IMG/VR virus record: IMGVR_UViG_3300020220_000041
Direction: 5' to 3' (one strand)
Length of the DNA: 64,000 bases
DNA from: a virus
Part shown: positions 1 to 64,000 of the stretch, one piece after another
Position numbering within the stretch: the first letter of the stretch is position 1
How the letters are laid out: each line of letters opens with the position of its first letter
Position numbers and translations under genes: made by a program
The notes under the pieces: model-generated
The model's database searches: none
What the model was told of the DNA's origin: nothing
What the model saw: the letters and a program-made list of their open reading frames with translations, nothing else

Positions 1-275
1 GTTCTCATCCTCGGCCCACAGCTTGACGAGGGATGCCTTCATGTCGTCAGGCAGCCCGAGGGAGTCGAGGAACACGGTGAACATCGCTTCGTAGTCGCCG
101 AGTTCCGCCATGTCGGGGCCGTGTAGGTCATGGATCTCGTCGTGCTTCGAGTCCATCCACTGACCCTTCGCCAGCCACAGGTGGTTGGGGTCTTCGTCGA
201 GGCACCAGCCTCGACGAAGGATGGTCCGGCTGTGCTCGGGGAGGTCGTTGAGGGAGAGGTTGAGAGTCGTGTGAG
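1..275 (-). CDS. Hypothetical protein, partial (C-terminus lies beyond the window start)
   Basis: Open minus-strand frame from a GTG at 273-275 to the window edge. The translation (VAHTTLNLSLNDLPEHSRTILRRGWCLDEDPNHLWLAKGQWMDSKHDEIHDLHGPDMAELGDYEAMF...) is protein-like. A GCGTAGAGGAG -10-like motif lies just upstream. Confidence 0.5.
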
Positions 276-311
276 CCACCGTGGGTCTCCGTGACTCTCC
301 TCTACGCGGTT

Positions 312-352
312 TGAAGGGTGGAGCCGCCGGTGGGAATCGAACCCACGACCTA
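312..352 (-). pseudogene. 3' fragment of a tRNA (T-arm, acceptor 3' strand and CCA) with no matching 5' half
   Basis: Minus strand reads GGTCGTGGGTTCGATTCCCACCGGCGGCTCCA (T-stem GTGGG/CCCAC, TTCGATT loop, CCA encoded). No complementary GCCGCCG acceptor 5' strand or D-arm lies within 120 nt upstream. The stop codon of the adjacent HNH gene falls inside the fragment. Confidence 0.45.
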
Positions 353-865
353 GTAGGACTTCCCTTCGGCGTACCGCTCCCGACGTGCATGCCTGCCCTT
401 ACCCCTGTTTTTCGCCTTGTAGGTGGGCGTAAGCGCGTGGCAGTTAGCGCACAGCAACTTGAGGTTTTCCTCGGCGTTGTTCTCCGAGTTACCGTCGACG
501 TGCTCGGTCTCCAGAGGGATCGGATGTCCCTCCCACTCCGTGCGCGAACAGCCCTGACAAACGTGCCCGCGAGTCCGGAGGAGGTATCTTCTGAGAGTCT
601 GTGGGTCTTTGGTATGCTCTGGAGCCGTGATTCGGTGTAGGCTTTTGCCCATTGCAATGCAGTCAGCACAGAACTTGTTGGCCCTGACGCAGTTGGAAAC
701 CCCACACGCGGCGCAAAGGCGTCGGGGTCGTGTGAGATCCCTGGTATTGCGTTGACCGAAGGGTGAGCATTGCAGACAGAATTTGCGGTTGCCCACGTTT
801 CTTTGCTTTCCCCCAACCACCACGAGGTTGGGGAACCCCGTCAGACATTTTCGGCAAGTTGGCAC
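350..865 (-). CDS. HNH homing endonuclease
   Basis: 171-aa ORF carrying HVDGNSENNAEENLKLLCANCHA (HNH motif) and a Cys-rich N-terminus. It is paralogous to ORF 1189-1713 (both start MPTC.KC and share NRKFCLQCSPFG). Confidence 0.8.
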   Translation of the reverse strand: MPTCRKCLTGFPNLVVVGGKQRNVGNRKFCLQCSPFGQRNTRDLTRPRRLCAACGVSNCVRANKFCADCIAMGKSLHRITAPEHTKDPQTLRRYLLRTRGHVCQGCSRTEWEGHPIPLETEHVDGNSENNAEENLKLLCANCHALTPTYKAKNRGKGRHARRERYAEGKSY

Positions 866-934
866 AGCTTCACCTCGGTGGTTTGCTAAGATGCTGGGCG
901 CATAGCCAAACCATCGAGGTCGAAGTCTTAGCTA

Positions 935-1006
935 AGCTCCTCCAGGGAATCGAACCCTGCTCTGCGGCTTACAAAACCGCTGCATCGCCGACAATGCTTG
1001 AGGAGC
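935..1006 (-). tRNA. tRNA-Thr (anticodon TGT)
   Basis: Manual cloverleaf: acceptor GCTCCTC/GAGGAGC, D-arm GCAT..ATGC, anticodon stem GCGGT/GCCGC with loop TTTGTAA, T-arm CAGGG-TTCGATT-CCCTG. No CCA encoded. Confidence 0.7.
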
Positions 1007-1010
1007 AAAC

Positions 1011-1084
1011 TGGAGCTACCGGTGGGATTTGAACCCACGACCCCACCTTACCAAGGTGGTGCTCTACCACTGAGCCACGGCAGC
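1011..1084 (-). tRNA. tRNA-Thr (anticodon GGT)
   Basis: Acceptor GCTGCCG/CGGTAGC, D-arm GCTC-AGTGGTA-GAGC, anticodon stem CCACC/GGTGG with loop TTGGTAA, T-arm GTGGG-TTCAAAT-CCCAC. CCA encoded. Confidence 0.7.
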
Positions 1085-1089
1085 GTTGA

Positions 1090-1164
1090 TGGAGCCCACG
1101 GTCGGACTTGAACCGACGACCTGCGCGTTACGAGTGCGCTGCACTACCCCTGTGCTACGTGGGC
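1090..1164 (-). tRNA. tRNA-Thr (anticodon CGT)
   Basis: Acceptor GCCCACG/CGTGGGC, D-arm GCAC-AGGGGTA-GTGC, anticodon loop CTCGTAA (one A:C mismatch at the base of the stem), T-arm GTCGG-TTCAAGT-CCGAC. CCA encoded. Confidence 0.65.
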
Positions 1165-1169
1165 GTGGA

Positions 1170-1245
1170 TGGGGCTGGTGGTGGGATTTCAACCCACAGC
1201 CGCTTGGGTACGAACCAAGTGCTCCGGCAGTTGAGCTACACCAGC
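1170..1245 (-). tRNA. tRNA with anticodon CGT (a second Thr-CGT-like gene)
   Basis: Acceptor GCTGGTG/CACCAGC, D-arm GCTC..GAGC, anticodon stem CTTGG/CCAAG with loop TTCGTAC, T-arm GTGGG-TTGAAAT-CCCAC. CCA encoded. Its 3' 57 nt overlap the tail of HNH ORF 1189-1713. Confidence 0.6.
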
Positions 1246-1713
1246 ATGAAGTTCGCGATGACAGCACGCACACAGCAAAACACACTTGTCGATTTCAGCA
1301 CGAATGACGTCCCAAGAACGAGTTCTGGCGATGGCTTGGGAGACGTTGAAGGATTTGTCTCGTAGATGATGGAAGTCAAACGCCATCGCACAGCGTTGGT
1401 ATCCGCAGATCACACAACAACCTCCAGCGTAGGCCACAGCTTTCGCACCCAGAGCTATGCGTCTGGCTTTTGTCGTGCATGAGCTACAACGTCCTCCAGC
1501 CAAAACGGTGCGCCGCTGCGGCTTGGAGGTCCACAATCGCCCGCACTCTACACAGGGGGTCTTGTTACCTGGCGGGATGTGAAGTGGTTTCCGGTTGTTG
1601 ACTCCGAACGGCGAGCATTCGAGGCAATACTTCCGCGCGCTCAAGCAACGTTTCTTCCCGGCTACAGTGACCCATCCAGGAAACACCGCTGAACACTTTA
1701 CACAGGTCGGCAT
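1189..1713 (-). CDS. HNH homing endonuclease (paralog of 350-865)
   Basis: 174-aa ORF ending in CVLLCACCHRELHAG (HNH). It sits between tRNA genes. Confidence 0.75.
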   Translation of the reverse strand: MPTCVKCSAVFPGWVTVAGKKRCLSARKYCLECSPFGVNNRKPLHIPPGNKTPCVECGRLWTSKPQRRTVLAGGRCSSCTTKARRIALGAKAVAYAGGCCVICGYQRCAMAFDFHHLRDKSFNVSQAIARTRSWDVIRAEIDKCVLLCACCHRELHAGVAQLPEHLVRTQAAVG

Positions 1714-1760
1714 GCTATCTCCATGTCGCCTTCTACACTACAGCATTTTCAAAGAACTGA

Positions 1761-1836
1761 TGGTGGGGTCGGCGAGGTTCGAACTCGCGTCTCACGACTT
1801 AAAAGGACGGTGCTCTGCCACTTGAGCTACGACCCC
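1761..1836 (-). tRNA. tRNA-Lys-like (anticodon TTT), with an atypically weak anticodon stem
   Basis: Acceptor GGGGTCG/CGACCCC, D-arm GCTC-AAGTGGCA-GAGC, T-arm GCGAG-TTCGAAC-CTCGC, CCA encoded. The anticodon loop is CTTTTAA, but the flanking stem CCGTC/GTCGT pairs at only 3 of 5 positions. Confidence 0.5.
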
Positions 1837-1860
1837 GAGGTATGGGGCCGCAGGTCGGGT

Positions 1861-1935
1861 TGGTTGGGCGGAGAGGACTCGAACCTCTACTGCTGGGGTC
1901 AAAACCCAGTGTCCTGCCGATTAGACGACCACCCA
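1861..1935 (-). tRNA. tRNA-Gln (anticodon TTG)
   Basis: U1:A72 acceptor TGGGTGG/CCGCCCA (typical of bacterial tRNA-Gln), D-arm GTCT..GGAC, anticodon stem CTGGG/CCCAG with loop TTTTGAC, T-arm AGAGG-TTCGAGT-CCTCT. CCA encoded. Confidence 0.65.
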
Positions 1936-1941
1936 GTACGG

Positions 1942-1977
1942 TGATCTCGAGCCTCCCCGAGGGAAGGAGTCGAGATC
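1942..1977. terminator. Long GC-rich hairpin (8+4 bp stem) between the SLOG gene and the tRNA cluster
   Basis: GATCTCGAGCCTCC...GGAGTCGAGATC forms a perfect inverted repeat. There is no U-tract (an I-shaped, high-GC style). Confidence 0.35.
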
Positions 1978-2095
1978 AGCTACGTTGGGTGGTCCCCGAC
2001 GTTCGGGTCAACAGGCACACGAGACCACGCCCCGCAACCGACGTGCGGCGGGATGTGGTTGTGCGTTTGAGCAGTGCCTGTGACATGTTGAGAAC

Positions 2096-2848
2096 CTACT
2101 CCGGGTCGTCGGACGTGTCAAGAAGGGTGGTCATCATCGCCTGGTTCATCGCCTCACCGATGGAGGCGAGTTCGTGGGCATACACGTCGGCGAACAGGTC
2201 GAGAGCGGAGCCTTCTTCGACCTCGACCCCTTCCGCTGTGAGCCGCTTCTTGATGGCAACACCGTAGGGCGTCCCAAACGAGGTGCCTTTGGCCTGATCC
2301 CGGAGCGACTCGGAGGGCTTCTCGATGCGGAGGTCCCCCGTGCGGGGGTCGATGACGAGCACCTTCCGCCCACGTCGAAGGATCTCCTTCACAGCGGCCC
2401 AGGTGCCTCCAGCTTGCCGCCCGTCCCACACGGCGATGGCAGCCCCCTCGGTCGAGTGGTCGATCATCCAGCGGTTGCGTGCGTGGAAGCGGGCTCCAAT
2501 GTGGGTGGTGGCGTACAGGGGGTCCAGCCACACCCCCACGGTCATGTTCGCGCGATCGAGGGCCTGCTGGTAGCGATCCCTCGCTTCACGAGGCCAGGGC
2601 TCCTGCTGGTTTTCCGTCGGGATGGCCGCCACCAGAGGACAGCCGAGTTCCAGAGCGACTTCGGCGAACTCGATGTCTGTCCCGATGGCCATCCCGCTGA
2701 TGGCGACCACGCCCTCTGGGTTGCGCTCCTTCATCTTGGTCAGGATGCGCTCGAGGGTGCCGCGAACCACGTCAGCCCGTTGCCCACGGACATCGCGATG
2801 GCCCGTGACCATCACCCGAAATCCAGTAGGCCAGCCTTCCTGCGACAT
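2096..2848 (-). CDS. SLOG/DprA-LOG-like Rossmann protein (DUF2493-like)
   Basis: 250 aa. Motifs RVMVTGHRD, ISGMAIGTD and AAIPTENQQEPW are typical of phage SLOG-family proteins. Confidence 0.5.
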   Translation of the reverse strand: MSQEGWPTGFRVMVTGHRDVRGQRADVVRGTLERILTKMKERNPEGVVAISGMAIGTDIEFAEVALELGCPLVAAIPTENQQEPWPREARDRYQQALDRANMTVGVWLDPLYATTHIGARFHARNRWMIDHSTEGAAIAVWDGRQAGGTWAAVKEILRRGRKVLVIDPRTGDLRIEKPSESLRDQAKGTSFGTPYGVAIKKRLTAEGVEVEEGSALDLFADVYAHELASIGEAMNQAMMTTLLDTSDDPE

Positions 2849-2856
2849 GCTGCCTA

Positions 2857-3057
2857 CTACGCGTCTTCGGACTCCTCGAACTCGTCATCCTCATCTTCGT
2901 CCTCGTCGATGTCGATTTCAGAGGACAACTCGTCGAGTAGATCGGCAGCGCGGTCGAGTTCGTTGTCGTCGAGTTCTTCCCACAGATCCCGATCTCCATC
3001 CATCATGGCGTGTAGGGCCGCGTGGAGGATTCGGGCATCGAGCTTGGTCAACTTCAT
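2857..3057 (-). CDS. Small acidic protein
   Basis: 66 aa with a D/E-rich tail. Its stop sits in GCGTAGTAG immediately before the next start. Confidence 0.5.
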   Translation of the reverse strand: MKLTKLDARILHAALHAMMDGDRDLWEELDDNELDRAADLLDELSSEIDIDEDEDEDDEFEESEDA

Positions 3058-3081
3058 CTGGGCCTCCTGGCTCTGCGGATG

Positions 3082-4089
3082 CTACCCGCCAGAGCTAAAA
3101 CCCCGCTTCTGCACGTAACGGTGAACCTTGGCGGGATCGCCTCCCGTCTCCTCCCACATGTCGATGAACCGGTTCATCGACTCGAACCACTCGCCGTGCC
3201 GCTCGGGGTTGGGGCGGGTCGTGACGATGCGCTCGACGTTGTAGGTGTGCCGTCGCAGGTGGCCCCGGGTGCCGTAGTAGTAGCGGTTGTTGAGAACCTG
3301 GCGTTCGATGTAGGGCTTGTCGGCCTTGACGAGGAAGGGAGCCGAGGACGCCCGGTACAGGTCGCGGAGGAAGTCCTCGATGTCGCCGAGGCCGGTGAGC
3401 TTCCGGGCCTCGGTGGGGCCGACGGGGGTCTCCACGTAGCGGTCCTCGTAGACGGTGACGTACTGGTGCAGGTTCCCGTCGTACTTCTGGGCGGGGACGC
3501 GCTCCTGCCAGACGGGCCAGGTCACGGTCTTGTGGCTCATGGAGCGGGTGAGGAGGCGGTGTCCCCAGCCGGTCTCCACGATCTCCCGCAGGAGCCGGAC
3601 CCGACGAGCGTGGCGACGCTCCCGCACGGCCTTCTCCTCGGCCTTCTTCTCCTCGGGGGTGAGGGCGGGCCGGAGACGGAAGCCGTAGCGGAACTCGTCG
3701 GTGCGGAACTCCTCGTAGACCCGAAGGTGGGTGAGGGCGTGCTCCCCGATGAGCCCCTTGGGGAGGATCGACCGCATGTACGACAGGCGGGTCGAGGGGT
3801 CCTCGATGTCCTTGGTGATCTCGACCGCCCACTTCTCGAAGTGCCCGAGCTTGTCGGCCGCCCGACGCTCCGACACGATGTAGCTGATCTTCTCGTCGGG
3901 GTAGTAGAAGAGGTCGACGTCGTCGTCCGCCTCGAACTCCTCGTCGCGGAGCACCTTCCGCAATGCCTGCCGGATCTGGTGCCGGTTCCGCTGCTTGACC
4001 TCGCGAAGCTCGTACCGGGCGGACTTCCGCCGCGTCGAGGGAAGGATGGAACGAGCCATCTCCCGTCGCTTCTCATCACCGTAAAACAT
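3082..4089 (-). CDS. Hypothetical protein
   Basis: 335-aa ORF with protein-like composition (KR/DE-rich, aromatic residues). No recognisable motif. Confidence 0.55.
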   Translation of the reverse strand: MFYGDEKRREMARSILPSTRRKSARYELREVKQRNRHQIRQALRKVLRDEEFEADDDVDLFYYPDEKISYIVSERRAADKLGHFEKWAVEITKDIEDPSTRLSYMRSILPKGLIGEHALTHLRVYEEFRTDEFRYGFRLRPALTPEEKKAEEKAVRERRHARRVRLLREIVETGWGHRLLTRSMSHKTVTWPVWQERVPAQKYDGNLHQYVTVYEDRYVETPVGPTEARKLTGLGDIEDFLRDLYRASSAPFLVKADKPYIERQVLNNRYYYGTRGHLRRHTYNVERIVTTRPNPERHGEWFESMNRFIDMWEETGGDPAKVHRYVQKRGFSSGG

Positions 4090-4240
4090 GACCAGTCCTC
4101 TCGGTGAGGCCGAGAGGTCGGAGGGGAATTCCTCCGGTCTTACCTCACCTAGTGCGTGGTCCAGGCGACCACTAAACTATGGTGGTCGCGACGCCTGGCG
4201 GTGAGGTTGCGGGTCATGGAGAACTCCTGTTGAGGGAACT

Positions 4241-4627
4241 CTACTCGGAATCGGGGACTTGTGCAGCCCCCTCTGGCGGCTTCCAGGTGAGGTCGCTGAC
4301 CCAGGGGTGCATGGTGCCGGGGTAGCCTCGACACCAATGCGAGTCCGAGGGGGACCACTTCGGGCGTTCGGCACCCCGCTTGCCCCGCTTCAGGGCTCGC
4401 TCGGCCTTCAGGGCCTCGGACTGGTTGGCGTAGGGACCGAACACGGCACGAAGCTGCCACGGGCGATGCTTCGCTGTGTACCGGCCTCCGCCGACAATCT
4501 CGCCGTTGTGCTGACGCAGGCGACGGGGGACGAGGGTGGTGCATCCGACGTAGTAGAAGCCAGGAAGGGGGCGACCCCGCTTCCCGAACCTCGGCTCGAG
4601 CGACTGGATGACGTAGACCCACCACAT
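4241..4627 (-). CDS. GIY-YIG nuclease family protein
   Basis: WWVYVIQS...GFYYVGCT...RRLRQHNG matches the GIY-YIG core. The likely start is the ATG at 4627 (the track ORF extends to 4657). Confidence 0.6.
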   Translation of the reverse strand: MWWVYVIQSLEPRFGKRGRPLPGFYYVGCTTLVPRRLRQHNGEIVGGGRYTAKHRPWQLRAVFGPYANQSEALKAERALKRGKRGAERPKWSPSDSHWCRGYPGTMHPWVSDLTWKPPEGAAQVPDSE

Positions 4628-4663
4628 GATGACAGTGTACCCGCCGCCCTGAGACAACTCGGG

Positions 4664-4688
4664 CCGGGATGGTGATGTCCCATCCCGG
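4664..4688. terminator. Hairpin CCGGGATGG-N7-CCATCCCGG downstream of gene 4713-5201
   Basis: Perfect 9-bp stem, 25 nt past the stop codon. Confidence 0.4.
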
Positions 4689-4712
4689 CCCGAGTTTCAA
4701 GTCAACGAGGGA

Positions 4713-5201
4713 CTACGCGAGGGTGCAGCCGTCGTTCTGCGCGACGCGCCAACGGAGGGCCGTACCGTTGTAGACGGCGACAAGCTGGATGCTGTCGTTC
4801 ACGTCGTTGAGGGTGATGACCGTGTTGCCGGCCTGGTTGATCGCCTGAGCGACCGTCACCACGCAGTCCCCGCCGTCCGTCTGGAAGTAGAGGGTGACCA
4901 TCTGGTTGATGAAGGTCGGGATGGCCAGGGTGCGGGTCTGGGCCCCGGTGGTCACCAGCGCACAGGTGCCCGAGCGGGTCACGACGATGGCCCCCGCGTT
5001 CCCCGGGTCGGTGATGATGTTGTCGGGGCGGACGATGCCCAACTCGGCGAGAACCGCCTCGACGGTGGTTCCCGAGAAGTAGCCGGCAGAGTCGACCACG
5101 CCCACGAGGGCCGCTCCGAAGGAAGCGGTCGTGGACGCAAGCTGCGCCTGGAAGTTCGAGACAAGCTGCGAGACCTGACGTGCGGTGAACCGGATGGACA
5201 T
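4713..5201 (-). CDS. Beta-rich structural-type protein, tandem paralog A
   Basis: 162 aa. Its C-terminal ~100 aa are nearly identical to ORF 5231-6022 (GDCVVTVAQAINQAGNTVITLNDVNDSIQLVAVYNGTALRWRVAQNDGCTLA). A good RBS (AGAGGT) precedes the ATG. Confidence 0.6.
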   Translation of the reverse strand: MSIRFTARQVSQLVSNFQAQLASTTASFGAALVGVVDSAGYFSGTTVEAVLAELGIVRPDNIITDPGNAGAIVVTRSGTCALVTTGAQTRTLAIPTFINQMVTLYFQTDGGDCVVTVAQAINQAGNTVITLNDVNDSIQLVAVYNGTALRWRVAQNDGCTLA

Positions 5202-5230
5202 CGTGAACCTCTAGCGAAAAGGTGGGTAGA

Positions 5231-5662
5231 TCAGGAGAGAGCGCAGCCGTCGTTCTCAGCGAGACGCCAACGGAGAGCGGACCCGTTGTAGACCCCGACG
5301 AGTTGGACGCTGTCGTTCACATCGTTGAGGGTGACGATCGTGTTGCCGGCCACGTTGAAGGCGTTCGCCACGGTCACGACGCAATCCCCACCGTCCGTCT
5401 GGAAGTAGAGGACGATGCGCTGGTTCACGAAGGTGGGAGCCGCCAGGGTTCGGGTCTGGGCACCCGAGGTCACGATGGCGCAAGTCCCCGACCGAGTGAC
5501 CGGGATGGCCCCCCCGTTCCCCGGGTCGGTGATGATCGTCCCGACCATCGCGAGACCCAACTCGGCGAGAGCCGCCTCAACGGTGGTTCCCGTGAGGTAG
5601 GCCGCGGTGTCCGCAACACCCACGAGAGCCGCACCGCTGTGGGTGTGGACGAGGCCATACAC
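5231..5662 (-). CDS. Tandem paralog B of 4713-5201 (start uncertain)
   Basis: The homologous region starts near HSGAALVGVADTAAYLTG. The upstream part of track ORF 5231-6022 is a P/S/R-rich read-through. A GTG at 5662 or a TTG at 5761 are candidate starts. Confidence 0.45.
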   Translation of the reverse strand: MYGLVHTHSGAALVGVADTAAYLTGTTVEAALAELGLAMVGTIITDPGNGGAIPVTRSGTCAIVTSGAQTRTLAAPTFVNQRIVLYFQTDGGDCVVTVANAFNVAGNTIVTLNDVNDSVQLVGVYNGSALRWRLAENDGCALS

Positions 5663-5818
5663 GGGCTCGTCGTCTGGACAGCCCCCGTGGGTTGGCGCGT
5701 TCGTGTCGGGGCCGACTTCTGGGTTGATCGCGAGAAGGGAGTGCTCGGCCGTGCAACCCAAGGGCCGTGGGTCGAGGGACAGGGTGCCGAGGTGCTGACG
5801 GGCTACGGCTTCTAGGGC

Positions 5819-6002
5819 ACTACGAGAGCGACACGGACTCGCTCGATACCAACTGCCAGCGGAAGTTGGCTCCGACAAGCACCCCTTGAAGTAGGGCGAA
5901 GTCTCGAAGCCCGTTGAACGTGAGGGTGGTGTTGTTGGCCTTGTTGACGCCACTGGCGAACACGAACTGCCGTGTGCCGCCGAGGGTTGCTGAGCTGCTC
6001 GC
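5819..6002 (-). CDS. C-terminal segment of a gene split by the 6003-6476 insertion
   Basis: Directly left of the TIR, the minus strand reads ASSSATLGGTRQFVFASGVNKANNTTLTFNGLRDFALLQGVLVGANFRWQLVSSESVSLS followed by a stop. It is in frame with ORF 6474-6737 if 6003-6476 is removed exactly. Confidence 0.45.
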
Positions 6003-6476
6003 TGAAACCTACCTAAACCCACCCCAAAGTTAGGCGAACCTCAGGGACAGAAGCGATTCGCCTACAGGGCCCTTGCCAGGGCGTTGTCGGCGAAGGCTCC
6101 TGTCGAGGTCGTGAATCCAGCCTACACTTCGCAGGAATGCCCTTCCTGTGGTCATGTCTCCCGTGGGAATCGCACGGGAACGAAGTTCCAATGCCGTTCA
6201 TGCGGCAGGAAAGCTCACGCCGATTGGGTGGGAGCGTCCGGTGTTCTCAGACGTTCTGGGGATAACGACATCGGACGTGATGATCATCCACGGACCGTGA
6301 AAGCGACGTTGCGAAGGCGATGCCTGCTCCGCAGGCTCAGTCCCGCAAGGTCGTCATGCGAGCCCTCACCGTTGGGCCGGAGTCTTACTACCGAGGTACT
6401 CGTTCAGTCGGGGCTCGGCACAGGCTCGAACTTGGTGCCTGCTCACCTCCCTCTGGGTAGGTTTAGGTAGGTTTCA
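6003..6476. mobile_element. Miniature TIR-bounded element carrying a TnpB (IS605 OrfB) C-terminal remnant
   Basis: Perfect 17-bp terminal inverted repeats: TGAAACCTACCTAAACC at 6003-6019 and GGTTTAGGTAGGTTTCA at 6460-6476. The internal ORF has the TnpB zinc-finger/RuvC-III region. No obvious target-site duplication. Confidence 0.6.
6084..6470 (+). pseudogene. TnpB C-terminal fragment (truncated, lacks RuvC-I/II)
   Basis: NPAYTSQECPSCGHV...TKFQCRSCGRKAHADWVGASGVLRR matches the TnpB zinc ribbon plus RuvC-III. It is only 128 aa and has no N-terminal domains. Confidence 0.65.
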
Positions 6477-6737
6477 AGGAACGGTTGAGCCCACCACGAG
6501 AGAGAGCATCTGACCCGAGTAGATGGGGTTGGCGACCGTGGTGACCTCGGTTGGCCCCGCCGACCCAATCTCGATCGAGATGGCGGTGTTCACCGTCAGA
6601 GCGATGGAGTTGATGCCCGGATCGGGCATGTCTGCGGTGACGAGCGTCGTTCCGTAGATGCTCTCGAGGTAGGAGAGCCTCGAGAGGATCTGAAGGTAGC
6701 CGTGGCGGGGGATGGTCACGAACTCTGGACGCGGCAT
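6474..6737 (-). CDS. N-terminal segment of the gene split by the 6003-6476 element
   Basis: 87-aa ORF (MPRPEFVTIPRHGYLQ...LSLVVGSTVP) whose TGA stop lies inside the right TIR. The ATG is at 6737. Confidence 0.5.
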   Translation of the reverse strand: MPRPEFVTIPRHGYLQILSRLSYLESIYGTTLVTADMPDPGINSIALTVNTAISIEIGSAGPTEVTTVANPIYSGQMLSLVVGSTVP

Positions 6738-6774
6738 TCCGAAGTCCTCTCACCCGAGAGCCGCTATAAGCGGC

Positions 6775-8394
6775 TCAGGGAACGAGCCCGAACGTTTCGG
6801 CGACGGTGCGTCCGTCCGGCAGCCAGGCTTCCTTCAGGGCATCTCGAAGCTGGTCGAGAGCCTTCGTGGCCTGGTCCTGGTACTCGAAGTTGGCCCCGTG
6901 TGCGTACTTCCGCAGTTCCAGCAGGTACACGGCATCCCGAAGGCCCGCCTGGCCCCGCATCCGCACCCGGGTTCCGAGGGGGAGTGCGAGTCCCGCCTGC
7001 ATGAGGTTCCGGTCCGCCATGAACCGGTCGAACACCGCTGTGGAGCGGGCGAGCAGTTCGGGGACCTTGGCCTTCCCGATGTCGGACATGGGCTGGTAGT
7101 GGGAGTCGATCTGGATAGGGCCCGGCTCCGCCGTCAGGTGCTGTGCTCGGACCACCTGGAGGTGCCACGGGTAGGCCGTCCGCTGACGGTGCCAGTCTCG
7201 GGCCACGGCGAGCGAACACCGGAACGTGATGTTGACCTGAGCCAGCGTGTTGGCGAGGGGGTCGAGGTAGGTTTTCTCCCGAGGGCGAGAGAAGGACTGG
7301 ACATCCGACAACCCGCCCGATGCGGCCATCGTAATCTCCGCGTCAGGGCCGTCAGGAGCCGACGAGAACATCGTGGCGAGGTGCCCGGGGATCTGGGAGT
7401 CCGCCCCGTAGACAGCCTCGCGAAGGCCCATGCCCGCGAGTCCTGGGAGGGCTTGCTTGTAGGCTTCGGCGATGTCCTTCCAGACGGCTTCGACGGAGGC
7501 GGCTTTGGATTCCTGCGCTAGCAGGCTGCCGTCCCGGAGAACACGAGCGCGGTCCCGGAGGTGGGAGGTGTGGCCGCACCCGGTGGCGATGGTGCCCGGC
7601 AACGCCCAGCGAGCCCGGTCGAGGGCGGGTCGGAAGGGCTCCTTGTCTCCGATGCCGAGGGCCTTGCGGTTCTCCTCGCTGGAGAGGTGCTCCTTCCACC
7701 AGGCGACCTCGGCCTCGAAGACCTCGAACCAGTCGTTGTGGAGTTCGACGAGGTCGGGGTGTGGCTCGGACTTGTTCGGAATCACGGGGCCTGTGGCTTC
7801 GTCTCCGTCCCCGATCATCCGAAGCTGCGTGCCCGTGGAGGGGAGGTTGCACTCCCGAGCCATCGGCCAGTCGGCGTGCTGAACGGCCCGGGTCGAGAAC
7901 TCCTGACCCGTACAGAGCGGGGAGTCGAACAGGAGCCACGCGGTCAGCCAGGAGATGCCTTCGGCGAAGATTGTGGGGGAACCAGTCAACTCCATCACGG
8001 AACTGTGCCCGTAACGACCTACGAACTCGTCGAAGAACTTTTGGAATCGGGGATGAAGGGGGTACTCGCAGAGCCGATCCTCGGCGATTTGCCGAGCGTC
8101 GTACAGATGTCTCTCGTGGATTTCCTGAAGGACCTTGTCTTCGTACTGCAATGCCAGGGCGTCTTTCCAGGACAGTCCATGGATGTCCTTGTTCCCCGAG
8201 GCGACCCGATCGGTCAGCGGCCCATCCCAGTTGGCCTCGGCGATGGCATCCACGACCTGTCCGTATCGAACGCGGATCCCCCCGACAGGGGCTCTGGACG
8301 ACTGCGCGCATAGACAGGCGCGCACTTCTGGTGTAAGTTTGTGGTCGAGCCAGAAACAACCCGGGCCGACAGGGTGAAGGTACTTGAACACCAT
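6775..8394 (-). CDS. Tandem ThyX-like (flavin-dependent thymidylate synthase family) protein
   Basis: The C-terminal half has ThyX signatures: FRCSLAVARDWHRQRTAYPW (an RHR-like RQR) and LALPLGTRVRMRGQAGLRDAVYLLELRKYAHGANFEYQ (compare LPL..T..NARSL.NFL.LR..HAQWEIQ). The N-terminal half looks like a degenerate second ThyX domain. The start is uncertain (the track ORF extends to 8439). Confidence 0.5.
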   Translation of the reverse strand: MVFKYLHPVGPGCFWLDHKLTPEVRACLCAQSSRAPVGGIRVRYGQVVDAIAEANWDGPLTDRVASGNKDIHGLSWKDALALQYEDKVLQEIHERHLYDARQIAEDRLCEYPLHPRFQKFFDEFVGRYGHSSVMELTGSPTIFAEGISWLTAWLLFDSPLCTGQEFSTRAVQHADWPMARECNLPSTGTQLRMIGDGDEATGPVIPNKSEPHPDLVELHNDWFEVFEAEVAWWKEHLSSEENRKALGIGDKEPFRPALDRARWALPGTIATGCGHTSHLRDRARVLRDGSLLAQESKAASVEAVWKDIAEAYKQALPGLAGMGLREAVYGADSQIPGHLATMFSSAPDGPDAEITMAASGGLSDVQSFSRPREKTYLDPLANTLAQVNITFRCSLAVARDWHRQRTAYPWHLQVVRAQHLTAEPGPIQIDSHYQPMSDIGKAKVPELLARSTAVFDRFMADRNLMQAGLALPLGTRVRMRGQAGLRDAVYLLELRKYAHGANFEYQDQATKALDQLRDALKEAWLPDGRTVAETFGLVP

Positions 8395-9748
8395 GAAGAA
8401 CTCCTGGTCACTGCAAGAGGATGAGATCGTGAAGACCATCTACCCATACCGAGGTTCGGTTGGAGCGGCAGAGGCTCTCCGAGAGGCTGGGTTTCTTCGC
8501 ACACGCAAAGCAACCGGCTTCAGAGCGGGTGTGTTGGGCGTCCAGTTGCTTCCTGAAGGCCGTGCCCTTCTCAATACTCAACAAGCGGACCGTGCTCGTC
8601 AAACCGCCTCTGCGATGTGGGCCGCCATGTCAGATGAGGAGCGACGCCGTAGGTCGGATCTCACTCAGGAAACAAGCACTGCCTACTGGTCACGAGAAGG
8701 ATCCCGAGAGCAACACTCCGATAAGATGCGTGAAGTCCTGACTCAGCGGTGGGCCGCAATGACACCCGATGAACGTGAAGCCCACAGTCAGAAAATGAGG
8801 AGGGTGTGGGAGCTAAAGACACCAGAACAAAAGGAAGCACACGGCAAGCACACTTCGGAGAAAAACATCCGATTCTGGGCGTCCCTCTCTGACGTTGAGC
8901 GAGAACACCTCAAAATAGCCATTGGGGCTGGACAACAACGGCAGTGGGCGAATCTTTCCGAGGAGGAGAGACAACAGGCCCGCGAAAGACATCGGGTCGT
9001 CATGTTGGCGGTGTGGGCTTCCCTATCCGATATTGAGCGGGAGGCGTGGGCGGCCACAGGTACAAAGAACCTCAAGCGGGTTGACTGGGCCTCCTTGTCC
9101 GAGGAGGAAAGCCTTGCCCGTCGCCAAGTTCATGGAGAGCGGACAAAGGCAATGTGGGCATGTTTCACGGATGATGAGCGTGATCGCCTATGCCGTATTT
9201 GGAGTGAACAACTCAAGAAACGCTGGGCGGAAGGCTCTCCGGAGGATGTGGCCAAGATGCTCGCGACAGCACACCAGAACTCCCAACAGGCCATGCGAAA
9301 GAATAACCTAAAGAGCCCGAATAAAGCAGAGACCTCTGTTCGGGATTTTGCCATTCCAGGGCTGGAGATGACGTTGAGTGACCCCGAAGCTAGGGTGCTT
9401 CTGCGTCATCCTGATGGACGGAAGTGGCGGAAGAATCCGGACTTCGCTTTTGAGTGGCGCGGTGCCCGCTCAGATGGGAGCCCACGACTTGTTGTGGAGG
9501 TGATGGGTTTTGGGAAGTGGCACTCCAAAGACGAAGTACAGCATCTTGTCGATGAGTACGCCGTCAAAGGAACAGTGTGTCTCGTGGTAGATGCACGGGA
9601 TCTACAGAAGCATCCTGCCGAGGTGCGGACACGCATCGAAGCAGCTATTGCCGCTCTGGGTCCGGTTCAGCCGCGTCCTGTTCCGGGGTTGTGCAGCGGA
9701 ATGGTCCAGTCATGGATCCAGTCCGAAAAGCGGATCAACCCCAACTGA
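8393..9748 (+). CDS. Homing-endonuclease-like protein: Myb/SANT-like N-terminus, tandem W..LS.EER repeats and a C-terminal Vsr/DUF559 PD-(D/E)xK nuclease
   Basis: WSLQEDEIVKTIYPY (SANT-like). At least six repeats follow (MWAAMSDEERRRR, RWAAMTPDEREAH, RFWASLSDVEREHL and others). The C-terminus DFAFEWRGARSDGSPRLVVEVMGFGKWHSKDE matches the DUF559/Vsr fold. It lies on the plus strand inside a minus-strand block. Confidence 0.5.
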   Translation: MKNSWSLQEDEIVKTIYPYRGSVGAAEALREAGFLRTRKATGFRAGVLGVQLLPEGRALLNTQQADRARQTASAMWAAMSDEERRRRSDLTQETSTAYWSREGSREQHSDKMREVLTQRWAAMTPDEREAHSQKMRRVWELKTPEQKEAHGKHTSEKNIRFWASLSDVEREHLKIAIGAGQQRQWANLSEEERQQARERHRVVMLAVWASLSDIEREAWAATGTKNLKRVDWASLSEEESLARRQVHGERTKAMWACFTDDERDRLCRIWSEQLKKRWAEGSPEDVAKMLATAHQNSQQAMRKNNLKSPNKAETSVRDFAIPGLEMTLSDPEARVLLRHPDGRKWRKNPDFAFEWRGARSDGSPRLVVEVMGFGKWHSKDEVQHLVDEYAVKGTVCLVVDARDLQKHPAEVRTRIEAAIAALGPVQPRPVPGLCSGMVQSWIQSEKRINPN

Positions 9749-9805
9749 TACGCGATTTCGGACAGCGGGTGACCCACCAGGTTGTGAGCGGTCCACTGGA
9801 AGCGT

Positions 9806-10141
9806 TCAGGGAGTCGTGCGAACAGGGGGTTGCCGGTCATGCCCGACCCTACCCGTGATGAGTGCGTCGTGGAGAAGTCGGTGGACTCCATCAGAAGGGT
9901 GTGGCTCGGGGCTCACGTCGGTGTTCCACCCCGTCGGGAGTTCCAGGACGTACACGGCTGCCTTGAAGGGTAGGGCATTGTGCTGGATGAACGCCAGCGC
10001 GTCCTCGGCTGTGCGCCAGACCCATCCCCCCTCATAGGGTGGGTCATCCTCGGGGCGGACACCCAACTTGGTGACGGGGTCAGACTCGGCGAGGGCTCTG
10101 TCGTAGCTCGACTGGCTCCCGATGGTGAAGGCTTGGCTCAC
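9806..10141 (-). CDS. Hypothetical protein
   Basis: Protein-like C-terminal part of ORF 9806-10345. Its GTG start overlaps the upstream stop as GTGA. Confidence 0.45.
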   Translation of the reverse strand: MSQAFTIGSQSSYDRALAESDPVTKLGVRPEDDPPYEGGWVWRTAEDALAFIQHNALPFKAAVYVLELPTGWNTDVSPEPHPSDGVHRLLHDALITGRVGHDRQPPVRTTP

Positions 10142-10464
10142 TCGGGCCACACTGGGGGCATGAAGTTCAGCGGTTCGCCCTCGACCTTCTTCCAGGCCAC
10201 GACGCGCTCGAAGTCGTAGTGGATGGGCGTGGAGACGTGGTCCACCCAGCCGTCGAAGTCGACCCGAGCCCAACCGAACACCGTCTTGCGACCATCCTTG
10301 GCCGTGTACGGGCGGAGGCGCTCGAGGCGGCACTGGGTGGGCCACCGCTTGTCCACCACGACACAGAGGTAGACCTCCACCGAGTCCTTCACGTCCTTCT
10401 CGCGGGCGTTCGGGACGGTGCAGGACTCCTTCGGAAATTTCTCGGTCTCGAAGTCGTTGAACAT
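10138..10464 (-). CDS. Hypothetical protein
   Basis: The real part of ORF 10138-10800 begins MFNDFETEKFPKESCTVPN. It is preceded by the conserved promoter-like motif. Confidence 0.55.
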   Translation of the reverse strand: MFNDFETEKFPKESCTVPNAREKDVKDSVEVYLCVVVDKRWPTQCRLERLRPYTAKDGRKTVFGWARVDFDGWVDHVSTPIHYDFERVVAWKKVEGEPLNFMPPVWPE

Positions 10465-10474
10465 GGGGCCTCCA

Positions 10475-10510
10475 CCCTCTCTACGCGGACGGGCTACTCC
10501 TCTGAACCTT
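10475..10510 (-). promoter_or_regulatory. Conserved promoter-like motif: AGGTTCAGA-N14-GCGTAGAGAGG
   Basis: One copy of the recurrent motif, about 20 nt upstream of the ATG at 10464. Confidence 0.5.
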
Positions 10511-11243
10511 CGCCCTTGTCCCCAGTGACGTTGGCCGTGACATCGGGGTCCTGGTCGTAGATCGGCAGGGCACCTTGAGGAAGCGGTTCGACCAGGAACG
10601 CCTTTCGACCCACGGCCCCGTACTCCCGGGACATCAACTCGGGCTGCGGGAGGGACTGCGACTCCAGCATGTCGAACCGGCGGATCTGAAGGCTCGCCAG
10701 GGGCATTGGCTTGAACTCGTGGGTCGCCGGAGGGCGCTCCGGCCAGGGCGGGTGCTCGATGAAGGTGGGCTGGCTGGCCCAGCGGTCGGACAGGCTCCAC
10801 GGGCCGAGAACTTCCCCTGTGGTGGCATCCCTCTCGACCTCGACGTACACTCGCCCAGCGGCCGGGCCGCCCTGCATCGTCCAGTACTCGTAGCGGTACG
10901 TGCGGCCGTCTCGGTGTACGATGCCTTGTTCGTGCTGGTTGTCTGGGCGCTCCATGTCGAACAGCGGGGCCAGCACCCGACGGGCCAGCACCTTGCCCTC
11001 GGCCTTGGCCGCCTCCGCCGCCTTCCGCTCCTGTTCGAGCAGAGTTTCGACAGAAACGTCCGATGTTCCAACCCAGTCGTGTTTGGTGCGTTCCGGGACG
11101 GATTTCAGGGCAATCGTGATGAACTTGAAGCAGTCCGGGCAGTACGTGTCGCTGTTGTACTCCTGGAAGGTCCAGTAGCCGGACATCTGGTAGGAGTACC
11201 GGACGTGGCAGTGGTTGCAGCGGAGTTCGCGAAAGGTGGACAT
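10494..11243 (-). CDS. Hypothetical Zn-ribbon protein
   Basis: The real start is probably the ATG at 11243 (MSTFRELRCNHCHVRYSYQ...). It has a CxxC...CxxC motif. Confidence 0.5.
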   Translation of the reverse strand: MSTFRELRCNHCHVRYSYQMSGYWTFQEYNSDTYCPDCFKFITIALKSVPERTKHDWVGTSDVSVETLLEQERKAAEAAKAEGKVLARRVLAPLFDMERPDNQHEQGIVHRDGRTYRYEYWTMQGGPAAGRVYVEVERDATTGEVLGPWSLSDRWASQPTFIEHPPWPERPPATHEFKPMPLASLQIRRFDMLESQSLPQPELMSREYGAVGRKAFLVEPLPQGALPIYDQDPDVTANVTGDKGEGSEE

Positions 11244-11248
11244 GAGGG

Positions 11249-11461
11249 CTACGAGTCTTGGGGGTTGCGTTTGGAGGAGCGGCACGTTCTGCACCACGCC
11301 TGATCTGCGATCACGTCGACGCCGTTCCTGCCTGCCCCAATCTTCCGCCGCAATCCGAAGTCGTTGATCTCCTTGAGATCGCCGCAACAGGGGCATTTCT
11401 TGTAGGGCTTGCCGTCTCGAAGTTCGTCGATGTGGATGTTGATGGTGTCTCGCACCCCCAC
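11249..11461 (-). CDS. Small Zn-ribbon protein
   Basis: 70 aa with KKCPCCGDL...CRTCRSSKRN. Confidence 0.5.
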   Translation of the reverse strand: MGVRDTINIHIDELRDGKPYKKCPCCGDLKEINDFGLRRKIGAGRNGVDVIADQAWCRTCRSSKRNPQDS

Positions 11462-11498
11462 CTCCAGTGCCTACTCCCCCTACGCAAAAGAGGGGGCG

Positions 11499-12038
11499 TC
11501 ACACCGTGCGGTGGACGCTTTTCTCAGAGGAGAACCCCTCTGGATACCGGGCCTTGAGCTTGGCCGTGTTGCGGTCACACACCAACTGAAGGCTTACGCC
11601 GGCCATTTCAGCGAGGCTGTCCGCCGAACGCAGAACCAGGCCCAGTCCGGAACGAATCCGTTCCACGTCGGCCGGGTGATTGTGCCCGACCACCTTCTTC
11701 AGGTAGTCCGTCACCTTGCCGGCGTTGACGGACAACTCGGTGGCGTGCCCCAGGAAATCGTCCTGTTCCATGGGGACAGCCTCCTTGGGGGGCATCTCGA
11801 TGCTCTCGAGGGAGATGCCCACGACAGAGGCGGTCTCGGCGATGTACCACATGCAGTCGCCGATCTCCTTGATAAGCACGTCCCGCTCGAAGGGTTGCGC
11901 GGCGTTGTGGTGGTACACGAGGTCAAGCACCTCGGCGGCCTCACCCGCCAGCCCCATCCCCGCGACGGCCAGGCGGAGGGTCTTGTCCGCCGTGTGGTTT
12001 GCGGTTCGCAGCGCGTTCGCCTGGTAGTCGTTCAGCAT
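11499..12038 (-). CDS. MazG-like nucleotide pyrophosphohydrolase
   Basis: ANALRTAN...LAVAGMGLAGEAAEVLDLV...EIGDCMWYIA is typical of phage MazG (the EExxE region). Confidence 0.65.
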   Translation of the reverse strand: MLNDYQANALRTANHTADKTLRLAVAGMGLAGEAAEVLDLVYHHNAAQPFERDVLIKEIGDCMWYIAETASVVGISLESIEMPPKEAVPMEQDDFLGHATELSVNAGKVTDYLKKVVGHNHPADVERIRSGLGLVLRSADSLAEMAGVSLQLVCDRNTAKLKARYPEGFSSEKSVHRTV

Positions 12039-12097
12039 GTAGCGTCCTCGAAGTCGATGACTTCTCTATACCGAGGGGGGGTGAGAGGTCTGACCCC

Positions 12098-13342
12098 ATG
12101 TCTGATGCGGCCCTTCGGCACCACCTCATCCGTCTGGCACACGCACATCCCGAAATGCGGCCCGCACTGCTTCCTTTGCTGAGGAGTGCGCGGGAGTTCC
12201 CGAACGAGGAAGCTCGGAAGAAGTACCTCGAGGACCATCCGAACGCGGACCCCGCCAACCACACCGTGGCGAAGCCGGACGACAAGGGCGATGAGGGTGG
12301 GGGCAAGGCCGCCCCGAAGAAGCCCAAGAAGCTGTTCTCGGACGATGAGATGAGCCTCCCCTCGGTGGCTCGTCAGTCTGTGAGCGACCCCGCCAAGCTG
12401 ATGGAGCAGGCCACGGAGGCGCATGAGCAGCAACTCAACTGGCTCAACCACGGCAAGGGTCTCGACAAGGCCGTGGGCGGCAAGGTGATTCGGTGCGATG
12501 AGATCGACTGCACCAAGGCTGGAGCGGTCGACTACGACCAGGAGGGTCCGATCATCGTCATCGGTCCCGTGAAGAAGAAGCACCGGGTCGAGGAGAAGGT
12601 GGAGAAGGACTACGACGGAGACTGGTCTCGCGTCGGCGATCTGGTGCGCTCCACGGTGGCCTTGGACTCGATGGACCAGGTTGAGGAGGTCATGGACAAG
12701 CTGCGGGCCTCTGGGCTCAAGCTCGCCCGTCCTCCCAAGGACCGTTTCGCGAACCCGACGGACGCGGGCTACCGCGACCTGATGATGAACGTGGTGTACC
12801 CCAATGGGCACATAGGGGAGCTTCAGATCCACCTGAAGCCGATTCTGAAGGCCAAGGAAGAAGCTCACGGAGCCTACGAAGAAGTCAGCGCGATCGGAGC
12901 CAAGGCCAAGAAGGAAGGGCGCACCGACTTGACCGACGAAGAAGCCGCCAAGGTGGACGAGGCGATGCAGAAGATGCGCGACATCTACGAAGCCGCGTGG
13001 AAGAAGTCGACCGCCGCGAAGGGTGGCAAGACCGCAGCCGGAGGGCTCAAGCGCATGGCAGCCAAGGTGCAGTACTTCGACCTCGACGGGATGCCCGCAC
13101 TGTGGGAAGCCAAGAAGTTCCCGGTTCGCCTCTCACCGAAAGGCAAGGAGGTCGTGATCTACGAGTTGGACGAGTTCTTCAACCAGGCCACGCCCATCTC
13201 GAAGGACGCCTATGACAAGCTCGTGAAGGAGAACGCCCCGAAGGAGAAGAAACAGAAGGAAGGTTCCCTTCGGCTGGCGACTATCCGTCTGGCACAGACG
13301 AACTCACAGCTTCGCCCACACCTCCTCGCCCTGCTGAAGTAG
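12098..13342 (+). CDS. RelA/SpoT-fold (RSH-like) nucleotidyltransferase with RLAHAHPE terminal motifs
   Basis: GYRDLMMNVVYPNGHIGELQIHLKPI matches the RSH synthetase motif GYxSxHxxV...EIQIRT. Upstream, KHRVEEKVEKDYDGDWSRVGDLVRSTV matches the G-loop/ITDLxGxR region. N-terminus MSDAALRHHLIRLAHAHPEMRPALLPLL and C-terminus LRLATIRLAQTNSQLRPHLLALLK. The ATG is at 12098 with a GAGG RBS. Confidence 0.5.
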   Translation: MSDAALRHHLIRLAHAHPEMRPALLPLLRSAREFPNEEARKKYLEDHPNADPANHTVAKPDDKGDEGGGKAAPKKPKKLFSDDEMSLPSVARQSVSDPAKLMEQATEAHEQQLNWLNHGKGLDKAVGGKVIRCDEIDCTKAGAVDYDQEGPIIVIGPVKKKHRVEEKVEKDYDGDWSRVGDLVRSTVALDSMDQVEEVMDKLRASGLKLARPPKDRFANPTDAGYRDLMMNVVYPNGHIGELQIHLKPILKAKEEAHGAYEEVSAIGAKAKKEGRTDLTDEEAAKVDEAMQKMRDIYEAAWKKSTAAKGGKTAAGGLKRMAAKVQYFDLDGMPALWEAKKFPVRLSPKGKEVVIYELDEFFNQATPISKDAYDKLVKENAPKEKKQKEGSLRLATIRLAQTNSQLRPHLLALLK

Positions 13343-14458
13343 GTGCCCATGTTCGACGCACATCGAGTCGCATTCCGCTACCTGGCCTCCCGAGATGTCG
13401 AGGCGGCGGGCACCGAAGCGGACATCACCCGGAACCTTCCCACGTTCCTTCAGGCCATGGGCAACCTCTCTGCCGCCATCATGGACAACCAGGCGAAGGG
13501 CAAAGCGGGCGACTCGTTGAGTGCTCGCTACGACGCCAACGGGCCTTGGGTGGCGTTGATTCGGGCGGGGGGTCCGTTGGTGGACGGCATTCTGTCCACC
13601 CGGAGCATCCCGGCTCGTGACGCCAAGGGGATGGAGATGGCGTACCGGCTGATGCACAACAGCCGCCGGATGCCCCAGGATGTCTACAAGTGGTGGGACG
13701 CCAACCTCAAGCGGCTCGACCTGATCACACAGGCAGCGAGGACGTGGGCTCCCAAGCAAGAGGGTTCGGACGAACTGTTCACCCTCGGGTCCTTCAAGGT
13801 CCACAACACGGTGGGGGCCAAGGGGGCCGAACTCGACTCCCTCAAGAACGCCATCGAGCGTGTCGAGAACCTGAGCCGGGCGAACCCCATCCCCGGGTTC
13901 TCTCGGGTCGTGTACGGGGACATCCACGTCGTCGCCCGCATCACGAAGGCCCACCACGCTGCCTGGTACTTCCCCGGAGATGACAGCCTCTACCTACGTC
14001 GGTCCGCGACCACAGGAATCGACGAGGTTCACGCGATGATCCACGAGTTGGGCCATCGTTTCTGGCACAGGTTCGCTCCCGAGGACGCGAAGAAGGAATG
14101 GCAGCGGCACCATTGGCAGGTCGAGGGCAGGCCCGTCGAGGTGGACCTCCCCCAGGTCGGCGACCCAATCCCGGTGAAGATCCCCAAGATCAAGGAGTAC
14201 CCGACCATCACCCGGATCGAGGGCGGTCGGTACTACTACGAGGTCGACATCGGTGGCGGAGAGATGTGGAGGAACTCGCTCTCCGCCATGAAGGTGCGGG
14301 AGTTCTTCACCACGCAACAGAGGGCGGCGAAGAACTTCCCGACCGCCTACTCGGCCCAGAGCGCCGAGGAGCACTTCTGTGACGCCCTGGCGTTGTTGGC
14401 GATGGGGAATCTCACGGCACAGCACGAGATTCCCTTCAACGCCATCTGGAAGCGGTGA
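13343..14458 (+). CDS. Putative HExxH zinc metallopeptidase
   Basis: 371 aa containing VHAMIHELGHRFWH. Confidence 0.45.
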   Translation: MPMFDAHRVAFRYLASRDVEAAGTEADITRNLPTFLQAMGNLSAAIMDNQAKGKAGDSLSARYDANGPWVALIRAGGPLVDGILSTRSIPARDAKGMEMAYRLMHNSRRMPQDVYKWWDANLKRLDLITQAARTWAPKQEGSDELFTLGSFKVHNTVGAKGAELDSLKNAIERVENLSRANPIPGFSRVVYGDIHVVARITKAHHAAWYFPGDDSLYLRRSATTGIDEVHAMIHELGHRFWHRFAPEDAKKEWQRHHWQVEGRPVEVDLPQVGDPIPVKIPKIKEYPTITRIEGGRYYYEVDIGGGEMWRNSLSAMKVREFFTTQQRAAKNFPTAYSAQSAEEHFCDALALLAMGNLTAQHEIPFNAIWKR

Positions 14459-14461
14459 ACC

Positions 14462-15538
14462 TCAGTCGATGCCGCACACCGTCTTGAGGATGCGGGCGGT
14501 CACGACGTAGGGGTCGACGTTCGCACAGGGGCGGCGGTCCTCGAGGTACCCGGAGCCCTTCTCCTTCACGGAGCGGGGGATGCGGATGCTCGCCCCCCGG
14601 TTCGCGATGCCCCAGCGGAACTCCTTGTACGAGCAGGTCTCGTGCTTCCCGGTGAGTCGAGCCTCGATGCCATCCCCGTAGCAGGCGATGTGCTCCGCGT
14701 GCTTCTCCCCGAGCTTCTCGCAGGCGGACTTGATGGCGTAGATGCCGAACTTCTGCTGGGACTCCCGATTGGCCTTCTCGTCCGTGCCGCCGAAAGAGGC
14801 GGGGTCAAGCCGCATCGCCGCCGTCGAGAAGTTGGTGTGGGCACCGGCACCGTTCCAGTCACCACGGGCGGGCTTCGGGTCGAGGGAGGCGTTGATCTCG
14901 TGGTCCTCTCCGAGCCGGTAGAGGAGCCAGCGGGCCAGCCACAGGTGGTCCGCCACCGTGAGCGGGTCCGAGGTCCCGATCTGGAACTCCCACTGGCCGG
15001 GCATGACCTCGGCGTTGGTCCCGTAGAGCAGGAGCCCGGCGTCGAGGCACGCCTTCGTGTGGGCCTCGATCAGAGGGCGACCAACCACCTCGTCGGCTCC
15101 GACGCCGCAGTAGTAGGGGCCCTGGGGAGCCGGGTAGCCGTTGTCCGGGAAGCCGAGCGGACGGGAGCCCTTGAACAGGGTGTACTCCTGCTCGATGCCG
15201 AACCAGGGCTCTTCGACAGCGGCACCCGCGTCGAGGACACGACGAAGCTCGGCCCGGGTGTTCGACTTGTGCGGGGTGACCTCGTCGCCGTTGAGGACTT
15301 CGCACAGGACGAGGTAGTTCGGGACGCCTCGAATCGGGTCCGTGACGACGCGAACGGGCTTCAGAGCGCAGTCAGAGTCGTGACCTTCGGCCTGGTACGT
15401 GGACGAGCCGTCGAAGCCCCACACGGGGAACTTGTCCGGGGTCGGCTCCCCCTCGATCTCCACAATCCGGGTCTTGGAACGTAGCTTCTGGGTGGGCGCG
15501 GCTCCGTCCATCCAGATGTACTCTGCCTGTGAACGCAT
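14462..15538 (-). CDS. glnII: Glutamine synthetase type II
   Basis: YIWMDG...LRSKTR, GIEQEYTLF, GPYYCGVGA, AEVMPGQWEFQIG, GAHTNFST and ASIRIPR. The length of 358 aa is typical of GSII. Confidence 0.8.
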   Translation of the reverse strand: MRSQAEYIWMDGAAPTQKLRSKTRIVEIEGEPTPDKFPVWGFDGSSTYQAEGHDSDCALKPVRVVTDPIRGVPNYLVLCEVLNGDEVTPHKSNTRAELRRVLDAGAAVEEPWFGIEQEYTLFKGSRPLGFPDNGYPAPQGPYYCGVGADEVVGRPLIEAHTKACLDAGLLLYGTNAEVMPGQWEFQIGTSDPLTVADHLWLARWLLYRLGEDHEINASLDPKPARGDWNGAGAHTNFSTAAMRLDPASFGGTDEKANRESQQKFGIYAIKSACEKLGEKHAEHIACYGDGIEARLTGKHETCSYKEFRWGIANRGASIRIPRSVKEKGSGYLEDRRPCANVDPYVVTARILKTVCGID

Positions 15539-15582
15539 GGGTGTCCTCCGATGAGCGAGGGCACCCTACCGAGCGGTCAGGT

Positions 15583-16008
15583 TTAATCTCCACCACCTCC
15601 GCCCCCGCCACCATCACAACCGCCGCCCGAGTCGCTGCTGCCCGAGTCGTAGCCGCCTCCGCAGTCCGAGGAGTGGGAGGAGTCCGAGGAGTGTCCGTGG
15701 GAGGAGCCCCAGTCCGAGGAGTGGATGTGGCGAGCCGGAGGGTCGTCGTAGAACGGGATGGCCGGCACGTACACGGGGGTGTCGTCCGTTGGGTTCGGTG
15801 TGCTGGGCGACGGCTTCCGGTCCCGAGTCTGTGCGGGTTGGGGCCGGTGGAGCGACGGCTTTTCCGGTCGATGCGGAGGAGGTGGGGGGAAGGCCCTGTA
15901 GATGTCCTCGTCCTCGATCGCGACATCTCTCCGGGAACGCCAGAGCATCACGCAGGCTCCGAGAACGAACCCGAGGGACAGCACGCCTAAGATGATGAGG
16001 ATCTCCAC
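15583..16008 (-). CDS. Membrane protein with Pro-rich and Ser/Gly-rich tail
   Basis: N-terminal TM helix MEILIILGVLSLGFVLGACVMLW, then PPPPPHRP, then a poly-Gly/Ser C-terminus. Confidence 0.45.
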   Translation of the reverse strand: MEILIILGVLSLGFVLGACVMLWRSRRDVAIEDEDIYRAFPPPPPHRPEKPSLHRPQPAQTRDRKPSPSTPNPTDDTPVYVPAIPFYDDPPARHIHSSDWGSSHGHSSDSSHSSDCGGGYDSGSSDSGGGCDGGGGGGGGD

Positions 16009-16034
16009 GGGTTCTCCTTACGGGGCCTGTTGCG

Positions 16035-16361
16035 TCAGTGGTACATACCGACCAACATGAGTTCGAGCTTCCGCCCCCGTTCTGTCGGGTAGGGGACGAC
16101 TTCACCCCCATCCTTCTCGATGGACTTCCAGCCTTCGGTGCCCATCCGTAGGGCGGCACAGACGAGCGGCGGCCACTTGAACTGCTCGGGTCGGAGGACG
16201 GCGAAGAGAACCATCTCGTCGGGGGCCTCGTCGTCGTGGTAGTGCTTGCCCTTCTCGAAGACGACGCGGACGACTTCGCGGACGCCATTGCGGTTGGTGA
16301 TCGTCCACCATCGGGGCGACCCGGCGAGGGGCATCTCGACTTTGTTCTCTCGAATGGCCAT
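16035..16361 (-). CDS. Hypothetical protein
   Basis: The real part begins MAIRENKVEMPLAGSPRWW. Its ATG overlaps the upstream stop as ATGA. Confidence 0.5.
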   Translation of the reverse strand: MAIRENKVEMPLAGSPRWWTITNRNGVREVVRVVFEKGKHYHDDEAPDEMVLFAVLRPEQFKWPPLVCAALRMGTEGWKSIEKDGGEVVPYPTERGRKLELMLVGMYH

Positions 16362-16681
16362 CACGCCCCCAGCATGGGTTGGACGGTGAAAAACACATGG
16401 TTCTGGGAGGTCCGCAGCCATTCCCGCATGTCCGTGTCGCTGGGGGCCTGGCTGAAGCTGTTGGCGCTGTTGCGGCTGAAGCAGTACTCCTTCGGGGTCT
16501 GGAGCCCTTGCTGGGCGACCACACAGGTGCGACCCCGGGTCGCCTCCTCGTCCACCCATCGGGCGGCGTCCCTCAGATCCATGAACACGGCGACGATGCT
16601 CCCCCCGTGCATCACGACGAACTCGTGCGGCATCGGCTGCACCAGGGAGCCGTCTCGGACGGTCGCGTTCCAGTACACCAC
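16361..16681 (-). CDS. Hypothetical protein
   Basis: GTG start 1 nt after the upstream TGA. The sequence ...VYWNATVRDGSLVQPMPHEFVVMHGG... is protein-like. Confidence 0.4.
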   Translation of the reverse strand: MVYWNATVRDGSLVQPMPHEFVVMHGGSIVAVFMDLRDAARWVDEEATRGRTCVVAQQGLQTPKEYCFSRNSANSFSQAPSDTDMREWLRTSQNHVFFTVQPMLGA

Positions 16682-16682
16682 C

Positions 16683-16910
16683 TCAATCCCCGGAGGAATG
16701 ATGTGGTACTCGTAGAGGGGGGTAGCTGAGGGCCTCTTTCCCGAAGTGCGAGGCGTTGTACGCCTGGACCCGCAAGAGGTCGTGCTCCTTCTCCATCTGC
16801 TCGAAGCGAGCCGCGTCCGCACCTTCGGCAAAGACGGCTCGGGCCCTCCAATGACGGAGAGCCACGGAGCGGCAGAGGAACAGGTGGCGGGTCGAAAGGT
16901 CCAGGAGCAT
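16683..16910 (-). CDS. Hypothetical protein
   Basis: MLLDLSTRHLFLCRSVALRHW..., with a GGTAGAGG RBS and a GCGTACAAAGGGG -10-like element. Confidence 0.4.
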   Translation of the reverse strand: MLLDLSTRHLFLCRSVALRHWRARAVFAEGADAARFEQMEKEHDLLRVQAYNASHFGKEALSYPPLRVPHHSSGD

Positions 16911-16983
16911 GTCAACCTCTACCCCTTTGTACGCGGCTGAAAGCGGATGGGGGAGTGAGGATGTCCCCCACTCCCCCAAGTCT

Positions 16984-17628
16984 TTACGGAACCTCGATGA
17001 AACGCAGGGTTTCCGCGTTGTTGTAGAAGCGGATGCCCATCTCCTCGACATCGCGACCGCTCTGCTCGTGGATGTGTCCGAACAGGTGCGCCACGATGCG
17101 GTGGGGGCGGTAGGAGAGCGCCCGGGTCAGCGGGCGGTTCCCGCAGCCGTGACCCCCACCGTTGTCGTCGTCGAGGATGCCCGCCGCCGGAGCGTGGGTC
17201 ACGAGGATGGTGGGGTCCGCCTCGAACACCCGATCGACCATCGGGCTGAGGTCGTGCTCCTCACCGTTCCACTCACCCGCAATCCAGGGGATCTCCCGCA
17301 TTCCGGCGATACGGTGACCGTCGATCTCGACCGCTTCCACGGTCGCGTCGAAAGCCGCCTCATAGCCGTTCTCCCGGAGAAGCTCGGCGAGGTTCACGTA
17401 GTCGTGGTTGCCGCCCACCCACACCACCGGCTTGCCGCCGAAGCGCGCGATGAGGCTGCCCACAACCTGCTTGAACCAGGCCGCCTGGAAGGCGGGCTCG
17501 ATCTCGCGGTCACCACGAGTCGCATTGGGGAAGAAGTCCCCGCTGCACACCCACACATCGGGAAGCTCGCTCGAGCCGAGGAGCTTGCTGACGTTGCCGT
17601 GAAGGTCGCTGAAGTGCCCGATACGCAT
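16984..17628 (-). CDS. Calcineurin-like metallophosphoesterase
   Basis: MRIGHFSDLHG, GDFF, VGGNHDY and FGHIH motifs. ATG at 17628 with a GGAGAGG RBS. Confidence 0.7.
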   Translation of the reverse strand: MRIGHFSDLHGNVSKLLGSSELPDVWVCSGDFFPNATRGDREIEPAFQAAWFKQVVGSLIARFGGKPVVWVGGNHDYVNLAELLRENGYEAAFDATVEAVEIDGHRIAGMREIPWIAGEWNGEEHDLSPMVDRVFEADPTILVTHAPAAGILDDDNGGGHGCGNRPLTRALSYRPHRIVAHLFGHIHEQSGRDVEEMGIRFYNNAETLRFIEVP

Positions 17629-17644
17629 GGTGTCCTCTCCGAAC

Positions 17645-17681
17645 ACCTATACTACGCAGCACCCCCGACGACCTGAACCTT
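17645..17681 (-). promoter_or_regulatory. Conserved promoter-like motif: AGGTTCAGG-N14-GCGTAGTATAGG
   Basis: Full copy, 17 nt upstream of the metallophosphatase start. Confidence 0.5.
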
Positions 17682-17682
17682 C

Positions 17683-18498
17683 CTAGAAGTCGTCGTCGGA
17701 GGTCTCGTCCTCGGGCTCCTCGCGGCCGTAGAAGTCGGAGAACTTCGCGGCACCCCCGGCCCGAAGGCCGAAGATGTCGAGGTCGAACACGGCCTGGTAG
17801 CGGTTGGTGCTCGGATACCGGCCTCCGATCTCCTCGCACTTCGCCACCATCCGGCGGTAGTCCTCCACCGTCGGCATCCAGACGAACTGGATGCACTGGT
17901 CGCGACCCGGCTCCGCGTTGTAGCTCGGAATCCGGTTGACCTCGCCCGGCTTCTGCCACCGGTCCTCGGCCTCGAGCCGGATGTCGTCCCGCTTCCGCAG
18001 GATCTCGAGCGCCTTGTCCAGACGGTAGACGGTGTTGTCGAACCGGCCGTCGATGTAGGAGAACCGCATCGCCACGGGGAGCGGGCGCTTGTCCACGTCG
18101 AACAACTGGTGGCTCGAGCCCTGGAAGAACACGATGTCCTGGGCGGTCGCCGACCCCTCCATGAACCGGGTGTAGGGGGTCTTGGAGAGGATCTCGCACT
18201 CCTTGTAGAACTGGTCCGAGCCCCAGCCATACTCACGAGCCAGGGTGAGGAACGCGGGGGTGGCCAGAAGGGCTCCCCACTCCTTCGTGTACGAGGGCAT
18301 GTCCGCAGCCCCCTTCTGGTAAGCCAGGAGTGCCGCCTTCGAGGTGATGCCCTCGGTGACGGTGACGTGCGGCTTCCGACGACCGGACTTCGTGCTCATG
18401 GTGACGCGAAAGACGATCACGTCCTCGTAAACCGCGAGGTACTCGACCACCTTCTCGGTGGTCACGACGGTCTTGGAAGTCATGGTCTGCGGGGTCAT
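17683..18498 (-). CDS. Hypothetical protein
   Basis: 271-aa protein-like ORF with an acidic C-terminus. It is preceded by an AGGTTCAGG -35-like element plus a variant -10 at 18510-18549. Confidence 0.55.
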   Translation of the reverse strand: MTPQTMTSKTVVTTEKVVEYLAVYEDVIVFRVTMSTKSGRRKPHVTVTEGITSKAALLAYQKGAADMPSYTKEWGALLATPAFLTLAREYGWGSDQFYKECEILSKTPYTRFMEGSATAQDIVFFQGSSHQLFDVDKRPLPVAMRFSYIDGRFDNTVYRLDKALEILRKRDDIRLEAEDRWQKPGEVNRIPSYNAEPGRDQCIQFVWMPTVEDYRRMVAKCEEIGGRYPSTNRYQAVFDLDIFGLRAGGAAKFSDFYGREEPEDETSDDDF

Positions 18499-18509
18499 GT
18501 TGTCTCCCT

Positions 18510-18549
18510 ACATCCCTTGTTGCGCCCGGCGATCCGAAACCTGAACCTT
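18510..18549 (-). promoter_or_regulatory. Variant promoter-like motif: AGGTTCAGG-N14-GCGCAACAAGGGATG
   Basis: The -35-like half is identical. The -10 half is the GCGCAACAAGG variant. Confidence 0.4.
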
Positions 18550-18588
18550 GCGGTGACGGTTCTATAGCTGGGACGGATTGGAGGAGGG

Positions 18589-19596
18589 TTGATGCCCTCA
18601 CACGGCATTTGTCTCCGGCTCACGCACACAGGCGTTGTTCCGTCCAACCTGTTCGTGGCCGATGTCCACGACGGCGTGGACGTAAACGGGCGTCGTGCGA
18701 ACGCGAAGCCTGGCCCCCTCTACGTCCCCTTCGGTACCAGCATCGACCTCGTATACACCACACAGGTGGCTCAGTCGTTCGAGACAGGGAACATCCGAGT
18801 CTGGGTGGACATGGGCTACCTGACGGCGGAGTTCTTCTTTGGCACCGAGTTCACGGCTGAAGTAGCAGCCGAATCGGCCATAGAGGTGCAAGACGAGAGC
18901 ATCACCGTCGAAGACATTGCCCACACTTTGAACTTCGTTGGGACGGGGGTAGATGCCACTTCACCATCAGCGGGGGTGGTCGAAGTAGCCATCCCTGGTC
19001 TGTTGGTTCAAGACGATGGTGCAGATGTTGAGGAGCCCACCACTACGCTGAACTTTCTGGGGCCACTCCATGCGACATCGCCCTCGGCGGGTGTAGTCAA
19101 TGTCTCCGTCGCAGGAGTAGGTGGGGCCGTCGTTGTCGAGCAGGACAACGCTGTGGTGCAGGCGACCACGACGGTTCTCAACTTCATCGGTCCGGGACTC
19201 GAAGCCACGGATGCGGGCGGGGGTCAGGTTGATGTAGTAGCAACGGGCACCCTCGGGACGCTGACGTTCGAACTTGGACCTATCCAAGACATCGACGCGG
19301 TGACGGACCAGTTCCTCCCAACGACGACGGCTCATCGGTTCACCGTCACTGGCGGGAACTACACGCTCACCTCGACCCCGACCATCAACTGGCCCGGTGC
19401 GGTGGCTGGTCAGATCGTCGTGTTGATGAACGTCAATCCCAGTGGCTCGAATCACGTCATCTTGAATCGGGGTGTCGCCGAAGGGCTTCGGTTGAGCAAC
19501 GCCAGCAGGAAGCTCGACCCTGGCGGCTCGATGACGCTCATGTACATCGGCTCGGTGTGGGTGGAACTCACCCACACCGAAAGCACAACGACCTAG
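18589..19596 (+). CDS. Repeat-containing fibre-like structural protein
   Basis: Three ~40-aa repeats: TLNFVGTGVDATSPSAGVVEVAIPG, TLNFLGPLHATSPSAGVVNVSVAG and VLNFIGPGLEATDAGGGQVDVVATG. Confidence 0.5.
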   Translation: MMPSHGICLRLTHTGVVPSNLFVADVHDGVDVNGRRANAKPGPLYVPFGTSIDLVYTTQVAQSFETGNIRVWVDMGYLTAEFFFGTEFTAEVAAESAIEVQDESITVEDIAHTLNFVGTGVDATSPSAGVVEVAIPGLLVQDDGADVEEPTTTLNFLGPLHATSPSAGVVNVSVAGVGGAVVVEQDNAVVQATTTVLNFIGPGLEATDAGGGQVDVVATGTLGTLTFELGPIQDIDAVTDQFLPTTTAHRFTVTGGNYTLTSTPTINWPGAVAGQIVVLMNVNPSGSNHVILNRGVAEGLRLSNASRKLDPGGSMTLMYIGSVWVELTHTESTTT

Positions 19597-19599
19597 CGC

Positions 19600-20178
19600 C
19601 TATTCGTCTACGATGTTCGCCCAGGCGGCTTCCCAGCGAGCCTTGGCTTCAGCCGCTTCCTTCTCGTCCTTGGGGCACTGCATCTCGTAGCCCCCGTGGT
19701 GAACGAGGGGCTGCTTGCACTCCTGACAGGGGACATCGCGGTACTCGCGTGCCCACAGGTGCTCGACCCCGGAGAAGTCGGAGTTGGCTTCGACCCACCG
19801 CCGCTCCTCCACAGAGAGTGCGCGGGCCTCCATCACCTCGAACTCGCAGTCCTCTCCGCTCCCGATCATCCGTCCGTGGAGGACGTAGAGGCCGTCAGGC
19901 TCCTTTTCCATGGCGTAGGCGAGGGTCTGGAGAGCCGCACCCGAGTCTCCGCTCACCTCCCAGTCCCAACTGGCTCCCATGGAGGCGAGGACTTCGACGT
20001 GGCCGCTTCGTCCGCCCGACAGGCTCCCTTTCTCCGGAGGAGGGCCGCCCATGTAGACGATGAGGATGCGGGACCACACCTTTCCTACGTCATGGGAAGG
20101 CTCGTAGTGCCCGCTCTTGTACAGTTCGAGGCTGACGATGTTGCTGGGCGCGTCGAGGTCGAGGCGGTCGTTGGACAT
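19600..20178 (-). CDS. Hypothetical protein with C-terminal Zn-binding motif
   Basis: The real part begins MSNDRLDLDAPSNIV (ATG at 20178). It has PCQECK...CPKDE. The track ORF's N-terminal extension is R/H/G-rich read-through. Confidence 0.5.
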   Translation of the reverse strand: MSNDRLDLDAPSNIVSLELYKSGHYEPSHDVGKVWSRILIVYMGGPPPEKGSLSGGRSGHVEVLASMGASWDWEVSGDSGAALQTLAYAMEKEPDGLYVLHGRMIGSGEDCEFEVMEARALSVEERRWVEANSDFSGVEHLWAREYRDVPCQECKQPLVHHGGYEMQCPKDEKEAAEAKARWEAAWANIVDE

Positions 20179-20180
20179 CG

Positions 20181-20906
20181 TTATGCCCCCCGAACGAAGC
20201 CGTAGGATTCGGAGATGTTCACGTCCACCTTGACCCCCTGCTCGGCGAGCGTGGTGTCCGGGGTCGTACCGTAGAAGGTGTTGTTCCCGGCCTTGACGCC
20301 GACGACCTTGTATCCGGCCTTGTAGCCGATGTAGAAGCCGTGATCGACGTTGGTGACGGGGACGCCGTTCGCGTCGGGCATCATCAACGTGGACGTGTGG
20401 AACGCCCGCATGGCGGTGAGGGCGTTGAACATGATGTCCCCGAGGGTGCGCCCGTAGGCCAACCGCGAGAGCCGGTTCGTGGACCGGGTGATCCGACGCA
20501 TCCGCTCCACGAGGGTGATGCCGGAGCCGTAGCCCTCCTCGGTGCAGTCGGACATGGAAGCGAGGAACAGCCACAGGGCTTCCCGACGCCACGCACCGGA
20601 GATGTCCTCGAACGGACCCTTGAAGTCGAGGGGGAGCCCCTGACCCTCGAGCAGGATGCCAGGACCGCGCCAATGTGCGGATTGAATCGCCTCCATTCCA
20701 GAGGCTTCGGTGAGATTGAGCGAAGCACAAATCTCTTTGAACTCATCCGGACAGATGAGGGCGAGGAGAAGTGGATCGGGTCCTTGCACCAAGACCCGGT
20801 TCAGGACCGTGCAGTCTTGAACCGCTGCCGGATCCTCCGAGAAGGTGAGATCCATCAAGAATGGAAGAAGGGCACTGCGAACACGATCTTGGTCTTTATG
20901 TGCCAT
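20181..20906 (-). CDS. Hypothetical protein
   Basis: 241-aa ORF with protein-like composition. Confidence 0.5.
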   Translation of the reverse strand: MAHKDQDRVRSALLPFLMDLTFSEDPAAVQDCTVLNRVLVQGPDPLLLALICPDEFKEICASLNLTEASGMEAIQSAHWRGPGILLEGQGLPLDFKGPFEDISGAWRREALWLFLASMSDCTEEGYGSGITLVERMRRITRSTNRLSRLAYGRTLGDIMFNALTAMRAFHTSTLMMPDANGVPVTNVDHGFYIGYKAGYKVVGVKAGNNTFYGTTPDTTLAEQGVKVDVNISESYGFVRGA

Positions 20907-20948
20907 CGAGAAGCCTCACCGATAATCCATCTATAGTCTACTCGATGT

Positions 20949-21566
20949 ATGCGACAAGCACACACCCTTGCAGAGATTACGTCTGACTTGACCCTTCTGA
21001 ACCTCGGGGGCTGGAACGACCCCATTTTGGTGAGTTGTACTCGATGTGGGGAGACCTGCCCGAAGAAGAAGCACCACATTCGACAAGCAATCAAGGCGAA
21101 ACAAGTGGGGCTGTTCTGCTCGAAATGTCGTGTTGCTTCCTACCGTCGCGAGCAAACACTCGTGGAGCAAGACGGAGAGCAAGGTCGGGTTTGCATCAAG
21201 TGTGGTGTGTGGAAACCGCTCAGAAAGTTCTCTTCGGGTTCTATGTCTCGCACCTGCGCCTACTGTTGGGGTCAGCGTCCGAACATCCGGTTCCACGAGT
21301 ATGAACGCAGGGCCGCGTCAAGGGGGTACCCGTTCTCCCTCACCTTCGAGGAGTTCATGGGGTTCTGGGGGAAACCTTGTTCCTACTGTACAGGGCAAAT
21401 TTCTGGAATCGGCCTCGACCGCATCGACAACGAGAAAGGCTACGCCTTGGACAACGTGACACCCTGTTGTGAGACGTGTAACCGCATGAAACTCCAGATG
21501 GATCGGGCGGAGTTCATACAACATTGCCGTAAGATCGCATCGTCTCACCCCAATGTCGTGGCCTGA
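20949..21566 (+). CDS. HNH endonuclease (AP2-HNH type)
   Basis: GLDRIDNEKGYALDNVTPCCETCNRMK plus an N-terminal Zn-ribbon. Confidence 0.7.
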   Translation: MRQAHTLAEITSDLTLLNLGGWNDPILVSCTRCGETCPKKKHHIRQAIKAKQVGLFCSKCRVASYRREQTLVEQDGEQGRVCIKCGVWKPLRKFSSGSMSRTCAYCWGQRPNIRFHEYERRAASRGYPFSLTFEEFMGFWGKPCSYCTGQISGIGLDRIDNEKGYALDNVTPCCETCNRMKLQMDRAEFIQHCRKIASSHPNVVA

Positions 21567-22108
21567 ACCTGTCGGGCGACAAGAAGTTCCTCGAGCCACT
21601 CGCGGTGGGTCCCAAGCATCCGCACCGGGGCGTACTGGCCCTCGGTCGGGTCGGGGGCGATCTCTTCGCTGGGCCTCCGGGTGTCGGGCTCTGCCACGAG
21701 GAGCTTCGGGTACAGCGTTTCGTACCGGATGAGGAGGGGCACCACCTCGTGCCACCCGCTGATCTGGTAGGGGAGCCACCACTTGTAGCGAGGCCACAGG
21801 ATGCCCCGGTTGGCCTCCATCAAGTAGAAGCGACTCCCGATGAGGCGACCCGTCAGGGTGCCCCGGTCGAAGGGCACATCGACCTTCTGGTGGAGCACGT
21901 CCCGCAGCCCGTCGAGCAGGATGGCGATGGTCTTGGAGTCGCGGGGCATCCACGGCACCTTGTCCGCCCGCACGAGGGTTTCGGTCCTGGAGCCGGGGTT
22001 GTAGAACACGAGGTTGGTGGGGCACACCCGAGAGCGAGTGCGTTGGGCACCCACACAGATGTTGCCGTCCTTGTCGCGGGCTCCGATCACAGCCGGGAAG
22101 TCGAGCAT
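21545..22108 (-). CDS. Hypothetical protein
   Basis: 187-aa protein-like ORF. Confidence 0.5.
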   Translation of the reverse strand: MLDFPAVIGARDKDGNICVGAQRTRSRVCPTNLVFYNPGSRTETLVRADKVPWMPRDSKTIAILLDGLRDVLHQKVDVPFDRGTLTGRLIGSRFYLMEANRGILWPRYKWWLPYQISGWHEVVPLLIRYETLYPKLLVAEPDTRRPSEEIAPDPTEGQYAPVRMLGTHREWLEELLVARQVQATTLG

Positions 22109-22111
22109 GGG

Positions 22112-22342
22112 TCACGCGGCGGGGACGTGGAACAGGCGGCGACCATTGACGGAGATGAGCACCTGCAACCCCTGGGCGTTCACGAACTCGAACCAGCCCT
22201 CGCGGTGGAGCAACACGGGGGTCCAACCCTCGAGGTCGGAGTCCGGGTGGAACGCTTTGGCGGTCCAGAGCGCAGCCAGGGCGTAGGTGTTGACCCGCGT
22301 GCCCGCTGCGATGGGGATGGGAGAAAGTTGAGCGGTCATCAT
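22112..22342 (-). CDS. Hypothetical protein
   Basis: 76-aa ORF. Confidence 0.4.
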   Translation of the reverse strand: MMTAQLSPIPIAAGTRVNTYALAALWTAKAFHPDSDLEGWTPVLLHREGWFEFVNAQGLQVLISVNGRRLFHVPAA

Positions 22343-22394
22343 TGCGACCTCCTCACCTCCCTACGCACCTGGGCCTGAAAGCTGAACCCGCCAG

Positions 22395-22595
22395 CTACGG
22401 GCGGGCACGGACCTCGTCAGCACACCGGGTCCAAGCAGCCTCGGAGGGATCGTCGCCCGTGCATTCGAGGGTGGCGAGCAAGAACTCGTTGTGCGGGCGG
22501 ACCCACGCGAAGTACCAGATGCCGCAAGCGGCGAGGAAGAGGCCCACGATGGCGGCCATTCCACGGATTTCGTTACGCAGTTCGGAGGGGGACAT
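22395..22595 (-). CDS. Small membrane protein
   Basis: 66 aa with the hydrophobic segment AAIVGLFLAACGIWYFAWV. Confidence 0.4.
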   Translation of the reverse strand: MSPSELRNEIRGMAAIVGLFLAACGIWYFAWVRPHNEFLLATLECTGDDPSEAAWTRCADEVRARP

Positions 22596-22620
22596 GGGGA
22601 CTCCTGGGGATTCCTGGGGG

Positions 22621-22896
22621 TTACTTGGAGAAGTACCAGCCGTAGCTGTAGGTCTTGCCGTCTTCGGCGAAGGTCTTGGTCAGGTGGTACACCGTGACCG
22701 GCTCCTCGGACCAGGGAACTCGAACCTCGGCGGTCTTGCTGAAGGTCTGTTCCCCGATGACCGTGCGGACCGTCCCGGAAGCCTCGACCACGTTGCGAAG
22801 CACGCGGTCGTAGGACTTCTGGTGCCAGGGGTCAGCGCCCTGGCAACCACAGTTACAGGGCTCGATCCGCTTCGTGATGGTGGTCTTGGTGCTCAT
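22621..22896 (-). CDS. Hypothetical protein
   Basis: 91 aa. A full promoter-like motif ends 1 nt before its ATG. Confidence 0.5.
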   Translation of the reverse strand: MSTKTTITKRIEPCNCGCQGADPWHQKSYDRVLRNVVEASGTVRTVIGEQTFSKTAEVRVPWSEEPVTVYHLTKTFAEDGKTYSYGWYFSK

Positions 22897-22933
22897 GCCT
22901 CTACTACGCAGAGACGTGCCAGACCTGAACCTC
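22897..22933 (-). promoter_or_regulatory. Conserved promoter-like motif: AGGTTCAGG-N14-GCGTAGTAGAGGC
   Basis: The GAGG of the motif doubles as the RBS. The ATG follows directly. Confidence 0.5.
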
Positions 22934-22946
22934 TACTGCTCCGAAA

Positions 22947-23513
22947 TCAGATCATGCTGTTGAGGATTTCGTCGGCCTTCGCGATCTGCTCGGGGCTCAT
23001 GTAGGGCTTCATCTTGCTCGGGCCGCACTTGTAGGTGCGCCAGGGCTGCCCCTCGGGGCTCACGATGAACGACCGCTTGACCTGGGCGACGACCACGTAG
23101 TTCTTGCCGTAGATACGGCACTTGTCGCCCGGCTTGAAGCTCTTGGACTGCGTACCCTTGCGGGTCTCGGCCACCTCGCGAACCCGCTTCCGCCAGGCCA
23201 CCGCGTAGTCCTCGGTGGGCTCGGTGGTCATGTCGAGGAGTTCGACCGGGCAGTCGATCTCGACCGGCCCCATGAACTCGTCGATCTCTTTCACCGCGTA
23301 GCCGTAGTCCCCGCCCGTGCGGCTGCCCGAGATCAGGTAGAGGATTACGAACTTGAGCTTCGGCGTCTGAATCGCCACCCACAGGTGACGGCCGTAGGAA
23401 GTGCTGCGATGAGCCAACACCACCTGGCCTACGTCAGGGCGGTTGAGGTCGCGGAGAGTTTCCTCGCGCACCGTTGAAGGGGAAGTCCAGTTTGGGGAAG
23501 AAGTCCAGCCCAT
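22947..23513 (-). CDS. Hypothetical protein
   Basis: 188-aa protein-like ORF. Confidence 0.5.
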   Translation of the reverse strand: MGWTSSPNWTSPSTVREETLRDLNRPDVGQVVLAHRSTSYGRHLWVAIQTPKLKFVILYLISGSRTGGDYGYAVKEIDEFMGPVEIDCPVELLDMTTEPTEDYAVAWRKRVREVAETRKGTQSKSFKPGDKCRIYGKNYVVVAQVKRSFIVSPEGQPWRTYKCGPSKMKPYMSPEQIAKADEILNSMI

Positions 23514-23530
23514 CGTCGTAGTCTCCTTAC

Positions 23531-23567
23531 ACCATTACTACGCAGAGGCCCGGCCAAACTGAACCTC
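23531..23567 (-). promoter_or_regulatory. Conserved promoter-like motif: AGGTTCAGT-N14-GCGTAGTAATGG
   Basis: Full copy upstream of 22947-23513. Confidence 0.5.
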
Positions 23568-23626
23568 AATTCGTCGTTGGCGAGCCTATACACGGAGAGC
23601 GATGAGAACTCTCCGTGGAGATCCCT

Positions 23627-24958
23627 ATGTCTGACCGTCTCCTGCGTGCTGGTCTGATCCGGCTGGCCCATGCCCACCCCGAGTTTCGGGCCGACATTCT
23701 GCCGCTGGTGACGGCCACCTACGAGCAGGACGTGGCGCAAGACGCGGACCCGAACTCCAAGGATCAGTCGAAGGCCGACTACTGGAACGGCCTCGCCCCC
23801 CAGAAGCCTGCGATCGACGAGCCCGCCCTCCCTCCCAAGACGGCAGCGGGGGCCATTGGGCCAAGCCTCGCCAAGATGAAGAACGACACCAATTTGTCGT
23901 TCTCCGATGGTGCAAACACGGTGTTTGCCCATGTCTGGTTCGACACCGGGGTGGCGCAGTACGACCGGGGTGGGGTTGCGCCTGACAGCGGTGAGTGGGA
24001 CGTCATGGTCAGCACCAGTCCCGACCGGTTGAACCTCAACCCTCGCGGAAAGGAGTTGGGCCGTCAGACTTTCCGTTACGCAGAGGCGCGTTCCCGCCCC
24101 ATCGTTCTTGACGCCGCCGAGAAGTACATCGTCACGATGCTTGCGCGGCACCGCTCCAAGACGGCGAAGCTCATGTCCCGTCAGGAGACCCTTCTCCAGA
24201 AGTACATGGAGACGGCGGCTCGGAGCGGGGGACGGGCGGCCACGGGCTGGGACGAGTTGCCCGATTCCGTCCGCAAGGCCCTCCGTGCGGTGAAGGATCA
24301 GGAGACGTTGTGGATGGACGTGGACCGCTGGTTCATGGACAACGCTCCTCCAGGTGGACTCCGTTGGGCCTCGGGCGAGGGTCAGTCGGCGGACGACTAC
24401 TGGAATGGGCTCGAGCCGAAGAAGCCCGCCATCGACGAGCCTGCTCTCCCGCCGAAGCAGGCCGCGTCCAAGACGGCGTTTGAAATCAAGATTGAGTACA
24501 AGGTTCGAGGCGGCCCGTGGCAGACCAAGCAGTTCAGGAATGGCCGTGAGTTCGAGGCTTGGTCCGACAAGATGCAGAAGGTACCCGGCTTCGAGATCAA
24601 CCCCGATTCTGTCGATGGTCACTCCGAGGAGTATCTCCGCAGCCTCCTCGCCAAGAACCAGTCGAAGGCCGCCGCGTGGGAGAACCTCCCGCCGGGATGG
24701 ACGCAGGAGTCGGTTCAGAGCTTCTGGGACAGCCTCACGGGCGACGTGAAGCACAAGGTCACCAAGTGCATGAAGGAGATGGAGGGCAAGGTGGACAACA
24801 CCGGAGCCTTCTGTGGCTCCCTCGGTGCCGCCGTGGGCTACCGGGCGGCCTCGTCTGGGAAGAACGCCTCTCTGTTTCGGAAGGCGGCCATCCGGGTTGC
24901 TCACGAGAACCCCGAGCATCGGGCGGCCATCCTCCCCTCCCTCTCGAAGAAGGCTTGA
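23627..24958 (+). CDS. RLAHAHPE-motif protein with internal DYWNGL...PAIDEPALPPK repeats
   Basis: N-terminus MSDRLLRAGLIRLAHAHPEFRADILPLV and C-terminus AAIRVAHENPEHRAAILPSLSKKA. A ~35-aa internal repeat occurs twice. Confidence 0.55.
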   Translation: MSDRLLRAGLIRLAHAHPEFRADILPLVTATYEQDVAQDADPNSKDQSKADYWNGLAPQKPAIDEPALPPKTAAGAIGPSLAKMKNDTNLSFSDGANTVFAHVWFDTGVAQYDRGGVAPDSGEWDVMVSTSPDRLNLNPRGKELGRQTFRYAEARSRPIVLDAAEKYIVTMLARHRSKTAKLMSRQETLLQKYMETAARSGGRAATGWDELPDSVRKALRAVKDQETLWMDVDRWFMDNAPPGGLRWASGEGQSADDYWNGLEPKKPAIDEPALPPKQAASKTAFEIKIEYKVRGGPWQTKQFRNGREFEAWSDKMQKVPGFEINPDSVDGHSEEYLRSLLAKNQSKAAAWENLPPGWTQESVQSFWDSLTGDVKHKVTKCMKEMEGKVDNTGAFCGSLGAAVGYRAASSGKNASLFRKAAIRVAHENPEHRAAILPSLSKKA

Positions 24959-25025
24959 GGCCCATCCTCATCCCCGGTCGGGGACGAACGTGAACACCTT
25001 GTTGACCCTTTCAGGAGACCACCCC

Positions 25026-25748
25026 ATGTCTGACGCCGCTCTTCGCAAGCAACTGATTCGCCTCGCCCATGCGAACCCCGAGATGCGCCCTCACATCCTC
25101 CCCCTGCTCCGCGAGGCTGGGACGGTGAAGAAGGCACACGGGCCGGTCGCCATCCAGGGGCCGCAGGTGATGCTGTACGCCATCGACGCCGAGAAGAACC
25201 AGTCGAAGTTCTACGAGATGACGGTGGTTCCGTTCGGCACCACCGTGGACCGGGCTCGTCCGACCGTGAAGAAGGACAAGGACTTCCGCCGGATGGGCAT
25301 GGGCGGCTACACGCTCGCGAAGCGGTGGGGCCGTCTCACGGACACGGGCGGCATCTCCGGCCGGTTCGACGGCATGGACGAGTTCTACGACAGCGAGGCG
25401 GCGGCTCTCGGTGCGATGCGGGCCACCAAGGCCGACAAGATGCGTGGGTCGGGTTCGGCCGCGTACAAGGATGTGTCGGACACCCGGGAGTACCCGATCG
25501 GCCTCGGGGCCGCAGGGTTCGGTTGGGGCGGCCAGGCGGCCTGTGCCTACATCCCCGAACTGGCGGAACTCCACACGGCGATCGAAGCCAACCTCAAGAA
25601 CGTCACGCGCCTCAAGGCATACGTGGCGGCCATCGCTCGACGGGACTCGTCGATGGGTAAGAAGCTCGACCTGATGCTCGAGCCGCTCATCGAGCAGATG
25701 TCGTCCATCGACACCTACCTCGAGATGCAACTCTCCGAGTGCCGGTAA
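25026..25748 (+). CDS. WGR-domain protein with N-terminal RLAHANPE motif
   Basis: N-terminus MSDAALRKQLIRLAHANPEMRPHILPLL. SKFYEMTVV...YTLAKRWGRLTDTGG matches the WGR domain. Confidence 0.5.
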   Translation: MSDAALRKQLIRLAHANPEMRPHILPLLREAGTVKKAHGPVAIQGPQVMLYAIDAEKNQSKFYEMTVVPFGTTVDRARPTVKKDKDFRRMGMGGYTLAKRWGRLTDTGGISGRFDGMDEFYDSEAAALGAMRATKADKMRGSGSAAYKDVSDTREYPIGLGAAGFGWGGQAACAYIPELAELHTAIEANLKNVTRLKAYVAAIARRDSSMGKKLDLMLEPLIEQMSSIDTYLEMQLSECR

Positions 25749-25773
25749 GCCGGAACCTCAAGGAACGAACACC

Positions 25774-28700
25774 ATGAAGTCGTCGACCAATCGAGTTGCC
25801 AGTCGGTGGATGCAAGCCGAGAACACGGACGAGCCGTCCGAGTCTGTCGGTGACGTGTCCCCCGGTGCCTTCGTGGACCTCATGGCGTTCTTCCAGGCGG
25901 TCGCGGCCTACCGTGCGCTGAAAGGAGACGAGGACCCCCAGACGCGGCGTGCGGCTCCCCTGGTTCGTCGTTTCCAGAGCGATCTGGTGGCGGGAGCGAA
26001 CCGGTACTTCGCACCCCTGACCGACGACACGGCCTTCGCCGGGTTGCGGAATGAGGTTCGGACGCTGACTCGGGGGACTCGTGGTCTCGACCACGCCTCC
26101 GAGCAAGCGGCGGCTCTCCGGAAGATTCTGTGGACCCTGCATCCGAAGCCGCAGGTGGTCCGCGAGGTGTTCTCGGACTCGCGTTCCTACACGGCGGTGA
26201 TGCGTCTGGCGGCCTTGGCCGCCACCGACTCTGCGGGAAGCCTGCTGAACAGCGTGGCGTCCCTCACCCCGGCCTCCCGGCTTCAACTGACCCGGAAGTG
26301 GATCCGTGACGCGGCGGAGGCGGCCAACGTGGCCCCCTCCAAGGTGGAGACGGTGCTGTCGGATGCGGAGAACGCTCGCCACCTGGGTGAGGATCTCCAC
26401 ACGGTCGAAGTCCAGTTGGCGACTGCGGACCCGGTGTCCCAGCGTGCCGCCGACCTCCAGGTCGAGAAGCAAGCCATCATCGACCAGATCGAGAAGGTGG
26501 TCGCGGACAGCCCCTCTCCGGCGGTGGTGTTGTCGGCGGCGGCCTCGGCTACGACACAGCCCCAGGACTACGCCACGGCCACGGCGAAGCGGTCCAGGCT
26601 CTCGCCAGACCAAGAGCGGGCGATGATGGCCCGTGGGAAGGCGATCATCGCGGCGGGTGCGGGTTCTGGAAAGACCGCAACCCTGGCCTCGAAGGTGGCC
26701 TACCACGTCAACGAACTTGGCGTCCCTCCTGGAGCGGTCATCGCGACCTCGTTCTCCCGGAAGTCGGCCGCTGAGCTTCGGCGGCGGATTGCCAAGTACG
26801 GGGCCGACATCCCGGACTCGGCGAGCACAGGGTTCGGCACCACTCACTCGGTCGCGGGCAAGCTCCTCCGGGAGTATGGCGGCGGTGGCCGGAATGGGAT
26901 GAAGAGCTACCAGCAGACCGACCTGGTTCGGTTGGCGATGGAGCAGGTCCAGATGGTCGGACCTGGTGTCGCGCCTCCGCCTCCCACGAGTCTGTTCGAC
27001 GTGTCCTCGGACGCCCCGGTCGGCATCAAGTTCCGCGATGCCATCCAGATGGCCTTCGATCGCCGCCACAAGCTCGACCCCTGGTCGAAGGGGTTCATCG
27101 AGTCGTTCTACAACCCGAGCGACCAGTGGTACGCCCGGACGATGCGGGCCACGGGGAACCTGACGAATCCGCATGGGCTGTCCGACAAGCAGCGTGAGAT
27201 CGTCAAGAAGGTCTTCGGGCGGTTGGGCATCAACTACTCGCCGACCACGGACCCCGGCCTGGCTCCCGCGCAGACCCAGCCCGCTCCTCGAGTGGCGGCC
27301 AAGGACAAGAACAAGGGGCTCCGCGAGAAGTACAAGTTCTTCTCCCAGCCCGCGAACGAGTGGTTCAACCTCGGCCTCGAACTGGTCGAGGAGGACGGTC
27401 AGGGCAACAAAAAGCCCATCCCGACCGGGTTCTTCAAGAACGCCATCTCCAAGTTCAAGGGTCGGGCGGTGTCGCCCTCCGAGGCTTGGGCGCTCTCCAA
27501 CGGGTCCCCCGAGGCGGCGGTGTACGCGGCCTATGAGTGGCTGAAGGGGTCGAAGGGCGAGACGGACTTCCAGGGTCTCGGCGACTTCGACGACGTGCTC
27601 CTCGACGTGTCGAAGATGCTCCTGTCGTCTCCTCGGGTGAGGCAGCAGGTCCAGTCGCGGTTCAAGGTGGCCCTCGTGGACGAGGCCCAGGATCTCAACC
27701 GGGCACAGCACCTCATGTTCGGCCTCATCACCGGGTTCGTGGACCCGGCGAAGGTGCCCAACATCGCCACCGCGAAAAAGATGGGCGAACTCGCCAAGGA
27801 TGACGGCTCGATGACGGCCGACACCTACTGCTTCATCGGCGACGACAAGCAGTGCGTGGAAGCCAATTCCTTGGTTGAGACTCAGAATGGGCCTCGACGT
27901 GTCGGAGACCTCGCTCCTGGCGATGAGGTACTTGCCTACCGCAATGGGAAGGTGCTTCTGCAGGCTGTACGCCATGTCGTCCCCTCGTCCTGGACATGGG
28001 GCTACAAAGTCACGATGGAGTCTGGGCAAACGCTGACGATGAGCCCCAACCACAAGCTCTGGGCAACCGAGCCTCAGACCGAAGATGGTCAGGTGGCCGT
28101 GTACCTGATGTATCGAAAGGACATGGGGTTCCGCGTTGGGATCACCAACAAGGGCAAGGTGGGCTCCGAGGAGGACTACCTGAACTCTTACGGGGGTCGA
28201 GTCTTCCTGGAGAAGGCCGAACGTCTGTGGGTTCTGGACATCTGCTCTAGCCGGGAGGAGGCTCTGCTGACAGAGACGGATCTCTCCCTGACCTACGGTA
28301 TCCCCACCACAGTGTTCAACGGGGAACACCGTGATCTCAATCAGGATCGGATCAACACCATCTTCCAGAAGCATGGGAAGAATGGAGGCCGCCTGTTGGA
28401 GGAGCGAAACCTCTCTTTTGATCTGCCCCATTGGATGAGCCAGAGCTACACAAAGCATGGCCGGGACCGGCACACTCTTCAGTTCTTGGCCCACAGCACG
28501 AAGGGCTCTCAGGTCGCGATGGAGTGGGTGGGTGACAAGTTCGACAAGGTGTTGCAGGATGTGAGCTTCAACATCACGGGTGAGCGCCGTCGGCTACGGC
28601 GGTGGTTCGGAAACTACCGTGAGGGCCTCGCTCATGCCGAGGAGGTGGCTCGTCGCACGGGTGCCAATCTGTCCTACCGGATGGCTACCCCCGAAGGAAC

Positions 28701-30306
28701 ATTGCGGGAAACGACCGCATCCGGGTTGTTCGTCGGAATGTCCATTCCCGTGCTCGATCAAGAGAACGAAACGATCGCTCTCGATCGAGTTGCCTGCATT
28801 GAACGGGTGGACGGCAGCTTCATCGATCTCGATGTGTTGGATGCCAGCAACTTCTTCGCCAACGGCATCCTGACTTCCAACAGCATCTACGAGTTCCGTG
28901 CGGCGGACCCCGAGGCGTTCATCGACATGAGCGAACTCGTGGCGGGTGGGGCCGGGTTCAAGACCGAGGTGCTGAAGACCAACTACCGGTCGGGGCAGTT
29001 GATCGTGGAGGCGGCCAACCGGCTCATCTCCTACAACACCAAGCAGATCCCGATGACCTGTGCCGCGAACCCACAGCGCGTGGACCGGGGTGGCATCGAG
29101 GCGGTCAACTTCGCTCCGGTCGAAGGTCGGGACATGAGTGCCCCGGCCGAGTGGCTCGCCACCTCCATCGCCGAGACGATGGAGGAAGGACGTGCGGGGG
29201 CCAAGGGCTACGACGCCTTCGGGGTGGGGCTGCGGTCCAACGCCGAGGCATACACCTACGGCATCGAGCTTCTGAAGAAGGGCATCCCGTTCCGCTCCAA
29301 GGCCAACTTCTTCGGCGACCCGACCACCAAGGCGCTGTTGCACTGGCTCACCATCGCCGATGAGGGTGTTGGTGGGAGTGTGGACCGGGTCAACGAGGCG
29401 GTACTGGGTGCCCGCAAGGCTCCAGCGTCGAAGCTCGGGGACAAGTTCGAGGAGATCCTGACCCAGCGGGCCACCGGGAACTACCTGACCTGGCTTCAGG
29501 ACAACTGGACCGAGGTGTACGGCTCTCGGGGCGACTGGGCGATGCTGGTTCGGTCCTTCGTGGACAACCTGCTGGCGGTCGCCGGGATGAAGGGCGGAGC
29601 CTCCGAACAGGTGCTCGAGACGATCCTCGACCTCACGGGGCACGACGGTCGGTCGGTCCGCCAGGTGCTCGTCGACCGGGTGTCCGAGGATGAGGAGGCC
29701 ATCGCCGAGCTTCGGGCCGAGTCCCCCACGGGCACAGTCACGGACGAGGAGATCGAGTCGATGGCGTTCGCGCCCATCGCTCCTCTGAAGGGTCTGTTGG
29801 GTGCTCGGGCGGACCTCAGCGAGGCGATGAAGTACGTCCGGCAGCTTCAGTCCGCGAACGAGAAGCTGGCTGCGGACGACGACCCCGACAACAAGAAGGC
29901 TCGTGAGCCCGCCGTCACGCTGGGCACGATGCACTCCTGGAAGGGCCTCGAAGTCGAGAACATGTACATCCCCTTCGTCGGCGGCCGGTTCCCCCGGTTC
30001 GATGCGGACGAGGAGGATCTGGCCTCCGAGCGTCGTCTCGCCTACGTGGCGGTGACTCGCGGTGAGAACCGGGTCGTGGTGATGAACATCCCGACGGTGC
30101 GTCGGACGAAGCAGGGAGCCGTCACCCAGACGAGCCAGTTCGTCGGCGAACTGTGCATCCCTCCGGCGGTGGACAGTCCATTCAGCGCGGGAGATGAGGA
30201 CGCCGAGCAGGAAGTGCTGCGGCTCGAGGAGCGGATGAACCGAACCGCGTCCTACCTCTCGGACGAAGCCATCTCGGCCTACCTCTCGGGCCAAAAGGGG
30301 CGGTGA
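25774..30306 (+). CDS. UvrD/PcrA-like superfamily 1 helicase with ~280-aa N-terminal extension, interrupted by an intein
   Basis: Motif I AIIAAGAGSGKTATL, motif II ALVDEAQDLN, and motif III split as GDDKQ|C...N|SIYEFRAAD. Total 1510 aa. Confidence 0.7.
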   Translation: MKSSTNRVASRWMQAENTDEPSESVGDVSPGAFVDLMAFFQAVAAYRALKGDEDPQTRRAAPLVRRFQSDLVAGANRYFAPLTDDTAFAGLRNEVRTLTRGTRGLDHASEQAAALRKILWTLHPKPQVVREVFSDSRSYTAVMRLAALAATDSAGSLLNSVASLTPASRLQLTRKWIRDAAEAANVAPSKVETVLSDAENARHLGEDLHTVEVQLATADPVSQRAADLQVEKQAIIDQIEKVVADSPSPAVVLSAAASATTQPQDYATATAKRSRLSPDQERAMMARGKAIIAAGAGSGKTATLASKVAYHVNELGVPPGAVIATSFSRKSAAELRRRIAKYGADIPDSASTGFGTTHSVAGKLLREYGGGGRNGMKSYQQTDLVRLAMEQVQMVGPGVAPPPPTSLFDVSSDAPVGIKFRDAIQMAFDRRHKLDPWSKGFIESFYNPSDQWYARTMRATGNLTNPHGLSDKQREIVKKVFGRLGINYSPTTDPGLAPAQTQPAPRVAAKDKNKGLREKYKFFSQPANEWFNLGLELVEEDGQGNKKPIPTGFFKNAISKFKGRAVSPSEAWALSNGSPEAAVYAAYEWLKGSKGETDFQGLGDFDDVLLDVSKMLLSSPRVRQQVQSRFKVALVDEAQDLNRAQHLMFGLITGFVDPAKVPNIATAKKMGELAKDDGSMTADTYCFIGDDKQCVEANSLVETQNGPRRVGDLAPGDEVLAYRNGKVLLQAVRHVVPSSWTWGYKVTMESGQTLTMSPNHKLWATEPQTEDGQVAVYLMYRKDMGFRVGITNKGKVGSEEDYLNSYGGRVFLEKAERLWVLDICSSREEALLTETDLSLTYGIPTTVFNGEHRDLNQDRINTIFQKHGKNGGRLLEERNLSFDLPHWMSQSYTKHGRDRHTLQFLAHSTKGSQVAMEWVGDKFDKVLQDVSFNITGERRRLRRWFGNYREGLAHAEEVARRTGANLSYRMATPEGTLRETTASGLFVGMSIPVLDQENETIALDRVACIERVDGSFIDLDVLDASNFFANGILTSNSIYEFRAADPEAFIDMSELVAGGAGFKTEVLKTNYRSGQLIVEAANRLISYNTKQIPMTCAANPQRVDRGGIEAVNFAPVEGRDMSAPAEWLATSIAETMEEGRAGAKGYDAFGVGLRSNAEAYTYGIELLKKGIPFRSKANFFGDPTTKALLHWLTIADEGVGGSVDRVNEAVLGARKAPASKLGDKFEEILTQRATGNYLTWLQDNWTEVYGSRGDWAMLVRSFVDNLLAVAGMKGGASEQVLETILDLTGHDGRSVRQVLVDRVSEDEEAIAELRAESPTGTVTDEEIESMAFAPIAPLKGLLGARADLSEAMKYVRQLQSANEKLAADDDPDNKKAREPAVTLGTMHSWKGLEVENMYIPFVGGRFPRFDADEEDLASERRLAYVAVTRGENRVVVMNIPTVRRTKQGAVTQTSQFVGELCIPPAVDSPFSAGDEDAEQEVLRLEERMNRTASYLSDEAISAYLSGQKGR
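27853..28881 (+). other. Intein (343 aa: Cys1 ... terminal Asn, +1 Ser) inside UvrD motif III
   Basis: The host motif GDDxQSIYxFRGA is broken between Q and S. The insert starts CVEANS and ends ANGILTSN. Its size allows an endonuclease domain. Confidence 0.6.
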
Positions 30307-31130
30307 TGCCAACCTACGTTCAACTCACCCGCGAAGAGTTCGAGGACTGGCTCAACGGCCTGGCCCATCGTTGGCGGCTGAAGCCGGGCACGGTGGGCAT
30401 CTACGAAGTCCCGATGTCGGAGACGGTGTCGGTCGAAATCTCGTCCTCGATGACGGGACGCGATGACGTGATGAACCGTGCTCAAGCGTCGATGGGCTGT
30501 CGGCTCGTCAGCATGATCACGGGGTTCACGCTCAACAAGAAGGCGCAGGAACAGTCCCACGTCAAGCGGACGATCAACTGGCGGGACAACCTGAAGAAGG
30601 TCTACCAGCGGATGGTGGACGCCTACGAGAAGTCCTCGGCCTTCTACGACGCTCTCGCCGAGATCCGCGACCGTGACGCCTACAAGCGGGATTGGATGGA
30701 GCGCATCGAGGAGGTCCCGGGTTGGCAGTCCAACACGTTCCTCTCCGACATGCACTCGCGGCTGGCCGACAACGGCATCATGACTCTCCGTCAGCGAGAT
30801 GCGGTGGAGAGGGCTTTGAGCCGCCCCCAGGCTGCCCCCGCACCCGCCCCGGCTCCCACACCTCCGTCGTCGGGAGTAGACTCGGTGCTTCTGGCCCAAG
30901 TCCGCGCCCTGTACGTGGTGGCGAAGGGCCGTGGGAATCAGTGGGCGATGGACTTCGCGAAGTCCGTCGGCGAGTTGATCAAGGCGGGCCGGAGCCTCTC
31001 GAGCAAGCAGCGGGACGTGCTCGACCGCCTGCTGAACGAGAACCGTGGGGAAGTGGAACGGTACGTGGACACCCACCCGCAGGTCGCACGGATCGCCTCT
31101 CGTCACCTGGCGCAGTTGGGAGTTCTGTGA
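30303..31130 (+). CDS. Hypothetical protein
   Basis: 275-aa ORF. Its stop overlaps the next start as TGATG. Confidence 0.5.
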   Translation: MMPTYVQLTREEFEDWLNGLAHRWRLKPGTVGIYEVPMSETVSVEISSSMTGRDDVMNRAQASMGCRLVSMITGFTLNKKAQEQSHVKRTINWRDNLKKVYQRMVDAYEKSSAFYDALAEIRDRDAYKRDWMERIEEVPGWQSNTFLSDMHSRLADNGIMTLRQRDAVERALSRPQAAPAPAPAPTPPSSGVDSVLLAQVRALYVVAKGRGNQWAMDFAKSVGELIKAGRSLSSKQRDVLDRLLNENRGEVERYVDTHPQVARIASRHLAQLGVL

Positions 31131-34100
31131 TGACGACCTCCGCTTCACGAAATCGCATGGTTCGGCGGATCGCTGACACCTACCTGGGTTCCATCCGGGT
31201 CGCTGAGGAGGAGGCTCCATTCGAGGACGACTCGGCCGACGAGCCGCTCCCTACTCGACCCATGTTCTCGTCGAGTGCCCGCCAGAAGTTGTTCCGAGCC
31301 TTTGGTCCCAGAGGCATCGCGTTCTTCGATCTCTACGACGCCCTCCGCCAGGTCGCCGTAGGGGGTCTGCCTCCGGAGAGTGGCTTCGTCCATGAGTTCC
31401 GGGCGTTGTCTCGCATCGTGGCTCGGTTCCTCACAACGGAGCCGACCAAGGGCAAGCTCGCGGATATCGCCTCCAGGCTACGCCCGTTGTTCGACCGCAT
31501 CGACAGCGGAAGGGCCAGTCGCGCCGTGTTCCGCACAGCGGCAGGTCTGTACGCGACTCTCGTACAGGAGGTGGCTTCCGACCGCGACGTCCACCTCGCA
31601 CCGATGTCCGGCGGTGCTCCGGGCTGGGTGGCGTTCAAGCTCATGTCCGCCCGCGAGGAGAAACTCGACGAGTTGATGCGGAACGACCCCGAGGCGTTCA
31701 ACGTCATCCAGCGGTCGAGGTCGATCGTCCGACAGATCGATCGGTCCATCGAGAAGGAAATCTCCGATGGCGGCCTCATCCCCAGCAAGAAGGAGATCCT
31801 CGGCCGTCCTGTGCAGACGGGGAAGGATCCTGTATCGGGCGACGAGTACGTGTTCGACACCGACGGAGAGATGCTCTCCATCCCCTCCTTCATCGAGAAG
31901 CGTCGCAAGGCTCTCGAATCCCAGGAAGCGGCCCGCCGAGTATTCCCCCGCAACGTGGCGGACTTGAGGTCGCTGAACGACGAGGAACTGGACGCCTTCA
32001 CGGTGGGGAGCATGGAGTACGTCGCTCTCACCGACGACAAGGCCAAGTCAGGTGGGCTCACGCGCATCTACCCGGCGAAGCGCACCGTGGACGGCGACCT
32101 GGTGGTTGTCGATGGTCGGTTCAAGGGCATCTACATCGACGACCTCGTGAACCGTGCGGGTCGGATGATCGAAGGTGTGGCCTTCGACGTCGATCCGAAG
32201 AACGGCGTGCCTGTCCCGATGGAGACACGAAACCCGGATGGCACCCCCAACGTTCGCTCGAGCCGCGAGCCTTACGTCACGGTCGGCACCAAGGGGTCGC
32301 TCTACCTTCGCATCCCAAGCGGACACGGGTTCACGGCGGCCCGCAACGCCCTGACGGCTCTTTCCAAGAGCATCCCGTCCCTTCAATACGTGGAGGGGTC
32401 GCGGAAGTCGGCCTTCACGTTTGAGCCGAAGGACTTCGCCACGGTTCGCGAGGCTCTGGGTGGGCTTGCGCTCTCCACGGCAGCCACGAAGCTGCTCCGG
32501 GACTTCTTCTCGGGCCTCGCCAAGCACGAACTCGCCATCTCCAGCGAGAACCTGCAACTCTTCGACACCGACCGTATCGGCGGCTTCAAGCCGGGGCGTC
32601 GCCTCTACAACAAGCAGAAGGAGGCGATGGCCTGGCTTGAGTCCCGTGGGCACTCGGGCGTCGTCGCCCTTGACACCGGCCTGGGCAAGACCGCGACCAC
32701 CATCGCCTCGATGCAGAAGATCATCCGGGATGGGCTCATCGAGGAGAACCAGCAGTTCCTCTACGTGTGCCCCAAGGCGTTGAAGGGGAATCTCCCGAAG
32801 GAAATCGTCGCGTTCGTCGAGGATCCCGAGACGCTCCTCTCGCGCGTGAAGGTGATGACCTACCAGGAGTTCACTCGAGCCGTCAAAGACGACCCGAACT
32901 TCGCGGACCGCTACGCGGCTGTGTTCTTCGACGAGGCCCAGGCGCTCAAGAACTCGAAGTCCGGTCCAGGTCGGGCTGCGATGGCCCTCCGACACCCGAA
33001 GAAGGTGCTGTTCACGGCGAGCCCCATGGAGAAGTCTCCCATGGAGGTCTTCAACCTCGTCGCCATCACCAACAACATCGACCTGAACACGCGCGAGGGT
33101 GCAGCACAGGCTCGAGCCTTCCGTCGGCGGTTCGCCGAAGAGGTGGGTGGGAAGATCATCGGGATCAAGAACGACCCCGTCACGGCTCGGGATTTCCGCG
33201 TCTGGGTGAAGCGGAACCTCTACTTCGCCGACAAGCGGGACGTGGAGGAGGTCGTTCTCCCGCAACTCCGGTCCCAGACCGTGGCCATCACGATGGACCC
33301 CGAAGTCGAGGCTCGCTACCGCGAGGTGGCCAAGAGCGTCGAAGGGGTGCTCGCTGGGATGGTGGCGAAGTACCGCGACCGTGACCCATCCGCGAAGGAT
33401 CCAGCCATCGAAGCGGCTCGGGTGCGTCTGCGGAAGGAGTTCGGAATCCTGTTTGAACTGGCCAATGCCCCGCAGAAGGCCGTCCCAGGGGCCTCGAACC
33501 CGAAGATGACCCACCTCGTTGACATCCTCGACGAGCGGGTGGGCGCGAATAGACGGACCCTGGTATTCACGGACAGTCCGGACCTTGCGGGCGAAACCGC
33601 AGAGATCCTCTCGACCCGATTCCCCGGGCATAGCGTGGCCGAGTGTCTCGCGCAGTCCATCCGGGAATGGAAGGGCGGCCGGGTGGTCCAGGTCTACAGG
33701 GAGGCCAAGTACACGGATGGCAAGCGGACCTGGCCCAAGAGCGACTGGAAGGTCTACGTCCTCGACCGGATCGTGAGCCCCGATCCCGACTACATCGCCT
33801 GTGTCCTCACATCGACATACGCCGTGGGTCAGAACCTCCAGCAGTTCGACACGGTCGTCCACCTCGACCGCGATGCGTGGAACAACGAGGTGATGAAGCA
33901 GCGCACGGCCCGAGCGTGGCGGAGCGGGCAGCAGCACTCAGTCGAGGAGTACGTGCTCGACGCCGTGTACTCTGACCCGGCCAATGACCGGGACGAGACG
34001 CTCGACCAGATCGTCGCCCACCTCCAGCGGCTCGAGTCCGAGTTGTTCGACCAGGTCATCATCGAGAGCCAGTCGGAAGCCCTCGGGAAGGAGTGGTTCG

Positions 34101-34222
34101 GGATGAAGCGACTCCACTCCTCCTTCGTCGAGTTGAGTCGGCGAATGCTCGAACTCTCGATGTCCCCTTACGCGCAACGTCTTGGGCTCCATGAGGTTCA
34201 GGAAATGGCCCAGAAAGCGTAG
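31130..34222 (+). CDS. SNF2/RAD54-family helicase with long N-terminal region
   Basis: ALDTGLGKTATTIA (motif I), FFDEAQALKN (DEAH box) and YAVGQNLQQFDTVVHLDRDAWNNEVMKQRTARAWRSGQ (motif VI). Confidence 0.7.
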   Translation: MTTSASRNRMVRRIADTYLGSIRVAEEEAPFEDDSADEPLPTRPMFSSSARQKLFRAFGPRGIAFFDLYDALRQVAVGGLPPESGFVHEFRALSRIVARFLTTEPTKGKLADIASRLRPLFDRIDSGRASRAVFRTAAGLYATLVQEVASDRDVHLAPMSGGAPGWVAFKLMSAREEKLDELMRNDPEAFNVIQRSRSIVRQIDRSIEKEISDGGLIPSKKEILGRPVQTGKDPVSGDEYVFDTDGEMLSIPSFIEKRRKALESQEAARRVFPRNVADLRSLNDEELDAFTVGSMEYVALTDDKAKSGGLTRIYPAKRTVDGDLVVVDGRFKGIYIDDLVNRAGRMIEGVAFDVDPKNGVPVPMETRNPDGTPNVRSSREPYVTVGTKGSLYLRIPSGHGFTAARNALTALSKSIPSLQYVEGSRKSAFTFEPKDFATVREALGGLALSTAATKLLRDFFSGLAKHELAISSENLQLFDTDRIGGFKPGRRLYNKQKEAMAWLESRGHSGVVALDTGLGKTATTIASMQKIIRDGLIEENQQFLYVCPKALKGNLPKEIVAFVEDPETLLSRVKVMTYQEFTRAVKDDPNFADRYAAVFFDEAQALKNSKSGPGRAAMALRHPKKVLFTASPMEKSPMEVFNLVAITNNIDLNTREGAAQARAFRRRFAEEVGGKIIGIKNDPVTARDFRVWVKRNLYFADKRDVEEVVLPQLRSQTVAITMDPEVEARYREVAKSVEGVLAGMVAKYRDRDPSAKDPAIEAARVRLRKEFGILFELANAPQKAVPGASNPKMTHLVDILDERVGANRRTLVFTDSPDLAGETAEILSTRFPGHSVAECLAQSIREWKGGRVVQVYREAKYTDGKRTWPKSDWKVYVLDRIVSPDPDYIACVLTSTYAVGQNLQQFDTVVHLDRDAWNNEVMKQRTARAWRSGQQHSVEEYVLDAVYSDPANDRDETLDQIVAHLQRLESELFDQVIIESQSEALGKEWFGMKRLHSSFVELSRRMLELSMSPYAQRLGLHEVQEMAQKA

Positions 34223-34241
34223 TATAGGTGAGGAGTAGACC

Positions 34242-34538
34242 ATGGACACTGCATCACCTGAAGGACCGAAGACACTCACCGAGTGGCGAACCTACGTGGC
34301 TGGGCTTGGCGGCCCAGACCTCATGTCGAAAGCGAGGGCCGCGAACAGCATCGCGTTCGTCCGTGCCCTGGAAGCAGACGGGCTGTCACCCGATGACATC
34401 ACCGACGTGCTCCTGGCTTTCGCCCAACGGCTCGTCGAAGACGGACAAGAGCCCCCGACGAGGCACGCGGGCTTCTACATCGACTACCAGCGGTTGCTCA
34501 ATCCCCGCCGGATCGTCGCCGAGATCGTGCCGGACTAA
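34242..34538 (+). CDS. Hypothetical protein
   Basis: 98-aa ORF. Confidence 0.45.
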   Translation: MDTASPEGPKTLTEWRTYVAGLGGPDLMSKARAANSIAFVRALEADGLSPDDITDVLLAFAQRLVEDGQEPPTRHAGFYIDYQRLLNPRRIVAEIVPD

Positions 34539-34855
34539 CGAGCCACGAAGGGCCGCTTGATGCCCTTCGTGAACCACTCCGAGTCCGTGGGCCACGCCTC
34601 GATGCCGAGGGCTTCGCGAAGCATCACGGCAACGCACGAGGCGTCGATCTCGTTGAGGCCCATCTTCTCCATCACGTAGGAGAAGTGGAGCCCGCCGTCG
34701 AGGGACACGACCATCGCCCGGAGCTTGTCCGAGAAGGGTCCGACCACGATGAACCCTCCCCCACTGGAACCGAAGATGGGGGTCTCGACCCTGGTGACCA
34801 GGAGTTCGTAGCGGGTTCCGTTCCCGGGTTCCCAGAGCAGACGAGTGGATTCCAT
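34535..34855 (-). CDS. Hypothetical protein
   Basis: 106 aa. Preceded by the promoter-like motif. Confidence 0.5.
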   Translation of the reverse strand: MESTRLLWEPGNGTRYELLVTRVETPIFGSSGGGFIVVGPFSDKLRAMVVSLDGGLHFSYVMEKMGLNEIDASCVAVMLREALGIEAWPTDSEWFTKGIKRPFVAR

Positions 34856-34871
34856 GTGGGGGTCCTCCTGT

Positions 34872-34906
34872 TCTGACTACGCCGACGCCAGGGGATTCTG
34901 AACCTC
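34872..34906 (-). promoter_or_regulatory. Conserved promoter-like motif: AGGTTCAGA-N14-GCGTAGTCAGAACAGGAGG
   Basis: Full copy. Confidence 0.5.
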
Positions 34907-35695
34907 TGCGTCGATGACGGCCTGGTAGATTTCGGCCCCCATACACCCGCTGTACTTGGACATCCAGTCCCGAGCCTTCTCGGCGGTGATGCCGACCTTG
35001 GCGGCGTAGGCGAGGCAGGCTTCCTTGGCGATGGCCGGAGGGACCAGCCAGTAGGTCCGCCAGTCGTCGTGGCTGTTGGCGTCTTCACGGTAGATGGTGA
35101 CGCCGTTGTAGGTGAACTCCGAGAGGGTCAGCTTGTACGAGCCCGAGTTGTCGCGAGCGACCTCCCGCACCCGAACGAGCTTCGACGGGTCGGCCATTTC
35201 GCAGGACACCGACACCATCCCATCAGCAACGGCTCGGGCGGCCTTGTAGGCAGCGGCCTCGGCCTCATCGGCAGCCTTCTTCTCGGCGGCCTTCACCTTG
35301 GCTTCCTCGGCGGCCTTCTGGCGAGCCACCTTGGCCTCTTCCTTGTTGGCCTTGCATCGGGCGTGGTCGAGGCAGTAGACGTGCCACCCGCCGTGGTCGT
35401 GGTGCTTCATGCACCCGGAGTCCTCGACGCAGTAGACCAGTTCGCCCTGGCCCACCTTGAGGTAGTCCCCGCACGAGTCGCAGTACCCGGCCTTCTGGTT
35501 CGTCTTCTGGCCCTTGCCCCGGTTGGCGGCACCGGTGCCGCCCGCCACGAGCCCGACGAGCGGCTGCTGGGCCGTGGGGCAGGAGGCGTGCTCGGTGACA
35601 CCGCCGCCCCACATGATCTCCGTGCCCGCCGCGAACTTGGAGCCGCACTTGCGGCAGGTACCCGGGTAACGCGCCGTCATCTTCTTCATAGACAT
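34877..35695 (-). CDS. Hypothetical Cys-rich protein with K/A/E-rich central region
   Basis: The start is probably the ATG at 35695 (MSMKKMTARYPGTCRKCG), with a GGGAGGG RBS. Confidence 0.5.
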   Translation of the reverse strand: MSMKKMTARYPGTCRKCGSKFAAGTEIMWGGGVTEHASCPTAQQPLVGLVAGGTGAANRGKGQKTNQKAGYCDSCGDYLKVGQGELVYCVEDSGCMKHHDHGGWHVYCLDHARCKANKEEAKVARQKAAEEAKVKAAEKKAADEAEAAAYKAARAVADGMVSVSCEMADPSKLVRVREVARDNSGSYKLTLSEFTYNGVTIYREDANSHDDWRTYWLVPPAIAKEACLAYAAKVGITAEKARDWMSKYSGCMGAEIYQAVIDAEVQNPLASA

Positions 35696-35717
35696 TGCTG
35701 TGCCCTCCCACTGGGTG

Positions 35718-35754
35718 TTCTGACTACGCAAGTGGGTGGCAGGGCTGAACCTTC
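35718..35754 (-). promoter_or_regulatory. Conserved promoter-like motif: AGGTTCAGC-N14-GCGTAGTCAGAAC
   Basis: Full copy. Confidence 0.5.
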
Positions 35755-35781
35755 AGTTCAAACGATCTTGAAAGCCCAGGT

Positions 35782-35997
35782 TCAAGGCTTCTTCGATTTG
35801 AACAGATCCCGAATGCGAGGCCCTTCGGGTGTACGGATGGGGATGTTCTGGAGGTTGGGACCCCGCCCATACAGAGCCCCGAAGTTGATCGCTCGAGCGG
35901 CTTCACGCTGCTCGGGGGTCACCTGGTCCTCGGGCACGCCGAACATCTCGGCAGCGGTCTTGCGGTGGATGTCCTGGCTCATGTTCTCGTCTCCCAC
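35782..35997 (-). pseudogene. Scrambled DNA polymerase I (family A) fragment
   Basis: [36 protein letters not shown] (motif B / O-helix region) is followed directly by [18 protein letters not shown], which normally lies upstream of motif A. The ORF is only 71 aa. Confidence 0.55.
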
Positions 35998-36500
35998 AGG
36001 GCGGATAACCTACGCAGTTCCGCTGAAATCAGCCGATCTTGGCTTGCGTACTGTGCCTCGAACCCGCTCGCCTTTTCGTCGTCTTCCCGCCACCAGCGAG
36101 GCGCTGGCGAGAACCCGTGCTCATCCGCAATCCACTGCTCCTGACGTTCGGTCGGAGTGGGCCACTCCGTTGCAAGGAGGATGGGTTCCGAGCGTTGGTT
36201 GTCGAGGTTGAGCCAGGGGACAGACTTCAGGATGCCCTCGCCTTTGAAGGGTCGGCGTTTCCCGACTCGGAGGGCCATCCACTTGAGGACCGCATGTTCC
36301 CAGTCGTGGGGGCTGTTGAACCCGAGTTGGAGGGGGCCGTGTCCGTACTTGATGCCCCCTTGCTGAACGAGCCCCTGGAAACGGGGCCGAAGTCCCGTCG
36401 CCAGCACTTCGGACCCATCCCTGAGATGCTTCTCGGCGAAGGCCACCATCTCCCCGAGAGCCGCTTCAGAGCGGCAGGTGAAGGAGAAGCTGTAGCCCAT
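35979..36500 (-). CDS. Hypothetical protein
   Basis: The real part begins [26 protein letters not shown]. Its ATG overlaps the asnS stop as TGATG. Confidence 0.5.
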
Positions 36501-37840
36501 CAGATGCTCCCCGGAGTCCTGGGGTACGGAAGCACGTCGCGGATGTTCGGGACGCCCAGGAGCCACATCAGGATGCGTTCGAGGCCGAGCCCGAACCCAC
36601 CGTGAGGCACCGTGCCGTACCGGCGGAGGTCGATGTAGTGCCGGTAGTCGGACGGGTCGAGCTTGCACCGCTCGATCTGTGCGAGGAGCTTGTCGAGGCG
36701 CTCTTCACGCTGGGAGCCCCCGATGATCTCGCCCACACCGGGCACGAGCAGGTCGAAGCACGCGACCGTCTGACGACCAGGGACACATCCGTCGTTGAGC
36801 CGCATGTAGAACGACTTGTGCTGCGCGGGGTAGTCGGTGACGAACACCGGCCCCTGAAACACGACCTCGGCGATGTACCGCTCGTGCTCCGTCTGGAGGG
36901 GGTGCTCCCACCCAACGGGGTGCTCGAACTTCCGGCCGCTCTCCTCGAGGATTTCGAGGGCGTGCGCGTAGGTGATCCGAGCGAACGGGTCGAAGGAGAG
37001 GGCCACCTTGGCGGACTCCTGGATGGCTCCGGTCACCGAGAGAGCATGGGCACAGGCACGCACCAGTCCCTCGGCCAGGTCCATCACGTCGCCCACGTCC
37101 GCGAAGGCCACCTCGGGCTCGATCATCCAGAACTCGGCCGCATGGCGGGCCGTGTTGCTGTTCTCGGCCCGGAAGGTCGGCCCGAACGTGTAGACCTTCG
37201 AGAAGGCACAGGCGAACGGCTCCACGTCCAACTGGCCGGAGACAGTCAGGTACGCGGGCTGTCCGAAGAACGGCTCATCGTCCGTCTCCTTCTCGTGGAC
37301 GACCCCGAACATCTCACCCGCCCCCTCGCAGTCGGAGGCCGTGAGGATGGGCGTGTGTACCCACATGAACCCCCGCGTGCGGAAGAACTCGTGGATGGCA
37401 GTGGACACGGTGTTCCGAGCGATGAAAACGCGCTGGAACTCCTGCGTGCGGACGCGAAGATGGGGGATCGTCCGGTAGAACTCCGGAGACGCCTCCTTCT
37501 TCTGAACCGGGAAGTCCGAGGCGTCGCAGTCGCCCACGACGGTCACGCCCTCGAGGGTGGCCTTGATCTCGTGGGGCTGCTCGGGGCCTGGAGAGGCCGC
37601 GAACACGCCCGTCACGTCGAGGGCCGCCCCCACACCCAGGCGAGCCCGTAGGGCGTCGTCAGCGGGCGGGGAGAGGACGATCTGGACGGTCTTCTCGGTC
37701 GAGCCGTCGTACAGGTGGATGAACGTGACCTTCTTGGCGAAGCGAGACGTGCGGATCCAGCCCTGGACGCGGACGTGGGCACCTTCGGGAGTGATCCCCG
37801 TGAGCAGGCGGCGCACGGAGATGGGGTCAACGGGAACCAT
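36500..37840 (-). CDS. asnS: Asparaginyl-tRNA synthetase (class II)
   Basis: FRAENSNTARHAAEFWMIEPE, GGSQREER and YGTVPHGGFGLGLERILMWLLGVPNIRDVLPYPR. The N-terminal OB domain starts VRVQGWIRTSR. Confidence 0.8.
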   Translation of the reverse strand: MVPVDPISVRRLLTGITPEGAHVRVQGWIRTSRFAKKVTFIHLYDGSTEKTVQIVLSPPADDALRARLGVGAALDVTGVFAASPGPEQPHEIKATLEGVTVVGDCDASDFPVQKKEASPEFYRTIPHLRVRTQEFQRVFIARNTVSTAIHEFFRTRGFMWVHTPILTASDCEGAGEMFGVVHEKETDDEPFFGQPAYLTVSGQLDVEPFACAFSKVYTFGPTFRAENSNTARHAAEFWMIEPEVAFADVGDVMDLAEGLVRACAHALSVTGAIQESAKVALSFDPFARITYAHALEILEESGRKFEHPVGWEHPLQTEHERYIAEVVFQGPVFVTDYPAQHKSFYMRLNDGCVPGRQTVACFDLLVPGVGEIIGGSQREERLDKLLAQIERCKLDPSDYRHYIDLRRYGTVPHGGFGLGLERILMWLLGVPNIRDVLPYPRTPGSI

Positions 37841-37858
37841 GAAACACCTCAACGCCCA

Positions 37859-38095
37859 CTACGCGGAAGCGGCCATCCGGATGAAGGGACCCTGGGTGTC
37901 GAAGGTGATGCGGGTGCCCACCTGGGCCGCCCAGCCGTCACCCGCAGGGGGGACAGGGACACCCGTGATGGTGCCGAACCCACGACCCTTCCAGTTCGGG
38001 TCCATCCCCTCGAACCGCACGGGCACCCACACGGGCACGTCCGCCAGCGAGTTCCGCCAGTCCAGTTCGATCGCACAGCCAGGGGTCAGGTCCAT
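37859..38095 (-). CDS. Hypothetical protein
   Basis: MDLTPGCAIELDWRNS... with a GAGGAG RBS. Confidence 0.45.
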   Translation of the reverse strand: MDLTPGCAIELDWRNSLADVPVWVPVRFEGMDPNWKGRGFGTITGVPVPPAGDGWAAQVGTRITFDTQGPFIRMAASA

Positions 38096-38110
38096 GGTGA
38101 ATCTCCTCGC

Positions 38111-38146
38111 TTTGTTATACGCGGCCGGAGAGTCAAGCTGAACCTC
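38111..38146 (-). promoter_or_regulatory. Conserved promoter-like motif: AGGTTCAGC-N14-GCGTATAACAAAGCGAGGAG
   Basis: Full copy. Confidence 0.45.
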
Positions 38147-38585
38147 ACTTGTAGTCGATCTTGGGGATCTCTCCGCCGTCAGAAGGCTCAAAACGACGCT
38201 TGAGCTTCTCATAGAGGAAACGTGCGTAGTTGTCCGAAAGGCTCTTGAAGCGACCTCGAAGTTTCACGGCCATGTCCACGCGGTTGTCCACCTCGTTTCC
38301 ACGAAGGAGATGCTCGGGGTTGGCACAGGAGGGGTTGTCGCAGAGGTGGAGGATGGTGTCCGCTGGAGTGAGCTTCACCCCGTAAACCACCTCATAGACG
38401 ACGCGATGGACATAGAAAGTGCCTTCGGCGAGTCCGATCACGCCTTGCCCGCCCCTAGATTTTGACTTTGCGCCTTTCCAAACCCAACAGTCCCCTTCGG
38501 GCACATCCCAATTCAGTCCGAGCCAGAGCTTCACCTCCAACGGCACCCCGCGTTCCTTGTTCGGCAGCAGTTCCTTGTCCGGCAT
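38145..38585 (-). CDS. HNH endonuclease
   Basis: HLCDNPSCANPEHLLRGNEVDN (HNH_3). Confidence 0.65.
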   Translation of the reverse strand: MPDKELLPNKERGVPLEVKLWLGLNWDVPEGDCWVWKGAKSKSRGGQGVIGLAEGTFYVHRVVYEVVYGVKLTPADTILHLCDNPSCANPEHLLRGNEVDNRVDMAVKLRGRFKSLSDNYARFLYEKLKRRFEPSDGGEIPKIDYK

Positions 38586-38728
38586 GAACCCTCCCCACAA
38601 GAAACTTTATCAATCTGATAACGAACCTTGTGGTGTGTTACCCCTGCTCCCGCGAAAACGGGCGTTTTCCCGTTCTCGGACGCAGGCACGGAAGATGCTT
38701 TGAGGGGAGGCAAGGAGGTCTACAGACC

Positions 38729-38974
38729 ATGATCGTTCGGTTCGAGTGCGGGTGTGTGGGGCTGGTGGGCGTCCAGGGCGTTGAGGAGGGTCGGCACCTC
38801 CTCCTGCAAGCCTGCGACGCGGACGACAACTCCCTCGGCCTGTTCCCACGGGACATGAGCGGGAAAGCCCACGAGCCCGTCTCAGAGGAGAAGGCTCGAG
38901 GGCTCATAGAGGAAATGTCCCGGCTGATGATGGAGGGGTACAGGCTCCGGACCATCCGGAGCCTGCTCCAGTGA
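38729..38974 (+). CDS. Hypothetical small protein
   Basis: ATG with an AGGAGG RBS. 81 aa. Confidence 0.45.
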   Translation: MIVRFECGCVGLVGVQGVEEGRHLLLQACDADDNSLGLFPRDMSGKAHEPVSEEKARGLIEEMSRLMMEGYRLRTIRSLLQ

Positions 38975-38977
38975 TCC

Positions 38978-39472
38978 TCATTTTGGTTTGCGGGGTTTGT
39001 ACACGCTGTCGTCATCTAAGAAGGTGGGAACCATCTCGGGAAACTGATGGGGACACTTCCCATAGAGTCCCTTTGAAATGTTGCAGTTGTGACAAAGCAC
39101 CTGGAAAACCGGTGGGTAGTTGTTGGAGATGATCCACGTCATGAGTGGGCCCCCGTGCCCCACTTCACGGCGATGTTCGGAGCCGCCCCCATCAACATGG
39201 TCCAGTGCGAGGAAAGGCAACCTGTCCTCCCCACAACATGTACACACACCCCCGTACTTCTGAATCACCGCAGCACGTCGCCGTCGATGCGACATGGCAC
39301 TTCGCCGTCTGTTGACGTTGGGGTCGACGGTTCGACGAATTCGACACGCCTCACAAGACTTCTTTCCGGGTGTAACTGGGGCTTTCCAGCAGTTCGAGCA
39401 GAGACCTTTACTTTGGGCCTCCGCCCGTTTCTGTTTGCCGTAAGTGCTGTTGTACTGGGTTCGGTCTGGCAT
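38978..39472 (-). CDS. HNH endonuclease
   Basis: FLALDHVDGGGSEHR...LCHNCN. The internal ATG at 39472 is the likely start. Confidence 0.6.
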   Translation of the reverse strand: MPDRTQYNSTYGKQKRAEAQSKGLCSNCWKAPVTPGKKSCEACRIRRTVDPNVNRRRSAMSHRRRRAAVIQKYGGVCTCCGEDRLPFLALDHVDGGGSEHRREVGHGGPLMTWIISNNYPPVFQVLCHNCNISKGLYGKCPHQFPEMVPTFLDDDSVYKPRKPK

Positions 39473-39518
39473 ATGCGTTGAATCCCCATTCAACGCATAG
39501 CACAGCCTCGGGTTGGGT

Positions 39519-40418
39519 TCAAGCGGCTTCGGCGTTCTGCTCCTCTTCTTCGTCTTCCGCACCCGCGTTCAGGATGAGGTCAACTGCCTGCTGTGCCGCC
39601 CGAGCGGCCCCAAACACTGCATACTTGTCCCCTCGAAGCACCTTCAACCAGTGGGCCAGGTAGTTCGGGTGTTGCAGATCACCCTCAACTCCGAGATGAG
39701 CACACAGGAAGGCCGCGCCGATTTCGGCCACCAGTTCCTCCATCGCGTAGGCATCCGAGCCGAACCTGTTCTTGAGGTCTCGGTTCAACCTGCCTTCGGC
39801 TCCAGTCCAGTGGAGCGTTTCGTGCGCCCGGGTCGCCAAGTAGTTCTCGATCGTGTGGAACTGCTCGACGTTGGGGAGGCGAATGCAGTCCTCGGCCGGG
39901 GAATAGCAGGCGTGATCACCACCGTGACGGACATCAGCCCCCACAGCTTCGAGTACCGTCATCGCTTCCGTGTGGGTGCCCGCCAGGTGGATCGAAGGGG
40001 CGACTTCCCCCACATCAGCAGGCAGACCTTCTACTTGTTCCCGGTTAAAGACAGTAAAGACGCGGAGGAGCGGGATCTTCTTGCCCGTCTCGACGCCCTC
40101 GACCTTTTCGGGGATGAACTGCCAGTAGACGATCTTCGTGCCCTTCTCGCCCTTGCGGACGTTCGCACCGAGATCCTTGGCCTGGTTGAAGGTGTACCAG
40201 CGGGCGTCGCTGTAGCCCGCGATGGCGAGCAACCAGATGTTGAGGCCGTTGTAGTGCCGACCCGACTTGCCGTTGCGGGGCATGCCGTTGATGCCCATGG
40301 ACTTCCAGGGCTTCGACCACTCCCCGGGGCCGGCTTCGAGGGCCGCGACGATGCGGTCGGTCACGTCCTGGTACCAGTCGTTCTTGGGGGCGGTGGTGGT
40401 CTTGGTGCTGCGGGCCAT
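39519..40418 (-). CDS. ardC: ArdC-like antirestriction protein
   Basis: N-terminal ssDNA-binding region (KPW...NGxxYxGxN...) plus a C-terminal zincin HExxH (ATRAHETLHWTGA). Confidence 0.7.
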   Translation of the reverse strand: MARSTKTTTAPKNDWYQDVTDRIVAALEAGPGEWSKPWKSMGINGMPRNGKSGRHYNGLNIWLLAIAGYSDARWYTFNQAKDLGANVRKGEKGTKIVYWQFIPEKVEGVETGKKIPLLRVFTVFNREQVEGLPADVGEVAPSIHLAGTHTEAMTVLEAVGADVRHGGDHACYSPAEDCIRLPNVEQFHTIENYLATRAHETLHWTGAEGRLNRDLKNRFGSDAYAMEELVAEIGAAFLCAHLGVEGDLQHPNYLAHWLKVLRGDKYAVFGAARAAQQAVDLILNAGAEDEEEEQNAEAA

Positions 40419-40435
40419 TGTGGTGTCCTCCTGAC

Positions 40436-40472
40436 ACCCGTACTACGCGGGGCACCCGACGACCTGAACCTT
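40436..40472 (-). promoter_or_regulatory. Conserved promoter-like motif: AGGTTCAGG-N14-GCGTAGTACGGG
   Basis: Full copy upstream of ardC. Confidence 0.5.
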
Positions 40473-40644
40473 ATCCGTGAAGTCCTGCATCACATTTCTC
40501 ATCTTCAGTGGCCCCGCAGATTGGGCACCGGATGTCTCTGGAGTCCACATCGGCCACATGGGCGAGGAAGGGCTCCCAGTCGTTGGTGAGCCACATCCAC
40601 CACGCCCGCCACCACGGGATGTCCACCTGTTGAATGACAGCCAT
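40471..40644 (-). CDS. Small Trp-rich Zn-ribbon protein (57 aa, not in the ORF track)
   Basis: ATG with a GGAGAGG RBS. MAVIQQVDIPWWRAWWMWLTNDWEPF...CPICG. Confidence 0.4.
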   Translation of the reverse strand: MAVIQQVDIPWWRAWWMWLTNDWEPFLAHVADVDSRDIRCPICGATEDEKCDAGLHG

Positions 40645-40718
40645 GAAGAACCTCTCCGTCCTCCCTACGCGGTAGGGAGGACTCGCTGAGCCCCGCGTAG
40701 GGTGGGTAGGAGATTCTG

Positions 40719-41525
40719 ATGAGCCACCCGCTTCAGCGTGCCAGTGAGTCCCGCGACCTCGAGGAGTTCCTCAACCTTGCGTTCCCGTCCGACTGGGGCG
40801 GCATCGCAGCCCGCATCGTCGAGACAGGGGCGGAGATGTCCGTCGAGAAGTGCGGTTGGGCACCCCGGTGGTCGAAGATTCCGCCCACCGTTCGTAAAGG
40901 GTCCGCCTCGATCGAGACGGCGGCCAAGTCCGTGATCTTCCGGGTTCACGACTGCCTGCACCAGTTGTGGGGGCTCCCCCACCCGGGCTCGTTCAGCGAG
41001 GACGACTTCTACTACTACAAGCGTGCCCAGATGTGCGGTGAGGTGGCCGTTCTCACGCTCACCGAGTTCGTCTACTGCGACTACCTGCGGCGGCAGTATC
41101 CCGAGCTTGCTCCTCTGATCTGGAGCCGCAACGCCATCCCCCTTCTGGAGGGTCCGATGGCGGGCAAGAGTACGGAGCAAGTCGCGATGAGGCTCGACGA
41201 CCTACTCCACAAGAAAAGCCGTCCGAAGTGGGTTCGAGAGAACCCCATCGCCCTCGCGTTCGTCGAGGACTACGTGCCCATGTTGGAGCGAGATCGCGAG
41301 CAGATCGACCTGAACTGGGCGGCCATGAAGGCGGCGAACTGGCTTCCCGAGGGGGCACCCAAGGCCAAGTTCGGTCCGAGTCTGGATGGGCTCGAACTCA
41401 CCGTGTGGATGATCCGCGACTTCGAGCACCTGATCTCGTCGTCGCCCGACATCGATCGTGCTTTGGCGGCCTTCAACCGGGAAAGGCGTGCCCGTCTCGT
41501 CCTTCCGCCTGGATGGGCCAGTTGA
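40719..41525 (+). CDS. Hypothetical protein
   Basis: 268-aa ORF preceded by GCGTAGGGTGGGTAGGAG. Confidence 0.5.
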   Translation: MSHPLQRASESRDLEEFLNLAFPSDWGGIAARIVETGAEMSVEKCGWAPRWSKIPPTVRKGSASIETAAKSVIFRVHDCLHQLWGLPHPGSFSEDDFYYYKRAQMCGEVAVLTLTEFVYCDYLRRQYPELAPLIWSRNAIPLLEGPMAGKSTEQVAMRLDDLLHKKSRPKWVRENPIALAFVEDYVPMLERDREQIDLNWAAMKAANWLPEGAPKAKFGPSLDGLELTVWMIRDFEHLISSSPDIDRALAAFNRERRARLVLPPGWAS

Positions 41526-41528
41526 GGG

Positions 41529-41756
41529 TCAGCCTTCGGGACGGCGTAGCGGGAAGGGGCTGACGCAGGAGAGGTGGACGGGGCGTTGGGGGACAGCCGC
41601 CCCGCTCCGCCCATCAATGGGAGTCCCTGTCTGAACCGTCTCGATGGCCCACGAGACGAGGAGGAACCAGGAGCCCTTCTCCACAGCCTTCCCACACACG
41701 GGGCACAGAAGAGGGCCCGGCTCACCAACAGACGGCACTTGTGCGTTTGTGCTCAC
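41529..41756 (-). CDS. Small Zn-ribbon protein
   Basis: 75 aa with CPVCGK. Confidence 0.4.
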   Translation of the reverse strand: MSTNAQVPSVGEPGPLLCPVCGKAVEKGSWFLLVSWAIETVQTGTPIDGRSGAAVPQRPVHLSCVSPFPLRRPEG

Positions 41757-41785
41757 GGGTTCACCTCGGTCGACATCGTCCTCTC

Positions 41786-42244
41786 CTACAGTTGACTCGC
41801 CCGGTACTCGTCCCAGCGTTCCTGCCAGTCCTCGACGTACTCATCGGAACAGCGAGGGCATAGGAGACGCGGACGATTGGGGTCTTCTCCCTGTTGGTCC
41901 CAACTGTAGGCGGTCATGGCTGCCGTGGGCCTCAGCACGAGGCCGTCGGGGCACTCTTGCCGATGACCTTCGCATCGGGGAAGGGCCAGCTTGAGTTGCC
42001 GAGCGACATCCTCGAGGGCGGTCTCGTGCTGGGAGAGCCATTGCACGAGCCGGTCGACGGACTGTGCCGCTTTGGGCGGGGTAACAGCGGCGACCGCATG
42101 GCGTTCGGGGAAGCGACAGGTGGGGCCGGCGTGGACCACGCCGCAGTAGTCGCATCTCCCCTGTGACCGGAGGTCCCTCCGGCGTTCGAGTTCGCCGAGG
42201 AGTTCCGCTTCGGTGATCTCGTCGAGGTCGCGGGGGTAGCTCAT
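41786..42244 (-). CDS. Hypothetical Cys-rich protein
   Basis: The real part begins MSYPRDLDEITEAELL and contains several CxxC pairs. Confidence 0.45.
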   Translation of the reverse strand: MSYPRDLDEITEAELLGELERRRDLRSQGRCDYCGVVHAGPTCRFPERHAVAAVTPPKAAQSVDRLVQWLSQHETALEDVARQLKLALPRCEGHRQECPDGLVLRPTAAMTAYSWDQQGEDPNRPRLLCPRCSDEYVEDWQERWDEYRASQL

Positions 42245-42543
42245 CGCCGGGTCACCGTGAGGCCCGTGAAGCCCGTGGCATCGCACCGGGACACGAAGCC
42301 CGAGGCCACCTCACACCGGACGTATTTGGACCCTCGGAGCAGCACTGCCTCACCCGTGAAGGGTGACCAACACCCCACGACTTCTCCTACGGAAAGGTCG
42401 CACGAAAACACCCGCCCATCGGAGCGTTCGACTGGGGCCGTGCCGGTGAACGACGTGGCCCGGCATGTTTGCACCTGGCCCACGGAGATGTCGCACTCGC
42501 GGTAGAGGGGTCCGGCTGCGAGCGCGAGACCCAACCAGATCAC
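42241..42543 (-). CDS. Small secreted/membrane protein
   Basis: Its GTG overlaps the upstream stop as GTGA. The N-terminus VIWLGLALAAGPLY is hydrophobic and several cysteines follow. Confidence 0.4.
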   Translation of the reverse strand: MIWLGLALAAGPLYRECDISVGQVQTCRATSFTGTAPVERSDGRVFSCDLSVGEVVGCWSPFTGEAVLLRGSKYVRCEVASGFVSRCDATGFTGLTVTRR

Positions 42544-42989
42544 TTGAACAAGTCCTCGAACTCCGCGTCCGAGAACTCCTTCGCGATGGGGACGGGAGGG
42601 GGTTCCGTCTGCGGCGAGAAGTCCTTGAAGATGTCGTCGATGGCGGGGTCGTCGATGATCTCCCGCTTGACCTTGCCCGTCAACGCTTCGGGGGTGCGGA
42701 CTTCCGACTTGGTCGAGCAGTACGTCCCAAGTTCGGGGTGGTCCTCGATCAGCCGCAGGCCGATGTACCGCCGGTAGGCGTTGGGGATGGCGAAGTCCTT
42801 CTTCTTGAACCGGATGCTCGCGTCCCAGCGCACGACTTCGGTGAGGGCGTACACCGAGAAGTGCTCGCCCCGAGCGACCTTCTCCTGTGCCAGTTCCTCG
42901 AACCGGGCATAGGCTTCGGGGTTGTCCCGAATCCAGTCTTGTGTTTCGTCGTACAGGTCGAGCCGACGACGCTCCTTCGCGACATCCAT
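42540..42989 (-). CDS. Hypothetical acidic protein
   Basis: 149-aa ORF. Confidence 0.5.
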   Translation of the reverse strand: MDVAKERRRLDLYDETQDWIRDNPEAYARFEELAQEKVARGEHFSVYALTEVVRWDASIRFKKKDFAIPNAYRRYIGLRLIEDHPELGTYCSTKSEVRTPEALTGKVKREIIDDPAIDDIFKDFSPQTEPPPVPIAKEFSDAEFEDLFK

Positions 42990-43060
42990 ACGAGTAGCCC
43001 TCTACACCCACTACCCGGATTCGGTGGTCTGCCTATCCCCTACTTCAGGAGAGGGAATCC

Positions 43061-43558
43061 ATGCCGAACCAACCTTTGAGTACACGCCCAGACTACGGAA
43101 AGGGTGACGCCGCACTCCCTCGGGGTGCGGATTCTTCCAAGCCGTCGGCGGCTCGTGTCGCCGAGAGGTTCAGGTCGGCCGCTGTGGCGCGTAGTCTCCC
43201 CAAGGAGGCTGCCATGAGCGCACTCGATGGGATGTCCAAGCGCAAGGCGAAGGATGTGGTCAATCGGCTGATGGATCCCCACACCAAGGGGATGTTCCGC
43301 GACAAGTACTGGACTCCGATCAACGCCATCTGGAAGGCGCTCGAGACGCAGAACATCTCGTTTGCCCGCACGGACTCGAAATACGAGTACGACGACCCCC
43401 GGAGCAATGGCCCGTCCCGTAAGGTGTGGTGGTTCGTGGTCGACTTCCGCAATGATCGGGGCCACGAGGACACGTTGTATGGGCGAATCACGGCGGCGGG
43501 CGCGGGACCGGTCCACGATCTCCTCGAAGTCTACGACGTGACTGCCTACGTCTCCTGA
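43061..43558 (+). CDS. Hypothetical protein
   Basis: 165 aa. This is the first gene of the long plus-strand block. Confidence 0.5.
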   Translation: MPNQPLSTRPDYGKGDAALPRGADSSKPSAARVAERFRSAAVARSLPKEAAMSALDGMSKRKAKDVVNRLMDPHTKGMFRDKYWTPINAIWKALETQNISFARTDSKYEYDDPRSNGPSRKVWWFVVDFRNDRGHEDTLYGRITAAGAGPVHDLLEVYDVTAYVS

Positions 43559-43806
43559 GGAGCCCTCTGATGGCACGGACATCGGACAGGCTGACCTCGC
43601 CACCCTCTACTCGAGCAAGGACGAGGCGTTGAAGGCCGTGCTCCTCCACGCGAACGAGGCCCTGACGAAGTGGAAGCTGCCCGACGAGGAGGCGGACATT
43701 CCCGAGGAGTCTCTCTGGACCCGGTGGTTCGGCCGCAAGGCCGACTTGTCTGAGTAGACAGATCGCGCTTGTCTCGGCAGACAAGCCACATTTTCTTTCG
43801 CCCGAC

Positions 43807-43842
43807 AGGTTCAGGAACCCCCCTCTCTTGCGTAGTAGAGGT
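43807..43842 (+). promoter_or_regulatory. Conserved promoter-like motif: AGGTTCAGG-N14-GCGTAGTAGAGG
   Basis: Plus-strand copy, 15 nt before an AGGAGG RBS and the ATG at 43857. Confidence 0.5.
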
Positions 43843-43856
43843 GTAAGGAGGTTCCG

Positions 43857-44444
43857 ATGTCGCTTCGCAACGTGATGTACTGGTTCAACCAGGTTCCCCT
43901 CGTCCCCCGCTTCGTGGGTCGGGGGAAGTCCCGGCGCGAAGTCGAGTACAACGGGCCGACCCAGGCGGCCATCCTCGTCCGGGACGGCTCCCTCGTCCAC
44001 ATCGACTTCAAGGTGCCGACGGACCGTGCCCGAGCCGCTGCGACCTGGGAGCAGTACGTGGGTCACGTCATCCTCGTCCCGGCCTCGGGCCAGTGGAGCG
44101 GCGAGGGTCCGCATCCGATCCAGCCCTCGTGGACGGTTCGGGTGAGCGGCTTCAACACGCCGGAGGAGGCCGCCTCGGCTCTCCGCCGCGACATCGCCAA
44201 GGCGAAGGCGGACGAAGAGGCCATCCAGGGGGACCCGGCGGCTCACCTCGAGCGGGAACTGGCGGGGCATGACTGGACGGCAGCCTACAGCGACTCCCCC
44301 GGGGTGAGTTCCGCAGCGGACCGCCACTGGAGCATCATCCAGGCGCTTCGGGCCAAGGTCGCCCCCGAGGTCTACGAAGCCCTCCTGGTGAAGTACAACC
44401 CGTGGCTCAACGGACAGGTTCAGGAGACGCCCTCTCCCGCGTAG
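43857..44444 (+). CDS. Hypothetical protein
   Basis: 195-aa ORF. Confidence 0.5.
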   Translation: MSLRNVMYWFNQVPLVPRFVGRGKSRREVEYNGPTQAAILVRDGSLVHIDFKVPTDRARAAATWEQYVGHVILVPASGQWSGEGPHPIQPSWTVRVSGFNTPEEAASALRRDIAKAKADEEAIQGDPAAHLERELAGHDWTAAYSDSPGVSSAADRHWSIIQALRAKVAPEVYEALLVKYNPWLNGQVQETPSPA

Positions 44445-44456
44445 TCGCTATAGAGG
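44415..44456 (+). promoter_or_regulatory. Conserved promoter-like motif: AGGTTCAGG-N14-GCGTAGTCGCTATAGAGG
   Basis: Embedded in the 3' end of the upstream gene. The TAG stop lies inside the GCGTAG. Confidence 0.5.
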
Positions 44457-44463
44457 TGCAAAC

Positions 44464-44655
44464 ATGAAGCGTCATCTGGAAGCTCGCGTTCATCGGACCC
44501 GGGGAGGTCATGCCGCCAACCTGGTCCTGGCCCGCATCGAGGAGATGTCGGAGGCAGAGGCGGAGCAGTGGTTCCGCCTCTTTCAGAACGTGGAGGAGGA
44601 CGCGAAGCGAGATGGAGAGCGGAAGGGCGCTCGGGAGCCCTGGCGTCGTTGGTGA
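44464..44655 (+). CDS. Small hypothetical protein
   Basis: 63 aa. Confidence 0.4.
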   Translation: MKRHLEARVHRTRGGHAANLVLARIEEMSEAEAEQWFRLFQNVEEDAKRDGERKGAREPWRRW

Positions 44656-44712
44656 TCTGCCTCTAGTTCGGTAGGGTGAGAAGTAGAACCCACCCATAGC
44701 AGGATTCCGGTC

Positions 44713-44931
44713 TTGGCTTCCGACGATCTGATCGAGGTAGAGGGCGTCGTCACCGAGGTATTTCCGAGCGGCAAGTTCATGGTGACGCTAGACGGAGAAC
44801 GCACCGTGATCGCCCACCTGGGCGGGAAGCTCCGGCAATTTCGCATCCGGGTGGTGCTCGGGGACAAGGTGACGGTAGGGTTGTCCCCCTACGATCTGAC
44901 GCGAGGTCGGATCACGTACCGCCACAAGTGA
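44713..44931 (+). CDS. infA: Translation initiation factor IF-1
   Basis: LIEVEGVVTEVFPSGKFMVTLDGERTVIAHLGGKLRQFRIRVVLGDKVTVGLSPYDLTRGRITYRHK aligns along its full length with the bacterial IF-1 S1-like fold. TTG start with an AGGA RBS. Confidence 0.75.
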   Translation: MASDDLIEVEGVVTEVFPSGKFMVTLDGERTVIAHLGGKLRQFRIRVVLGDKVTVGLSPYDLTRGRITYRHK

Positions 44932-44938
44932 GGTCGCC

Positions 44939-45133
44939 GTGAACGCCTGGACCATCGTGCCGAAGGGGGAGGGGGACTTGTCCTTCCGCGTGGGTTTGAA
45001 GCCCGGGGAGAAGCAAGCCATCGAGATGACCTTGTTCACACACCCCGAGCACGCCAAGGCCGCCTGGAAGAAGCTCCCGAAGGCCCAGCAGGTGCTCTCC
45101 GAGGTCATCCAGGTCGAGGTCTCGGTACGGTGA
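44939..45133 (+). CDS. Small hypothetical protein
   Basis: GTG start. 64 aa. Confidence 0.4.
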   Translation: MNAWTIVPKGEGDLSFRVGLKPGEKQAIEMTLFTHPEHAKAAWKKLPKAQQVLSEVIQVEVSVR

Positions 45134-45181
45134 AGGGACCCGTGGGGGTTCAGGAATTCGGCCCTTCGGCGTAAGGGGGGC

Positions 45182-45946
45182 ATGAAGAACGACTCCCTGG
45201 GCGACCGCATGAAGCGGTACGAGTTGGCTGGACGACAGCTTCTTGTGCCTCGAACCCCGGTCATCGCGCGCATCGACGGTAGGGCCTTCCACACCTTCAC
45301 GAAGGGGTGTGCTCGTCCCTACGACGAGGATCTGCACGCCTGTATGTGGGAAGCAGCCAAGGCGGTTGCGGCCGACATCGCGGGTTGCCGGCTGGCCTAC
45401 GTCCAGTCGGACGAGATCAGCCTGCTCCTGGTGGACTACGAGTCGAACGCCTCCCAGGCGCACTTCGACTACGAGGTGCCGAAGCTGACCTCGACGGCGG
45501 CGGCCACGGCGTCCGTGACGTTCCTCGTCGAGTTCCTCAACCGGTTCCCGGACCGTCGGGACCGGCTCATGTCGAAGCGGGGGCTCCCGACGTTCGACGC
45601 GAGGTTCTACAACGTTCCTCGAGAGGATGTGGACAACTACTTCCTGTGGCGACAGCGGGACGCGGAGCGGAACTCGCTGACGATGCAGGCCCAGGCGCAC
45701 TACTCCCACAAGGAACTTCACGGGAAGTCTCGTGCGGAGAGGCACGACCTCTTGCACGCCAAGGGCATCAACTGGAACGACCTCCCCACTCCTCGGAAGC
45801 GGGGGGTGTGCGTGGTCCGCGAGACCTATCAGAAGGGGGAGGGCCTGCGCTCTCGGTGGACTGTGGATGAGGACATCCCGATCTTCTCGACCCCCGAAGG
45901 CCGTCAGTACCTCGAACGCTTCGTGAATCCCCCTGCTTCTTCGTGA
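45182..45946 (+). CDS. Thg1-like protein (tRNA-His guanylyltransferase family, 3'-5' nucleotide addition)
   Basis: VIARIDGRAFHTFTKGCARPYDEDL and AYVQSDEISLLL match the Thg1 catalytic carboxylate motifs. Confidence 0.65.
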   Translation: MKNDSLGDRMKRYELAGRQLLVPRTPVIARIDGRAFHTFTKGCARPYDEDLHACMWEAAKAVAADIAGCRLAYVQSDEISLLLVDYESNASQAHFDYEVPKLTSTAAATASVTFLVEFLNRFPDRRDRLMSKRGLPTFDARFYNVPREDVDNYFLWRQRDAERNSLTMQAQAHYSHKELHGKSRAERHDLLHAKGINWNDLPTPRKRGVCVVRETYQKGEGLRSRWTVDEDIPIFSTPEGRQYLERFVNPPASS

Positions 45947-46386
45947 ATGGAGGTCTCGTGCAAGCCCACCTTGATGTGCCAGAGGAGTTCTGGCAGGCCC
46001 TGTACAAAGGCACCGTCCTCTGGGACGACCGGTCTGGGGCTTCCATCTGTCGATACGCGCTCCACGAACTCTACGTGGACCTGTTCGTCGACACGACGGG
46101 CCTTCAGCCGCCCGCCGAAGGTCCGCCCAAGGGCACACGCCACCTTCAGGTCAAGGCACAGTCTCCCGAGGAGGAGAGGCGGTGGGAGGCGTTGATTGCC
46201 CGCTACGGCTCGGGGTCGAAAGCCCTTGGAGTCGCGGTGCGGCATCTTCACGACTCCCTCTACTACGTCGATCCCTCACAAGAGCCGGAGCCGGAGCCCG
46301 CGAAGGTGACCTCGAAGGAAGTCTCCCAGTGGCGGAAGAAGCGGGCTGTGTCGAAGAAGGTTCAGACCGGCAGGGGTCGAGCGTAG
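45943..46386 (+). CDS. Hypothetical protein
   Basis: GTGA overlap with the Thg1-like stop. 147 aa. Confidence 0.45.
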   Translation: MNGGLVQAHLDVPEEFWQALYKGTVLWDDRSGASICRYALHELYVDLFVDTTGLQPPAEGPPKGTRHLQVKAQSPEEERRWEALIARYGSGSKALGVAVRHLHDSLYYVDPSQEPEPEPAKVTSKEVSQWRKKRAVSKKVQTGRGRA

Positions 46387-46399
46387 GGGGTGTAGGAGG
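46357..46399 (+). promoter_or_regulatory. Conserved promoter-like motif: AGGTTCAGA-N14-GCGTAGGGGGTGTAGGAGG
   Basis: Full copy ending in the RBS of the 46404 gene. Confidence 0.5.
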
Positions 46400-46403
46400 A
46401 GCG

Positions 46404-46769
46404 ATGCCCACCACAACCCCCACGACGATCGAGACGGACGGCAGGCTCCTGAAGGACATCTGTGCGGACATCCGTGCTGTCCTTCAGGCCGAGGATCTTC
46501 TCGACGACAGCTTCGGGCTGGCCCCGCTCATCGGCATGGACAGCGCGCAGTACAACAGCCGTCGTTGGCCGACCCGCTATCAGTGGGTGTCGGTGTTCGT
46601 CGTCACGGGCGGCTCGGAGGGGCACTACCTCCACGTCGAGATCATCACCCCGCCCACGAACCCGCGAGAGCAGGGTCCTCGTGAGATGGTGTTCCTCGCC
46701 AAGACCTTCATGGGTTGGGACTACGCCTGGCGTCAGGCCAAGCGCGTAGCCGAGCTTTTGGGGGCGTGA
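46404..46769 (+). CDS. Hypothetical protein
   Basis: MPTTTPTTIETDGRLLKD..., with an AGGAGGA RBS. Confidence 0.5.
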   Translation: MPTTTPTTIETDGRLLKDICADIRAVLQAEDLLDDSFGLAPLIGMDSAQYNSRRWPTRYQWVSVFVVTGGSEGHYLHVEIITPPTNPREQGPREMVFLAKTFMGWDYAWRQAKRVAELLGA

Positions 46770-47155
46770 TGCGCGGAACCCGCAAGGACTACGTGAGGCC
46801 CACCCGGGTCGAGGTGATGAACCTCATCCAGGCGTTCTTCGACGCCCCTCAACGGGAGTCGAAGCGCGGTGGGTTCGCCGAGGTGCTGGAGGGCGACAAG
46901 GACGAACTCGACGCCCTCATCCTCGCTCTCGTGAAGTACCGATACGAGCCAGACTCCGACGGGGACCGCCCGATCCGGTGGTCCCTGTGTGACTGGACCC
47001 GCGAGGAGCCCGGACACTACGTCAACCTCCCCAGGCTCGAGGACGACTGCTCGAACGGAAGCAAGGTGCTCGACCGGGCCCTCCTCAACCTCGCCCACGC
47101 GAACGAGGCCGTGCAGCAGGTCCACCGGATGATGAAGTTCCGGGAGGAGGGATGA
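46766..47155 (+). CDS. Hypothetical protein
   Basis: GTGA overlap. 129 aa. Confidence 0.45.
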   Translation: MMRGTRKDYVRPTRVEVMNLIQAFFDAPQRESKRGGFAEVLEGDKDELDALILALVKYRYEPDSDGDRPIRWSLCDWTREEPGHYVNLPRLEDDCSNGSKVLDRALLNLAHANEAVQQVHRMMKFREEG

Positions 47156-47397
47156 CTCCGTTCTACGTCTACTTCTACCGTGGGGGCCGGGATGCCTCGG
47201 AGCAGTTGGTCATCGTCCCCGAGGAGACGTTCAAGGCGCTCTGGCCGCATCGGGACGCTCTCGACAGCACCTACAATGTGCCGCCCGACGTGATGAACAT
47301 GGCCGAGGGCTTGCTCAAGCTCCCGCACGTCGATCTTCGGGAGTCCGAGTACGAAGACATCCCCGACGATCACTTCATCCGCGTCACCCTGTACTAG
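47152..47397 (+). CDS. Hypothetical protein
   Basis: ATGA overlap. 81 aa. Confidence 0.45.
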   Translation: MTPFYVYFYRGGRDASEQLVIVPEETFKALWPHRDALDSTYNVPPDVMNMAEGLLKLPHVDLRESEYEDIPDDHFIRVTLY

Positions 47398-47406
47398 AGG
47401 CCGGTC

Positions 47407-48021
47407 ATGTCCTTGTTTCTCACCAATCTCCGAGAGGCTCTTCGCAACGCAACGGTGGACGAGATCGTGGAGGCGTTGGCCTCGGCGGAGGAGCATCGTC
47501 CCGGGCTCGCCTACGAGGTGGGGATTCGCCTGTGGGAGCGGGATGTCTCGAAGGAGTTCCCCGGCCCGAACCCGTTCGACCACAACCCGAAGTCGGCGGA
47601 CAGGGGCGCGGTGCTCGCTGTGGCCTATGACCCGGCTCGTCGAGAGGAAGCCATCACGGGCTACCGCATCCTCTGCAACAACCCGATCCCCAGCTACGAT
47701 GAGAACGACCCGAAGTGGTTGAAGGCCCCGAAGGCGGAGCGTCGAGCCGCCAAGAGGGCTGTGGAGGAGTGGGCCCTGCCGAACCGCGACCGGGCACCCG
47801 TGTTCATCGCAACCCTCGACCAGGCGATGTCGGACACCAACATCCACCACAGGATCCGGGTTCACACCTACACCGATGCCCCAAGGAGCCGTGCCGAGGC
47901 CGAAGCTCTCCAGGCGAAGTGGGCCATGTACGGCGTCGTGACCATCATCGAAGGGTTCGAGGAGCCGGACAGGAGCCATCGACGGTCGATGCGGGACCTC
48001 TCTGCGGGCCCTGTCGGGTAG
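47407..48021 (+). CDS. Hypothetical protein
   Basis: 204 aa. Confidence 0.5.
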   Translation: MSLFLTNLREALRNATVDEIVEALASAEEHRPGLAYEVGIRLWERDVSKEFPGPNPFDHNPKSADRGAVLAVAYDPARREEAITGYRILCNNPIPSYDENDPKWLKAPKAERRAAKRAVEEWALPNRDRAPVFIATLDQAMSDTNIHHRIRVHTYTDAPRSRAEAEALQAKWAMYGVVTIIEGFEEPDRSHRRSMRDLSAGPVG

Positions 48022-48029
48022 GGGTCACC

Positions 48030-48647
48030 ATGAACAAGAATCTCAAGGTCGCCGAGCAGATGCTAGGCGAGGTCAGCGCGAACTGGTCGTGTCGGAGCAA
48101 GGAAGACTTCTTGGCGGCTGTCCGAGCCGCCTCGATGCTCTTGGACGGGTACGAACCCGTGGCCCTTCCCACAGACCCCTGGCTTCGAGCCATGGCTCCG
48201 AAGCCGGAAGAGGCGCGAAGGGTGCTCCAAGAGCCCCTCTCCCGGAATCCGGACGACCTCTACAAGTCCAACCTCATGGAGGTGGTCGGTCGTGCCCTGG
48301 GCTTCTTGCGGGGGTACGAACTGCCCAAGAACGTGCTTTCCAAGTACAAGTGCTCCTTCTGCGGGGCTTCCCACGTCAAGCTCTGGCGGGGCATCGGCTC
48401 AGCCCAGGAAGCCTGGTGCTCGAAGTGCGCGATGGCTCAAGCGGGTTTCCACGACACCATCGACGACGAGGGGATGCACATCGCGGAGTTCTCTGGACGG
48501 GCGGATGGGCGTTCGGACCAGATTTACAACTCCAAGAAGGGTCAGAACCTGCTTCCGTGGGTGCCCGCTCCCGATGGGGAGACGTGGGGCTACACCTCGG
48601 TGCCGCCCGAGGGTTGTGAGTGGTGGCGGGCCGTTCCGACTCGGTAG
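48030..48647 (+). CDS. Hypothetical Cys-containing protein
   Basis: Internal ATG of the track ORF. MNKNLKVAEQMLGEV...CSFCGASH...CSKCAM. Confidence 0.5.
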   Translation: MNKNLKVAEQMLGEVSANWSCRSKEDFLAAVRAASMLLDGYEPVALPTDPWLRAMAPKPEEARRVLQEPLSRNPDDLYKSNLMEVVGRALGFLRGYELPKNVLSKYKCSFCGASHVKLWRGIGSAQEAWCSKCAMAQAGFHDTIDDEGMHIAEFSGRADGRSDQIYNSKKGQNLLPWVPAPDGETWGYTSVPPEGCEWWRAVPTR

Positions 48648-48651
48648 TCGA

Positions 48652-49326
48652 TCAGGAGAACGCCCGGAACGTCACCGAGATCCGCCGCTTCTTGAACCGT
48701 GCAAAGTGGGGGACCTCGTGTGTCACCGCCAGGTTGGTCTCCCACGGCAGTATGACCACGTCTCCGTGCCCCACCTCCAAATCGAAGCACCCTCCAGGAG
48801 CCCGGAACGGCCGTAGCCGGAACACTCGCTCTCCTCCAAGGGACATCGTGACGATCGGGGAGCCGGGGATCAGTCCGATCGTGGAGTCCCGGTGTTTCCC
48901 GATGTAGTGCTCGAGTCCCGGGTCGTACCAGTTCAACAGGGGCGCATCCAACCTCGGATGAAGTCCCTGTGCCCACTCCACGAACGGCCCCAAGGCCGCC
49001 GGAGTCGGCAACGCCTGGTTCCGCTGTCCCGAGAACACGTAGTCGCGGTGGTACGCCTGCTGCCACCTCGGAAGGTTGGTCGGCGTGCTGTACATCATGA
49101 TCGACGGGAAGTGGTCGGGATGAAGGTCCCACAACTCGTCGAAGTCGCACCCAGCCAACTCGTCGGGGATCCGACCCACCCACACCTTGTGGCCGTTCTG
49201 CACCTGGACGGCCCGGAAGTCTTTGTTGGTCCGCGCGACAGGCCAGGGCCGTTCGCCCCCAGGTTCGGGTGGCCTCAACCCAGCAAGCTGCTCCAGAAAG
49301 TCGTCTTCCACAACACTCTCCTCCAA
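48652..49326 (-). CDS. AlkB-like 2OG-Fe(II) dioxygenase
   Basis: YDPGLEHYIGKHRDSTIGLIPGSPIVTMSLGGERVFRL ... GDVVILPWETNLAVTHEV (HxD...H and the RxS context). Confidence 0.6.
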   Translation of the reverse strand: MEESVVEDDFLEQLAGLRPPEPGGERPWPVARTNKDFRAVQVQNGHKVWVGRIPDELAGCDFDELWDLHPDHFPSIMMYSTPTNLPRWQQAYHRDYVFSGQRNQALPTPAALGPFVEWAQGLHPRLDAPLLNWYDPGLEHYIGKHRDSTIGLIPGSPIVTMSLGGERVFRLRPFRAPGGCFDLEVGHGDVVILPWETNLAVTHEVPHFARFKKRRISVTFRAFS

Positions 49327-49354
49327 CCTCGGCCCACACCCTTCCTACACGTTG

Positions 49355-49392
49355 ACGGTTCAGGTTTCTCCCCCCTGCGCGTAGGTGGGGGA
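49355..49392 (+). promoter_or_regulatory. Conserved promoter-like motif: CGGTTCAGG-N14-GCGCGTAGGTGGGGGAGG
   Basis: Full copy upstream of the macro-domain gene. Confidence 0.5.
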
Positions 49393-49405
49393 GGAAGGAG
49401 CAGTC

Positions 49406-50002
49406 ATGCGTGTCACTGTCGTTCGAGGCGACATCACCCAGCAGTCCGACGTGGACTGCATCGTCAACGCGGCTCACCCGAGCCTGGAAGGTGGAGGTGG
49501 GGTCGACGGGGCCATCCACCGTGCGGCCGGACAGCGGCTGCTCGAGGAGTGCATCACCTTCCCCGAAGTGCCAGGCGACAAGGTGGGTCCGAGCACCCGG
49601 TTCGTCCTGACCCGTGACGCCCCCTGGCGTACCCGCAAGATCCGGTGCGAGGTCGGGGACGCGGTGATCACGGGGGCCTATGCCCTGTCTCCCATCCAGC
49701 ACATCGTCCACACGGTCGGGCCGCTCTACGACCCGTCGCAGCCGGTGGAGATGGCGAACCTCCTGGCCACGGCCTTCGCGAACTCCTTGAAGCTCGCCCA
49801 GGAGAATGGCTGCAAGCGGGTGGCGTTGCCCGCCATCTCGTGCGGCGTGTTCCGGTTCCCCCTGGACGAAGCCGCCAAGATCGCGATGATGGTGGCCCGC
49901 CGTCCCGAGTGGACGTTCGACGAGATCCGGTTCGTTCTGTTCGAGGAGCCGGTCTACACGACGTTCTCCGAGGCTCTGAGTTCTGTGGAAGGTGCGTCGT
50001 GA
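49406..50002 (+). CDS. Macro-domain protein (ADP-ribose binding/hydrolase)
   Basis: IVNAAHPSLEGGGGVDGAIHRAAG. Confidence 0.7.
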   Translation: MRVTVVRGDITQQSDVDCIVNAAHPSLEGGGGVDGAIHRAAGQRLLEECITFPEVPGDKVGPSTRFVLTRDAPWRTRKIRCEVGDAVITGAYALSPIQHIVHTVGPLYDPSQPVEMANLLATAFANSLKLAQENGCKRVALPAISCGVFRFPLDEAAKIAMMVARRPEWTFDEIRFVLFEEPVYTTFSEALSSVEGAS

Positions 50003-50322
50003 CCTTGAACTACCGGGACCTGGAAGGCCGGACGAGGACGGCAACGTGGGCCGAGGTGTTCGAGTCCGCCAAGCGGATCCAGGACTTCTTCACGGCGGTG
50101 CGGCACAGGTTCGTCGAGCGGGACGAGCAAGAGGTGTGTGTCTTGTGGGCTGAGGAATCGGGCTGCTCCGGTGGCCCCCGGAACGATGTTCGGAAAGTGG
50201 GTGGCTCTCTCGGAAGGTCCACCTTCAGCGAACGGTCGGCAACTCCTCTGTCGATGTGCGTGTGGGACCGAGAAGCTCGTGGGCCTGAAGGCTTTGGAGA
50301 GTGGCAAGAGTGGCAAGTGTGA
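49999..50322 (+). CDS. Hypothetical protein (extent uncertain; overlaps the next HNH gene)
   Basis: GTGA overlap with the macro stop. The first ~60 aa are protein-like and the remainder may be read-through. Confidence 0.3.
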   Translation: MTLNYRDLEGRTRTATWAEVFESAKRIQDFFTAVRHRFVERDEQEVCVLWAEESGCSGGPRNDVRKVGGSLGRSTFSERSATPLSMCVWDREARGPEGFGEWQEWQV

Positions 50323-50689
50323 GGCTTGCCGTGCTCATTTTCGAGATTGCGGGGTTCACTCCACCACCTGGAGCCGAATCGTCTCGAACGCCAAACGTAG
50401 GGGACTACCTGTCACCCTCACCCCCAACGAAGTCTGGGACCTGCTGGTTCAACAGGAGTTCCGATGCAGGTTGTCGGGCTTGCCTATCCAGGAGCGCGAA
50501 AACGCCTCACTGGATCGTATCGACAACACCAAGGGCTACGTCGCCGGCAATGTGCAGTGGGTCCACAAGGACATCAACAGGATGAAGAACACGCACACGC
50601 AGGCATACTTCACGGACCTGTGTAGGGCCGTGGCAGAGGTTTCCCATGCGACAGATGTTGGACAGGTTGCTGCTCGGCGCACAGCCTGA
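50186..50689 (+). CDS. HNH endonuclease (AP2-HNH type)
   Basis: SLDRIDNTKGYVAGNVQWVHKDINRMK. Confidence 0.65.
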   Translation: MFGKWVALSEGPPSANGRQLLCRCACGTEKLVGLKALESGKSGKCEACRAHFRDCGVHSTTWSRIVSNAKRRGLPVTLTPNEVWDLLVQQEFRCRLSGLPIQERENASLDRIDNTKGYVAGNVQWVHKDINRMKNTHTQAYFTDLCRAVAEVSHATDVGQVAARRTA

Positions 50690-51941
50690 CCTGAAAGAAC
50701 TCACGAATGTCTTTGGGGATGCCGTCCCCGCCCTTCACCGGCTGGACGCGACTCCGCAGGATCCGGAATGGCATGGGGAAGGTTCGGTCGGAACGCACAC
50801 CCAGATGGTGCTCGACGAACTCTATCGGGCTTTCGATACGGATATCGGAAAGTCGATATCCCCCGTCGTCCGGCGGGAGTTGATCCTCGGGGTCTTGTTC
50901 CACGACGTGGCGAAGCCCTGGACGACCCGACGGATGGAGATCCGGGGAGTCGAGCGAGTCGTGGCTCCCCGCCATGAGTCCCAGGGGCGGTCCATCATCG
51001 CTCCGGCCCTCGTGGACGCGGGGCTGCCCTGGGAGAGTCTGTGGCACGTCATGGGCATCGTGGGGAGCCACCAGGAACCGAAGCTCCTGGTCGTCAAGGA
51101 CAAGCCTCCGGGCGAGTACAAGCGGCTCTCCCGCAAGGTGGACCCGTTCCGCGTCACGTTCATGGAGCAAGCCGACATGCGGGGGCGCATCTGCCCCGAT
51201 CTCCCGAAGCAGTTGGAGCACCTCGAGATGTTCCTTCTGGGGGCGGAGGAGTACGCTCCGACTGGGTGGCTGGAGGAGTGGCGGGCGCACTTCGCCGAAC
51301 TGACGGTAGGCCGTCCCACTGCGTTCCGGGACCGGGTGTTCGGCGAGGCTATTCGAGCCGTGGAGGAGGGCAAGATCACGACCCTCGAGGAGGGTGGGTT
51401 CCTCGTGTTCCAGGAGAACCCAACGCCTCCCGAACTCGTCGTGCTCTGCGGCCCGAGCGGCAGCGGGAAGTCCACGTTCATCCAGAAGCACCTCCCCGAC
51501 TACGAGGTGGTGTCCCTCGACAACCTCCGGGAGGAGATGTCGGGCGACCGGGCGGACCAGACGATGAACGGCCAGGTGCGGCAGGAGGCGCAGTTCCAGT
51601 TGAAGGCGGCCCTCCGGCCAGGTCGGAAGGTCGTGTGGGACGCGACGAACCTCCGCAAGGACTTCCGGTCGATGGTGTGTGCCACGGGGTTCGACTACCG
51701 GGCGCTTGTCACCCTGGTCGTCATCCACCTGAAGCCCGAGGATTATGCCGCTCGCAACCTGAAGCGAACCCAGGCGGTGCCATCCAAGGTGCTATCCTCG
51801 CAACTTGAGGGCTGGGAGTACCCAGACGTGGACGAGGCTCACCGGATGCTCGTACTCGACGGCACGGGTCATGTTCGCGGGGCGTTCGGGTTCACCGAGG
51901 GCTTGCCGTGGGGACTTCAGGCTGCCGGGGGGCGAACATGA
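50646..51941 (+). CDS. HD-domain phosphohydrolase fused to P-loop kinase (polynucleotide kinase/phosphatase-like RNA/DNA end-healing enzyme)
   Basis: HGEGSVGTHT...LGVLFHDVAKP (HD), then VVLCGPSGSGKSTF...VVWDATNL (Walker A and AAA_33-type kinase). Confidence 0.6.
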   Translation: MRQMLDRLLLGAQPDLKELTNVFGDAVPALHRLDATPQDPEWHGEGSVGTHTQMVLDELYRAFDTDIGKSISPVVRRELILGVLFHDVAKPWTTRRMEIRGVERVVAPRHESQGRSIIAPALVDAGLPWESLWHVMGIVGSHQEPKLLVVKDKPPGEYKRLSRKVDPFRVTFMEQADMRGRICPDLPKQLEHLEMFLLGAEEYAPTGWLEEWRAHFAELTVGRPTAFRDRVFGEAIRAVEEGKITTLEEGGFLVFQENPTPPELVVLCGPSGSGKSTFIQKHLPDYEVVSLDNLREEMSGDRADQTMNGQVRQEAQFQLKAALRPGRKVVWDATNLRKDFRSMVCATGFDYRALVTLVVIHLKPEDYAARNLKRTQAVPSKVLSSQLEGWEYPDVDEAHRMLVLDGTGHVRGAFGFTEGLPWGLQAAGGRT

Positions 51942-52261
51942 CTCGAATCGAAGGAGTAGGCCCCCTCCTCGACATCCTGAAGGTGTCCGACGCGGAGGTT
52001 CACAGCGCGTTCCGGGTCGGGTCGTGGGTGTACGGGTGTGCCACGGAGTCCTCGGACGAGGACTTCCTGGTGGTGCTGCATCAGGGAAAGAGGGACCTCG
52101 TGTTCCGGCCCGGCATCAACATCACTGTCCACACGGTCGAGTCGTTCGAGGCGTCGTTGGCGGGGCACTCGATGTTCGCGCTGGAGTGTCTGTTCGCCCC
52201 AAAGGAGGCTCAGATGCAGGTATCCGAGGTTCATCTGCTCCAAAGAACGGTCTGGGCCTGA
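51938..52261 (+). CDS. Minimal nucleotidyltransferase (Pol-beta-like NTase fold)
   Basis: GSWVYGCATESSDEDFLVV (GS...DxD). ATGA overlap. Confidence 0.55.
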   Translation: MTRIEGVGPLLDILKVSDAEVHSAFRVGSWVYGCATESSDEDFLVVLHQGKRDLVFRPGINITVHTVESFEASLAGHSMFALECLFAPKEAQMQVSEVHLLQRTVWA

Positions 52262-52472
52262 CGCTTAAAGTATCAGGCCGGGCCGTGTTTCCAGCCTTGC
52301 ACCAGTTTCTATATGACGGGGCTACGGTGTGGATGCCTCGTAAACGTGCCCTCGTTGAGCGTGCGGTTCTTCAAGAGCCGAACCACGTTCAGACGAGTGA
52401 CCACTGGATGCACTCGGCCATTGTCCCCAATCGGCTTCGTGGGTAGCGTCGCACCTCCAATGGAGGTGCGAC

Positions 52473-52706
52473 ATGCCTGCTGACCCTTACGTTGAGCTAC
52501 GAGCCTTTTGGGACAAATGGGCCTCCCTTCAAGCCGAGCATGCCTGGCGTATATACCGTTCGGGAGAACTCACACCCAAGGTCGAAAAGGTAGTTATGAA
52601 CGCAGCAACAGGTGTGTTCGAGGTGACCTTTGCAGGAGGTGACGTGTATGTCGTGGAGCCGTCGGGGATGGGGCGGGTGCATCACCGACCGCCTCATTCC
52701 GCGTAG
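52473..52706 (+). CDS. Small hypothetical protein
   Basis: 77 aa. Confidence 0.4.
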   Translation: MPADPYVELRAFWDKWASLQAEHAWRIYRSGELTPKVEKVVMNAATGVFEVTFAGGDVYVVEPSGMGRVHHRPPHSA

Positions 52707-52730
52707 AGACCTCCACGGAGGACACCCACT

Positions 52731-53291
52731 GTGTCGAAGGATGACATCTACATCAGCGTGGACATCGAGTCGGACGGTCCGATTCCAGGTCCCAATTCCA
52801 TGCTCTCTCTGGGCGCGGCAGCGTTCCGTGCCGGGAGTCGAGAGCCCCTCGCTACGTTCGAGGTGAACCTCACGCCGCTGTCGGGGGCCACCCCGGACCC
52901 CGAGACGATGGCGTGGTGGAGCAAGCAAGACCCCGAGGTATGGAAGCACGTCACCAGCAATCCGCTTGAGCCCCGGTCTGCGATGACGGCATTCGCGGAC
53001 TGGGTTCGGGGGCTCGGGGGCGACCCCGTGATGGTGGTGTACCCGACGTGGGACTCAGTCTGGATGCACTGGTACCTGGTTCGATTTTTGGGGAAGTCTC
53101 CCTTCGGACTGGGTGCGTTGGATGTCAAGACCCTGGCCTTCTCGAAGCTGGGAGGCCGAGATTTCAAAGGAACATCAAAGCGCAAGATGCCGAGTCAGTG
53201 GTTTGAGGGCTGCCCGCCCCACACCCACAAGGGGCTTGACGACGCCATCGGGCAGGGGATCTTGTTCATCAACATCTTGGAACAGAAGTAG
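52731..53291 (+). CDS. DEDDh 3'-5' exonuclease (DnaQ/RNase T-like)
   Basis: YISVDIESDGP ... HKGLDDAIGQG. Confidence 0.6.
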   Translation: MSKDDIYISVDIESDGPIPGPNSMLSLGAAAFRAGSREPLATFEVNLTPLSGATPDPETMAWWSKQDPEVWKHVTSNPLEPRSAMTAFADWVRGLGGDPVMVVYPTWDSVWMHWYLVRFLGKSPFGLGALDVKTLAFSKLGGRDFKGTSKRKMPSQWFEGCPPHTHKGLDDAIGQGILFINILEQK

Positions 53292-53323
53292 ACACCAGCG
53301 CACCCACGGGGTACACTGGTGTC

Positions 53324-53947
53324 ATGCCTTGTCCGAAATGCGGTGCGGATCGACCTCACTTTGCCAAGGGTCTGTGCAAAAGCTGCTACAACGGCGAGCA
53401 CAAGATCGCGGTGCCGCAGTCGTTGTCAGATCCCGCCTTGGCACAAAGATTTTGGTCGAAAGTCCAACACGGTTCCACGGACGCCTGCTGGCCGTGGCTG
53501 CACTCAACCACCAAGAAAGGGTACGGGAAGTTCAACTTCAACGGGAAAGGGTGGATGGCCCACCGGCTGGCGTGGGCCATCCACCACCAACGCGAACCCC
53601 TGCCCGACGAAGCCGTGTGTCATCAGTGCGACACCCCCGCTTGCTGCAACCCGACCCACTTGTGGGTCGGGTCTCGTAAGGACAACCTTCGCGACATGGT
53701 GGCGAAAGGCAGGCACGGAGCCACCAGACCCCGCGCCCTTCTCTTGCGGCTTATGGGCTTCGTTGATTCCAGGGGTTTAACAATCCCCGAACCCCTCCGT
53801 ACCGACCTTCAAACCTACTTGAAGGACTCCGCCCGGTGGCAGAACATCAAGGCTTCTTCGGCAACCCCTGTAGGAGCGGATTCCGAGGCTCCGATTCCGA
53901 CGGAGTCGGGGGCGGAGGAGGGGGTGGGGGAAACTGCGTCCGGCTGA
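53324..53947 (+). CDS. HNH endonuclease
   Basis: CHQCDTPACCNPTHLWVGSRKDN, with an N-terminal CPKCG...CKSC. Confidence 0.65.
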   Translation: MPCPKCGADRPHFAKGLCKSCYNGEHKIAVPQSLSDPALAQRFWSKVQHGSTDACWPWLHSTTKKGYGKFNFNGKGWMAHRLAWAIHHQREPLPDEAVCHQCDTPACCNPTHLWVGSRKDNLRDMVAKGRHGATRPRALLLRLMGFVDSRGLTIPEPLRTDLQTYLKDSARWQNIKASSATPVGADSEAPIPTESGAEEGVGETASG

Positions 53948-54075
53948 CCCTTGGGGACGGCTTCGCGGGTTTGGTCTTGATGGGTGCCTTTCGACAGTTA
54001 CAGCCCACGACGAGTGGCCTCCAGGTTCAGAGTAGCCCACATCGGGCGTAGATGAGGTGGAGTACAAGCTCAGCC

Positions 54076-54627
54076 ATGACACCGAAGAACTACGTCGAGA
54101 CCCACCAGCGTGAGGCGCTGCTGGGATACCAGATGACCGAGATCACGCCCCTAAACTCACCGGTGAGGGCGTTCCGACTCGACGCTCCAGCGGACGAGCC
54201 GCAGATGTCGGTGCTGATCACGTTCACGCCCGAGGGGCTCATCCTCCAGGGGCCGATGGGACCGAGGGGGACTGAAGGGAATGGAGTGGTGGCGGCCAAG
54301 GGATGCGACCTCAACTGGTTCTGTCGGGTGGAGTCACAGGAAGAGCTTCTGAAGGCGTTCTTCGCCCTCAAGGTCTACCAGGTAGAGGCGGCCTACCGCG
54401 ACCTCGTGAAGATGGCTGCAGGGTCGCCTCTCGACAACAGGATTCGCACGTTGTCCGAGGACTCCAAGGCCCTCCTGGACCAGGGCGTCATGATGCGTCG
54501 GCTGCTGGACCTGGGCTTCTCGATGGACGTGGCTTCGGAGGTAGGAGTGGACTACCCGCTCGATGATGCGGGGTGGATTTGCGCCATCCACGACAAGTTC
54601 GTCGAGCTTCGCCTTCAGGTGATGTGA
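54076..54627 (+). CDS. Hypothetical protein
   Basis: Internal ATG (MTPKNYVETHQ). Confidence 0.45.
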   Translation: MTPKNYVETHQREALLGYQMTEITPLNSPVRAFRLDAPADEPQMSVLITFTPEGLILQGPMGPRGTEGNGVVAAKGCDLNWFCRVESQEELLKAFFALKVYQVEAAYRDLVKMAAGSPLDNRIRTLSEDSKALLDQGVMMRRLLDLGFSMDVASEVGVDYPLDDAGWICAIHDKFVELRLQVM

Positions 54628-55025
54628 TGGGTCGTCCGCACTACAACCCCTTCGAGTTCGACATCCGCCCCCAACGGCGGCTGGAGTGCTCGTGGGAGGA
54701 AGTAGACGAGGAAAACCCTCGGGTTGCGCTCAAGGTGCTGTCCCGGTTTCGGCGAGAGAACCCAAAGCTGGGTGAGATTGCCGCCGAGAGGTTGTTGTGG
54801 GGCTACATCTGGACGGAAGGGGCGGGCCCGCTCGACCTGAGCCTCTCCGTCTCTGAACGGGCCGCGAAACGGGAAAACGCCGTGCAGACCGTGGTTCTGT
54901 TCTGTCAGCACGGGGATGTGACTGCGTTCAGCCAGAGTCTCATCTGGCCTCCCGATCTCGTGTGTGACGCCATCCTTGCGGAAGAAGAGGGGCGTCCCTC
55001 TATGAGCACTGTCCGAAACGGGTAG
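54627..55025 (+). CDS. Hypothetical protein
   Basis: TGATG overlap. MGRPHYNPFEFD... Confidence 0.45.
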   Translation: MGRPHYNPFEFDIRPQRRLECSWEEVDEENPRVALKVLSRFRRENPKLGEIAAERLLWGYIWTEGAGPLDLSLSVSERAAKRENAVQTVVLFCQHGDVTAFSQSLIWPPDLVCDAILAEEEGRPSMSTVRNG

Positions 55026-55045
55026 GGTCCGTCCACGAGGTCACC

Positions 55046-55528
55046 GTGGACGAACACGAAGCACTGAAGGCTGCGACGACGGCGGCCCGGATGTCCCCCT
55101 GTGCCAAGTCCAAACGGGGCGTGGTCGTATGGAGCCCCAAGCATGGGGTGTTCGCCGCATGCAATAACGGGCCCCCGCCAGGCTTCTCGTGCGACGGGTC
55201 CACAACGTGTCGGGCCTCCTGTGGCAAGGTAGCCGTCCACGCAGAACAAGCCGCCATCCTCGACTGCCACCGGTGGGGCAAGCCTGTCGCCCGGATGGAG
55301 ATGCTCCACGTCAAGGTTGAGAAGCGAGACGGGGAGTGGGTCGCAGTCACAAGCGGTGGCCCGTCGTGCCCCGACTGCTCGAAGCTCATCCTCGAATGCG
55401 GGATTGCGGGCATGTGGCTCTACGAGGAAGGGCCCGATGGCCCACGGTTGGTACGGTACACCGCCCACCAGTTCCACGACCTCACTCTGCGAAACTGCGG
55501 CCTCCACCCCTACAAGAAGGTTCCATGA
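55046..55528 (+). CDS. Cytidine/dCMP deaminase-fold protein
   Basis: VHAEQAAI ... PSCPDCSKLI (HAE / PCxxC zinc-binding). Confidence 0.65.
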   Translation: MDEHEALKAATTAARMSPCAKSKRGVVVWSPKHGVFAACNNGPPPGFSCDGSTTCRASCGKVAVHAEQAAILDCHRWGKPVARMEMLHVKVEKRDGEWVAVTSGGPSCPDCSKLILECGIAGMWLYEEGPDGPRLVRYTAHQFHDLTLRNCGLHPYKKVP

Positions 55529-56140
55529 TCATCGGCGATCCGCTTCTCGAACCACTTTCCGACACGACTCGATGAACTCTTCCACGCTTTGCGTGCCTTT
55601 CATCTTGTTGCAGATAAAACAAGCTGAAACACAGTTGTCCTCGAAGTAATCCTTGGAGCTATCTACCCGATCGAGCCCCAGAGTCTCATTTGGGCCGCCA
55701 CAGTAAAAACACGGCTTACCCACTACAAGTCTTTCCCAAACATCTTCGGGGAGGGCCGTTCGACCAGTGGTGCGGGTAGACCCCACATACGTCAAATAAC
55801 GGCCGTGTTGGGTTTTCCGGGAAAGACTCGAAGCCCGGTTCATACAAGCACGACACCACGAGTGTCGTCCATCCAATGATGAGGACAACACAGGGAAATC
55901 CGTCATTAGTTGCTCGACCGCACAACTACGGCACGTCTTCCTCCCTGTTTGAAGCCTTGTGTGCGCTGCTTCTCGCTGAGCCGTTTCAAGAAGCGCAGCT
56001 TTCGGGGGGCGGGTCTCCCGTTTGTATGCCGCAACGCAGCTTTTGCACCAGTAGTGGAGGGGCCGACCTCGCGACCCCTTGCAAAAGTCGGAGGCGGGTA
56101 GGGTCTGGCGACAACGATGGCATTCGACTTGTTCAGACAT
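55529..56140 (-). CDS. HNH endonuclease (AP2-HNH type)
   Basis: LGLDRVDSSKDYFEDNCVSACFICNKMKG. It lies on the minus strand inside the plus-strand block. Confidence 0.65.
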   Translation of the reverse strand: MSEQVECHRCRQTLPASDFCKGSRGRPLHYWCKSCVAAYKRETRPPKAALLETAQREAAHTRLQTGRKTCRSCAVEQLMTDFPVLSSSLDGRHSWCRACMNRASSLSRKTQHGRYLTYVGSTRTTGRTALPEDVWERLVVGKPCFYCGGPNETLGLDRVDSSKDYFEDNCVSACFICNKMKGTQSVEEFIESCRKVVREADRR

Positions 56141-56154
56141 GCTGGAGTATAGCC

Positions 56155-56766
56155 GTGACCGAACGAAGCGTAAAGATTTTTGCGATCAGCGGGAAGAAGC
56201 GTCACGGCAAGGATTCTGTGGCTCGCGTCCTCAACGAGTGGGGCGTTCACCGCCTGGCTTTCGCGGACCACCTGAAGTGGCTGGCGATGAAGACGTGGGA
56301 CCTGTCGTTCGAGCAGGTGTACGGGGATGACCTGAAGGAAGTGGTGGACGAGCGTTGGGGGCTCACGCCTCGGTTCATGCTTCAGCAACTCGGCACCCAG
56401 GTTGGCCGCAACATCCACGAGATGACGTGGGTGCGGAAGGCGCTCGACACCATCGAGAAGGCCGCGAGGGGTGAGCCAGTCATCCTGCCGAACCTCGAGA
56501 CGCGGAAGTTCGAGGAGACCGAGTTCGCCGAAGGGTGGGCAGACCGGTGGTGCATCCCCGACTGCCGTTTCCCTGGGGAGGCGGATGCGGTCAAGGCGAG
56601 GGGGGGCATCGTCATCAAGGTGGTGCGGCCGTCCCTCGTGTCGAACGACACGCACGCCAGCGAGACCGAGGTGGACAACGTGAAGGAGGACTACCTCGTC
56701 ATGAACGACGGGTCGATCGCCGACCTTCACGCAGGGATTCAAGCCATCATCGACCGGGTGCTGTGA
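56155..56766 (+). CDS. Deoxynucleoside monophosphate kinase (T4 gp1-like)
   Basis: IFAISGKKRHGKDSVA (P-loop). GTG start. Confidence 0.6.
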   Translation: MTERSVKIFAISGKKRHGKDSVARVLNEWGVHRLAFADHLKWLAMKTWDLSFEQVYGDDLKEVVDERWGLTPRFMLQQLGTQVGRNIHEMTWVRKALDTIEKAARGEPVILPNLETRKFEETEFAEGWADRWCIPDCRFPGEADAVKARGGIVIKVVRPSLVSNDTHASETEVDNVKEDYLVMNDGSIADLHAGIQAIIDRVL

Positions 56767-57323
56767 TGCGGCGGGTCATCCTCGACGTGGACGGGGTGTC
56801 GGCGGACTTCGTGACGCACACCCTCCGGACGCTGGCCGCTCTGGGCGGCCCTCAGATGCAGCACGACGACATCGGCACCTGGGACATCTTCGGCTCGGTG
56901 CCGAGGGAGTGGGAGGACCGCGTGGTGGCGGAGTGGCATCGCCCCGGCTGGTGTGCGGGGATTCCGCTCTACGACGGGGCGCGTGAAGCCATCATGGCCT
57001 TGCGCGAGGTCGCGGAGGTTGTGTTCGTCACGACCGCGATGGAGGACGCTCCTCACTGGATGTGGGAGCGAGATCGGTGGCTCCGGCACCGGCTCAACGC
57101 GGGTGCTCGGGACATCATCTTCGCTGCCTCGAAGAAGCACATCGCTGCAGACCTGTTCATCGACGACAAGGCCAGCAACGTCAGCGAGTGGCACCGGGCT
57201 CACCCGGAGTCGGTTGCCATCCTGTGGGATCAGCCGTACAACAGGCAAGAACGCTTGCCCGACGGCGTGATTCGCTCACGTTCTTGGGAGCAGATTGTCC
57301 AGTTGGCGTCACGTACCGTGTAG
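56766..57323 (+). CDS. HAD-superfamily 5'(3')-deoxyribonucleotidase
   Basis: ILDVDGVSADF (DxDGV), with DD near the C-terminus. ATG overlaps the upstream TGA. Confidence 0.6.
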   Translation: MRRVILDVDGVSADFVTHTLRTLAALGGPQMQHDDIGTWDIFGSVPREWEDRVVAEWHRPGWCAGIPLYDGAREAIMALREVAEVVFVTTAMEDAPHWMWERDRWLRHRLNAGARDIIFAASKKHIAADLFIDDKASNVSEWHRAHPESVAILWDQPYNRQERLPDGVIRSRSWEQIVQLASRTV

Positions 57324-57341
57324 GGAACGGCGGGAGGAGCG

Positions 57342-57536
57342 GTGTTCAACAACAGCATTCAACTCGCCGACGGGTCGGTGGTCGAGGAGTTCAAGATCGA
57401 CGGAGAGTCCGTGTCGGGGACGCGCATCCTTCCGACGGGCCAGCGGGTCCGGTTCTGGACCAGCAGGGCCAACTGGGACGAGATTTGCCGGGAAAACGCC
57501 CGTCGTTCCCAGTCTCCCCAAGCGCCCAACCCGTAG
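57342..57536 (+). CDS. Small hypothetical protein
   Basis: 64 aa. Confidence 0.35.
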   Translation: MFNNSIQLADGSVVEEFKIDGESVSGTRILPTGQRVRFWTSRANWDEICRENARRSQSPQAPNP

Positions 57537-57579
57537 TCCGGTCGGAACCCTATACCTCTCGGAGAGTGGAGGAACGCCA

Positions 57580-57963
57580 GTGAGGCCATCATCCACCCGA
57601 GTCGCGTTCCGGCACCTCATCGCCGCCAAGCCGGGCTCACCCGAAGACCTCCTCCGGATCTGGTTGGGTGAGGTCGGGAACTTCGTGGCGCAGATGGTGG
57701 GTGGTTCCTCGAGGCTGGAGTTCAAGAAGGGCCACATCGTCGTCGTGGATGTCCGGAACCCCGAGATGGTGGAGCGCATCGGCATCCGGTTCGAGGGCTA
57801 CAAGATGGTCCTGTCCCTCCATCACCAACTCGGCGCGGACGTGGGTGAGGTGGACTCCCTCGACTTCCCCATCTTCATGAAGATGCCGCCCCGTGAAGCC
57901 GCGACTTGGGCGGTAGAGAACACTCACGGGAGGGCACAGGTGGCCCTCTTCAAGAGGGGATGA
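57580..57963 (+). CDS. Hypothetical protein
   Basis: GTG with a GGAGAGTGGAGGA RBS. Confidence 0.45.
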   Translation: MRPSSTRVAFRHLIAAKPGSPEDLLRIWLGEVGNFVAQMVGGSSRLEFKKGHIVVVDVRNPEMVERIGIRFEGYKMVLSLHHQLGADVGEVDSLDFPIFMKMPPREAATWAVENTHGRAQVALFKRG

Positions 57964-58217
57964 TGCGGCGTCGAACCTTCCTGGTGCAAGACCTCACCAC
58001 CCTGACCCTCCAACTGGTCGAGGCAGACGGCACTCTGCTGTGCAGCATCTCCTTCAGTTGGGCGGATGCGGGCGTGGTAGTGGTGTTGCCACCGGGGAGC
58101 TTGAGGCACATGGGGTCGTTCCAGGATGTGTTCAACCTGCTCATCCGGTACCCGGAATCGACCAGAGATCAAGTCGTTGCTTCGCTTCCCCGCTACGGGT
58201 ACACGTCCGCGCAATAG
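57960..58217 (+). CDS. Hypothetical protein
   Basis: ATGA overlap. 85 aa. Confidence 0.4.
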   Translation: MMRRRTFLVQDLTTLTLQLVEADGTLLCSISFSWADAGVVVVLPPGSLRHMGSFQDVFNLLIRYPESTRDQVVASLPRYGYTSAQ

Positions 58218-58307
58218 GGTTCTCGACTTCGCCGTACTTCTGGTCCGTGTCCGGGGGGTCGGTTTCCCCTCCTCCCCGTGTAAAGACGGGCAGGAGGCTG
58301 AACAGCG

Positions 58308-58949
58308 ATGCTCGAGTGGATCCAGGGCTGGTACAATTGGCCGTTTCTCCTATCGCTTTTCGTCGGGCTCGGGCTCGCAACGCTCTCGGTGCTCGGCTTC
58401 TCCAAGGACGGCGGTGTAGACCTGGACGGAGACGGAGTCCCGGACATCGGGGCTCCAGGCAGGCATGAGCCTGGTCACCTCTCGATGGAGGGGTTCGGCT
58501 GGCTCGGCTTGGGCAAGGCTCCGCTGTCGGTGCTCCTCCAGACGCTCACCCTGACGTTCGGCCTCGTGGGCTTGTTGGTCAACGCCTTCGCCCATGATGT
58601 TGTCGGCGACTGGGACGTTCTGGCGTTCCCGCTGTCGTTCGGGGTGGCCGCCGTCGGTTCAATGGCTGCCACCCGGGGCGTCGCCTCTCTGTTCTTCCGG
58701 TTCATGCCGCCCGAGCGGGCCACGGGCGCACAGCCCGGTGAGTTCGTCGGCAAGAGCGGCAAGGCCGCATCCGGCATCACCCTTTCGTTTGGGCAAGTGC
58801 AGGTCGAGGAGGAGAACAGCAACGCTCTCCTCAACGCTTGTGTTGCCCCTGGAGCCTCCGAAATCGAACGCGGCACGGAGGTTCTGTTGGTTGGCTACGA
58901 CAAAGAACGCCGCATTTACCTCGCAATCTCCATCCCTTCGGAGACGTGA
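58308..58949 (+). CDS. NfeD-like membrane protein
   Basis: Three TM segments, then a soluble beta-rich C-terminus (GEFVGKSGKAASGITLSFGQVQVEEENSNALLNA...). It sits immediately upstream of the flotillin gene. Confidence 0.5.
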   Translation: MLEWIQGWYNWPFLLSLFVGLGLATLSVLGFSKDGGVDLDGDGVPDIGAPGRHEPGHLSMEGFGWLGLGKAPLSVLLQTLTLTFGLVGLLVNAFAHDVVGDWDVLAFPLSFGVAAVGSMAATRGVASLFFRFMPPERATGAQPGEFVGKSGKAASGITLSFGQVQVEEENSNALLNACVAPGASEIERGTEVLLVGYDKERRIYLAISIPSET

Positions 58950-58955
58950 AGCATC

Positions 58956-61031
58956 ATGGACGCAATGCCTACCACCCTGATCATGCTGGCTGTCGCAGCC
59001 GTTGCCGTGATCGTGTTCATCGTGAGCACGATGGCTGCCATCAAGGCGTTCTACAAGGTCCCCAACGCGGACGAAGCCCTCGTCAAGACGGGCGGCAAAG
59101 AGCCCGTGGTGAGCACGGGCGGTGGCCTGTGGGTCATCCCGATGTTCCACAAGGTCACGAAGGTCAGCCTCCGTGCCGTGAAGATCCCCATCAACCGCAC
59201 GGGTGATGACGCCCTCCCGACGGCGAACAAGATCCCCGCCGAGATCATCGGTGAGTTGATCGTCCGCGTGGACTCGTCGAACACCGCGCACATCATCCTC
59301 GCGGCCCAGGCGTTGGGCTCCGAGTCCGAGTCCACGGGCCACATCGAAGGCCGGATGAGCCAGATCATCCAGCAGCAGGTGGACAGCCTCGTCACCGACG
59401 CTCTCCGTACCGCCGCCTTCAAGAAGGCGTTCGAGAAGCTCAACTCCGAGAAGAAGGAGTTCGCCGACGAGGTGACCCAGCTTCTCGGTGAAGACCTCGC
59501 GAAGCTCGGCCTCGTGCTCGTGGCCGTGACCATCCCGAGCATCAAGCAGGGTGCCTTCACGAAGGACGCTGGTGACGTGTTCGCGGCCGAAGGTCAGCGC
59601 AACGTCGCCGAGACGGTCGCCAAGAACAAGCAGGAGACCAACCTCATCAACCGCGAGGCCGAGGTCAAGATCCAGGAGCAGGACGTGGCGGCCCGGAAGC
59701 GCCAGCTTGCGTTGGACCTCGAGCGGAAGCAACTCGAAGCCGACCAGACCCGCCAGGTGTCCGAGTACGAGGCCACCCAGGCGACCGAGACGAAGAAGGC
59801 CGTGTTGGCCCAGGAACAGGCACAGGCCGTGGCATCGGCCACCCAGGCCGAGCAGGTCGCCAAGGCGGAGATCGCTCGCGACCAGTCCGTGAAGGCGGCC
59901 GAGATCGCCCGTGACCAGACCTTGGCCACCCAGCAGGCCAAGGCCGCTGCGGAACAGAAGAAGGCCGAGGAGGAGGCCGCCCGGATCAAGTCCGAGGCCG
60001 AGATCGCCCGTCAGAAGGCGGTCGAGGCGGCGGCCATCGAGAAGGACCAGACCATCAAGGTCGCCGACCAGAAGCGTCAGCAAGCGGTGTCCGAGGCCGA
60101 GATCGCCCGTGAGGTCGCCGTCGCACAGCGGAAGGCCGAGGAGGCACAGGCTCGGGCGACCCAGGCGACTGCGGAAGCCGAGAAGCAGAAGGCCGAACAG
60201 GCCATCGTGACGGTCGAGGCCGAGGCGAAGGCCGACCGTGAGAAGCGCGTCGTCACCATCAAGGCCGAGGAGGAGGCCACCAAGGCCAAGGTCGCTGCCG
60301 ACCGGGACGCCTACGTCCAGACGAAGAAGGCGGAAGCCGATCGCGACGCGGCCCAGAAGCGGGCCGAGGCGGCCAAGGTCGAGGCCGAAGGAAAGGCCCA
60401 GGCGGTCACCGCCGAAGCGGATGGTCGGGCTCGGGCGTTGAAGGCGGACGCCACCGGTAAGGCCGAAGCGGCCAAGTCCGAGGCGGAGGGTCGTGCCGAG
60501 GCCCTGAAGCTCCAGGCGCAGGCCGAAGCGGAGGCCCGTACCATCAAGGCGAACGCGGAGTCCGAGGCGGCCGACAAGGAAGCCAAGGCGAAGATCGCCC
60601 TGGCGGGGGCCATCCTCGAGGAAGGCAAGGCCCGTGCGGAGGCCGAGCGCCTGCTCACCGAGGCCAAGAACGCCGTCTCGAAGGAGACGATGATCCGCGA
60701 CGTGTCGCTGAAGCTCGTCGAACAGGCTCCGGCCATCGTCCGCGAGTTCATGGCTCCGATCACGAAGGTCTCCGACGTGAAGGTGCTCCAGATCAACGGG
60801 CTCGGTGGCGGCGACGGGGATGGGTCGAACCTCCCGGCGACCATCATGGGTGCGGGGCTGGCTGCCTCCGGGGCTCTCCCGCTCGTGAAGGAGGCCATGA
60901 AGGGGCTCGTCCAGAACCCCGAGGTGCAGGAGATCACCAGCATCCTCGGGAACGTCGCCAAGGACACCCTCCGTGGTGCGGCCTCGGCGGTGCGCGAGGG
61001 TGCGGGTCACTCTCCCGACAACGGAGCTTGA
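58956..61031 (+). CDS. Flotillin-like SPFH/band-7 protein with long Ala/Glu/Lys coiled coil
   Basis: N-terminal TM, then an SPFH core (ALVKTGGKEPVVSTGGGLWVIPMFHKVTKVSLRAVKIPI), then ~400 aa of AEAK-type heptads. Confidence 0.7.
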   Translation: MDAMPTTLIMLAVAAVAVIVFIVSTMAAIKAFYKVPNADEALVKTGGKEPVVSTGGGLWVIPMFHKVTKVSLRAVKIPINRTGDDALPTANKIPAEIIGELIVRVDSSNTAHIILAAQALGSESESTGHIEGRMSQIIQQQVDSLVTDALRTAAFKKAFEKLNSEKKEFADEVTQLLGEDLAKLGLVLVAVTIPSIKQGAFTKDAGDVFAAEGQRNVAETVAKNKQETNLINREAEVKIQEQDVAARKRQLALDLERKQLEADQTRQVSEYEATQATETKKAVLAQEQAQAVASATQAEQVAKAEIARDQSVKAAEIARDQTLATQQAKAAAEQKKAEEEAARIKSEAEIARQKAVEAAAIEKDQTIKVADQKRQQAVSEAEIAREVAVAQRKAEEAQARATQATAEAEKQKAEQAIVTVEAEAKADREKRVVTIKAEEEATKAKVAADRDAYVQTKKAEADRDAAQKRAEAAKVEAEGKAQAVTAEADGRARALKADATGKAEAAKSEAEGRAEALKLQAQAEAEARTIKANAESEAADKEAKAKIALAGAILEEGKARAEAERLLTEAKNAVSKETMIRDVSLKLVEQAPAIVREFMAPITKVSDVKVLQINGLGGGDGDGSNLPATIMGAGLAASGALPLVKEAMKGLVQNPEVQEITSILGNVAKDTLRGAASAVREGAGHSPDNGA

Positions 61032-61032
61032 G

Positions 61033-61797
61033 ATGACGGTGGGGACGCCGCACGCAACCCAGGAGAGCCAGAAGGGGTGGCCCCTTCTGGCTCCGCTCAC
61101 TCCCTCCGAGGTGGCCTCGATCCTGGAGGAGCTTGCGGACGCCCTGGAGAGGCGTCCCCACCTTCAGAACGACCCTGCGTTCATGGGCTCGATGCGGCTG
61201 GCTCTGACGGCCGCATCGGCCTCCAGGGTCCACGTCGAGAGGGTGTACGAGAGTGCTCCGCCTGTTGAGGTGGTTCGCGAAGTGGTCCGCGAGGTGCCCG
61301 TCTTCGACGCCACGAGCCTGACCACGCTCAACCTCGAAGTAGAGCGGCTCAAGCTGGCTCTGACCTCCGCCCGTTCTGAGTTGGAGGAAGCCAACATGGA
61401 ACGGGTGGGCGCACAGGTTCGGCTCGAGGAGGTCGCGACCAAGCTGAAAGACGCTCGGGCCAAGATCGCCAAGGTCATCCAAGAACACACCGACCGCGTC
61501 GAGCAGCTTCAGGCGGAAGCTGTGGCCCAGTGTACGGACAGGGACACCCGGCTGGCGACGACACGAGAACAGGTGGCCAAGCTGGAGTCCAACCGCGACC
61601 AGGTGGTCAAGCTCCTTCAAGCCGCCCAGTTCTCGGGCCAAAGCGCGAAGTACCAGTTCCAGAAGACCCGCAAACCCATCCCGTGTTGTCCTATCTGTGG
61701 CGGGCTCACCACGGATGCGGGTCTGACCGCCGATAAAGATGTCGGCCATCGAAAGAACTGCTGGATTAGCGGGGCGTTGCTTGCACTGACCCGGTAG
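61033..61797 (+). CDS. Coiled-coil protein with C-terminal CCPICG motif
   Basis: 254 aa. The stop of the flotillin gene abuts its ATG. Confidence 0.5.
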   Translation: MTVGTPHATQESQKGWPLLAPLTPSEVASILEELADALERRPHLQNDPAFMGSMRLALTAASASRVHVERVYESAPPVEVVREVVREVPVFDATSLTTLNLEVERLKLALTSARSELEEANMERVGAQVRLEEVATKLKDARAKIAKVIQEHTDRVEQLQAEAVAQCTDRDTRLATTREQVAKLESNRDQVVKLLQAAQFSGQSAKYQFQKTRKPIPCCPICGGLTTDAGLTADKDVGHRKNCWISGALLALTR

Positions 61798-61832
61798 ACC
61801 TTTGATGTCCTCTGTTTGTAGAGGAGGCGCAC

Positions 61833-62090
61833 ATGGTCATCGACATGAACCACCCTCTGGCCCCGTACTGCGTTGTGCTGCGGAAAGGGAAGCCAGTCGG
61901 GTTCGTGACCCGGATCGACACCCACACCATGACCTTGTGGCGTACCGGTCCCGAGTTGACTGGTGACACCCCCGGTTCGCAGGCGGTGTACGCGGAGAAG
62001 TTCGACGAGGTTCGGTACAGCCCGGACCTTCCGACGTACCTAAGGGTGCTTCTCCCGAAGGGCTGGAAGCCGGTCACCATCATCAACTGA
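61833..62090 (+). CDS. Hypothetical protein
   Basis: GAGGAGG RBS. 85 aa. Confidence 0.5.
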   Translation: MVIDMNHPLAPYCVVLRKGKPVGFVTRIDTHTMTLWRTGPELTGDTPGSQAVYAEKFDEVRYSPDLPTYLRVLLPKGWKPVTIIN

Positions 62091-62126
62091 CCTCGTTCGG
62101 GTAAAGCGTGTCCAGGAGGGCGCGCG

Positions 62127-63164
62127 ATGTCCGAAGTCGATGTCAGTCGTGTGCGTGCGGTGGTGTACGGCCAGGCGATCGGGGACGCCCTCGGGTTGCC
62201 GGTCGAGTTCCAGTCGGCGAAGGCCATCCAAGGCCGGCTCGAGGTGTGGAACGACGAGTGGCCGAAGGTGTACCGGGACACGAACCGGTCCACCTCCAAG
62301 TGGAAAGCCGGCGAATGGAGTGACGATACCGAGCAAGCCATCTGCCTTCTCGATGCCTACCTGGAGGGGGTCGAGACGGGCCGGGCTCCCTCGGACAGCA
62401 TCGACGTGAGGCTCGTGTCGAAGCACTTCCTCAACTGGGGGACGACGAACGGGCGGGGCATGGGGAATCACACGGGGAAGGTGTTCGAGCACTTCCTGTT
62501 CCCACTCGAACCGCTCACGGCGTCGCTGGACATCTGGGAGCAGTCGGGCCGACAGGCAGCTCCCAACGGGGCGGTGATGAGGACGGCCTACATCGGCATC
62601 GTCCGACCCTGGGACCTCGACTGGACCTCCGAGGTAGCGGCCGAGTGTGCGGCCGTGACTCACGCGGATCCCCGCTGCAAGGCGTCCGCTGTGGCCGTGA
62701 GCGTCGCCATCGCGGAGATGGTGATGGGGGCTCCCGTGTCGGAGGCCATCGCCCATGCGGCGGAACGGGCATCCAAGCACGACCCCACCGTCCACGCCTG
62801 GATGCTCGACAAGGACATCGCCGAGTTCAACCTCGACGAGGGCCTCGACACCTACAAGAAAGGCAACCCTTTCCCGCCCATCGGCTTCACCTACAAGTGC
62901 CTCGGGGCCGCGTTCTGGGCTCTCCGCCAGGCGCAACTGTTGACCCCGCTTCGGATGTCTTCCCGGGAACGCTTCCGCAGGGCTCTCGAGGGGGTCATCT
63001 TGGCGGGCGGGGACACCGACACCAACGGGGCGGTCGCAGGAGCCTTGCTGGGAGCCTACCTGGGGATGGACGGGTTGCCTCCGGTGCTCGCTGAAGGGCT
63101 TCAACCACGCATCACCCTGGACACCAGGTTGATGAAGCTGCTGGCGGTCCACAAGCGTCGGTAG
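62127..63164 (+). CDS. ADP-ribosylglycohydrolase (ARH/DraG family)
   Basis: VVYGQAIGDALGLPVEF is the N-terminal signature. 345 aa. Confidence 0.7.
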   Translation: MSEVDVSRVRAVVYGQAIGDALGLPVEFQSAKAIQGRLEVWNDEWPKVYRDTNRSTSKWKAGEWSDDTEQAICLLDAYLEGVETGRAPSDSIDVRLVSKHFLNWGTTNGRGMGNHTGKVFEHFLFPLEPLTASLDIWEQSGRQAAPNGAVMRTAYIGIVRPWDLDWTSEVAAECAAVTHADPRCKASAVAVSVAIAEMVMGAPVSEAIAHAAERASKHDPTVHAWMLDKDIAEFNLDEGLDTYKKGNPFPPIGFTYKCLGAAFWALRQAQLLTPLRMSSRERFRRALEGVILAGGDTDTNGAVAGALLGAYLGMDGLPPVLAEGLQPRITLDTRLMKLLAVHKRR

Positions 63165-63182
63165 GGTGACCCAATTCCCGAG

Positions 63183-63935
63183 GTGCCTGTGTCACCCCAC
63201 GTCTGTCCAGTCTGCAATGGTCGTCAGCGGGTTGCCCGCTCCTTCTACGAAGAGGTGTCCGGTCCGGATGAGGAGGTCCCCTGTCGCTCGTGCCATGGGA
63301 CAGGGGTGGTCTGGCCGGTGTCCTCGGAACAGCGAGCGGACCTCGACCTGGTGGTGGGCTTCGCGTCCACCGTCACGGCGACCGACCCCGACCTGTGGTG
63401 CGGGGCTGACCCCGTCTCGTTCGAGATCACGCCCGATTTCAACGCGGGCATCTCATTGGGCACGGTGGACATGCAGCCGTCCACGAACGTGCTGATCTAC
63501 CACGCGACAGAAGGCCACGAGTTCAGCCTCCGGGACTGCCGCATCGAGGTCGGAGACGCGGGAGGAGGCATCGTCGTCCTCGGGAACCTGGGCGTGACCA
63601 CCATCGAGGGCAACTACGTCGAGCGGGTCGACGGCCTGCAGGGGATTCGGATCCACCCACGAGTGCCGGAGGTACACCCCGAGCGGAAGCGGGTGCTCGA
63701 CCTCCTGGCGACGTTGCCCGAGGACATGCCCCTGTTGGTTCTGACCCCCAGGTCGGTCGTGGAGATCGACACCGCCAAGGACTACCGGGGGCAGATGCAG
63801 AGGGGCAGCGTTCAGCAGCGGGGCGTTGAGGCCCTGGTCAACCGCATGAACGACTACCAGGGAAGCCGTGGCAAGTACCCGGTCGAGGTGTCCCCGCGTC
63901 TCGCGGGGCTTCCCGTCTCGGAAGGAGATGAGTGA
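63183..63935 (+). CDS. Hypothetical protein with N-terminal Zn-ribbon
   Basis: CPVCNG...CRSCHGTG. Confidence 0.5.
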   Translation: MPVSPHVCPVCNGRQRVARSFYEEVSGPDEEVPCRSCHGTGVVWPVSSEQRADLDLVVGFASTVTATDPDLWCGADPVSFEITPDFNAGISLGTVDMQPSTNVLIYHATEGHEFSLRDCRIEVGDAGGGIVVLGNLGVTTIEGNYVERVDGLQGIRIHPRVPEVHPERKRVLDLLATLPEDMPLLVLTPRSVVEIDTAKDYRGQMQRGSVQQRGVEALVNRMNDYQGSRGKYPVEVSPRLAGLPVSEGDE

Positions 63936-64000
63936 TGTCGATCCCGCCCCCCGATGTCCCCTACGACCTCCCGCAGCCCGTGACTGCCCTCAACGTCCGC
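63935..64000 (+). CDS. Hypothetical protein, partial
   Basis: ATG overlapping the upstream TGA. The ORF runs off the window. Confidence 0.35.
   Translation, partial: MSIPPPDVPYDLPQPVTALNVR

Follow-up and report, generated by a model that had tools for sequence, protein, structure and literature searches.

The stretch of DNA analysed here (hereafter the window) comprises 64,000 nucleotides of the IMG/VR virus record IMGVR_UViG_3300020220_000041. The source metagenomes are JGI 3300021092, 3300020214 and 3300020193 and SRR7990526, SRR7985618 and SRR7053297. At the locus under study, an insertion interrupts a gene of an uncultured phage that stands in tandem with two paralogues (Table 1); the host of this phage is probably an actinobacterium. 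The gene is carried by the minus strand, and the inserted DNA was found to be 498 bp long by the net gain over an uninterrupted homologue (protein P0001, locus L001) and by comparison with about 40 related elements. When the 498 bp were removed, the two halves gave a 139-aa protein colinear with P0001 and gapless: P0001 reads ...VVGTTLGGTR... where the window reads ...VVGS[TVP/ASSSA]TLGGTR... (a slash marks a junction, here and below). The N-terminal part shares 86% amino acid identity with residues 1-84 of P0001 (dN/dS 0.15), and the C-terminal part, whose sole own start codon is a GTG at 5963, gave a dN/dS of 0.34 against L001. An uninterrupted gene in a relative had been set beforehand as a test of the split, and the 139-aa P0001 is such a gene. 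The initial annotation was thus right that a minus-strand gene is split here and that removing 6003-6476 joins its halves in frame. It had stressed that this join is exactly in frame, which is true but carries no information, since any precise insertion, once removed, restores the frame; the 474-bp removal does so too for the sole reason that the two lengths differ by 24 bp, a multiple of three. The frameshift suspected near 5939-5941 is absent, the printed bases translating cleanly.

Table 1. Features of the interrupted locus and their positions in the window
Feature	Position	Strand	Basis or remark
Two intact downstream paralogues	4713-5201, 5231-~5764	-	Common ~100-aa C-terminal beta domain
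Host gene, C-terminal part	5820..5986	-	Rest of codon 85 to codon 139; stop 5822-5820
Transposon-adjacent motif/target AGGG	5983..5986	+	Abuts left end
Whole inserted element	5987..6484	+	L001 comparison; right ends of 39 relatives; left-end alignment
Left end (LE)	5987..6040	+	Homologous to first ~53 nt of full-length elements
Left arm of inverted repeat	6003..6019	+	~7-nt motifs AAACCTA (6005-6011) and AAACCCA (6015-6021), 10-bp spacing
Internal deletion junction	6041..6047	+	Alignment blocks vs L027, L094, L113
TnpB C-terminal remnant	6042..6452	+	PF07282; tblastn
Complete omega-RNA (guide RNA) scaffold, ~180 nt	6306..6485	+	Covariance model (185 bits)
Right arm of inverted repeat	6460..6476	+	TAGGTTT at 6458-6464 and 6468-6474
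Predicted guide segment TTGAGCCCACCACGAGAGAG	6485..6504	+	Flanking phage DNA; predicted from TnpB/IS607 layout
Host gene, N-terminal part	6485..6737	-	Codons 1-84 and first base of codon 85

In its interrupted form, the gene is truncated to an 87-aa ORF (6737..6477) that runs through 8 nt of the element and is closed by a premature TGA (6476-6474, minus strand) coming from the right repeat arm. The truncation falls in the middle of a beta-sandwich domain of the protein. Left of the repeat, the same strand holds an open stretch of 60 codons (6002..5823). The two downstream paralogues each aligned to P0001 by BLASTP with 30% identity (E=4e-8 and E=1e-7), and their intact state probably makes the loss of the gene tolerable. 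No family in PHROGs or Pfam matched the gene or its paralogues, the rejoined protein compared with phages by tblastn gave only chance-level tape-measure matches (E around 0.5-0.8), and relatives of P0001 are absent from IMG/VR; the label of structural-type gene proposed for it earlier is weakly supported.

The element lies antisense to the host gene, the sense strand of its TnpB being the plus strand. Its break point slides inside a 5-nt repeat, GGTTG (5985-5989 and 6483-6487), and comparison of the flanks with the uninterrupted homologue and the relatives revealed no target-site duplication (TSD). The right ends of the relatives read ...AAGGAACGG(T) in 39 out of 39 cases, with divergence beyond. 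A T follows ...ACGG almost without exception (only two L106-type copies, L055 and L070, differ), so the exchange point is uncertain by 1-3 nt. The left end aligned globally to those of three full-length relatives, L027, L094 and L113, and BLAST identity to the left ends of L027, L094, L044 and L113 was 86-92%. NGGG closes each of the nine left flanks examined (the window, L027, L094, L113, L044, L069, L047, L074 and L106), as it does those of L122 and L124. In the window, the left flank reads ...GAGGG/TT... and the right tip ...AACGG/TT...; the GG core at 5985-5986 recurs at the right tip (6483-6484), and removal of the 498 bp rebuilds codon 85. The vacant site deduced in this way is GAGGG/TTGAGCCC, or in a longer form ...GCCGAGGG/TTGAGCCCACC.... 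This pre-insertion sequence is a reconstruction and not an observation, because the only empty allele is an orthologue of 74% identity that has AAGCGT rather than a GG target at this site. The 19-mer of the vacant site is absent from IMG/VR. IS607 elements excise and integrate by means of TnpA through a circular dsDNA intermediate; for the element studied here, the junction of such a circle is predicted to read ...AAGGAACGG/TTGCTGAGCTGC....

Within these boundaries lies an inverted repeat of 17 nt without any mismatch: TGAAACCTACCTAAACC occupies 6003-6019, and 6460-6476 carries its exact reverse complement. These two arms are the only matches in the window at up to 3 mismatches (0.02 expected by chance). 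The initial annotation had described a 474-bp element with perfect 17-bp terminal inverted repeats (TIRs); the perfection of the repeat holds, but the element measures 498 bp and the repeat is subterminal, since the sequence shared by the family continues outside both arms, over 16 nt to the left tip and over the 8 nt to the right tip (AGGAACGG). Each arm contains TAGGTTT twice with a 10-bp spacing, and the arm is conserved in the full-length relatives with 1-3 mismatches. By analogy with other IS607 ends, the paired motifs of about 7 nt may be binding sites of the transposase TnpA. The right arm is also the 3' strand of a conserved RNA hairpin at the right end (helices 8 and 9 of covariation analysis A4), in which compensatory changes were seen. 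When searched in IMG/VR, the 17-mer GGCTCGAACTTGGTGCC gave seven matches, all by chance, in unrelated genes. Of the 14 matches of the right-end 17-mer in GTDB genomes, 12 were likewise due to chance, and the real ones are found only on two contigs of one Actinomycetota MAG.

Between the arms, the plus strand matches Cas12f1-like_TNB (PF07282, E=1e-14, Pfam) and aligns by tblastn to residues 344-480 of the full-length L027 TnpB with 79% identity, which bears out the zinc-finger/RuvC-III tail of a TnpB recognised in the initial annotation. The TNB zinc finger spans 6084-6236, and the Asp of RuvC-III (KAHAD) is encoded at 6222-6224. The ORFs of the full-length relatives carry GVDVGLN, VLEDLD and AHADWVGA, the first two of which fall in the part deleted from the window copy. 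A functional nuclease would need all three RuvC motifs and the zinc finger; the remnant cannot be one because RuvC-I and RuvC-II are absent. In total, about 1.26 kb of a parent of about 1.75 kb is lost, namely the 5' leader together with TnpB from its N-terminus up to and including RuvC-II, leaving the last ~137 residues of TnpB. No other TnpB and no TnpA were found in the window, and the element is non-autonomous because it encodes no TnpA.

The right end, suggested earlier to encode an omega-RNA scaffold, does so. A covariance model (R1) built from 17 relatives, with the window left out, gave a single match in the window (184.8 bits, E=1.4e-49, model positions 1-193). The RNA comprises four stem-loops (6303-6354, 6359-6379, 6380-6427 and the right-end hairpin at 6431-6478) and a tail GGAACGG. 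Covariation was counted on an alignment fitted to the model (A4): 26 of the 40 pairs showed compensatory changes and 93.9% of cells were paired, values reached by none of 500 shuffles. The window RNA adopts the same fold (MFE -81.9 kcal/mol, z = -2.57). Like the omega-RNA of the full-length relatives, which overlaps the 3' end of their TnpB ORF, this structured RNA overlaps the tnpB 3' end and stops at the right end of the element. In the TnpB/IS607 layout, ...CGG ends the scaffold, and the flanking DNA on its 3' side serves as the guide (bioRxiv 10.1101/2023.11.20.567912). The guide predicted on this basis, TTGAGCCCACCACGAGAGAG, together with AGGG makes up the sequence of the vacant site. No Rfam family matched the omega-RNA in the window region or in the relatives; the only Rfam match among the latter was to RF03015 (Transposase-2 RNA) and came from L106, which is more distant. 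A scan of 5700-6850 for sigma-70 promoters and terminators found nothing. Guide-RNA activity may persist if TnpB is supplied in trans.

The full-length relatives are elements of about 1.75 kb with TnpB as single ORF (L027, 1743 bp; L094, 1751 bp; L113, 1766 bp). The TnpB of this clade has about 440-470 aa, a RuvC-III context HADWVGA and a weak match to Pfam OrfB_IS605. Autonomous members of the same lineage encode in addition a small serine-recombinase TnpA with an N-terminal, MerR-like HTH. In L122, on a 188-kb IMG/VR viral contig, this TnpA (Resolvase, 1.4e-21; HTH_17, 2.3e-12) lies directly upstream of a clade TnpB 62% identical to that of L027, and L106 has the same TnpA-TnpB organisation (Resolvase, 1.7e-25, and HTH_17) with near-identical end sequences. 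IS607 elements have GG termini, bear an imperfect inverted repeat that is subterminal and lies closer to one end than to the other, insert at (G)GG without a TSD and carry helically phased short motifs at their ends (PMC6188088); their TAM is TGGG and their scaffold ends in UCGG (10.1101/2023.11.20.567912). The lineage studied here has a GG core common to tips and target, a (G)GG target (NGGG as target and TAM), no TSD, a right end and scaffold ending in ...CGG, and a subterminal repeat of short, phased motifs lying at unequal distances from the tips. Altogether, these results indicate that the feature at 5987-6484 is very probably a non-autonomous, internally deleted insertion sequence of the IS607 family, which comprises IS607 of H. 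pylori, IS1535 of M. tuberculosis and CboIStron of C. botulinum and pairs, as do the autonomous members of the clade, a serine-recombinase TnpA with TnpB. It differs from IS607 in that the window copy lacks TnpA and retains no more than the end of TnpB and in that the omega-RNA of the clade matches no Rfam family, and from CboIStron in that it contains no group I intron. The immediate parents (L027, L094 and L113) could be called IS1341-type as TnpB-only elements, but their end architecture and their autonomous relatives are those of IS607 and not of IS200/IS605.

A derivation from IS200/IS605 was also weighed; the initial annotation had remarked that this family has subterminal hairpins and not TIRs. 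On this reading the element would be PATE-like and moved as single-stranded DNA by a Y1 'peel-and-paste' transposase through subterminal hairpins, inserting 3' of a short target, GGGT. The TnpB remnant, the lack of a TSD, the conserved motif of 4-5 nt that precedes the left end and a right end able to form a subterminal hairpin would all fit, and derivatives of IS605 reduced to an omega-RNA are described (PMC10055086). Such PATE-like elements of Geobacillus stearothermophilus and C. difficile are likewise short, with both ends and an omega-RNA but no working protein gene, and need TnpA and TnpB in trans (PMC10055086). However, they derive from Y1/ssDNA elements with palindromic hairpin ends, whereas the window element belongs to a serine-recombinase lineage and, unlike them, still bears a recognisable TnpB pseudogene tail. 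Moreover, both autonomous relatives found carry a serine recombinase with an HTH rather than Y1, no Y1 gene was present in the full-length elements examined, GG stands at both junctions with an NGGG/...ACGG pairing that mirrors IS607, the conserved G-U pairs of the right-end hairpin point to an RNA and not a DNA hairpin, and the 57-bp L074 retains the repeat arms only. An IS200/IS605 origin is thus very unlikely; an assignment to that family, with target GGGT and a right end in ...CGGT, was dropped after the serine-recombinase relatives appeared, and the puzzle of the repeats is resolved by the membership of the clade in IS607. A classical TIR-bounded MITE of a cut-and-paste (DDE) transposon that captured a TnpB fragment would account for the small size and the perfect 17-nt repeat, but not for the absence of a TSD, for family homology running 16 and 8 nt past the arms, or for an interior that runs colinear with full-length TnpB elements sharing these ends. 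Boundary mapping refuted it, and we regard it as next to impossible. The non-autonomous, MITE-like derivative proposed earlier stands as an internally deleted derivative of a TnpB element, but not as a MITE, given the subterminal repeat and the lack of a TSD.

It is also extremely unlikely that the insert removes itself at the RNA or protein level (as an IStron/group I intron, an intein or a HEARO-like element) and so restores a protein of 139 or 147 aa. Its length is a multiple of three, both gene halves are open and some IS607 and IS605 elements are IStrons, yet the element is antisense to the gene, the host frame meets stops within it at 6476-6474 and 6011-6009, and Rfam gave no intron or HEARO match in 5600-6900 of the window (E<=10) or in the L027, L094, L113 and L106 loci (E<=0.1). 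The ribozyme of an IStron would sit, besides, in the deleted 5' ~1.26 kb. The self-splicing, intein-like and HEARO-like suggestions of the initial annotation fall with these observations: a group I intron by the missing ribozyme core and the orientation opposite to the gene, an intein by the two stops that break an in-frame ORF through the insert, and a HEARO/IscB omega-RNA by the absent Rfam match and a protein remnant of TnpB type. The RNA product expected from such splicing would have the junction GGCTCAACC/CTCGGC. A different proposal concerns function: the phage may keep the omega-RNA as a module which, loaded by TnpB of the host or of a co-infecting phage, cuts genomes with the vacant site (AGGG followed by TTGAGCCCACC...). 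The scaffold is fully intact despite the dead nuclease, its region is kept in three independent short derivatives (window, L047 and L044), large viral contigs commonly carry TnpB of this clade (9 loci, two contigs having two copies each) and the omega-RNAs of PATEs must use TnpB in trans (PMC10055086). Against this, no promoter-like site was found, the region kept is perhaps just what the deletion happened to leave, no phage allele with a vacant site was found as substrate, and L074 indicates that the scaffold is not always kept. We consider this proposal unlikely; if true, competitor phages without the insert would be converted or eliminated, and it would represent a gene drive or inter-phage weapon in a natural population.

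For the IS607-derived element, the following history may be proposed. The parent was a TnpB-only element of about 1.75 kb from a clade whose autonomous members carry the serine-recombinase TnpA. TnpA, supplied in trans by a copy in the host or a co-infecting phage, would have bound the paired TAGGTTT motifs and exchanged strands at the GG core, inserting the element without target duplication where AGGG occurs in codon 85 of the 139-aa gene and truncating its product. Before or after insertion, an internal deletion of ~1.26 kb took out the leader and the part of TnpB that extends to RuvC-II. What remains between the two ends of the element is the inactive tail of TnpB and, undamaged, the ~180-nt scaffold. 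The insertion would be reversible by precise TnpA excision. A donor copy of near-identical sequence was not found (the closest relatives are about 80% identical), and in a BLASTN comparison neither 4500-8500 nor the element itself matched any INPHARED phage.

The element is an ordinary non-autonomous mobile element and does not overturn current understanding. The locus should be annotated as one 139-aa phage gene with a 498-bp IS607-derived insert, not as two small genes and a 'transposase'. It offers a natural example of the IS607 end rules, with the NGGG motif, the ...ACGG tip and subterminal motif pairs. With L047 (443 bp), L044 (436 bp) and L074 (57 bp), it forms a series of independently miniaturised derivatives, most of which kept the guide-RNA scaffold. 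This IS607 TnpB clade, whose ~180-nt omega-RNA is missing from Rfam, occurs repeatedly in large genomes of uncultured phages as well as in an Actinomycetota MAG, and could supply compact TnpB/omega-RNA pairs with a G-rich TAM. Finally, six further contigs from this phage population carry the identical insertion (100%).

The feature was correctly picked out in the initial annotation and is real, though of an ordinary sort: one of three tandem paralogous phage genes is interrupted by an IS607-family TnpB element that is non-autonomous, carries an internal deletion and has kept its omega-RNA. The perfect 17-nt inverted repeat described in the initial annotation is present, with the 17-mer TGAAACCTACCTAAACC (6003-6019) as one arm and its exact reverse complement (6460-6476) as the other, and these are its only matches in the 64-kb window with up to three mismatches (chance expectation 0.02). 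The arms are subterminal rather than terminal as had been claimed, since the right ends of the family all read ...GGTAGGTTTCAAGGAACGG(T) and diverge afterwards, so that homology extends 8 nt past the right arm. The repeat is kept across the family, also subterminally, with 1-3 mismatches, and the left flanks all end NGGG, followed by T(T/C)G.AGCTG.TCGCTGAAA.CTACCTAAACC. In local alignments, the insertion site spans 522 nt in the window vs 24 nt in L001, a contig carrying an uninterrupted homologue, which gives a net insertion of 498 bp and not the 474 bp estimated before. The break point can be placed anywhere within a repeated GGTTG, and the window element lacks a target-site duplication. Each of its repeat arms contains two TAGGTTT-like motifs, 10 bp apart, which are plausibly TnpA binding sites.

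Features of the window and of related loci
Feature	Coordinates	Strand	Details
Six tRNA genes	935-1935	-	Thr-TGT, Thr-GGT, two Thr-CGT, Lys-TTT, Gln-TTG
GIY-YIG protein	4241-4657	-	small, free-standing
Paralogue of split gene	4713-5201	-	same domain; immediately downstream of split gene
Paralogue of split gene	5231-~5764	-	same domain; immediately downstream of split gene
Split gene	5820-6737	-	
Inserted element	5987-6484		ends ...AACGG; adjoins AGGG at 5983-5986
ThyX-like ORF	6775-8439	-	554 aa
Glutamine-synthetase-like ORF	14462-15538	-	358 aa
Giant ORF	25774-30306	+	1510 aa; helicase match phrog_1967, 1e-60
Giant ORF	30692-34222	+	1176 aa; helicase match phrog_62, 2e-38
ADP-ribosylglycohydrolase-like gene	62127-63164		
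~68-aa ORF, L122	~2163-2370		MKRTMIVRVTTTEFETSDGRVIPHPIPF...
~68-aa ORF, L106	~4909-5110	reverse	MPRTVITRVTETEFQTEDGRTIPHPVPF...
Complete copy, L027			1743 bp
Complete copy, L094			1751 bp
Complete copy, L113			1766 bp
Independent short derivative, L047			443 bp
Independent short derivative, L044			436 bp
Independent short derivative, L074			57 bp; two repeat arms only

The minus strand has an 87-aa ORF (6737 to 6477) whose TGA (6476-6474) is supplied by the repeat arm, and 60 further codons are open from 6002 to 5823, ahead of a stop at 5822-5820. The two are indeed fused in frame when 6003-6476 is taken out, and the bases translate cleanly around 5939-5941, where a frameshift had been suspected. 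We searched the rejoined product against 5.8 billion proteins and obtained two matches: P0002, the 87-aa fragment itself, on contigs from several samples, and P0001, a full-length homologue of 139 aa (74% identity) on L001, which is the uninterrupted gene that had been proposed for comparison. When 498 bp are removed, the resulting 139-aa protein is colinear with P0001 with zero gaps; the eight extra residues (TVP and ASSSA) of the 147-aa reconstruction made earlier come from the tips of the element itself. Over 4 kb, contigs L002-L007 share 99.85-99.97% identity with the window, and their insert is 100% identical, indicating one insertion event in one phage population.

An exhaustive HMMER search of 1.84 billion representatives returned 327 metagenomic proteins at E<=1e-3, ~110-730 aa long, which have in common a ~100-aa, usually C-terminal domain (P0001 residues ~35-139); one of the 327 carries an N-terminal Phage_cement_2 domain. 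The AlphaFold model of the host protein is all-beta (pLDDT 91). Its PDB fold matches are weak (the N-terminus of the CBA120 tailspike TSP4 and a capsid spike; E ~3e-3, TM ~0.5), and in BFVD it matched numerous Caudovirales proteins that are uncharacterised, along with a few tail-fibre proteins. Calling the gene structural-type is plausible from these predicted folds. Neither Pfam nor PHROG has a family for P0001, the window fragments or the shared domain. The insertion falls mid-domain, at the turn that links strand 77-87 of the model to strand 90-94, and hence the truncated 87-aa protein almost certainly has no function. The all-beta domain is common to the split gene and its two tandem paralogues, and these intact copies may explain why loss of the gene is tolerated. 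The dN/dS values against L001, 0.15 (N-terminal part) and 0.34 (C-terminal part), are compatible with a recent insertion.

Between the arms, PF07282 (Cas12f1-like TNB zinc finger) matches the + strand in Pfam with E=1e-14, in agreement with the TnpB C-terminal remnant noticed initially. Alignment to full-length copies showed that left-end nt 1-53 are joined at ~6041-6047 to the element's final ~440 nt, and that ~1.26 kb, comprising the leader and TnpB through RuvC-II, is missing from the window copy. The remnant keeps the zinc finger and RuvC-III only and thus cannot be a nuclease, and no further TnpB or TnpA was found elsewhere in the 64-kb window. The derivative is therefore non-autonomous, as one of the initial readings had it.

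Judged by sequence, the element belongs to the IS607 family and not to IS200/IS605, a question decided by two autonomous relatives encoding TnpA and TnpB, L106 and L122. In L106, a left end TGGCAGCTATTCCGAGAAACCTAACGG... adjoining GGGGG is followed by a 214-aa protein with HTH_17/MerR and Resolvase (E=1.7e-25) domains, after it a TnpB, and finally a right end ...GGTTTCGTTAGGTTTCAAGGAACGG. L122, located in a 188-kb IMG/VR contig, has a left flank ...AAGGG, a TnpA (Resolvase 1.4e-21, HTH_17 2.3e-12), directly downstream of it a TnpB that falls in the clade of the window remnant and is 62% identical to that of L027, and a right end ...GTAGGTTTTGAGGAACGG. IS607-family elements have GG termini and a (G)GG target without duplication, and their ends contain short phased repeat motifs (PMC6188088), a published architecture matched exactly by the window-clade elements. 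The C. botulinum element has TGGG as its TAM, its omega-RNA scaffold and right end both terminate in ...UCGG, and TnpA excises it precisely (bioRxiv 10.1101/2023.11.20.567912); AGGG and ...ACGG in the window are the direct counterparts. Both autonomous elements also have a conserved ~68-aa ORF between the left end and tnpA, without Pfam match for the L122 copy, and this ORF is possibly an uncharacterised third gene in them.

Many homologues of the TnpB tail exist in metagenomes, and most of them lie at contig ends, where a repeat would be expected. Scanning public collections for the right terminus gave ~60 real metagenomic family members and also two contigs of one Actinomycetota MAG. The complete copies each contain a single ORF, a TnpB with GVDVGLN, VLEDLD and AHADWVGA motifs. 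Full-length TnpBs of the clade were found at nine loci in 55-257-kb viral contigs, so that a host or another phage could have supplied the TnpA responsible for moving the window copy. The IMG/VR contigs L120-L128, which carry same-clade full-length TnpBs, are 14-257 kb and nearly all large; their right ends all end ...GGAACGG or ...GGAATGG, and UViG_3300023257_000008 and UViG_3300025669_002088 have two TnpB copies each. The full RNA covariance model still fits L047 and L044. Like the window copy, these two resemble PATE-like omega-RNA-only IS605 derivatives, which must use TnpB in trans (PMC10055086). In L074, the ~56-bp mini-element (3185-3240) consists of left and right arms only (TTCGTAGCTGTTTGCTGAAATCTACCTAAAAGGTTTAGGTAGGTTTCAAGGAACGG), adjoins GGGGG and may represent either the smallest substrate of this IS607 clade or a product of its decay.

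In the window element the RNA part remains intact. Twenty aligned right ends share a multi-stem fold with 99.5% of cells paired and seven compensatory pairs, values reached by 0 of 500 shuffles. A covariance model built from 17 relatives, the window left out, matches 6306-6485 on the + strand (184.8 bits, E=1.4e-49, all 193 model positions) and nowhere else in the window, bearing out the omega/reRNA-like right end suggested earlier. With more distant viral copies added, 26 of 40 pairs are compensatory, the share of paired cells is 93.9%, and not one of 500 shuffles equals the observed value on any of five measures, this alignment being fitted to the model. The window RNA alone folds the same way (MFE -81.9 kcal/mol, z = -2.57). 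In the last hairpin, which contains conserved G-U pairs, the 3' strand is formed by the right repeat arm, indicating that this arm doubles as DNA end motif and RNA structure. Rfam holds no family for the scaffold of the window clade, which would need its own model; the right-end region of L106, a more distant autonomous element (reverse strand, 1171-1241 in locus coordinates), matches RF03015 'Transposase-2 RNA' with 54 bits. It is quite unlikely that the window scaffold is still used to direct a borrowed TnpB at the unoccupied allele, AGGG+TTGAGCCC....

The initial annotation had left room for a self-splicing, intein-like or HEARO-like arrangement. This was rejected, since the element is antisense to the host gene, host-frame stops occur within it (6476-6474 and 6011-6009), Rfam gave no match to intron or HEARO families in the window region or in full-length relatives, and the region where the ribozyme of an IStron would sit is deleted in the window copy. 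'MITE-like' fits in that the element is non-autonomous, but a DDE-type MITE was rejected, given the lack of target duplication and the homology running past the repeat arms.

The window appears to come from a large phage genome, with six clustered tRNAs, helicase-like giant ORFs, and ThyX-like, glutamine-synthetase-like, MazG and GIY-YIG genes. Large phages typically carry such a tRNA cluster; a run of four consecutive Thr tRNAs is unusual. The GIY-YIG protein (PF01541 on its L002 orthologue) is encoded two genes downstream of the insertion, and no link to the element was seen. The ORF directly upstream of the split gene has faint ThyX (Thy1) similarity and ~2x the length of an ordinary ThyX. 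Finally, the L002 orthologue of the 358-aa ORF carries Pfam Gln-synt_N and Gln-synt_C, pointing to a phage-encoded glutamine-synthetase-like auxiliary gene.

Follow-up and report, generated by a model that had tools for sequence, protein, structure and literature searches.

A recurrent two-box motif in an uncultivated large phage almost certainly marks a phage promoter family, with the phage's own sigma factor as its probable reader

What does a sequence do that returns, in near-identical form, directly upstream of roughly one gene in four in an uncultivated large phage and its relatives? The question is raised by a 64,000-nucleotide stretch of viral DNA (IMG/VR record IMGVR_UViG_3300020220_000041; hereafter the window), in which the two-box motif (A)GGTTCAG(G)-N15-GCGTAG(TA) occurs in 18 full copies. 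Two more copies are decayed or split, and some nine half-copies consist of the GCGTAG box only (Table 1). Our answer is that the motif almost certainly represents a promoter family of the phage, and that these promoters are probably read by a sigma factor of the phage itself, encoded outside the window. An earlier note on this DNA had counted at least 13 near-identical copies; all 13 were found within a few bases of where it had placed them, 12 of them full, while the copy near 18510 pairs a perfect first box with a decayed second one. Full copies absent from that count start, at the first G of GGTTCAG, at 22388(-), 34195(+), 40692(-), 43167(+), 45147(+) and 54024(+). Its half-copies are likewise present, except that the one near 16930 reads GCGTAC, and those at 36010-36015, 37859-37864 and 52701-52706 have been added.

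The motif stands out sharply from the background of the window. With up to three mismatches allowed, the full pattern has seven matches against 0.00 expected, and GCGTAGTA alone occurs seven times against 0.23 expected. The two boxes together carry about 24 bits of information, and a weight matrix covering both of them finds 18 sites above 21 bits and none between 10 and 21 bits, with a maximum of 14.2 bits in 50 shuffles. In a search that permitted 13-19 nt between GGTTCAG and GCGTAG, the spacing was exactly 15 nt at 18 of 18 sites, and it is constant in all 76 non-redundant sites pooled from the window and related loci. This gap equals 17 nt from TTCAGG to TAGnnn, bearing out the -35/-10-like spacing that had been proposed, and suits sigma regions 4 and 2, whose hexamers lie about 17 ± 1 nt apart. 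The boxes themselves are less conventional: the first matches TTGACA at three of six positions and, at about 10 bp, is unlike a canonical -35 box, while the second, in the TAGTAn register, has an invariant A at -11 across the 76 pooled sites and A14 C23 G29 T10 at -7. Sigma-70-type -10 elements nearly always have T at -7, so its presence in only 10 of 76 sites counts against a sigma-70-type promoter; the A-N3-T pattern is absent from every other register of the second box.

Table 1. Motif copies in the window and their surroundings
Feature	Position	Strand	Context
Full copy	10479..10509	-	16 nt before ATG of ORF 10138-10464; matrix score 30.5 bits
Full consensus copy	17650..17680	-	23 nt before metallophosphatase gene 16984-17628; L053 ortholog keeps both boxes, with 3 spacer changes
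Decayed copy	18518..18548	-	First box perfect, second GCGCAA; before ORF 17683-18498; L053 ortholog has perfect GCGTAG at same place
Split copy, first box	21562..21570	-	Parted from second box by ~540-bp insertion (about 21003-21554); intact in L064 (alignment)
Full copy (GGGTTCAG...GCGTAGGG)	22359..22389	-	18 nt before ORF 22112-22342; conserved in L064
Full consensus copy	22902..22932	-	ATG of ORF 22621-22896 only 7 nt after GCGTAG; identical geometry in L064 ortholog
Full copy	23536..23566	-	Divergent junction between genes 22947-23513(-) and 23627-24958(+)
Full consensus copy	34194..34224	+	TAG is stop of SNF2 helicase; 19 nt before ORF 34242-34538
Full copy	34875..34905	-	TAG is stop of ORF 34877-35695; 21 nt before ORF 34535-34855
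Full copy	35722..35752	-	28 nt before ORF 34877-35695
Copy, second box GCGTAT	38115..38145	-	21 nt before ORF 37859-38095
Full copy	40441..40471	-	24 nt before ArdC-like gene 39519-40418
Weaker copy (GGGCTCAG...GCGTAG)	40663..40693	-	Divergent junction; 20 nt before 57-aa ORF 40471-40644
Full copy	43166..43196	+	Divergent junction; 19 nt before ORF 43214-43558; conserved in L052
Terminator-like hairpin	43767-43786		Just ahead of the 43807..43837 copy
Full consensus copy	43807..43837	+	21 nt before ORF 43857-44444
Full copy	44416..44446	+	TAG is stop of ORF 43857-44444; 19 nt before ORF 44464-44655
Copy, second box GCGTAA	45146..45176	+	ATG of Thg1-like gene 45182-45946 only 7 nt after
Full copy	46358..46388	+	TAG is stop of ORF 45958-46386; 17 nt before ORF 46404-46769
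Full copy	49356..49386	+	Divergent junction; 21 nt before macro-domain gene 49406-50002
Full copy	54023..54053	+	24 nt before ORF 54076-54627
Half-copy GCGTAGGGT, without first box	40695..40700	+	Upstream of ORF 40719-41525
Half-copy, GCGTAG box only	302-307	-	
Half-copy, GCGTAG box only	2855-2862	-	
Half-copy, GCGTAG box only	4713-4718	-	
Half-copy, GCGTAG box only	11480-11485	-	
Half-copy	16929-16934	-	Reads GCGTAC
Half-copy, GCGTAG box only	36010-36015	-	
Half-copy, GCGTAG box only	37859-37864	-	
Half-copy, GCGTAG box only	52701-52706	+	

The placement of the motif follows the genes closely. Each of the 18 sites points towards a start codon on its own strand, 7-28 nt beyond GCGTAG, in agreement with the sense orientation reported before. 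Of GCGTAG, 23 of 43 occurrences lie on the sense strand within 60 nt upstream of a gene (1.6 expected), and for GGTTCAG the figure is 18 of 25 (0.94 expected). Five of the seven divergent gene junctions carry the motif, which counts for a promoter, since such junctions must hold promoters. Some finer points of the earlier note need amending. The motif is only partly intergenic, as its first box overlaps the end of the upstream ORF and the whole motif does so at four sites; its TAG, said to be often the stop codon of the upstream gene, is so at 4 of 18 sites; and where its GAGG was said to be able to double as the Shine-Dalgarno, most sites have a separate Shine-Dalgarno that begins 5-12 nt after GCGTAG. 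The start codon comes only 7 nt after GCGTAG at just two sites, 22931(-) and 45147(+). Among the genes behind the motif are those for ArdC-like, macro-domain, PARP-like and beta-lactamase-fold proteins.

Several unrelated metagenome projects contain the motif again, with lake, groundwater and other sources for the clade. One source is a contig of 165,875 bp with about 80% identity to the window, in which there are regions 79-84% identical to it. The first box has an identity of 0.94 over 15 orthologous pairs and the second box one of 0.90, while the spacer drops to 0.55; judged by such alignments, selection acts on the boxes only and not on the spacer. In the relatives L031 and L038, a tRNA gene has a motif copy 11-12 nt upstream, making the motif independent of a ribosome-binding site. 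No close relative of the clade was found among 50,697 deposited phage records, and a search for the motif as a general bacterial signal gave only 16 scattered single hits in a collection with one genome for each of 185,579 bacterial and archaeal species.

Which factor could read such promoters? The earlier note had suggested a dedicated phage sigma factor and a search for one or for an RNA polymerase; Pfam finds neither within the 64-kb window, but the lineage does encode an RpoD-like sigma. This protein of 269 aa is encoded on L061, part of the 165,875-bp contig, and RpoD-like sigma genes on L061 and L096 belong to the same genome lineage, outside the window. An ortholog, P0004, comes from the lake samples that also gave the window; the 17-kb contig that encodes it shows synteny with L061, at 80-88% identity, and has two copies of the motif. 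The shared samples and the parallel similarity to one long contig suggest that the sigma gene and the window belong to one genome. The 269-aa sigma has regions 1.2, 2, 3 and 4, and its best score is with primary-type RpoD. Among the sigmas of the 50,697 deposited phage records, none exceeds 42% identity to it; the full motif is absent upstream of the sigma gene itself. Three other contigs (L100, L101 and L106) carry the motif together with sigmas 53-60% identical, which share a one-residue deletion and the sequence QAD between regions 2.4 and 3.0, and L105 has a sigma without this deletion and zero motif copies in 20 kb. This link between motif and sigma type over five contigs could reflect shared ancestry alone. 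The phage sigma also retains TRERVRQI and YASWWIRQAMTR, as in primary sigma factors, which we take to be the residues with which these read the -35 and -10 boxes. Because these primary-type residues are kept, the sequence of the sigma predicts nothing about this particular motif.

Taken together, the two boxes with their invariant sigma-70-type spacing, the co-orientation, the divergent junctions, the conservation of the boxes and the copies before tRNA genes uphold the promoter reading of the earlier note. On balance, we favour a promoter family for a bacterial-type RNA polymerase with a sigma-70-family factor, most likely the 269-aa RpoD-like sigma of the phage. The sequences show directly how the motif is built, oriented and conserved, that it precedes a tRNA gene in relatives and that the lineage has a sigma gene; which sigma reads the motif, in what register, and where transcription starts are what we infer from them. 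Bound to host core RNA polymerase, the phage sigma would read AGGTTCAGGT (in this register about -38 to -29) with region 4.2, GCG (-15 to -13) as an extended -10 element with region 3.0 and TAGTA (-12 to -8) with region 2, and the G-rich run after TAGTA (-6 to -4) would be a discriminator touched by region 1.2. The predicted transcription start lies some 6-9 nt past the second box, coinciding with the Shine-Dalgarno or falling shortly before it, which would give leaders of about 12-20 nt and almost none at two sites; at the 22902..22932 copy, where the ATG follows so closely, the mRNA may be leaderless. It is conceivable, though we would not count on it, that the phage sigma has a previously undescribed specificity, skipping T at -7 and reading the 8-bp GCGTAGTA together with a GGG discriminator and the AGGTTCAGGT box. 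Such a specificity might be explained by the clade-specific deletion of one residue, together with a change from arginine to aspartate, between regions 2.4 and 3.0. The site-specific pairing of the spacer with the sequence after the second box, described below, might then be part of promoter opening or insulation.

But could the host's own sigma factor be the reader? The motif would then mark early promoters like those of T4, and the phage sigma would serve another class, such as a weaker GGGTAG-type element or late genes outside the window. The spacing suits a sigma-70-type factor, the DNA-reading residues of the phage sigma match those of primary sigma factors, and L105, with its related sigma lacking the one-residue deletion, has no motif copy. 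Moreover, tRNAs are among the genes behind the motif, and many others resemble functions in anti-restriction, ADP-ribosylation or other aspects of host takeover. Genes of the latter sort are often switched on early by phages, when no phage sigma has yet been made, and early promoters read by host sigma therefore stay a live rival. We nevertheless regard them as rather unlikely: T at -7, near universal for primary sigma factors, is missing from the second box, a canonical sigma-70 scan is empty at these sites, and 16 single hits in the genome collection do not make a general bacterial signal. Alternatively, host sigma could read the second box only, with a phage activator binding AGGTTCAGGT in place of -35 recognition, as MotA and AsiA act at T4 middle promoters. 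Both the first box of about 10 bp, unlike a canonical -35, and the half-copies with only the second box before other genes would suit such an arrangement, yet Pfam finds no MotA- or AsiA-like protein within the 64-kb window, and the complete sigma with region 4 encoded in the lineage makes a takeover of this type unnecessary, so that we hold it improbable.

Two further readings of the motif are, in our view, very improbable. As a repressor site, either a stoperator like those of Cluster A mycobacteriophages, an alternative also raised in the earlier note, or another operator that blocks transcription, it would explain the many copies, oriented with transcription in short gaps between genes as stoperators are. 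However, the motif consists of two different boxes and 15 unconserved bases rather than one 13-14-bp site, marks divergent junctions and, in relatives, stands before a tRNA gene, and the window yielded no sign of lysogeny such as a repressor or an integrase. Nor does a role at the RNA level fare better, whether in processing, in stabilisation by a hairpin or as a translation signal in the 5' leader. In favour of such a role, a spacer on average pairs more stably with the sequence behind its own second box than with those of other sites (mean folding energy -13.2 versus -11.5 kcal/mol, SD 0.24 across permutations). Against this, the mean pair probability reaches at most 0.07, with no pair conserved in register, some motif sites lack any stable hairpin, the Shine-Dalgarno in read-through RNA is no more hidden than in controls, Rfam finds only tRNAs in the window, and the conserved parts are blocks of sequence, not stems. 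The copies before tRNA genes and the lack of RNA structure in register together argue that the element acts on transcription, not translation.

Several known types of element were tried and rejected as identities of the motif. ECF (group 4) promoters have an AAC-type -35 and a CGT-type -10, and ECF sigma factors have only regions 2 and 4; there is a CGT inside GCGTAG, but the first box is TTCAG and the phage sigma also has regions 1.2 and 3. Cluster K start-associated sequences are restricted to protein genes and lie 3-8 bp from their start codons, while the motif has a separate Shine-Dalgarno and precedes a tRNA gene. The hairpin promoter of the N4 virion polymerase has a 5-7 bp stem and a 3-nt loop at a fixed place, a description that fits neither an in-register pair probability of at most 0.07 nor sites without a stable hairpin.

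Phage-specific promoter families are well known in kind. What is gained here is a precise promoter definition and a candidate sigma for an uncultivated clade of large phages, with a motif by which transcription units can be marked and metagenome fragments of the clade recognised. Should the phage sigma prove to be the reader of the motif, the two would form a new orthogonal sigma-promoter set, with -10 recognition that does without T at -7.

Finally, we would like to compare the motif with the repeated elements of better-known phages and bacteria. Cluster A stoperators and Cluster K start-associated sequences are likewise repeated, locked in orientation and placed just upstream of many phage genes. 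However, stoperators are single 13-14-bp sites and Cluster K sequences include the ribosome-binding site, whereas the motif described here comprises two boxes upstream of a separate Shine-Dalgarno. The promoters of group-3 sigma factors (sigma-28, with consensus TAAA-N15-GCCGATAA, and the sigma-B/sigma-F type, with GTTT-N12-17-GGGTAT) have a similar geometry, the long, G/C-started GCGTAGTA following 15 nt after a short first box, but the box sequences differ and the phage sigma scores best against primary-type RpoD, with a match to region 1.2. T4 early promoters, read by host sigma-70, share the high information content, a length beyond the host consensus and the position before small early genes and tRNA genes, yet they keep a TATAAT with the T at -7 that the phage motif lacks. 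The middle promoters of the Bacillus phage SPO1 read by gp28 and the phiEco32 promoters read by gp36 are likewise many near-identical two-box sites, scattered over a phage genome, that differ from the host consensus. A phage sigma-70-family factor reads them, and such a factor is encoded in the present lineage too, where it probably reads the motif; in place of a minimal or ECF-like protein, it is a full RpoD-like sigma with regions 1.2 to 4.2.

The motif described in the earlier note, a first box GGTTCAG followed by a second box GCGTAG, is real and lies far above chance in the window. With up to three mismatches the full pattern gives 7 matches against 0.00 expected, GCGTAGTA is found 7 times (0.23 expected), and a weight matrix run over the window finds 18 sites above 21 bits, none between 10 and 21 bits, and at most 14.2 bits in shuffled sequence. 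Where a gene start lies behind the site, the spacing between GGTTCAG and GCGTAG is always exactly 15 nt, with 13-19 nt permitted in the test. The recurrence claimed earlier thus holds and is extended to 18 full sites in the window: 12 of the 13 copies originally listed are full, the one near 18510 is decayed (second box GCGCAA), and the copies new to this analysis are given in the table. About nine half-copies carry the second box alone. At all 18 sites a start codon follows GCGTAG on the same strand after 7-28 nt, and at four of them the TAG of the motif doubles as the stop codon of the preceding gene. Mapping copies against gene starts, a check proposed in the earlier note, shows that 23 of the 43 occurrences of GCGTAG (1.6 expected) and 18 of the 25 of GGTTCAG (0.94 expected) fall in the last 60 nt before a gene, on its sense strand.

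A second, weaker element, GGGTAG or GGGTAA, also recurs in front of genes: 7 of its 29 copies fall within 60 nt before a gene on the sense strand (1.1 expected). In about half of the copies, a glycine codon is followed by the TAG with which the preceding gene stops. TAG, which is built into the main motif as well, is the stop codon in 30 of the 80 gene calls of the window.

A 17-base form of the pattern was used to look for relatives in metagenomes and retrieved 67 loci; several motif copies are common in loci of 60-67% G+C, apart from a few in this range that belong to a single bacterial locus with a chance match. Seven loci originate from a single contig of 165,875 bp, ERZ1066135.22, and four of these (L052, L053, L064 and L078) match parts of the window at 79-84% identity. 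Pooling the related loci yields 76 non-redundant sites with the consensus gAGGTTCAGGt-N13-yGCGTAGTAnGGGyrt..GGAGG, in which the outside sites were found by the core pattern and the unbiased columns are the flanks and the spacer only; the start codon mostly lies 15-26 nt after GCGTAG. Comparison of 15 orthologous pairs gave identities of 0.94 (first box), 0.90 (second box), 0.55 (spacer) and 0.62 (upstream of the motif), and the decayed window copy at 18547 has a perfect ortholog in a relative. L014, L022, L025, L028, L042 and L066 were rejected as motif relatives: they represent one conserved bacterial locus that matches the 17-base pattern exactly by chance. This locus, with sulfite/nitrite reductase, TusA and catalase-peroxidase genes, turned up in a number of metagenomes from peat or bog and gives false positives when the motif is searched for. 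A scan of bacterial and archaeal genomes gave just 16 scattered single matches, set aside as unrelated genomes of varied base composition, and searching the literature for the two boxes brought up unrelated papers only.

By its gene content, the window fits part of a large phage genome. It has a G+C content of 63% and, by our own rough gene calls, 80 genes over 81% of its length, besides six tRNA genes. Pfam recognizes a UvrD helicase with an intein, an SNF2 helicase, a class II aminoacyl-tRNA synthetase, glutamine synthetase, ThyX-like, MazG, Thg1, IF-1, ArdC, macro-domain, flotillin and ADP-ribosylglycohydrolase proteins, HNH endonucleases, and a match to the C-terminal domain of a phage depolymerase; virion genes were not found in the window. 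DNA and protein searches against 50,697 deposited phage records gave no match, and the viral contig collection returned only L001, which holds a 33%-identical helicase relative, and L002, rejected as a chance tandem repeat. Exact-protein look-ups led to freshwater lake metagenomes (JGI 3300020214 and 3300020193, both from Lake Tanganyika, and 3300021092) and several sequencing runs. One motif copy has its two boxes parted by an insertion of ~540 bp that is missing from a related contig. The insertion contains a 205-aa ORF on the strand opposite to the split motif, in which Pfam finds nothing at 1e-4; its HNH-like sequence (GLDRIDNEKGY...CCETCNRMK) makes it look like a homing endonuclease gene. 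Among the further HNH-type ORFs of the window, two have a Pfam HNH_3 match and the rest are recognized by the sequence LDR(I/V)D...CN..K alone. Three neighbouring proteins share a near-identical N terminus of ~28 residues (MSDAALR..LIRLAHA.PE.RP..LPLL), two of them being similar at the C-terminal end as well. The only match of a 66-aa ORF is to a short stretch inside family A DNA polymerase (E = 2.6e-16), and the ORF may be a fragment of a gene; the lineage has its full polymerase elsewhere, on the 17-kb contig L096.

Coordinates of motif copies and other features (window positions unless a locus is named; motif copies by the first G of GGTTCAG)
Feature	Position	Strand	Remark
Full motif copy	22388	-	
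Full motif copy	34195	+	
Full motif copy	40692	-	start behind it is that of a 57-aa ORF skipped by our gene caller
Full motif copy	43167	+	
Full motif copy	45147	+	
Full motif copy	54024	+	
GGGTAG/GGGTAA element (example)	15560-15580	-	
GGGTAG/GGGTAA element (example)	42990-43020	-	
GGGTAG/GGGTAA element (example)	55020-55030	+	
GGGTAG/GGGTAA element (example)	56090-56110	+	
tRNA genes	935-1935		six
Amber-suppressor-type tRNA gene	L031:10581-10656		right behind motif copy
Amber-suppressor-type tRNA gene	L038:4032-4107		right behind motif copy
Insertion	21003-21554		
205-aa ORF in insertion	20949-21566	+	
HNH-type endonuclease-like ORF	38145-38585	-	
HNH-type endonuclease-like ORF	50471-50689	+	
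HNH-type endonuclease-like ORF	53324-53947	+	
HNH-type endonuclease-like ORF	55529-56140	-	
Protein with shared N terminus	12098-13342	+	
Protein with shared N terminus	23627-24958	+	
Protein with shared N terminus	25026-25748	+	
UvrD-like helicase gene with intein	25774-30306	+	Hint and Intein_splicing matches
66-aa polymerase-like ORF	35782-35982	-	
Primase gene beside sigma gene	L096:7534-9306		intein with LAGLIDADG domain

But does the motif act on DNA or on RNA? The related loci L031 and L038 each have a conserved motif copy ahead of a tRNA gene (anticodon CUA), at a distance of 11-12 nt, so the motif needs neither a ribosome-binding site nor a start codon to work. In the window, four sites occupy divergent junctions where no gene of the same orientation precedes them; with the decayed copy at 18547 included, the motif is present on one or both sides of five of the seven divergent junctions. 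A structured RNA element was dropped, as folding of all 76 sites gave no in-register pair (highest mean pair probability 0.07) and Rfam reports only tRNAs in the window. Within sites, the spacer does pair more strongly with the 24 nt that follow GCGTAG than it does across sites (-13.2 vs -11.5 kcal/mol), an effect of ~7 standard deviations (SD of permutation means 0.24); the stems vary between sites, have no fixed position and are missing from some. Masking of the Shine-Dalgarno sequence by the C-rich spacer in read-through transcripts was likewise rejected: its unpaired probability is 0.452, vs 0.489 with the spacers of other sites and 0.475 in short transcripts, and the differences are not significant. 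A scan for canonical sigma-70 promoters was no more productive, giving 1 site in 16 kb vs 1.3 expected and none at the motif. Overall, we consider it highly likely that the element is a promoter.

A promoter family raises the question of its reader. Pfam finds neither a sigma factor nor an RNA polymerase in the window. Local searches of the related loci with RpoD, RpoE and SigF sequences gave one strong match among phage-related loci, an RpoD-like ORF (E = 7.5e-29) that runs off the end of L061, a locus on the 165-kb contig ERZ1066135.22. Its database relatives have 260-294 aa and comprise sigma regions 1.2, 2, 3 and 4. The ortholog P0004, 78% identical to the L061 sigma, is encoded on L096, which stems from the same samples as the window, and adjoins an intein-bearing primase and the family A DNA polymerase. 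L096 shares synteny with L061 at 80-88% identity, and two motif copies lie on it; therefore, the phage of the window very probably encodes a P0004-type sigma outside the window. The sigma-primase-polymerase order and the motif are retained in L100 and L101 (sigma 57% and 60% identical), with the first box varying to GATTCAG. Of the remoter contigs, L106 (53%) has one TTCAG-N15-GTGTAG copy, and L105, whose sigma (51%) has neither a one-residue deletion nor a QAD sequence between regions 2.4 and 3.0, is free of motif copies over 20 kb; in both, GGGTAG/GGGTAA is the main recurring upstream element. Instead of the full motif, the sigma gene itself has only GGGTAGAAC upstream; it is among the genes preceded by a GGGTAG/GGGTAA element. 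Deposited phages contain no sigma that is more than 42% identical.

The proposal of a phage promoter family served by a dedicated sigma is thus partly supported: the promoter family stands, as does a sigma in the lineage, and the two may belong together; the alternative of a stoperator offered alongside is not supported. Following established knowledge of sigma-70, we infer that the first box would be contacted by region 4.2, GCG by region 3.0, TAGTA by region 2 and the GGG after it by region 1.2, and transcription would then start at or just before the Shine-Dalgarno sequence. At sites 22931 and 45147, where the ATG lies 7 nt after GCGTAG, the mRNAs would be almost leaderless, or else the register would differ. 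Two points count against a simple picture: T is found at -7 in just 10 of the 76 sites, and the phage sigma keeps the usual base-reading residues. That the phage sigma reads the motif has, in our estimate, slightly better than even chances. Virion genes were not seen behind motif copies in loci picked for carrying the motif. Since many of the genes that follow the motif resemble early or host-takeover genes, early promoters of the kind known from T4, read by the host sigma, stay the main rival to reading by the phage's own.

Follow-up and report, generated by a model that had tools for sequence, protein, structure and literature searches.

A short, predicted two-helix module recurs on otherwise unrelated proteins of uncultured huge phages

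Three tagged genes and five module copies in one viral window

The window, a stretch of viral DNA of 64,000 nucleotides (64 kb; IMG/VR record IMGVR_UViG_3300020220_000041), contains three tagged genes, all on the plus strand: A (12098..13342, 414 aa), B (23627..24958, 443 aa) and C (25026..25748, 240 aa). Gene A was defined from its ORF and translation, and the ORFs of B and C give the same 443-aa and 240-aa products in the independent JGI gene calls on the source contigs. An earlier note on this DNA had reported that the three proteins open with the same motif of ~28 aa and that A and B also end with a related copy. Both observations hold, as do the ORFs and coordinates. The common start reads MSDxxLRxxLIRLAHAxPE[MF]Rxx[IL]LPL[LV], and the consensus of the ~28-aa module across A, B and C is L-R-x-x-L-I-R-L-A-H-x-N-P-E-L-R-x-x-L-L-P-L-L-K. 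An HMM built from the five copies (N- and C-terminal in A, N- and C-terminal in B, N-terminal in C) recovered exactly these five from the six-frame translation of the window, with domain E values of 1e-14 to 6e-19; no sixth copy was found in the six frames, the next best match having an E value of ~1. Outside the module, pairwise BLASTP detected no similarity among A, B and C. The shared peptide is thus real and portable, its carriers being otherwise unrelated.

In protein A, the N-terminal module (residues 1-30, 12098..12187; HMM domain E 2e-16) is followed by a conserved EFPxxEAxKxYLxxHPxAD element, a Tas1-like RSH core (RelA/SpoT-type nucleotidyltransferase, residues ~158-257, 12569..12868), a beta/alpha C-terminal domain and a second module (residues 387-414, 13256..13339; E 1.6e-14). 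The last residue of this second module is the last residue of the protein, which ends in ...LRLATIRLAQTNSQLRPHLLALLK. AlphaFold2 (AF2) modelled the whole protein with a mean pLDDT of 91 and both modules as helix pairs (residues 3-16 and 18-28, pLDDT 87-95; residues 391-401 and 406-413, pLDDT 91-95). Foldseek returned Tas1, CapRel, Rel, RelP and RelQ as the top matches to A (probability 0.99-1.0), and a profile of the A family matched Tas1 in the PDB (6ox6, E 7e-8). The Tas1 alignment spans PxKxxxRxxxK, D-x-V-R and G-E-L-Q, and K159, K167, D181, R184, E241 and Q243, which align with the Tas1 motifs, are invariant in 81 A homologues; the RSH catalytic motifs (the basic ATP-binding motif, D-x-x-R and E-x-Q) are all present. 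Pfam RelA_SpoT scored A at E 0.0024 and 18.6 bits, under its gathering cut-off of 27, PF04607 is carried by several A homologues, and no PADLOC defence family matched A. The body of A, as judged from its alignment and model, is an RSH synthetase fold of the Tas1 type. Its fold and motifs are common to Tas1, a T6SS (p)ppApp synthetase toxin, to small alarmone synthetases and to CapRel. A, a putative synthetase, differs from these in its two tags and in additional domains on the N- and C-terminal sides. The family has about 90 members, and 72 of 89 homologues do not carry the module.

Protein C consists of an N-terminal module (25026..25115; E 6e-19), a short linker, a probable WGR domain (residues ~45-140, 25158..25445) and a long helical hairpin. 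The AF2 model (mean pLDDT 86) places the module helices at residues 3-16 and 21-32 (pLDDT 71-93), followed by a linker at residues 34-36 with pLDDT below 50. The WGR assignment rests on a sub-threshold Pfam match (E 6e-4; 20.4 bits, with the gathering cut-off at 22), on PF05406 (WGR) being recorded on most C homologues, and on weak Foldseek matches (E 0.015-0.1) headed by WGR-containing chains of PARP1 and PARP2. The module is present in 68 of the 97 C homologues and lacking in 29, and inserts of up to ~200 aa separate it from the WGR core within the family.

Protein B begins with a module (23627..23713; E 3e-17), followed by a linker mini-motif (ADYWNGLAPQKPAIDEPALPPK, 23774..23839), an unknown domain, a second copy of the mini-motif (DDYWNGLEPKKPAIDEPALPPK, 24392..24457), a small domain, a Cys-containing domain (WENLPPGW...KCMKEMEGKVDNTGAFCGSL, 24671..24841) and a C-terminal module (residues 412-441, 24860..24949; E 6e-16), and it ends in ...FRKAAIRVAHENPEHRAAILPSLSKKA. 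The two linker copies, read from the translation, share the 22-aa motif DYWNGLxPxKPAIDEPALPPK, and a related segment, DQNKPESYYGLPP, comes after the module in many WGR-family members. The Cys domain recurs in the 126-aa protein P0202, where it forms the entire body between one module on each side; it gave no tblastn match in deposited phages, and Pfam, PHROG, NCBIfam and PADLOC hold no family for B. The earlier note had taken the centre of B for a repeat domain. This part must be revised, as the repeats are the two 22-aa linkers beside a Cys domain, whereas its guess of an RSH body for A was right and that of a WGR domain for C is probably right.

Conservation, placement and distribution of the module

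The core of the module reads L6 R7 xx L10 I11 R12 L13 A14 H15 x N17 P18 E19 L20 R21 xx L24 L25 P26 L27 L28 K29. Across 417 copies, A14 is conserved in 100%, R21 in 99%, and P18 and L25 in 95% each, which rules out a common low-complexity helix; A14, R21, P18 and P26 are 90-100% invariant. Three arginines (R7, R12 and R21) are near-invariant and K29 is also conserved, the net charge being only ~+2, and R21 probably lies in the hydrophobic face of helix 2. The module is predicted to be an autonomous unit of ~24-28 residues, made of two short amphipathic helices and an Asn-Pro-Glu capping turn.

Between the copies in the window, only 3/21 to 8/18 of the codons at identical amino acids are themselves identical, and codon identity of the module is 0.36-0.55 within genomes compared with 0.35 between genomes. 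Such scrambled codons indicate that the copies are not recent duplicates; as A, B and C share nothing else, recent duplication along their full length is effectively refuted. Purifying selection acts on the module peptide. Amino-acid identity is 0.74 within genomes and 0.67 between them, a difference reached in 0 of 2000 permutations. This slightly higher similarity within a genome would suit co-evolution with a single partner, but might simply be due to shared ancestry.

By position, 208 copies are N-terminal, 182 internal and 71 C-terminal, and the profile is identical at every position. The module has sharp boundaries: N-terminal copies begin 2-5 residues past the Met, C-terminal copies leave 0-3 residues between K29 and the protein end, and internal copies lie between domains. 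At the gene level the module lies at either end of the gene, in some cases in genes arrayed in tandem, and the residues L-K-E-A often close it. Proteins carry one to five copies. Many have 2-5, with charged low-complexity linkers between them, and some mini-proteins (the 63-aa P0198 and the 123-aa P0111) contain little beyond two modules; the list of the top 150 matches is, however, biased by score. Outside that list a single copy is the norm, as in 11 of 11 ORFs of the complete genome described below, in all 68 tagged C-family members and in most IMG/VR ORFs. The linkers flanking modules are acidic.

When 1.84 billion representatives were searched exhaustively with HMMER and the five-copy profile, 2,492 protein clusters matched with an E value of 1e-3 or better, showing sharing far beyond chance. 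A search for the signature in other phage genomes, as the earlier note had suggested, found it in just one of 50,697 deposited genomes, that of an uncultured 485-kb phage, and in no cultured phage among them. This complete genome has 11 dispersed tagged ORFs, 10 of them with N-terminal single copies. The module also occurs at 23 IMG/VR loci, and module-bearing viral contigs reach ~550 kb. On the cellular side it is almost absent: 185,579 species genomes yielded it on just three MAG contigs, all of them short. The carriers, as far as these contigs tell, are huge phages that form a broad, uncultured group.

In none of the three proteins is the module covered by a model of Pfam, NCBIfam, PHROGs or PADLOC. 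A profile of 67 copies matched nothing in the PDB better than E 0.1, that match being a designed repeat protein, and this PDB-wide search revealed no related nucleic-acid-binding hairpin or scaffold domain of solved structure. The motif strings appear in no paper of the searchable literature. The module is therefore undescribed in all these sources, in agreement with the earlier note, which had recognized it from no known system. We regard its existence, boundaries, conservation, portability and restriction to phages, and its predicted helical fold, as established.

The bodies fused to the module include RSH/Tas1-like, WGR, HExxH zincin and GNAT proteins, and are mostly unknowns; the partner enzyme families also occur without the tag. 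The N-terminal slot is interchangeable, in that some members of the A and zincin families bear the LIRLAH module there and others an unlike helix, RVAxRYL. One three-module protein of 1,238 aa weakly matches a ParB-like nuclease, and an ArdC-N + MPTase-PolyVal protein is also encoded in the window. Gene A is directly adjoined by an HExxH zincin-like gene, and another tagged gene has a zincin neighbour too. This adjacency, seen at 1 of 23 loci and not in the complete genome, is compatible with chance. In the window and in the loci L042 and L043-L045, tagged genes are flanked by genes of DNA metabolism or by unknown ones, and no virion genes (coat, portal or protease) were found beside tagged genes in the few contexts examined (the window, L042 and the A-family contexts). 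Nor did shell genes (BMC shell proteins or encapsulin) come to notice among the annotated genes of such contexts.

A docking or address role and its rivals

The module has too many conserved hydrophobic residues for a unit that is stable by itself, from which we infer that it binds a partner, and its restriction to large viral contigs implies that this partner is probably encoded by the phage. Docking or targeting is the most economical reading of the module architecture. We propose, with a probability of about 0.42, that the module serves as a portable address or docking tag which a common partner of the phage recognizes, loading into the capsid being the leading candidate for the destination. 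Huge phages would attach it, by linkers that are short or disordered, to the termini or inter-domain joints of unrelated proteins, and the common partner, a receptor or possibly further module copies, would recognize all tagged proteins of one phage and gather them in one place. This place would most likely be the capsid during its assembly, either its interior or its scaffold, and tagged enzymes would be packaged and then delivered with the DNA; the cargo from the window would comprise a putative Tas1-like (p)ppApp/ppGpp-type synthetase (A), a probable WGR protein (C) and B. Taken alone, the capsid as the destination is a tentative suggestion by analogy that we hold to be rather doubtful. It is likewise somewhat doubtful that huge phages use a 24-residue helix-turn-helix label and at least one alternative (RVAxRYL) to load enzymes into the capsid or another phage-built compartment. 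The cargo would then include WGR proteins, zincins, a nucleotide pyrophosphokinase of the Tas1 type and dozens of unknowns, co-injected with the DNA if the compartment is the capsid.

Modules might instead bind each other, for example by joining two hairpins into a four-helix bundle. Single-copy proteins would then dimerize or join assemblies, and multi-copy proteins with disordered charged spacers would serve as multivalent scaffolds recruiting tagged client enzymes into an assembly or condensate made by the phage. The many proteins with 2-5 copies and charged spacers fit self-association at least as well as docking, and the mini-proteins are barely more than two modules. A and B bear one module per end, the two modules of A were modelled at pLDDT ~90 or higher compared with 71-93 for the lone copy of C, and the module exposes more hydrophobics than a two-helix unit can bury. 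However, single copies prevail outside the score-biased list, and there are no complementary subtypes among N-terminal, internal and C-terminal copies. We consider self-association unlikely.

It is improbable that R7, R12, R21 and K29 contact DNA, RNA, the ribosome or another conserved host hub and so tether the enzymes to their substrate. The conservation of these basic residues would suit such contacts, as would fusion to WGR, to a protein with a weak ParB-like nuclease match and to an RSH of the CapRel/toxSAS type, which acts on tRNA. However, the low net charge, the probable placement of R21 within the hydrophobic face of helix 2, the acidic flanking linkers and the lack of likeness to any solved nucleic-acid-binding hairpin argue against nucleic-acid binding, and a ligand of a host hub would be expected in cellular proteins, from which the module is virtually absent.

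Processing, which the earlier note had listed beside targeting and docking, did not fare as well as the other two, as the profile is position-independent and no cleavage consensus follows the module. In this scenario the module would be a cleaved propeptide that marks sites of proteolytic maturation, and multi-copy proteins would be polyproteins. N-terminal propeptides occur in head proteins of T4 and phiKZ, and the cleavage consensus of T4 gp21 is (L/I)-x-E, which the frequent L-K-E-A end resembles; N-terminal placement is the commonest, and zincin-like genes lie beside A and another tagged gene. However, a prohead-protease site (L/I)-x-E follows 20-33% of N-terminal modules, no more commonly than internal ones, the extended form (L/I/V)xE(A/G/S) follows 20% of N-terminal and 23% of internal copies, and the site is absent after the module in A and B. 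C-terminal copies end the protein, and the zincin adjacency fits chance, so that a propeptide role is quite improbable.

Anchoring to the host inner membrane is very unlikely. Both helices are strongly amphipathic with Arg/Lys flanks, and modules lie at protein termini and in tandem copies, but membrane-targeting helices conserve amphipathicity rather than sequence, whereas this module has near-invariant positions and a defined NPE cap at its turn. Finally, a DNA-level origin by recent duplication, gene conversion, a recombination hotspot or a shared translation-initiation element, which the placement at gene starts and ends and the occasional tandem arrays might have suggested, is effectively refuted by the codon analysis and by the lack of anything else common to A, B and C.

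Relation to known systems and significance

The proposed docking tag has parallels in several systems. The T4 capsid targeting sequence (CTS), found on the internal proteins IPI-III, Alt and others, has ~10 residues, is strictly N-terminal and is cut off at (L/I)-x-E by the prohead protease. Like the module, it is a short terminal peptide on unrelated proteins with genes scattered in a large phage genome, an arrangement resembled by the dispersed tagged ORFs of the 485-kb genome, and its cargo includes host-directed enzymes (Alt). The module differs in its 24-28 residues, its additional C-terminal and internal placement, its lack of a conserved cleavage site and the absence of sequence similarity. 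Encapsulin cargo-loading peptides and the encapsulation peptides of bacterial microcompartments are short terminal sequences that direct diverse enzymes through flexible linkers to a protein shell, those of microcompartments being amphipathic helices at either terminus. The module is likewise terminal and amphipathic with a flexible linker (the low-confidence linker of C and the variable inserts), but these peptides are shorter and weakly conserved, whereas the module has two predicted helices, has near-invariant residues, is often multi-copy and is confined to contigs of huge phages. Dockerin-cohesin pairs similarly place a small unit on many enzymes that assemble on a common partner, although the multi-copy proteins here bear the tag itself and not a cohesin-like receptor.

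Polyvalent proteins of phages and conjugative elements, reported by Iyer et al. in 2017, are said to be multi-domain and effector-like, and to enter the cell along with the DNA by presumption. The ArdC-N + MPTase-PolyVal protein of the window and the 1,238-aa three-module protein are reminiscent of them; in contrast, most tagged proteins are small and single-domain, and to our knowledge the domains described for polyvalent proteins do not include the LIRLAH module. The P22 scaffolding protein binds the inside of the procapsid shell through a C-terminal helix-turn-helix that is ~30 residues long and basic on one face, and foreign proteins that carry this coat-binding domain are loaded into P22 capsids (PMC12005531, PMC9962691). 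The AF2 models of A and C and the conserved R7, R12, R21 and K29 suggest a similar helix-turn-helix with a basic surface, although the PDB-wide profile search gave no sequence similarity. In P22 this is one domain on one protein encoded beside the coat gene, whereas the module is on many proteins, none seen beside capsid genes.

Whatever its destination, the module is widespread and strongly constrained, and no domain database holds it at present. Huge phages encode hundreds of proteins with no assigned function, and a tag that is defined by its sequence and picks out those with linked functions (11 ORFs in one 485-kb genome, >2,400 clusters overall) offers a handle on these proteins. If the tag directs packaging or localization to a compartment, the injected or co-localized proteome would be readable from sequence, A, whose predicted fold is that of Tas1, a toxin that depletes ATP, may be a weapon in host takeover, and particles derived from phages could be loaded with cargo by means of a compact and portable tag. 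If the module is indeed an address label, it would define a previously unknown, sequence-defined cargo-targeting system of phages, with a logic like that of encapsulin cargo peptides.

Shared module in three unrelated proteins

Translation of the open reading frames placed gene A at 12098-13342 (+ strand, 414 aa), gene B at 23627-24958 (+ strand, 443 aa) and gene C at 25026-25748 (+ strand, 240 aa), and JGI, calling genes independently on contigs of the source metagenome, obtained identical products. All three proteins begin with MSDxxLRxxLIRLAHAxPE[MF]Rxx[IL]LPL[LV], hereafter the LIRLAH module, and a related copy stands at the C-terminus of A and of B. A hidden Markov model of the five copies, run against every stop-to-stop piece in six frames of the window (GC ~63%), retrieved those five alone (domain E 1e-14 to 6e-19), the best other match having E~1. 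The common terminal motif described in the earlier note, together with its C-terminal repetition in A and B, is thus borne out.

That note had named full-length recent duplication as a possible refutation. Pairwise BLASTP among A, B and C found no similarity beyond the module, indicating that they are not full-length paralogues. At positions where two window copies share an amino acid, the codon is also the same in just 3/21 to 8/18 cases; in a set of 60 copies drawn from 22 genomes or contigs, residues that agree had a codon identity of 0.36-0.55 within a genome versus 0.35 between genomes. Because the codons are scrambled at identical residues, selection on the module acts at the peptide level, which rules out recent duplication, gene conversion or a DNA/RNA element as the source of the similarity.

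Over 417 distinct copies the core reads L6(91%) R7(88%) x x L10 I11(84%) R12(86%) L13(88%) A14(100%) H/Y15 x N17 P18(95%) E19 L20 R21(99%) x x L24 L25(95%) P26(90%) L27 L28 K29. N-terminal copies start 2-5 residues from the initiator Met, and 0-3 residues separate K29 of C-terminal copies from the protein end. The profile is identical at every position whether copies are N-terminal (208), internal (182) or C-terminal (71). Complementary N-type and C-type subtypes were considered and rejected, as the sole apparent difference (T10 versus L10) was not significant (p=0.06).

AlphaFold2 models from family alignments predicted a helix-turn-helix, with H3-16/H18-28 and H391-401/H406-413 in A (pLDDT 87-95) and H3-16/H21-32 in C (pLDDT 71-93), followed in C by a linker of pLDDT <50. 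The pLDDT difference between the two models no more than hints that the N- and C-terminal hairpins of A touch each other. Since 9 or 10 of 24 positions are conserved hydrophobic residues, the module is not expected to be stable by itself and probably must pack against something. A looser long-loop variant (LIRLASSLPxGSxxRRALL; L-I-R-L-A-S-x-[LF]-P-x-G-S-x-x-R-[RK]-A-L-L) fills the same N-terminal slot in seven family members, the WGR-family proteins P0042, P0049, P0056, P0071, P0080 and P0081 and the A-family protein P0255, implying that the superfamily is broader than the profile and its 2,492 clusters.

Distribution and proteins carrying the module

Searching 1.84 billion representative proteins with the five-copy profile (HMMER) yielded 2,492 matches at E<=1e-3, of which 204 reach E<=1e-10. 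In IMG/VR the module occurs on 23 loci, on viral contigs of 52-485 kb, where tagged genes are often adjacent in runs; contigs with A or C homologues reach ~550 kb. The earlier note had asked for other phage genomes with the signature, and among 50,697 deposited ones a single genome carries it, the uncultured 485-kb LR745208.1. In this complete genome 11 tagged ORFs are scattered across the two strands, and 10 have one copy only, at the N-terminus. A 20-kb part of the window had no megablast match among deposited phages, and an exact 42-mer of the window does not occur in IMG/VR. In 185,579 species genomes, the codon-complete DNA pattern IRLAHxxPELRxxLLP hit three short MAG contigs, which look like mis-binned phage fragments, and a codon-restricted pattern gave 0 matches in GTDB species genomes. 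The module has no entry in Pfam, NCBIfam, PHROGs or PADLOC and no match among all PDB sequences, and the searchable literature held nothing relevant on the motif or on a huge-phage targeting peptide. Taken together, the module is genuine, strongly constrained, uncatalogued and specific to uncultured huge phages.

The central domain of A had been called an RSH-like nucleotidyltransferase, and our analysis agrees: the A-family profile matches Tas1 (6ox6, E 7e-8) with an alignment spanning the catalytic motifs, Foldseek returned Tas1, CapRel, Rel, RelP and RelQ, and K159, K167, D181, R184, E241 and Q243 show no variation across 81 homologues. C is likewise read as a WGR protein, as proposed before, with a long helical hairpin at its C-terminus. 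B has no known domain; it has a Cys-containing domain and a 22-aa linker motif, DYWNGLxPxKPAIDEPALPPK, that occurs twice (23774-23839 and 24392-24457, + strand). The Cys domain, which was not found in deposited phages, appears elsewhere as a 126-aa protein with a module on each flank. A related linker sequence, DQNKPESYYGLPPKGVQA, comes right after the module in many WGR-family proteins, and DYWNGL-type linkers may represent another short linear motif in the LIRLAH system.

The tag is absent from 72/89 A-family and 29/97 C-family homologues and is therefore optional for both families; inserts between tag and WGR core reach ~200 aa. Other carriers include an HExxH zincin-like protein, a GNAT protein and DUF7717. 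A Pfam and PHROG census of 98 multi-copy proteins and the 11 tagged LR745208.1 ORFs recovered almost no known family, and nearly all remaining carriers, including all 11 of those ORFs, lack one. The top-scoring profile matches are mosaics of 2-5 modules between charged spacers and other mini-motifs, some barely exceeding two modules in content. Spacers of the multi-copy metagenomic proteins P0098-P0118 share GCEKLPEGxMRDNCEKK (with two Cys), DEPYMKGxFTQQExxEL and EGKPADPTKNMSPED...DKFK, and contain acidic loops of DxDxDG type that recall calcium-binding loops. On the 141-kb IMG/VR contig L042, two small tagged genes precede a gene (11376-15092) whose 1,238-aa product has three internal modules and, just upstream of the first, a weak match to a ParB-like nuclease; these internal copies imply that in large multi-domain proteins the module also joins one domain to the next.

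Second N-terminal element and neighbouring genes

An Arg-rich helix (for example RIVARYLQRVA) often opens A-family members that lack the tag. This short amphipathic element, RVAxR[YFW][LM], takes the place of the LIRLAH module in at least 15 A-family homologues, in some of them as two tandem copies. In the window it begins the gene abutting A (13343-14458, + strand; MPMFDAHRVAFRYLASR) and the UvrD gene adjoining C (element at 25774-25830, + strand; MKSSTNRVASRWMQ).

The former gene starts at the base immediately following the A stop codon, and its 371-aa product contains an HExxH motif (MIHELGHRFWH) followed further along by EEHF. It can be called zincin-like from its motifs only; its top PDB match is ACE (E 0.02), and it fell in no Pfam, PHROG or PADLOC family. 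A relative (65% identity) lies downstream of a tagged A homologue in the syntenic locus L045, and two paralogues occur in LR745208.1. IMG/VR locus L008 has two adjacent zincin-like genes, one opening with RVASRYL and the other, a relative of the window gene, with the LIRLAH module. Two unrelated enzyme families are thus each found with either element, as expected for interchangeable address labels; from small numbers for the second element, RVAxR[YFW][LM] may be an alternative label. The zincin-like neighbour is not supported as a tag-specific partner, the adjacency being compatible with chance and absent in the complete LR745208.1 genome.

The window also has genes typical of huge phages, the intein-split UvrD and ADP-ribosylglycohydrolase described below among them. 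Others are a ThyX-containing protein of 554 aa (6775-8439, - strand), a glutamine-synthetase-like protein (14462-15538, - strand), a class II (Asp/Lys/Asn-type) aminoacyl-tRNA synthetase (36500-37852, - strand), an ArdC-N and MPTase-PolyVal metallopeptidase (39519-40418, - strand), a flotillin/SPFH protein (58956-61031, + strand), a dNMP kinase, an SNF2 helicase and MazG. The UvrD-like helicase next to C (25774-30306, + strand) is split by an intein-like insert at ~27850-28970 (+ strand), between GDDKQ and SIYEFR; residues 692-1035 gave weak Hint and Intein_splicing matches, with UvrD-helicase extending to residue 693 and UvrD_C starting at 1066. An ADP-ribosylation theme is also visible, in an ADP-ribosylglycohydrolase (62127-63164, + strand) and the WGR protein C, while L045 carries a PARP catalytic-domain gene (11187-12125) flanked by glutamine-synthetase-like and metallophosphatase genes.

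Possible roles of the module

The module keeps one profile regardless of position, is attached through linkers, can be missing from the enzymes, is present on several genes per genome and is restricted to phages. On these grounds we favour, at a probability of about 0.4, a docking or address tag that would pack on a common phage-encoded partner. The main rival, in which modules stick to one another and so build multivalent assemblies, is distinctly less probable: multi-copy proteins favour it, but single copies predominate in unbiased sets and the N-terminal, internal and C-terminal copies form no complementary subtypes. Binding to nucleic acid or to a host hub seems improbable. A cleaved propeptide is more doubtful again, and with it the processing signal suggested in the earlier note, since a search for a protease-site consensus after N-terminal copies found none. 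We consider membrane targeting very unlikely, and a DNA-level artefact or gene conversion is effectively refuted by the scrambled codons.

The docking or targeting signal proposed earlier is partly supported. The leading destination, a tentative one argued by analogy and on balance unlikely, is the assembling capsid, to which tagged proteins would be carried by docking. Direct signs of capsid loading did not emerge: N-terminal copies show no cleavage consensus, and virion genes were absent near tagged genes in the contexts examined, the surroundings of the L042 tandem array among them. Comparable elements are the capsid targeting sequence of T4, the helix-turn-helix of the P22 scaffolding protein (PMC12005531, PMC9962691), the cargo peptides of encapsulins and the encapsulation peptides of microcompartments. 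Portable terminal docking tags are a known kind of element; what is new here is the sequence family, its two-helix form and its multi-copy usage.
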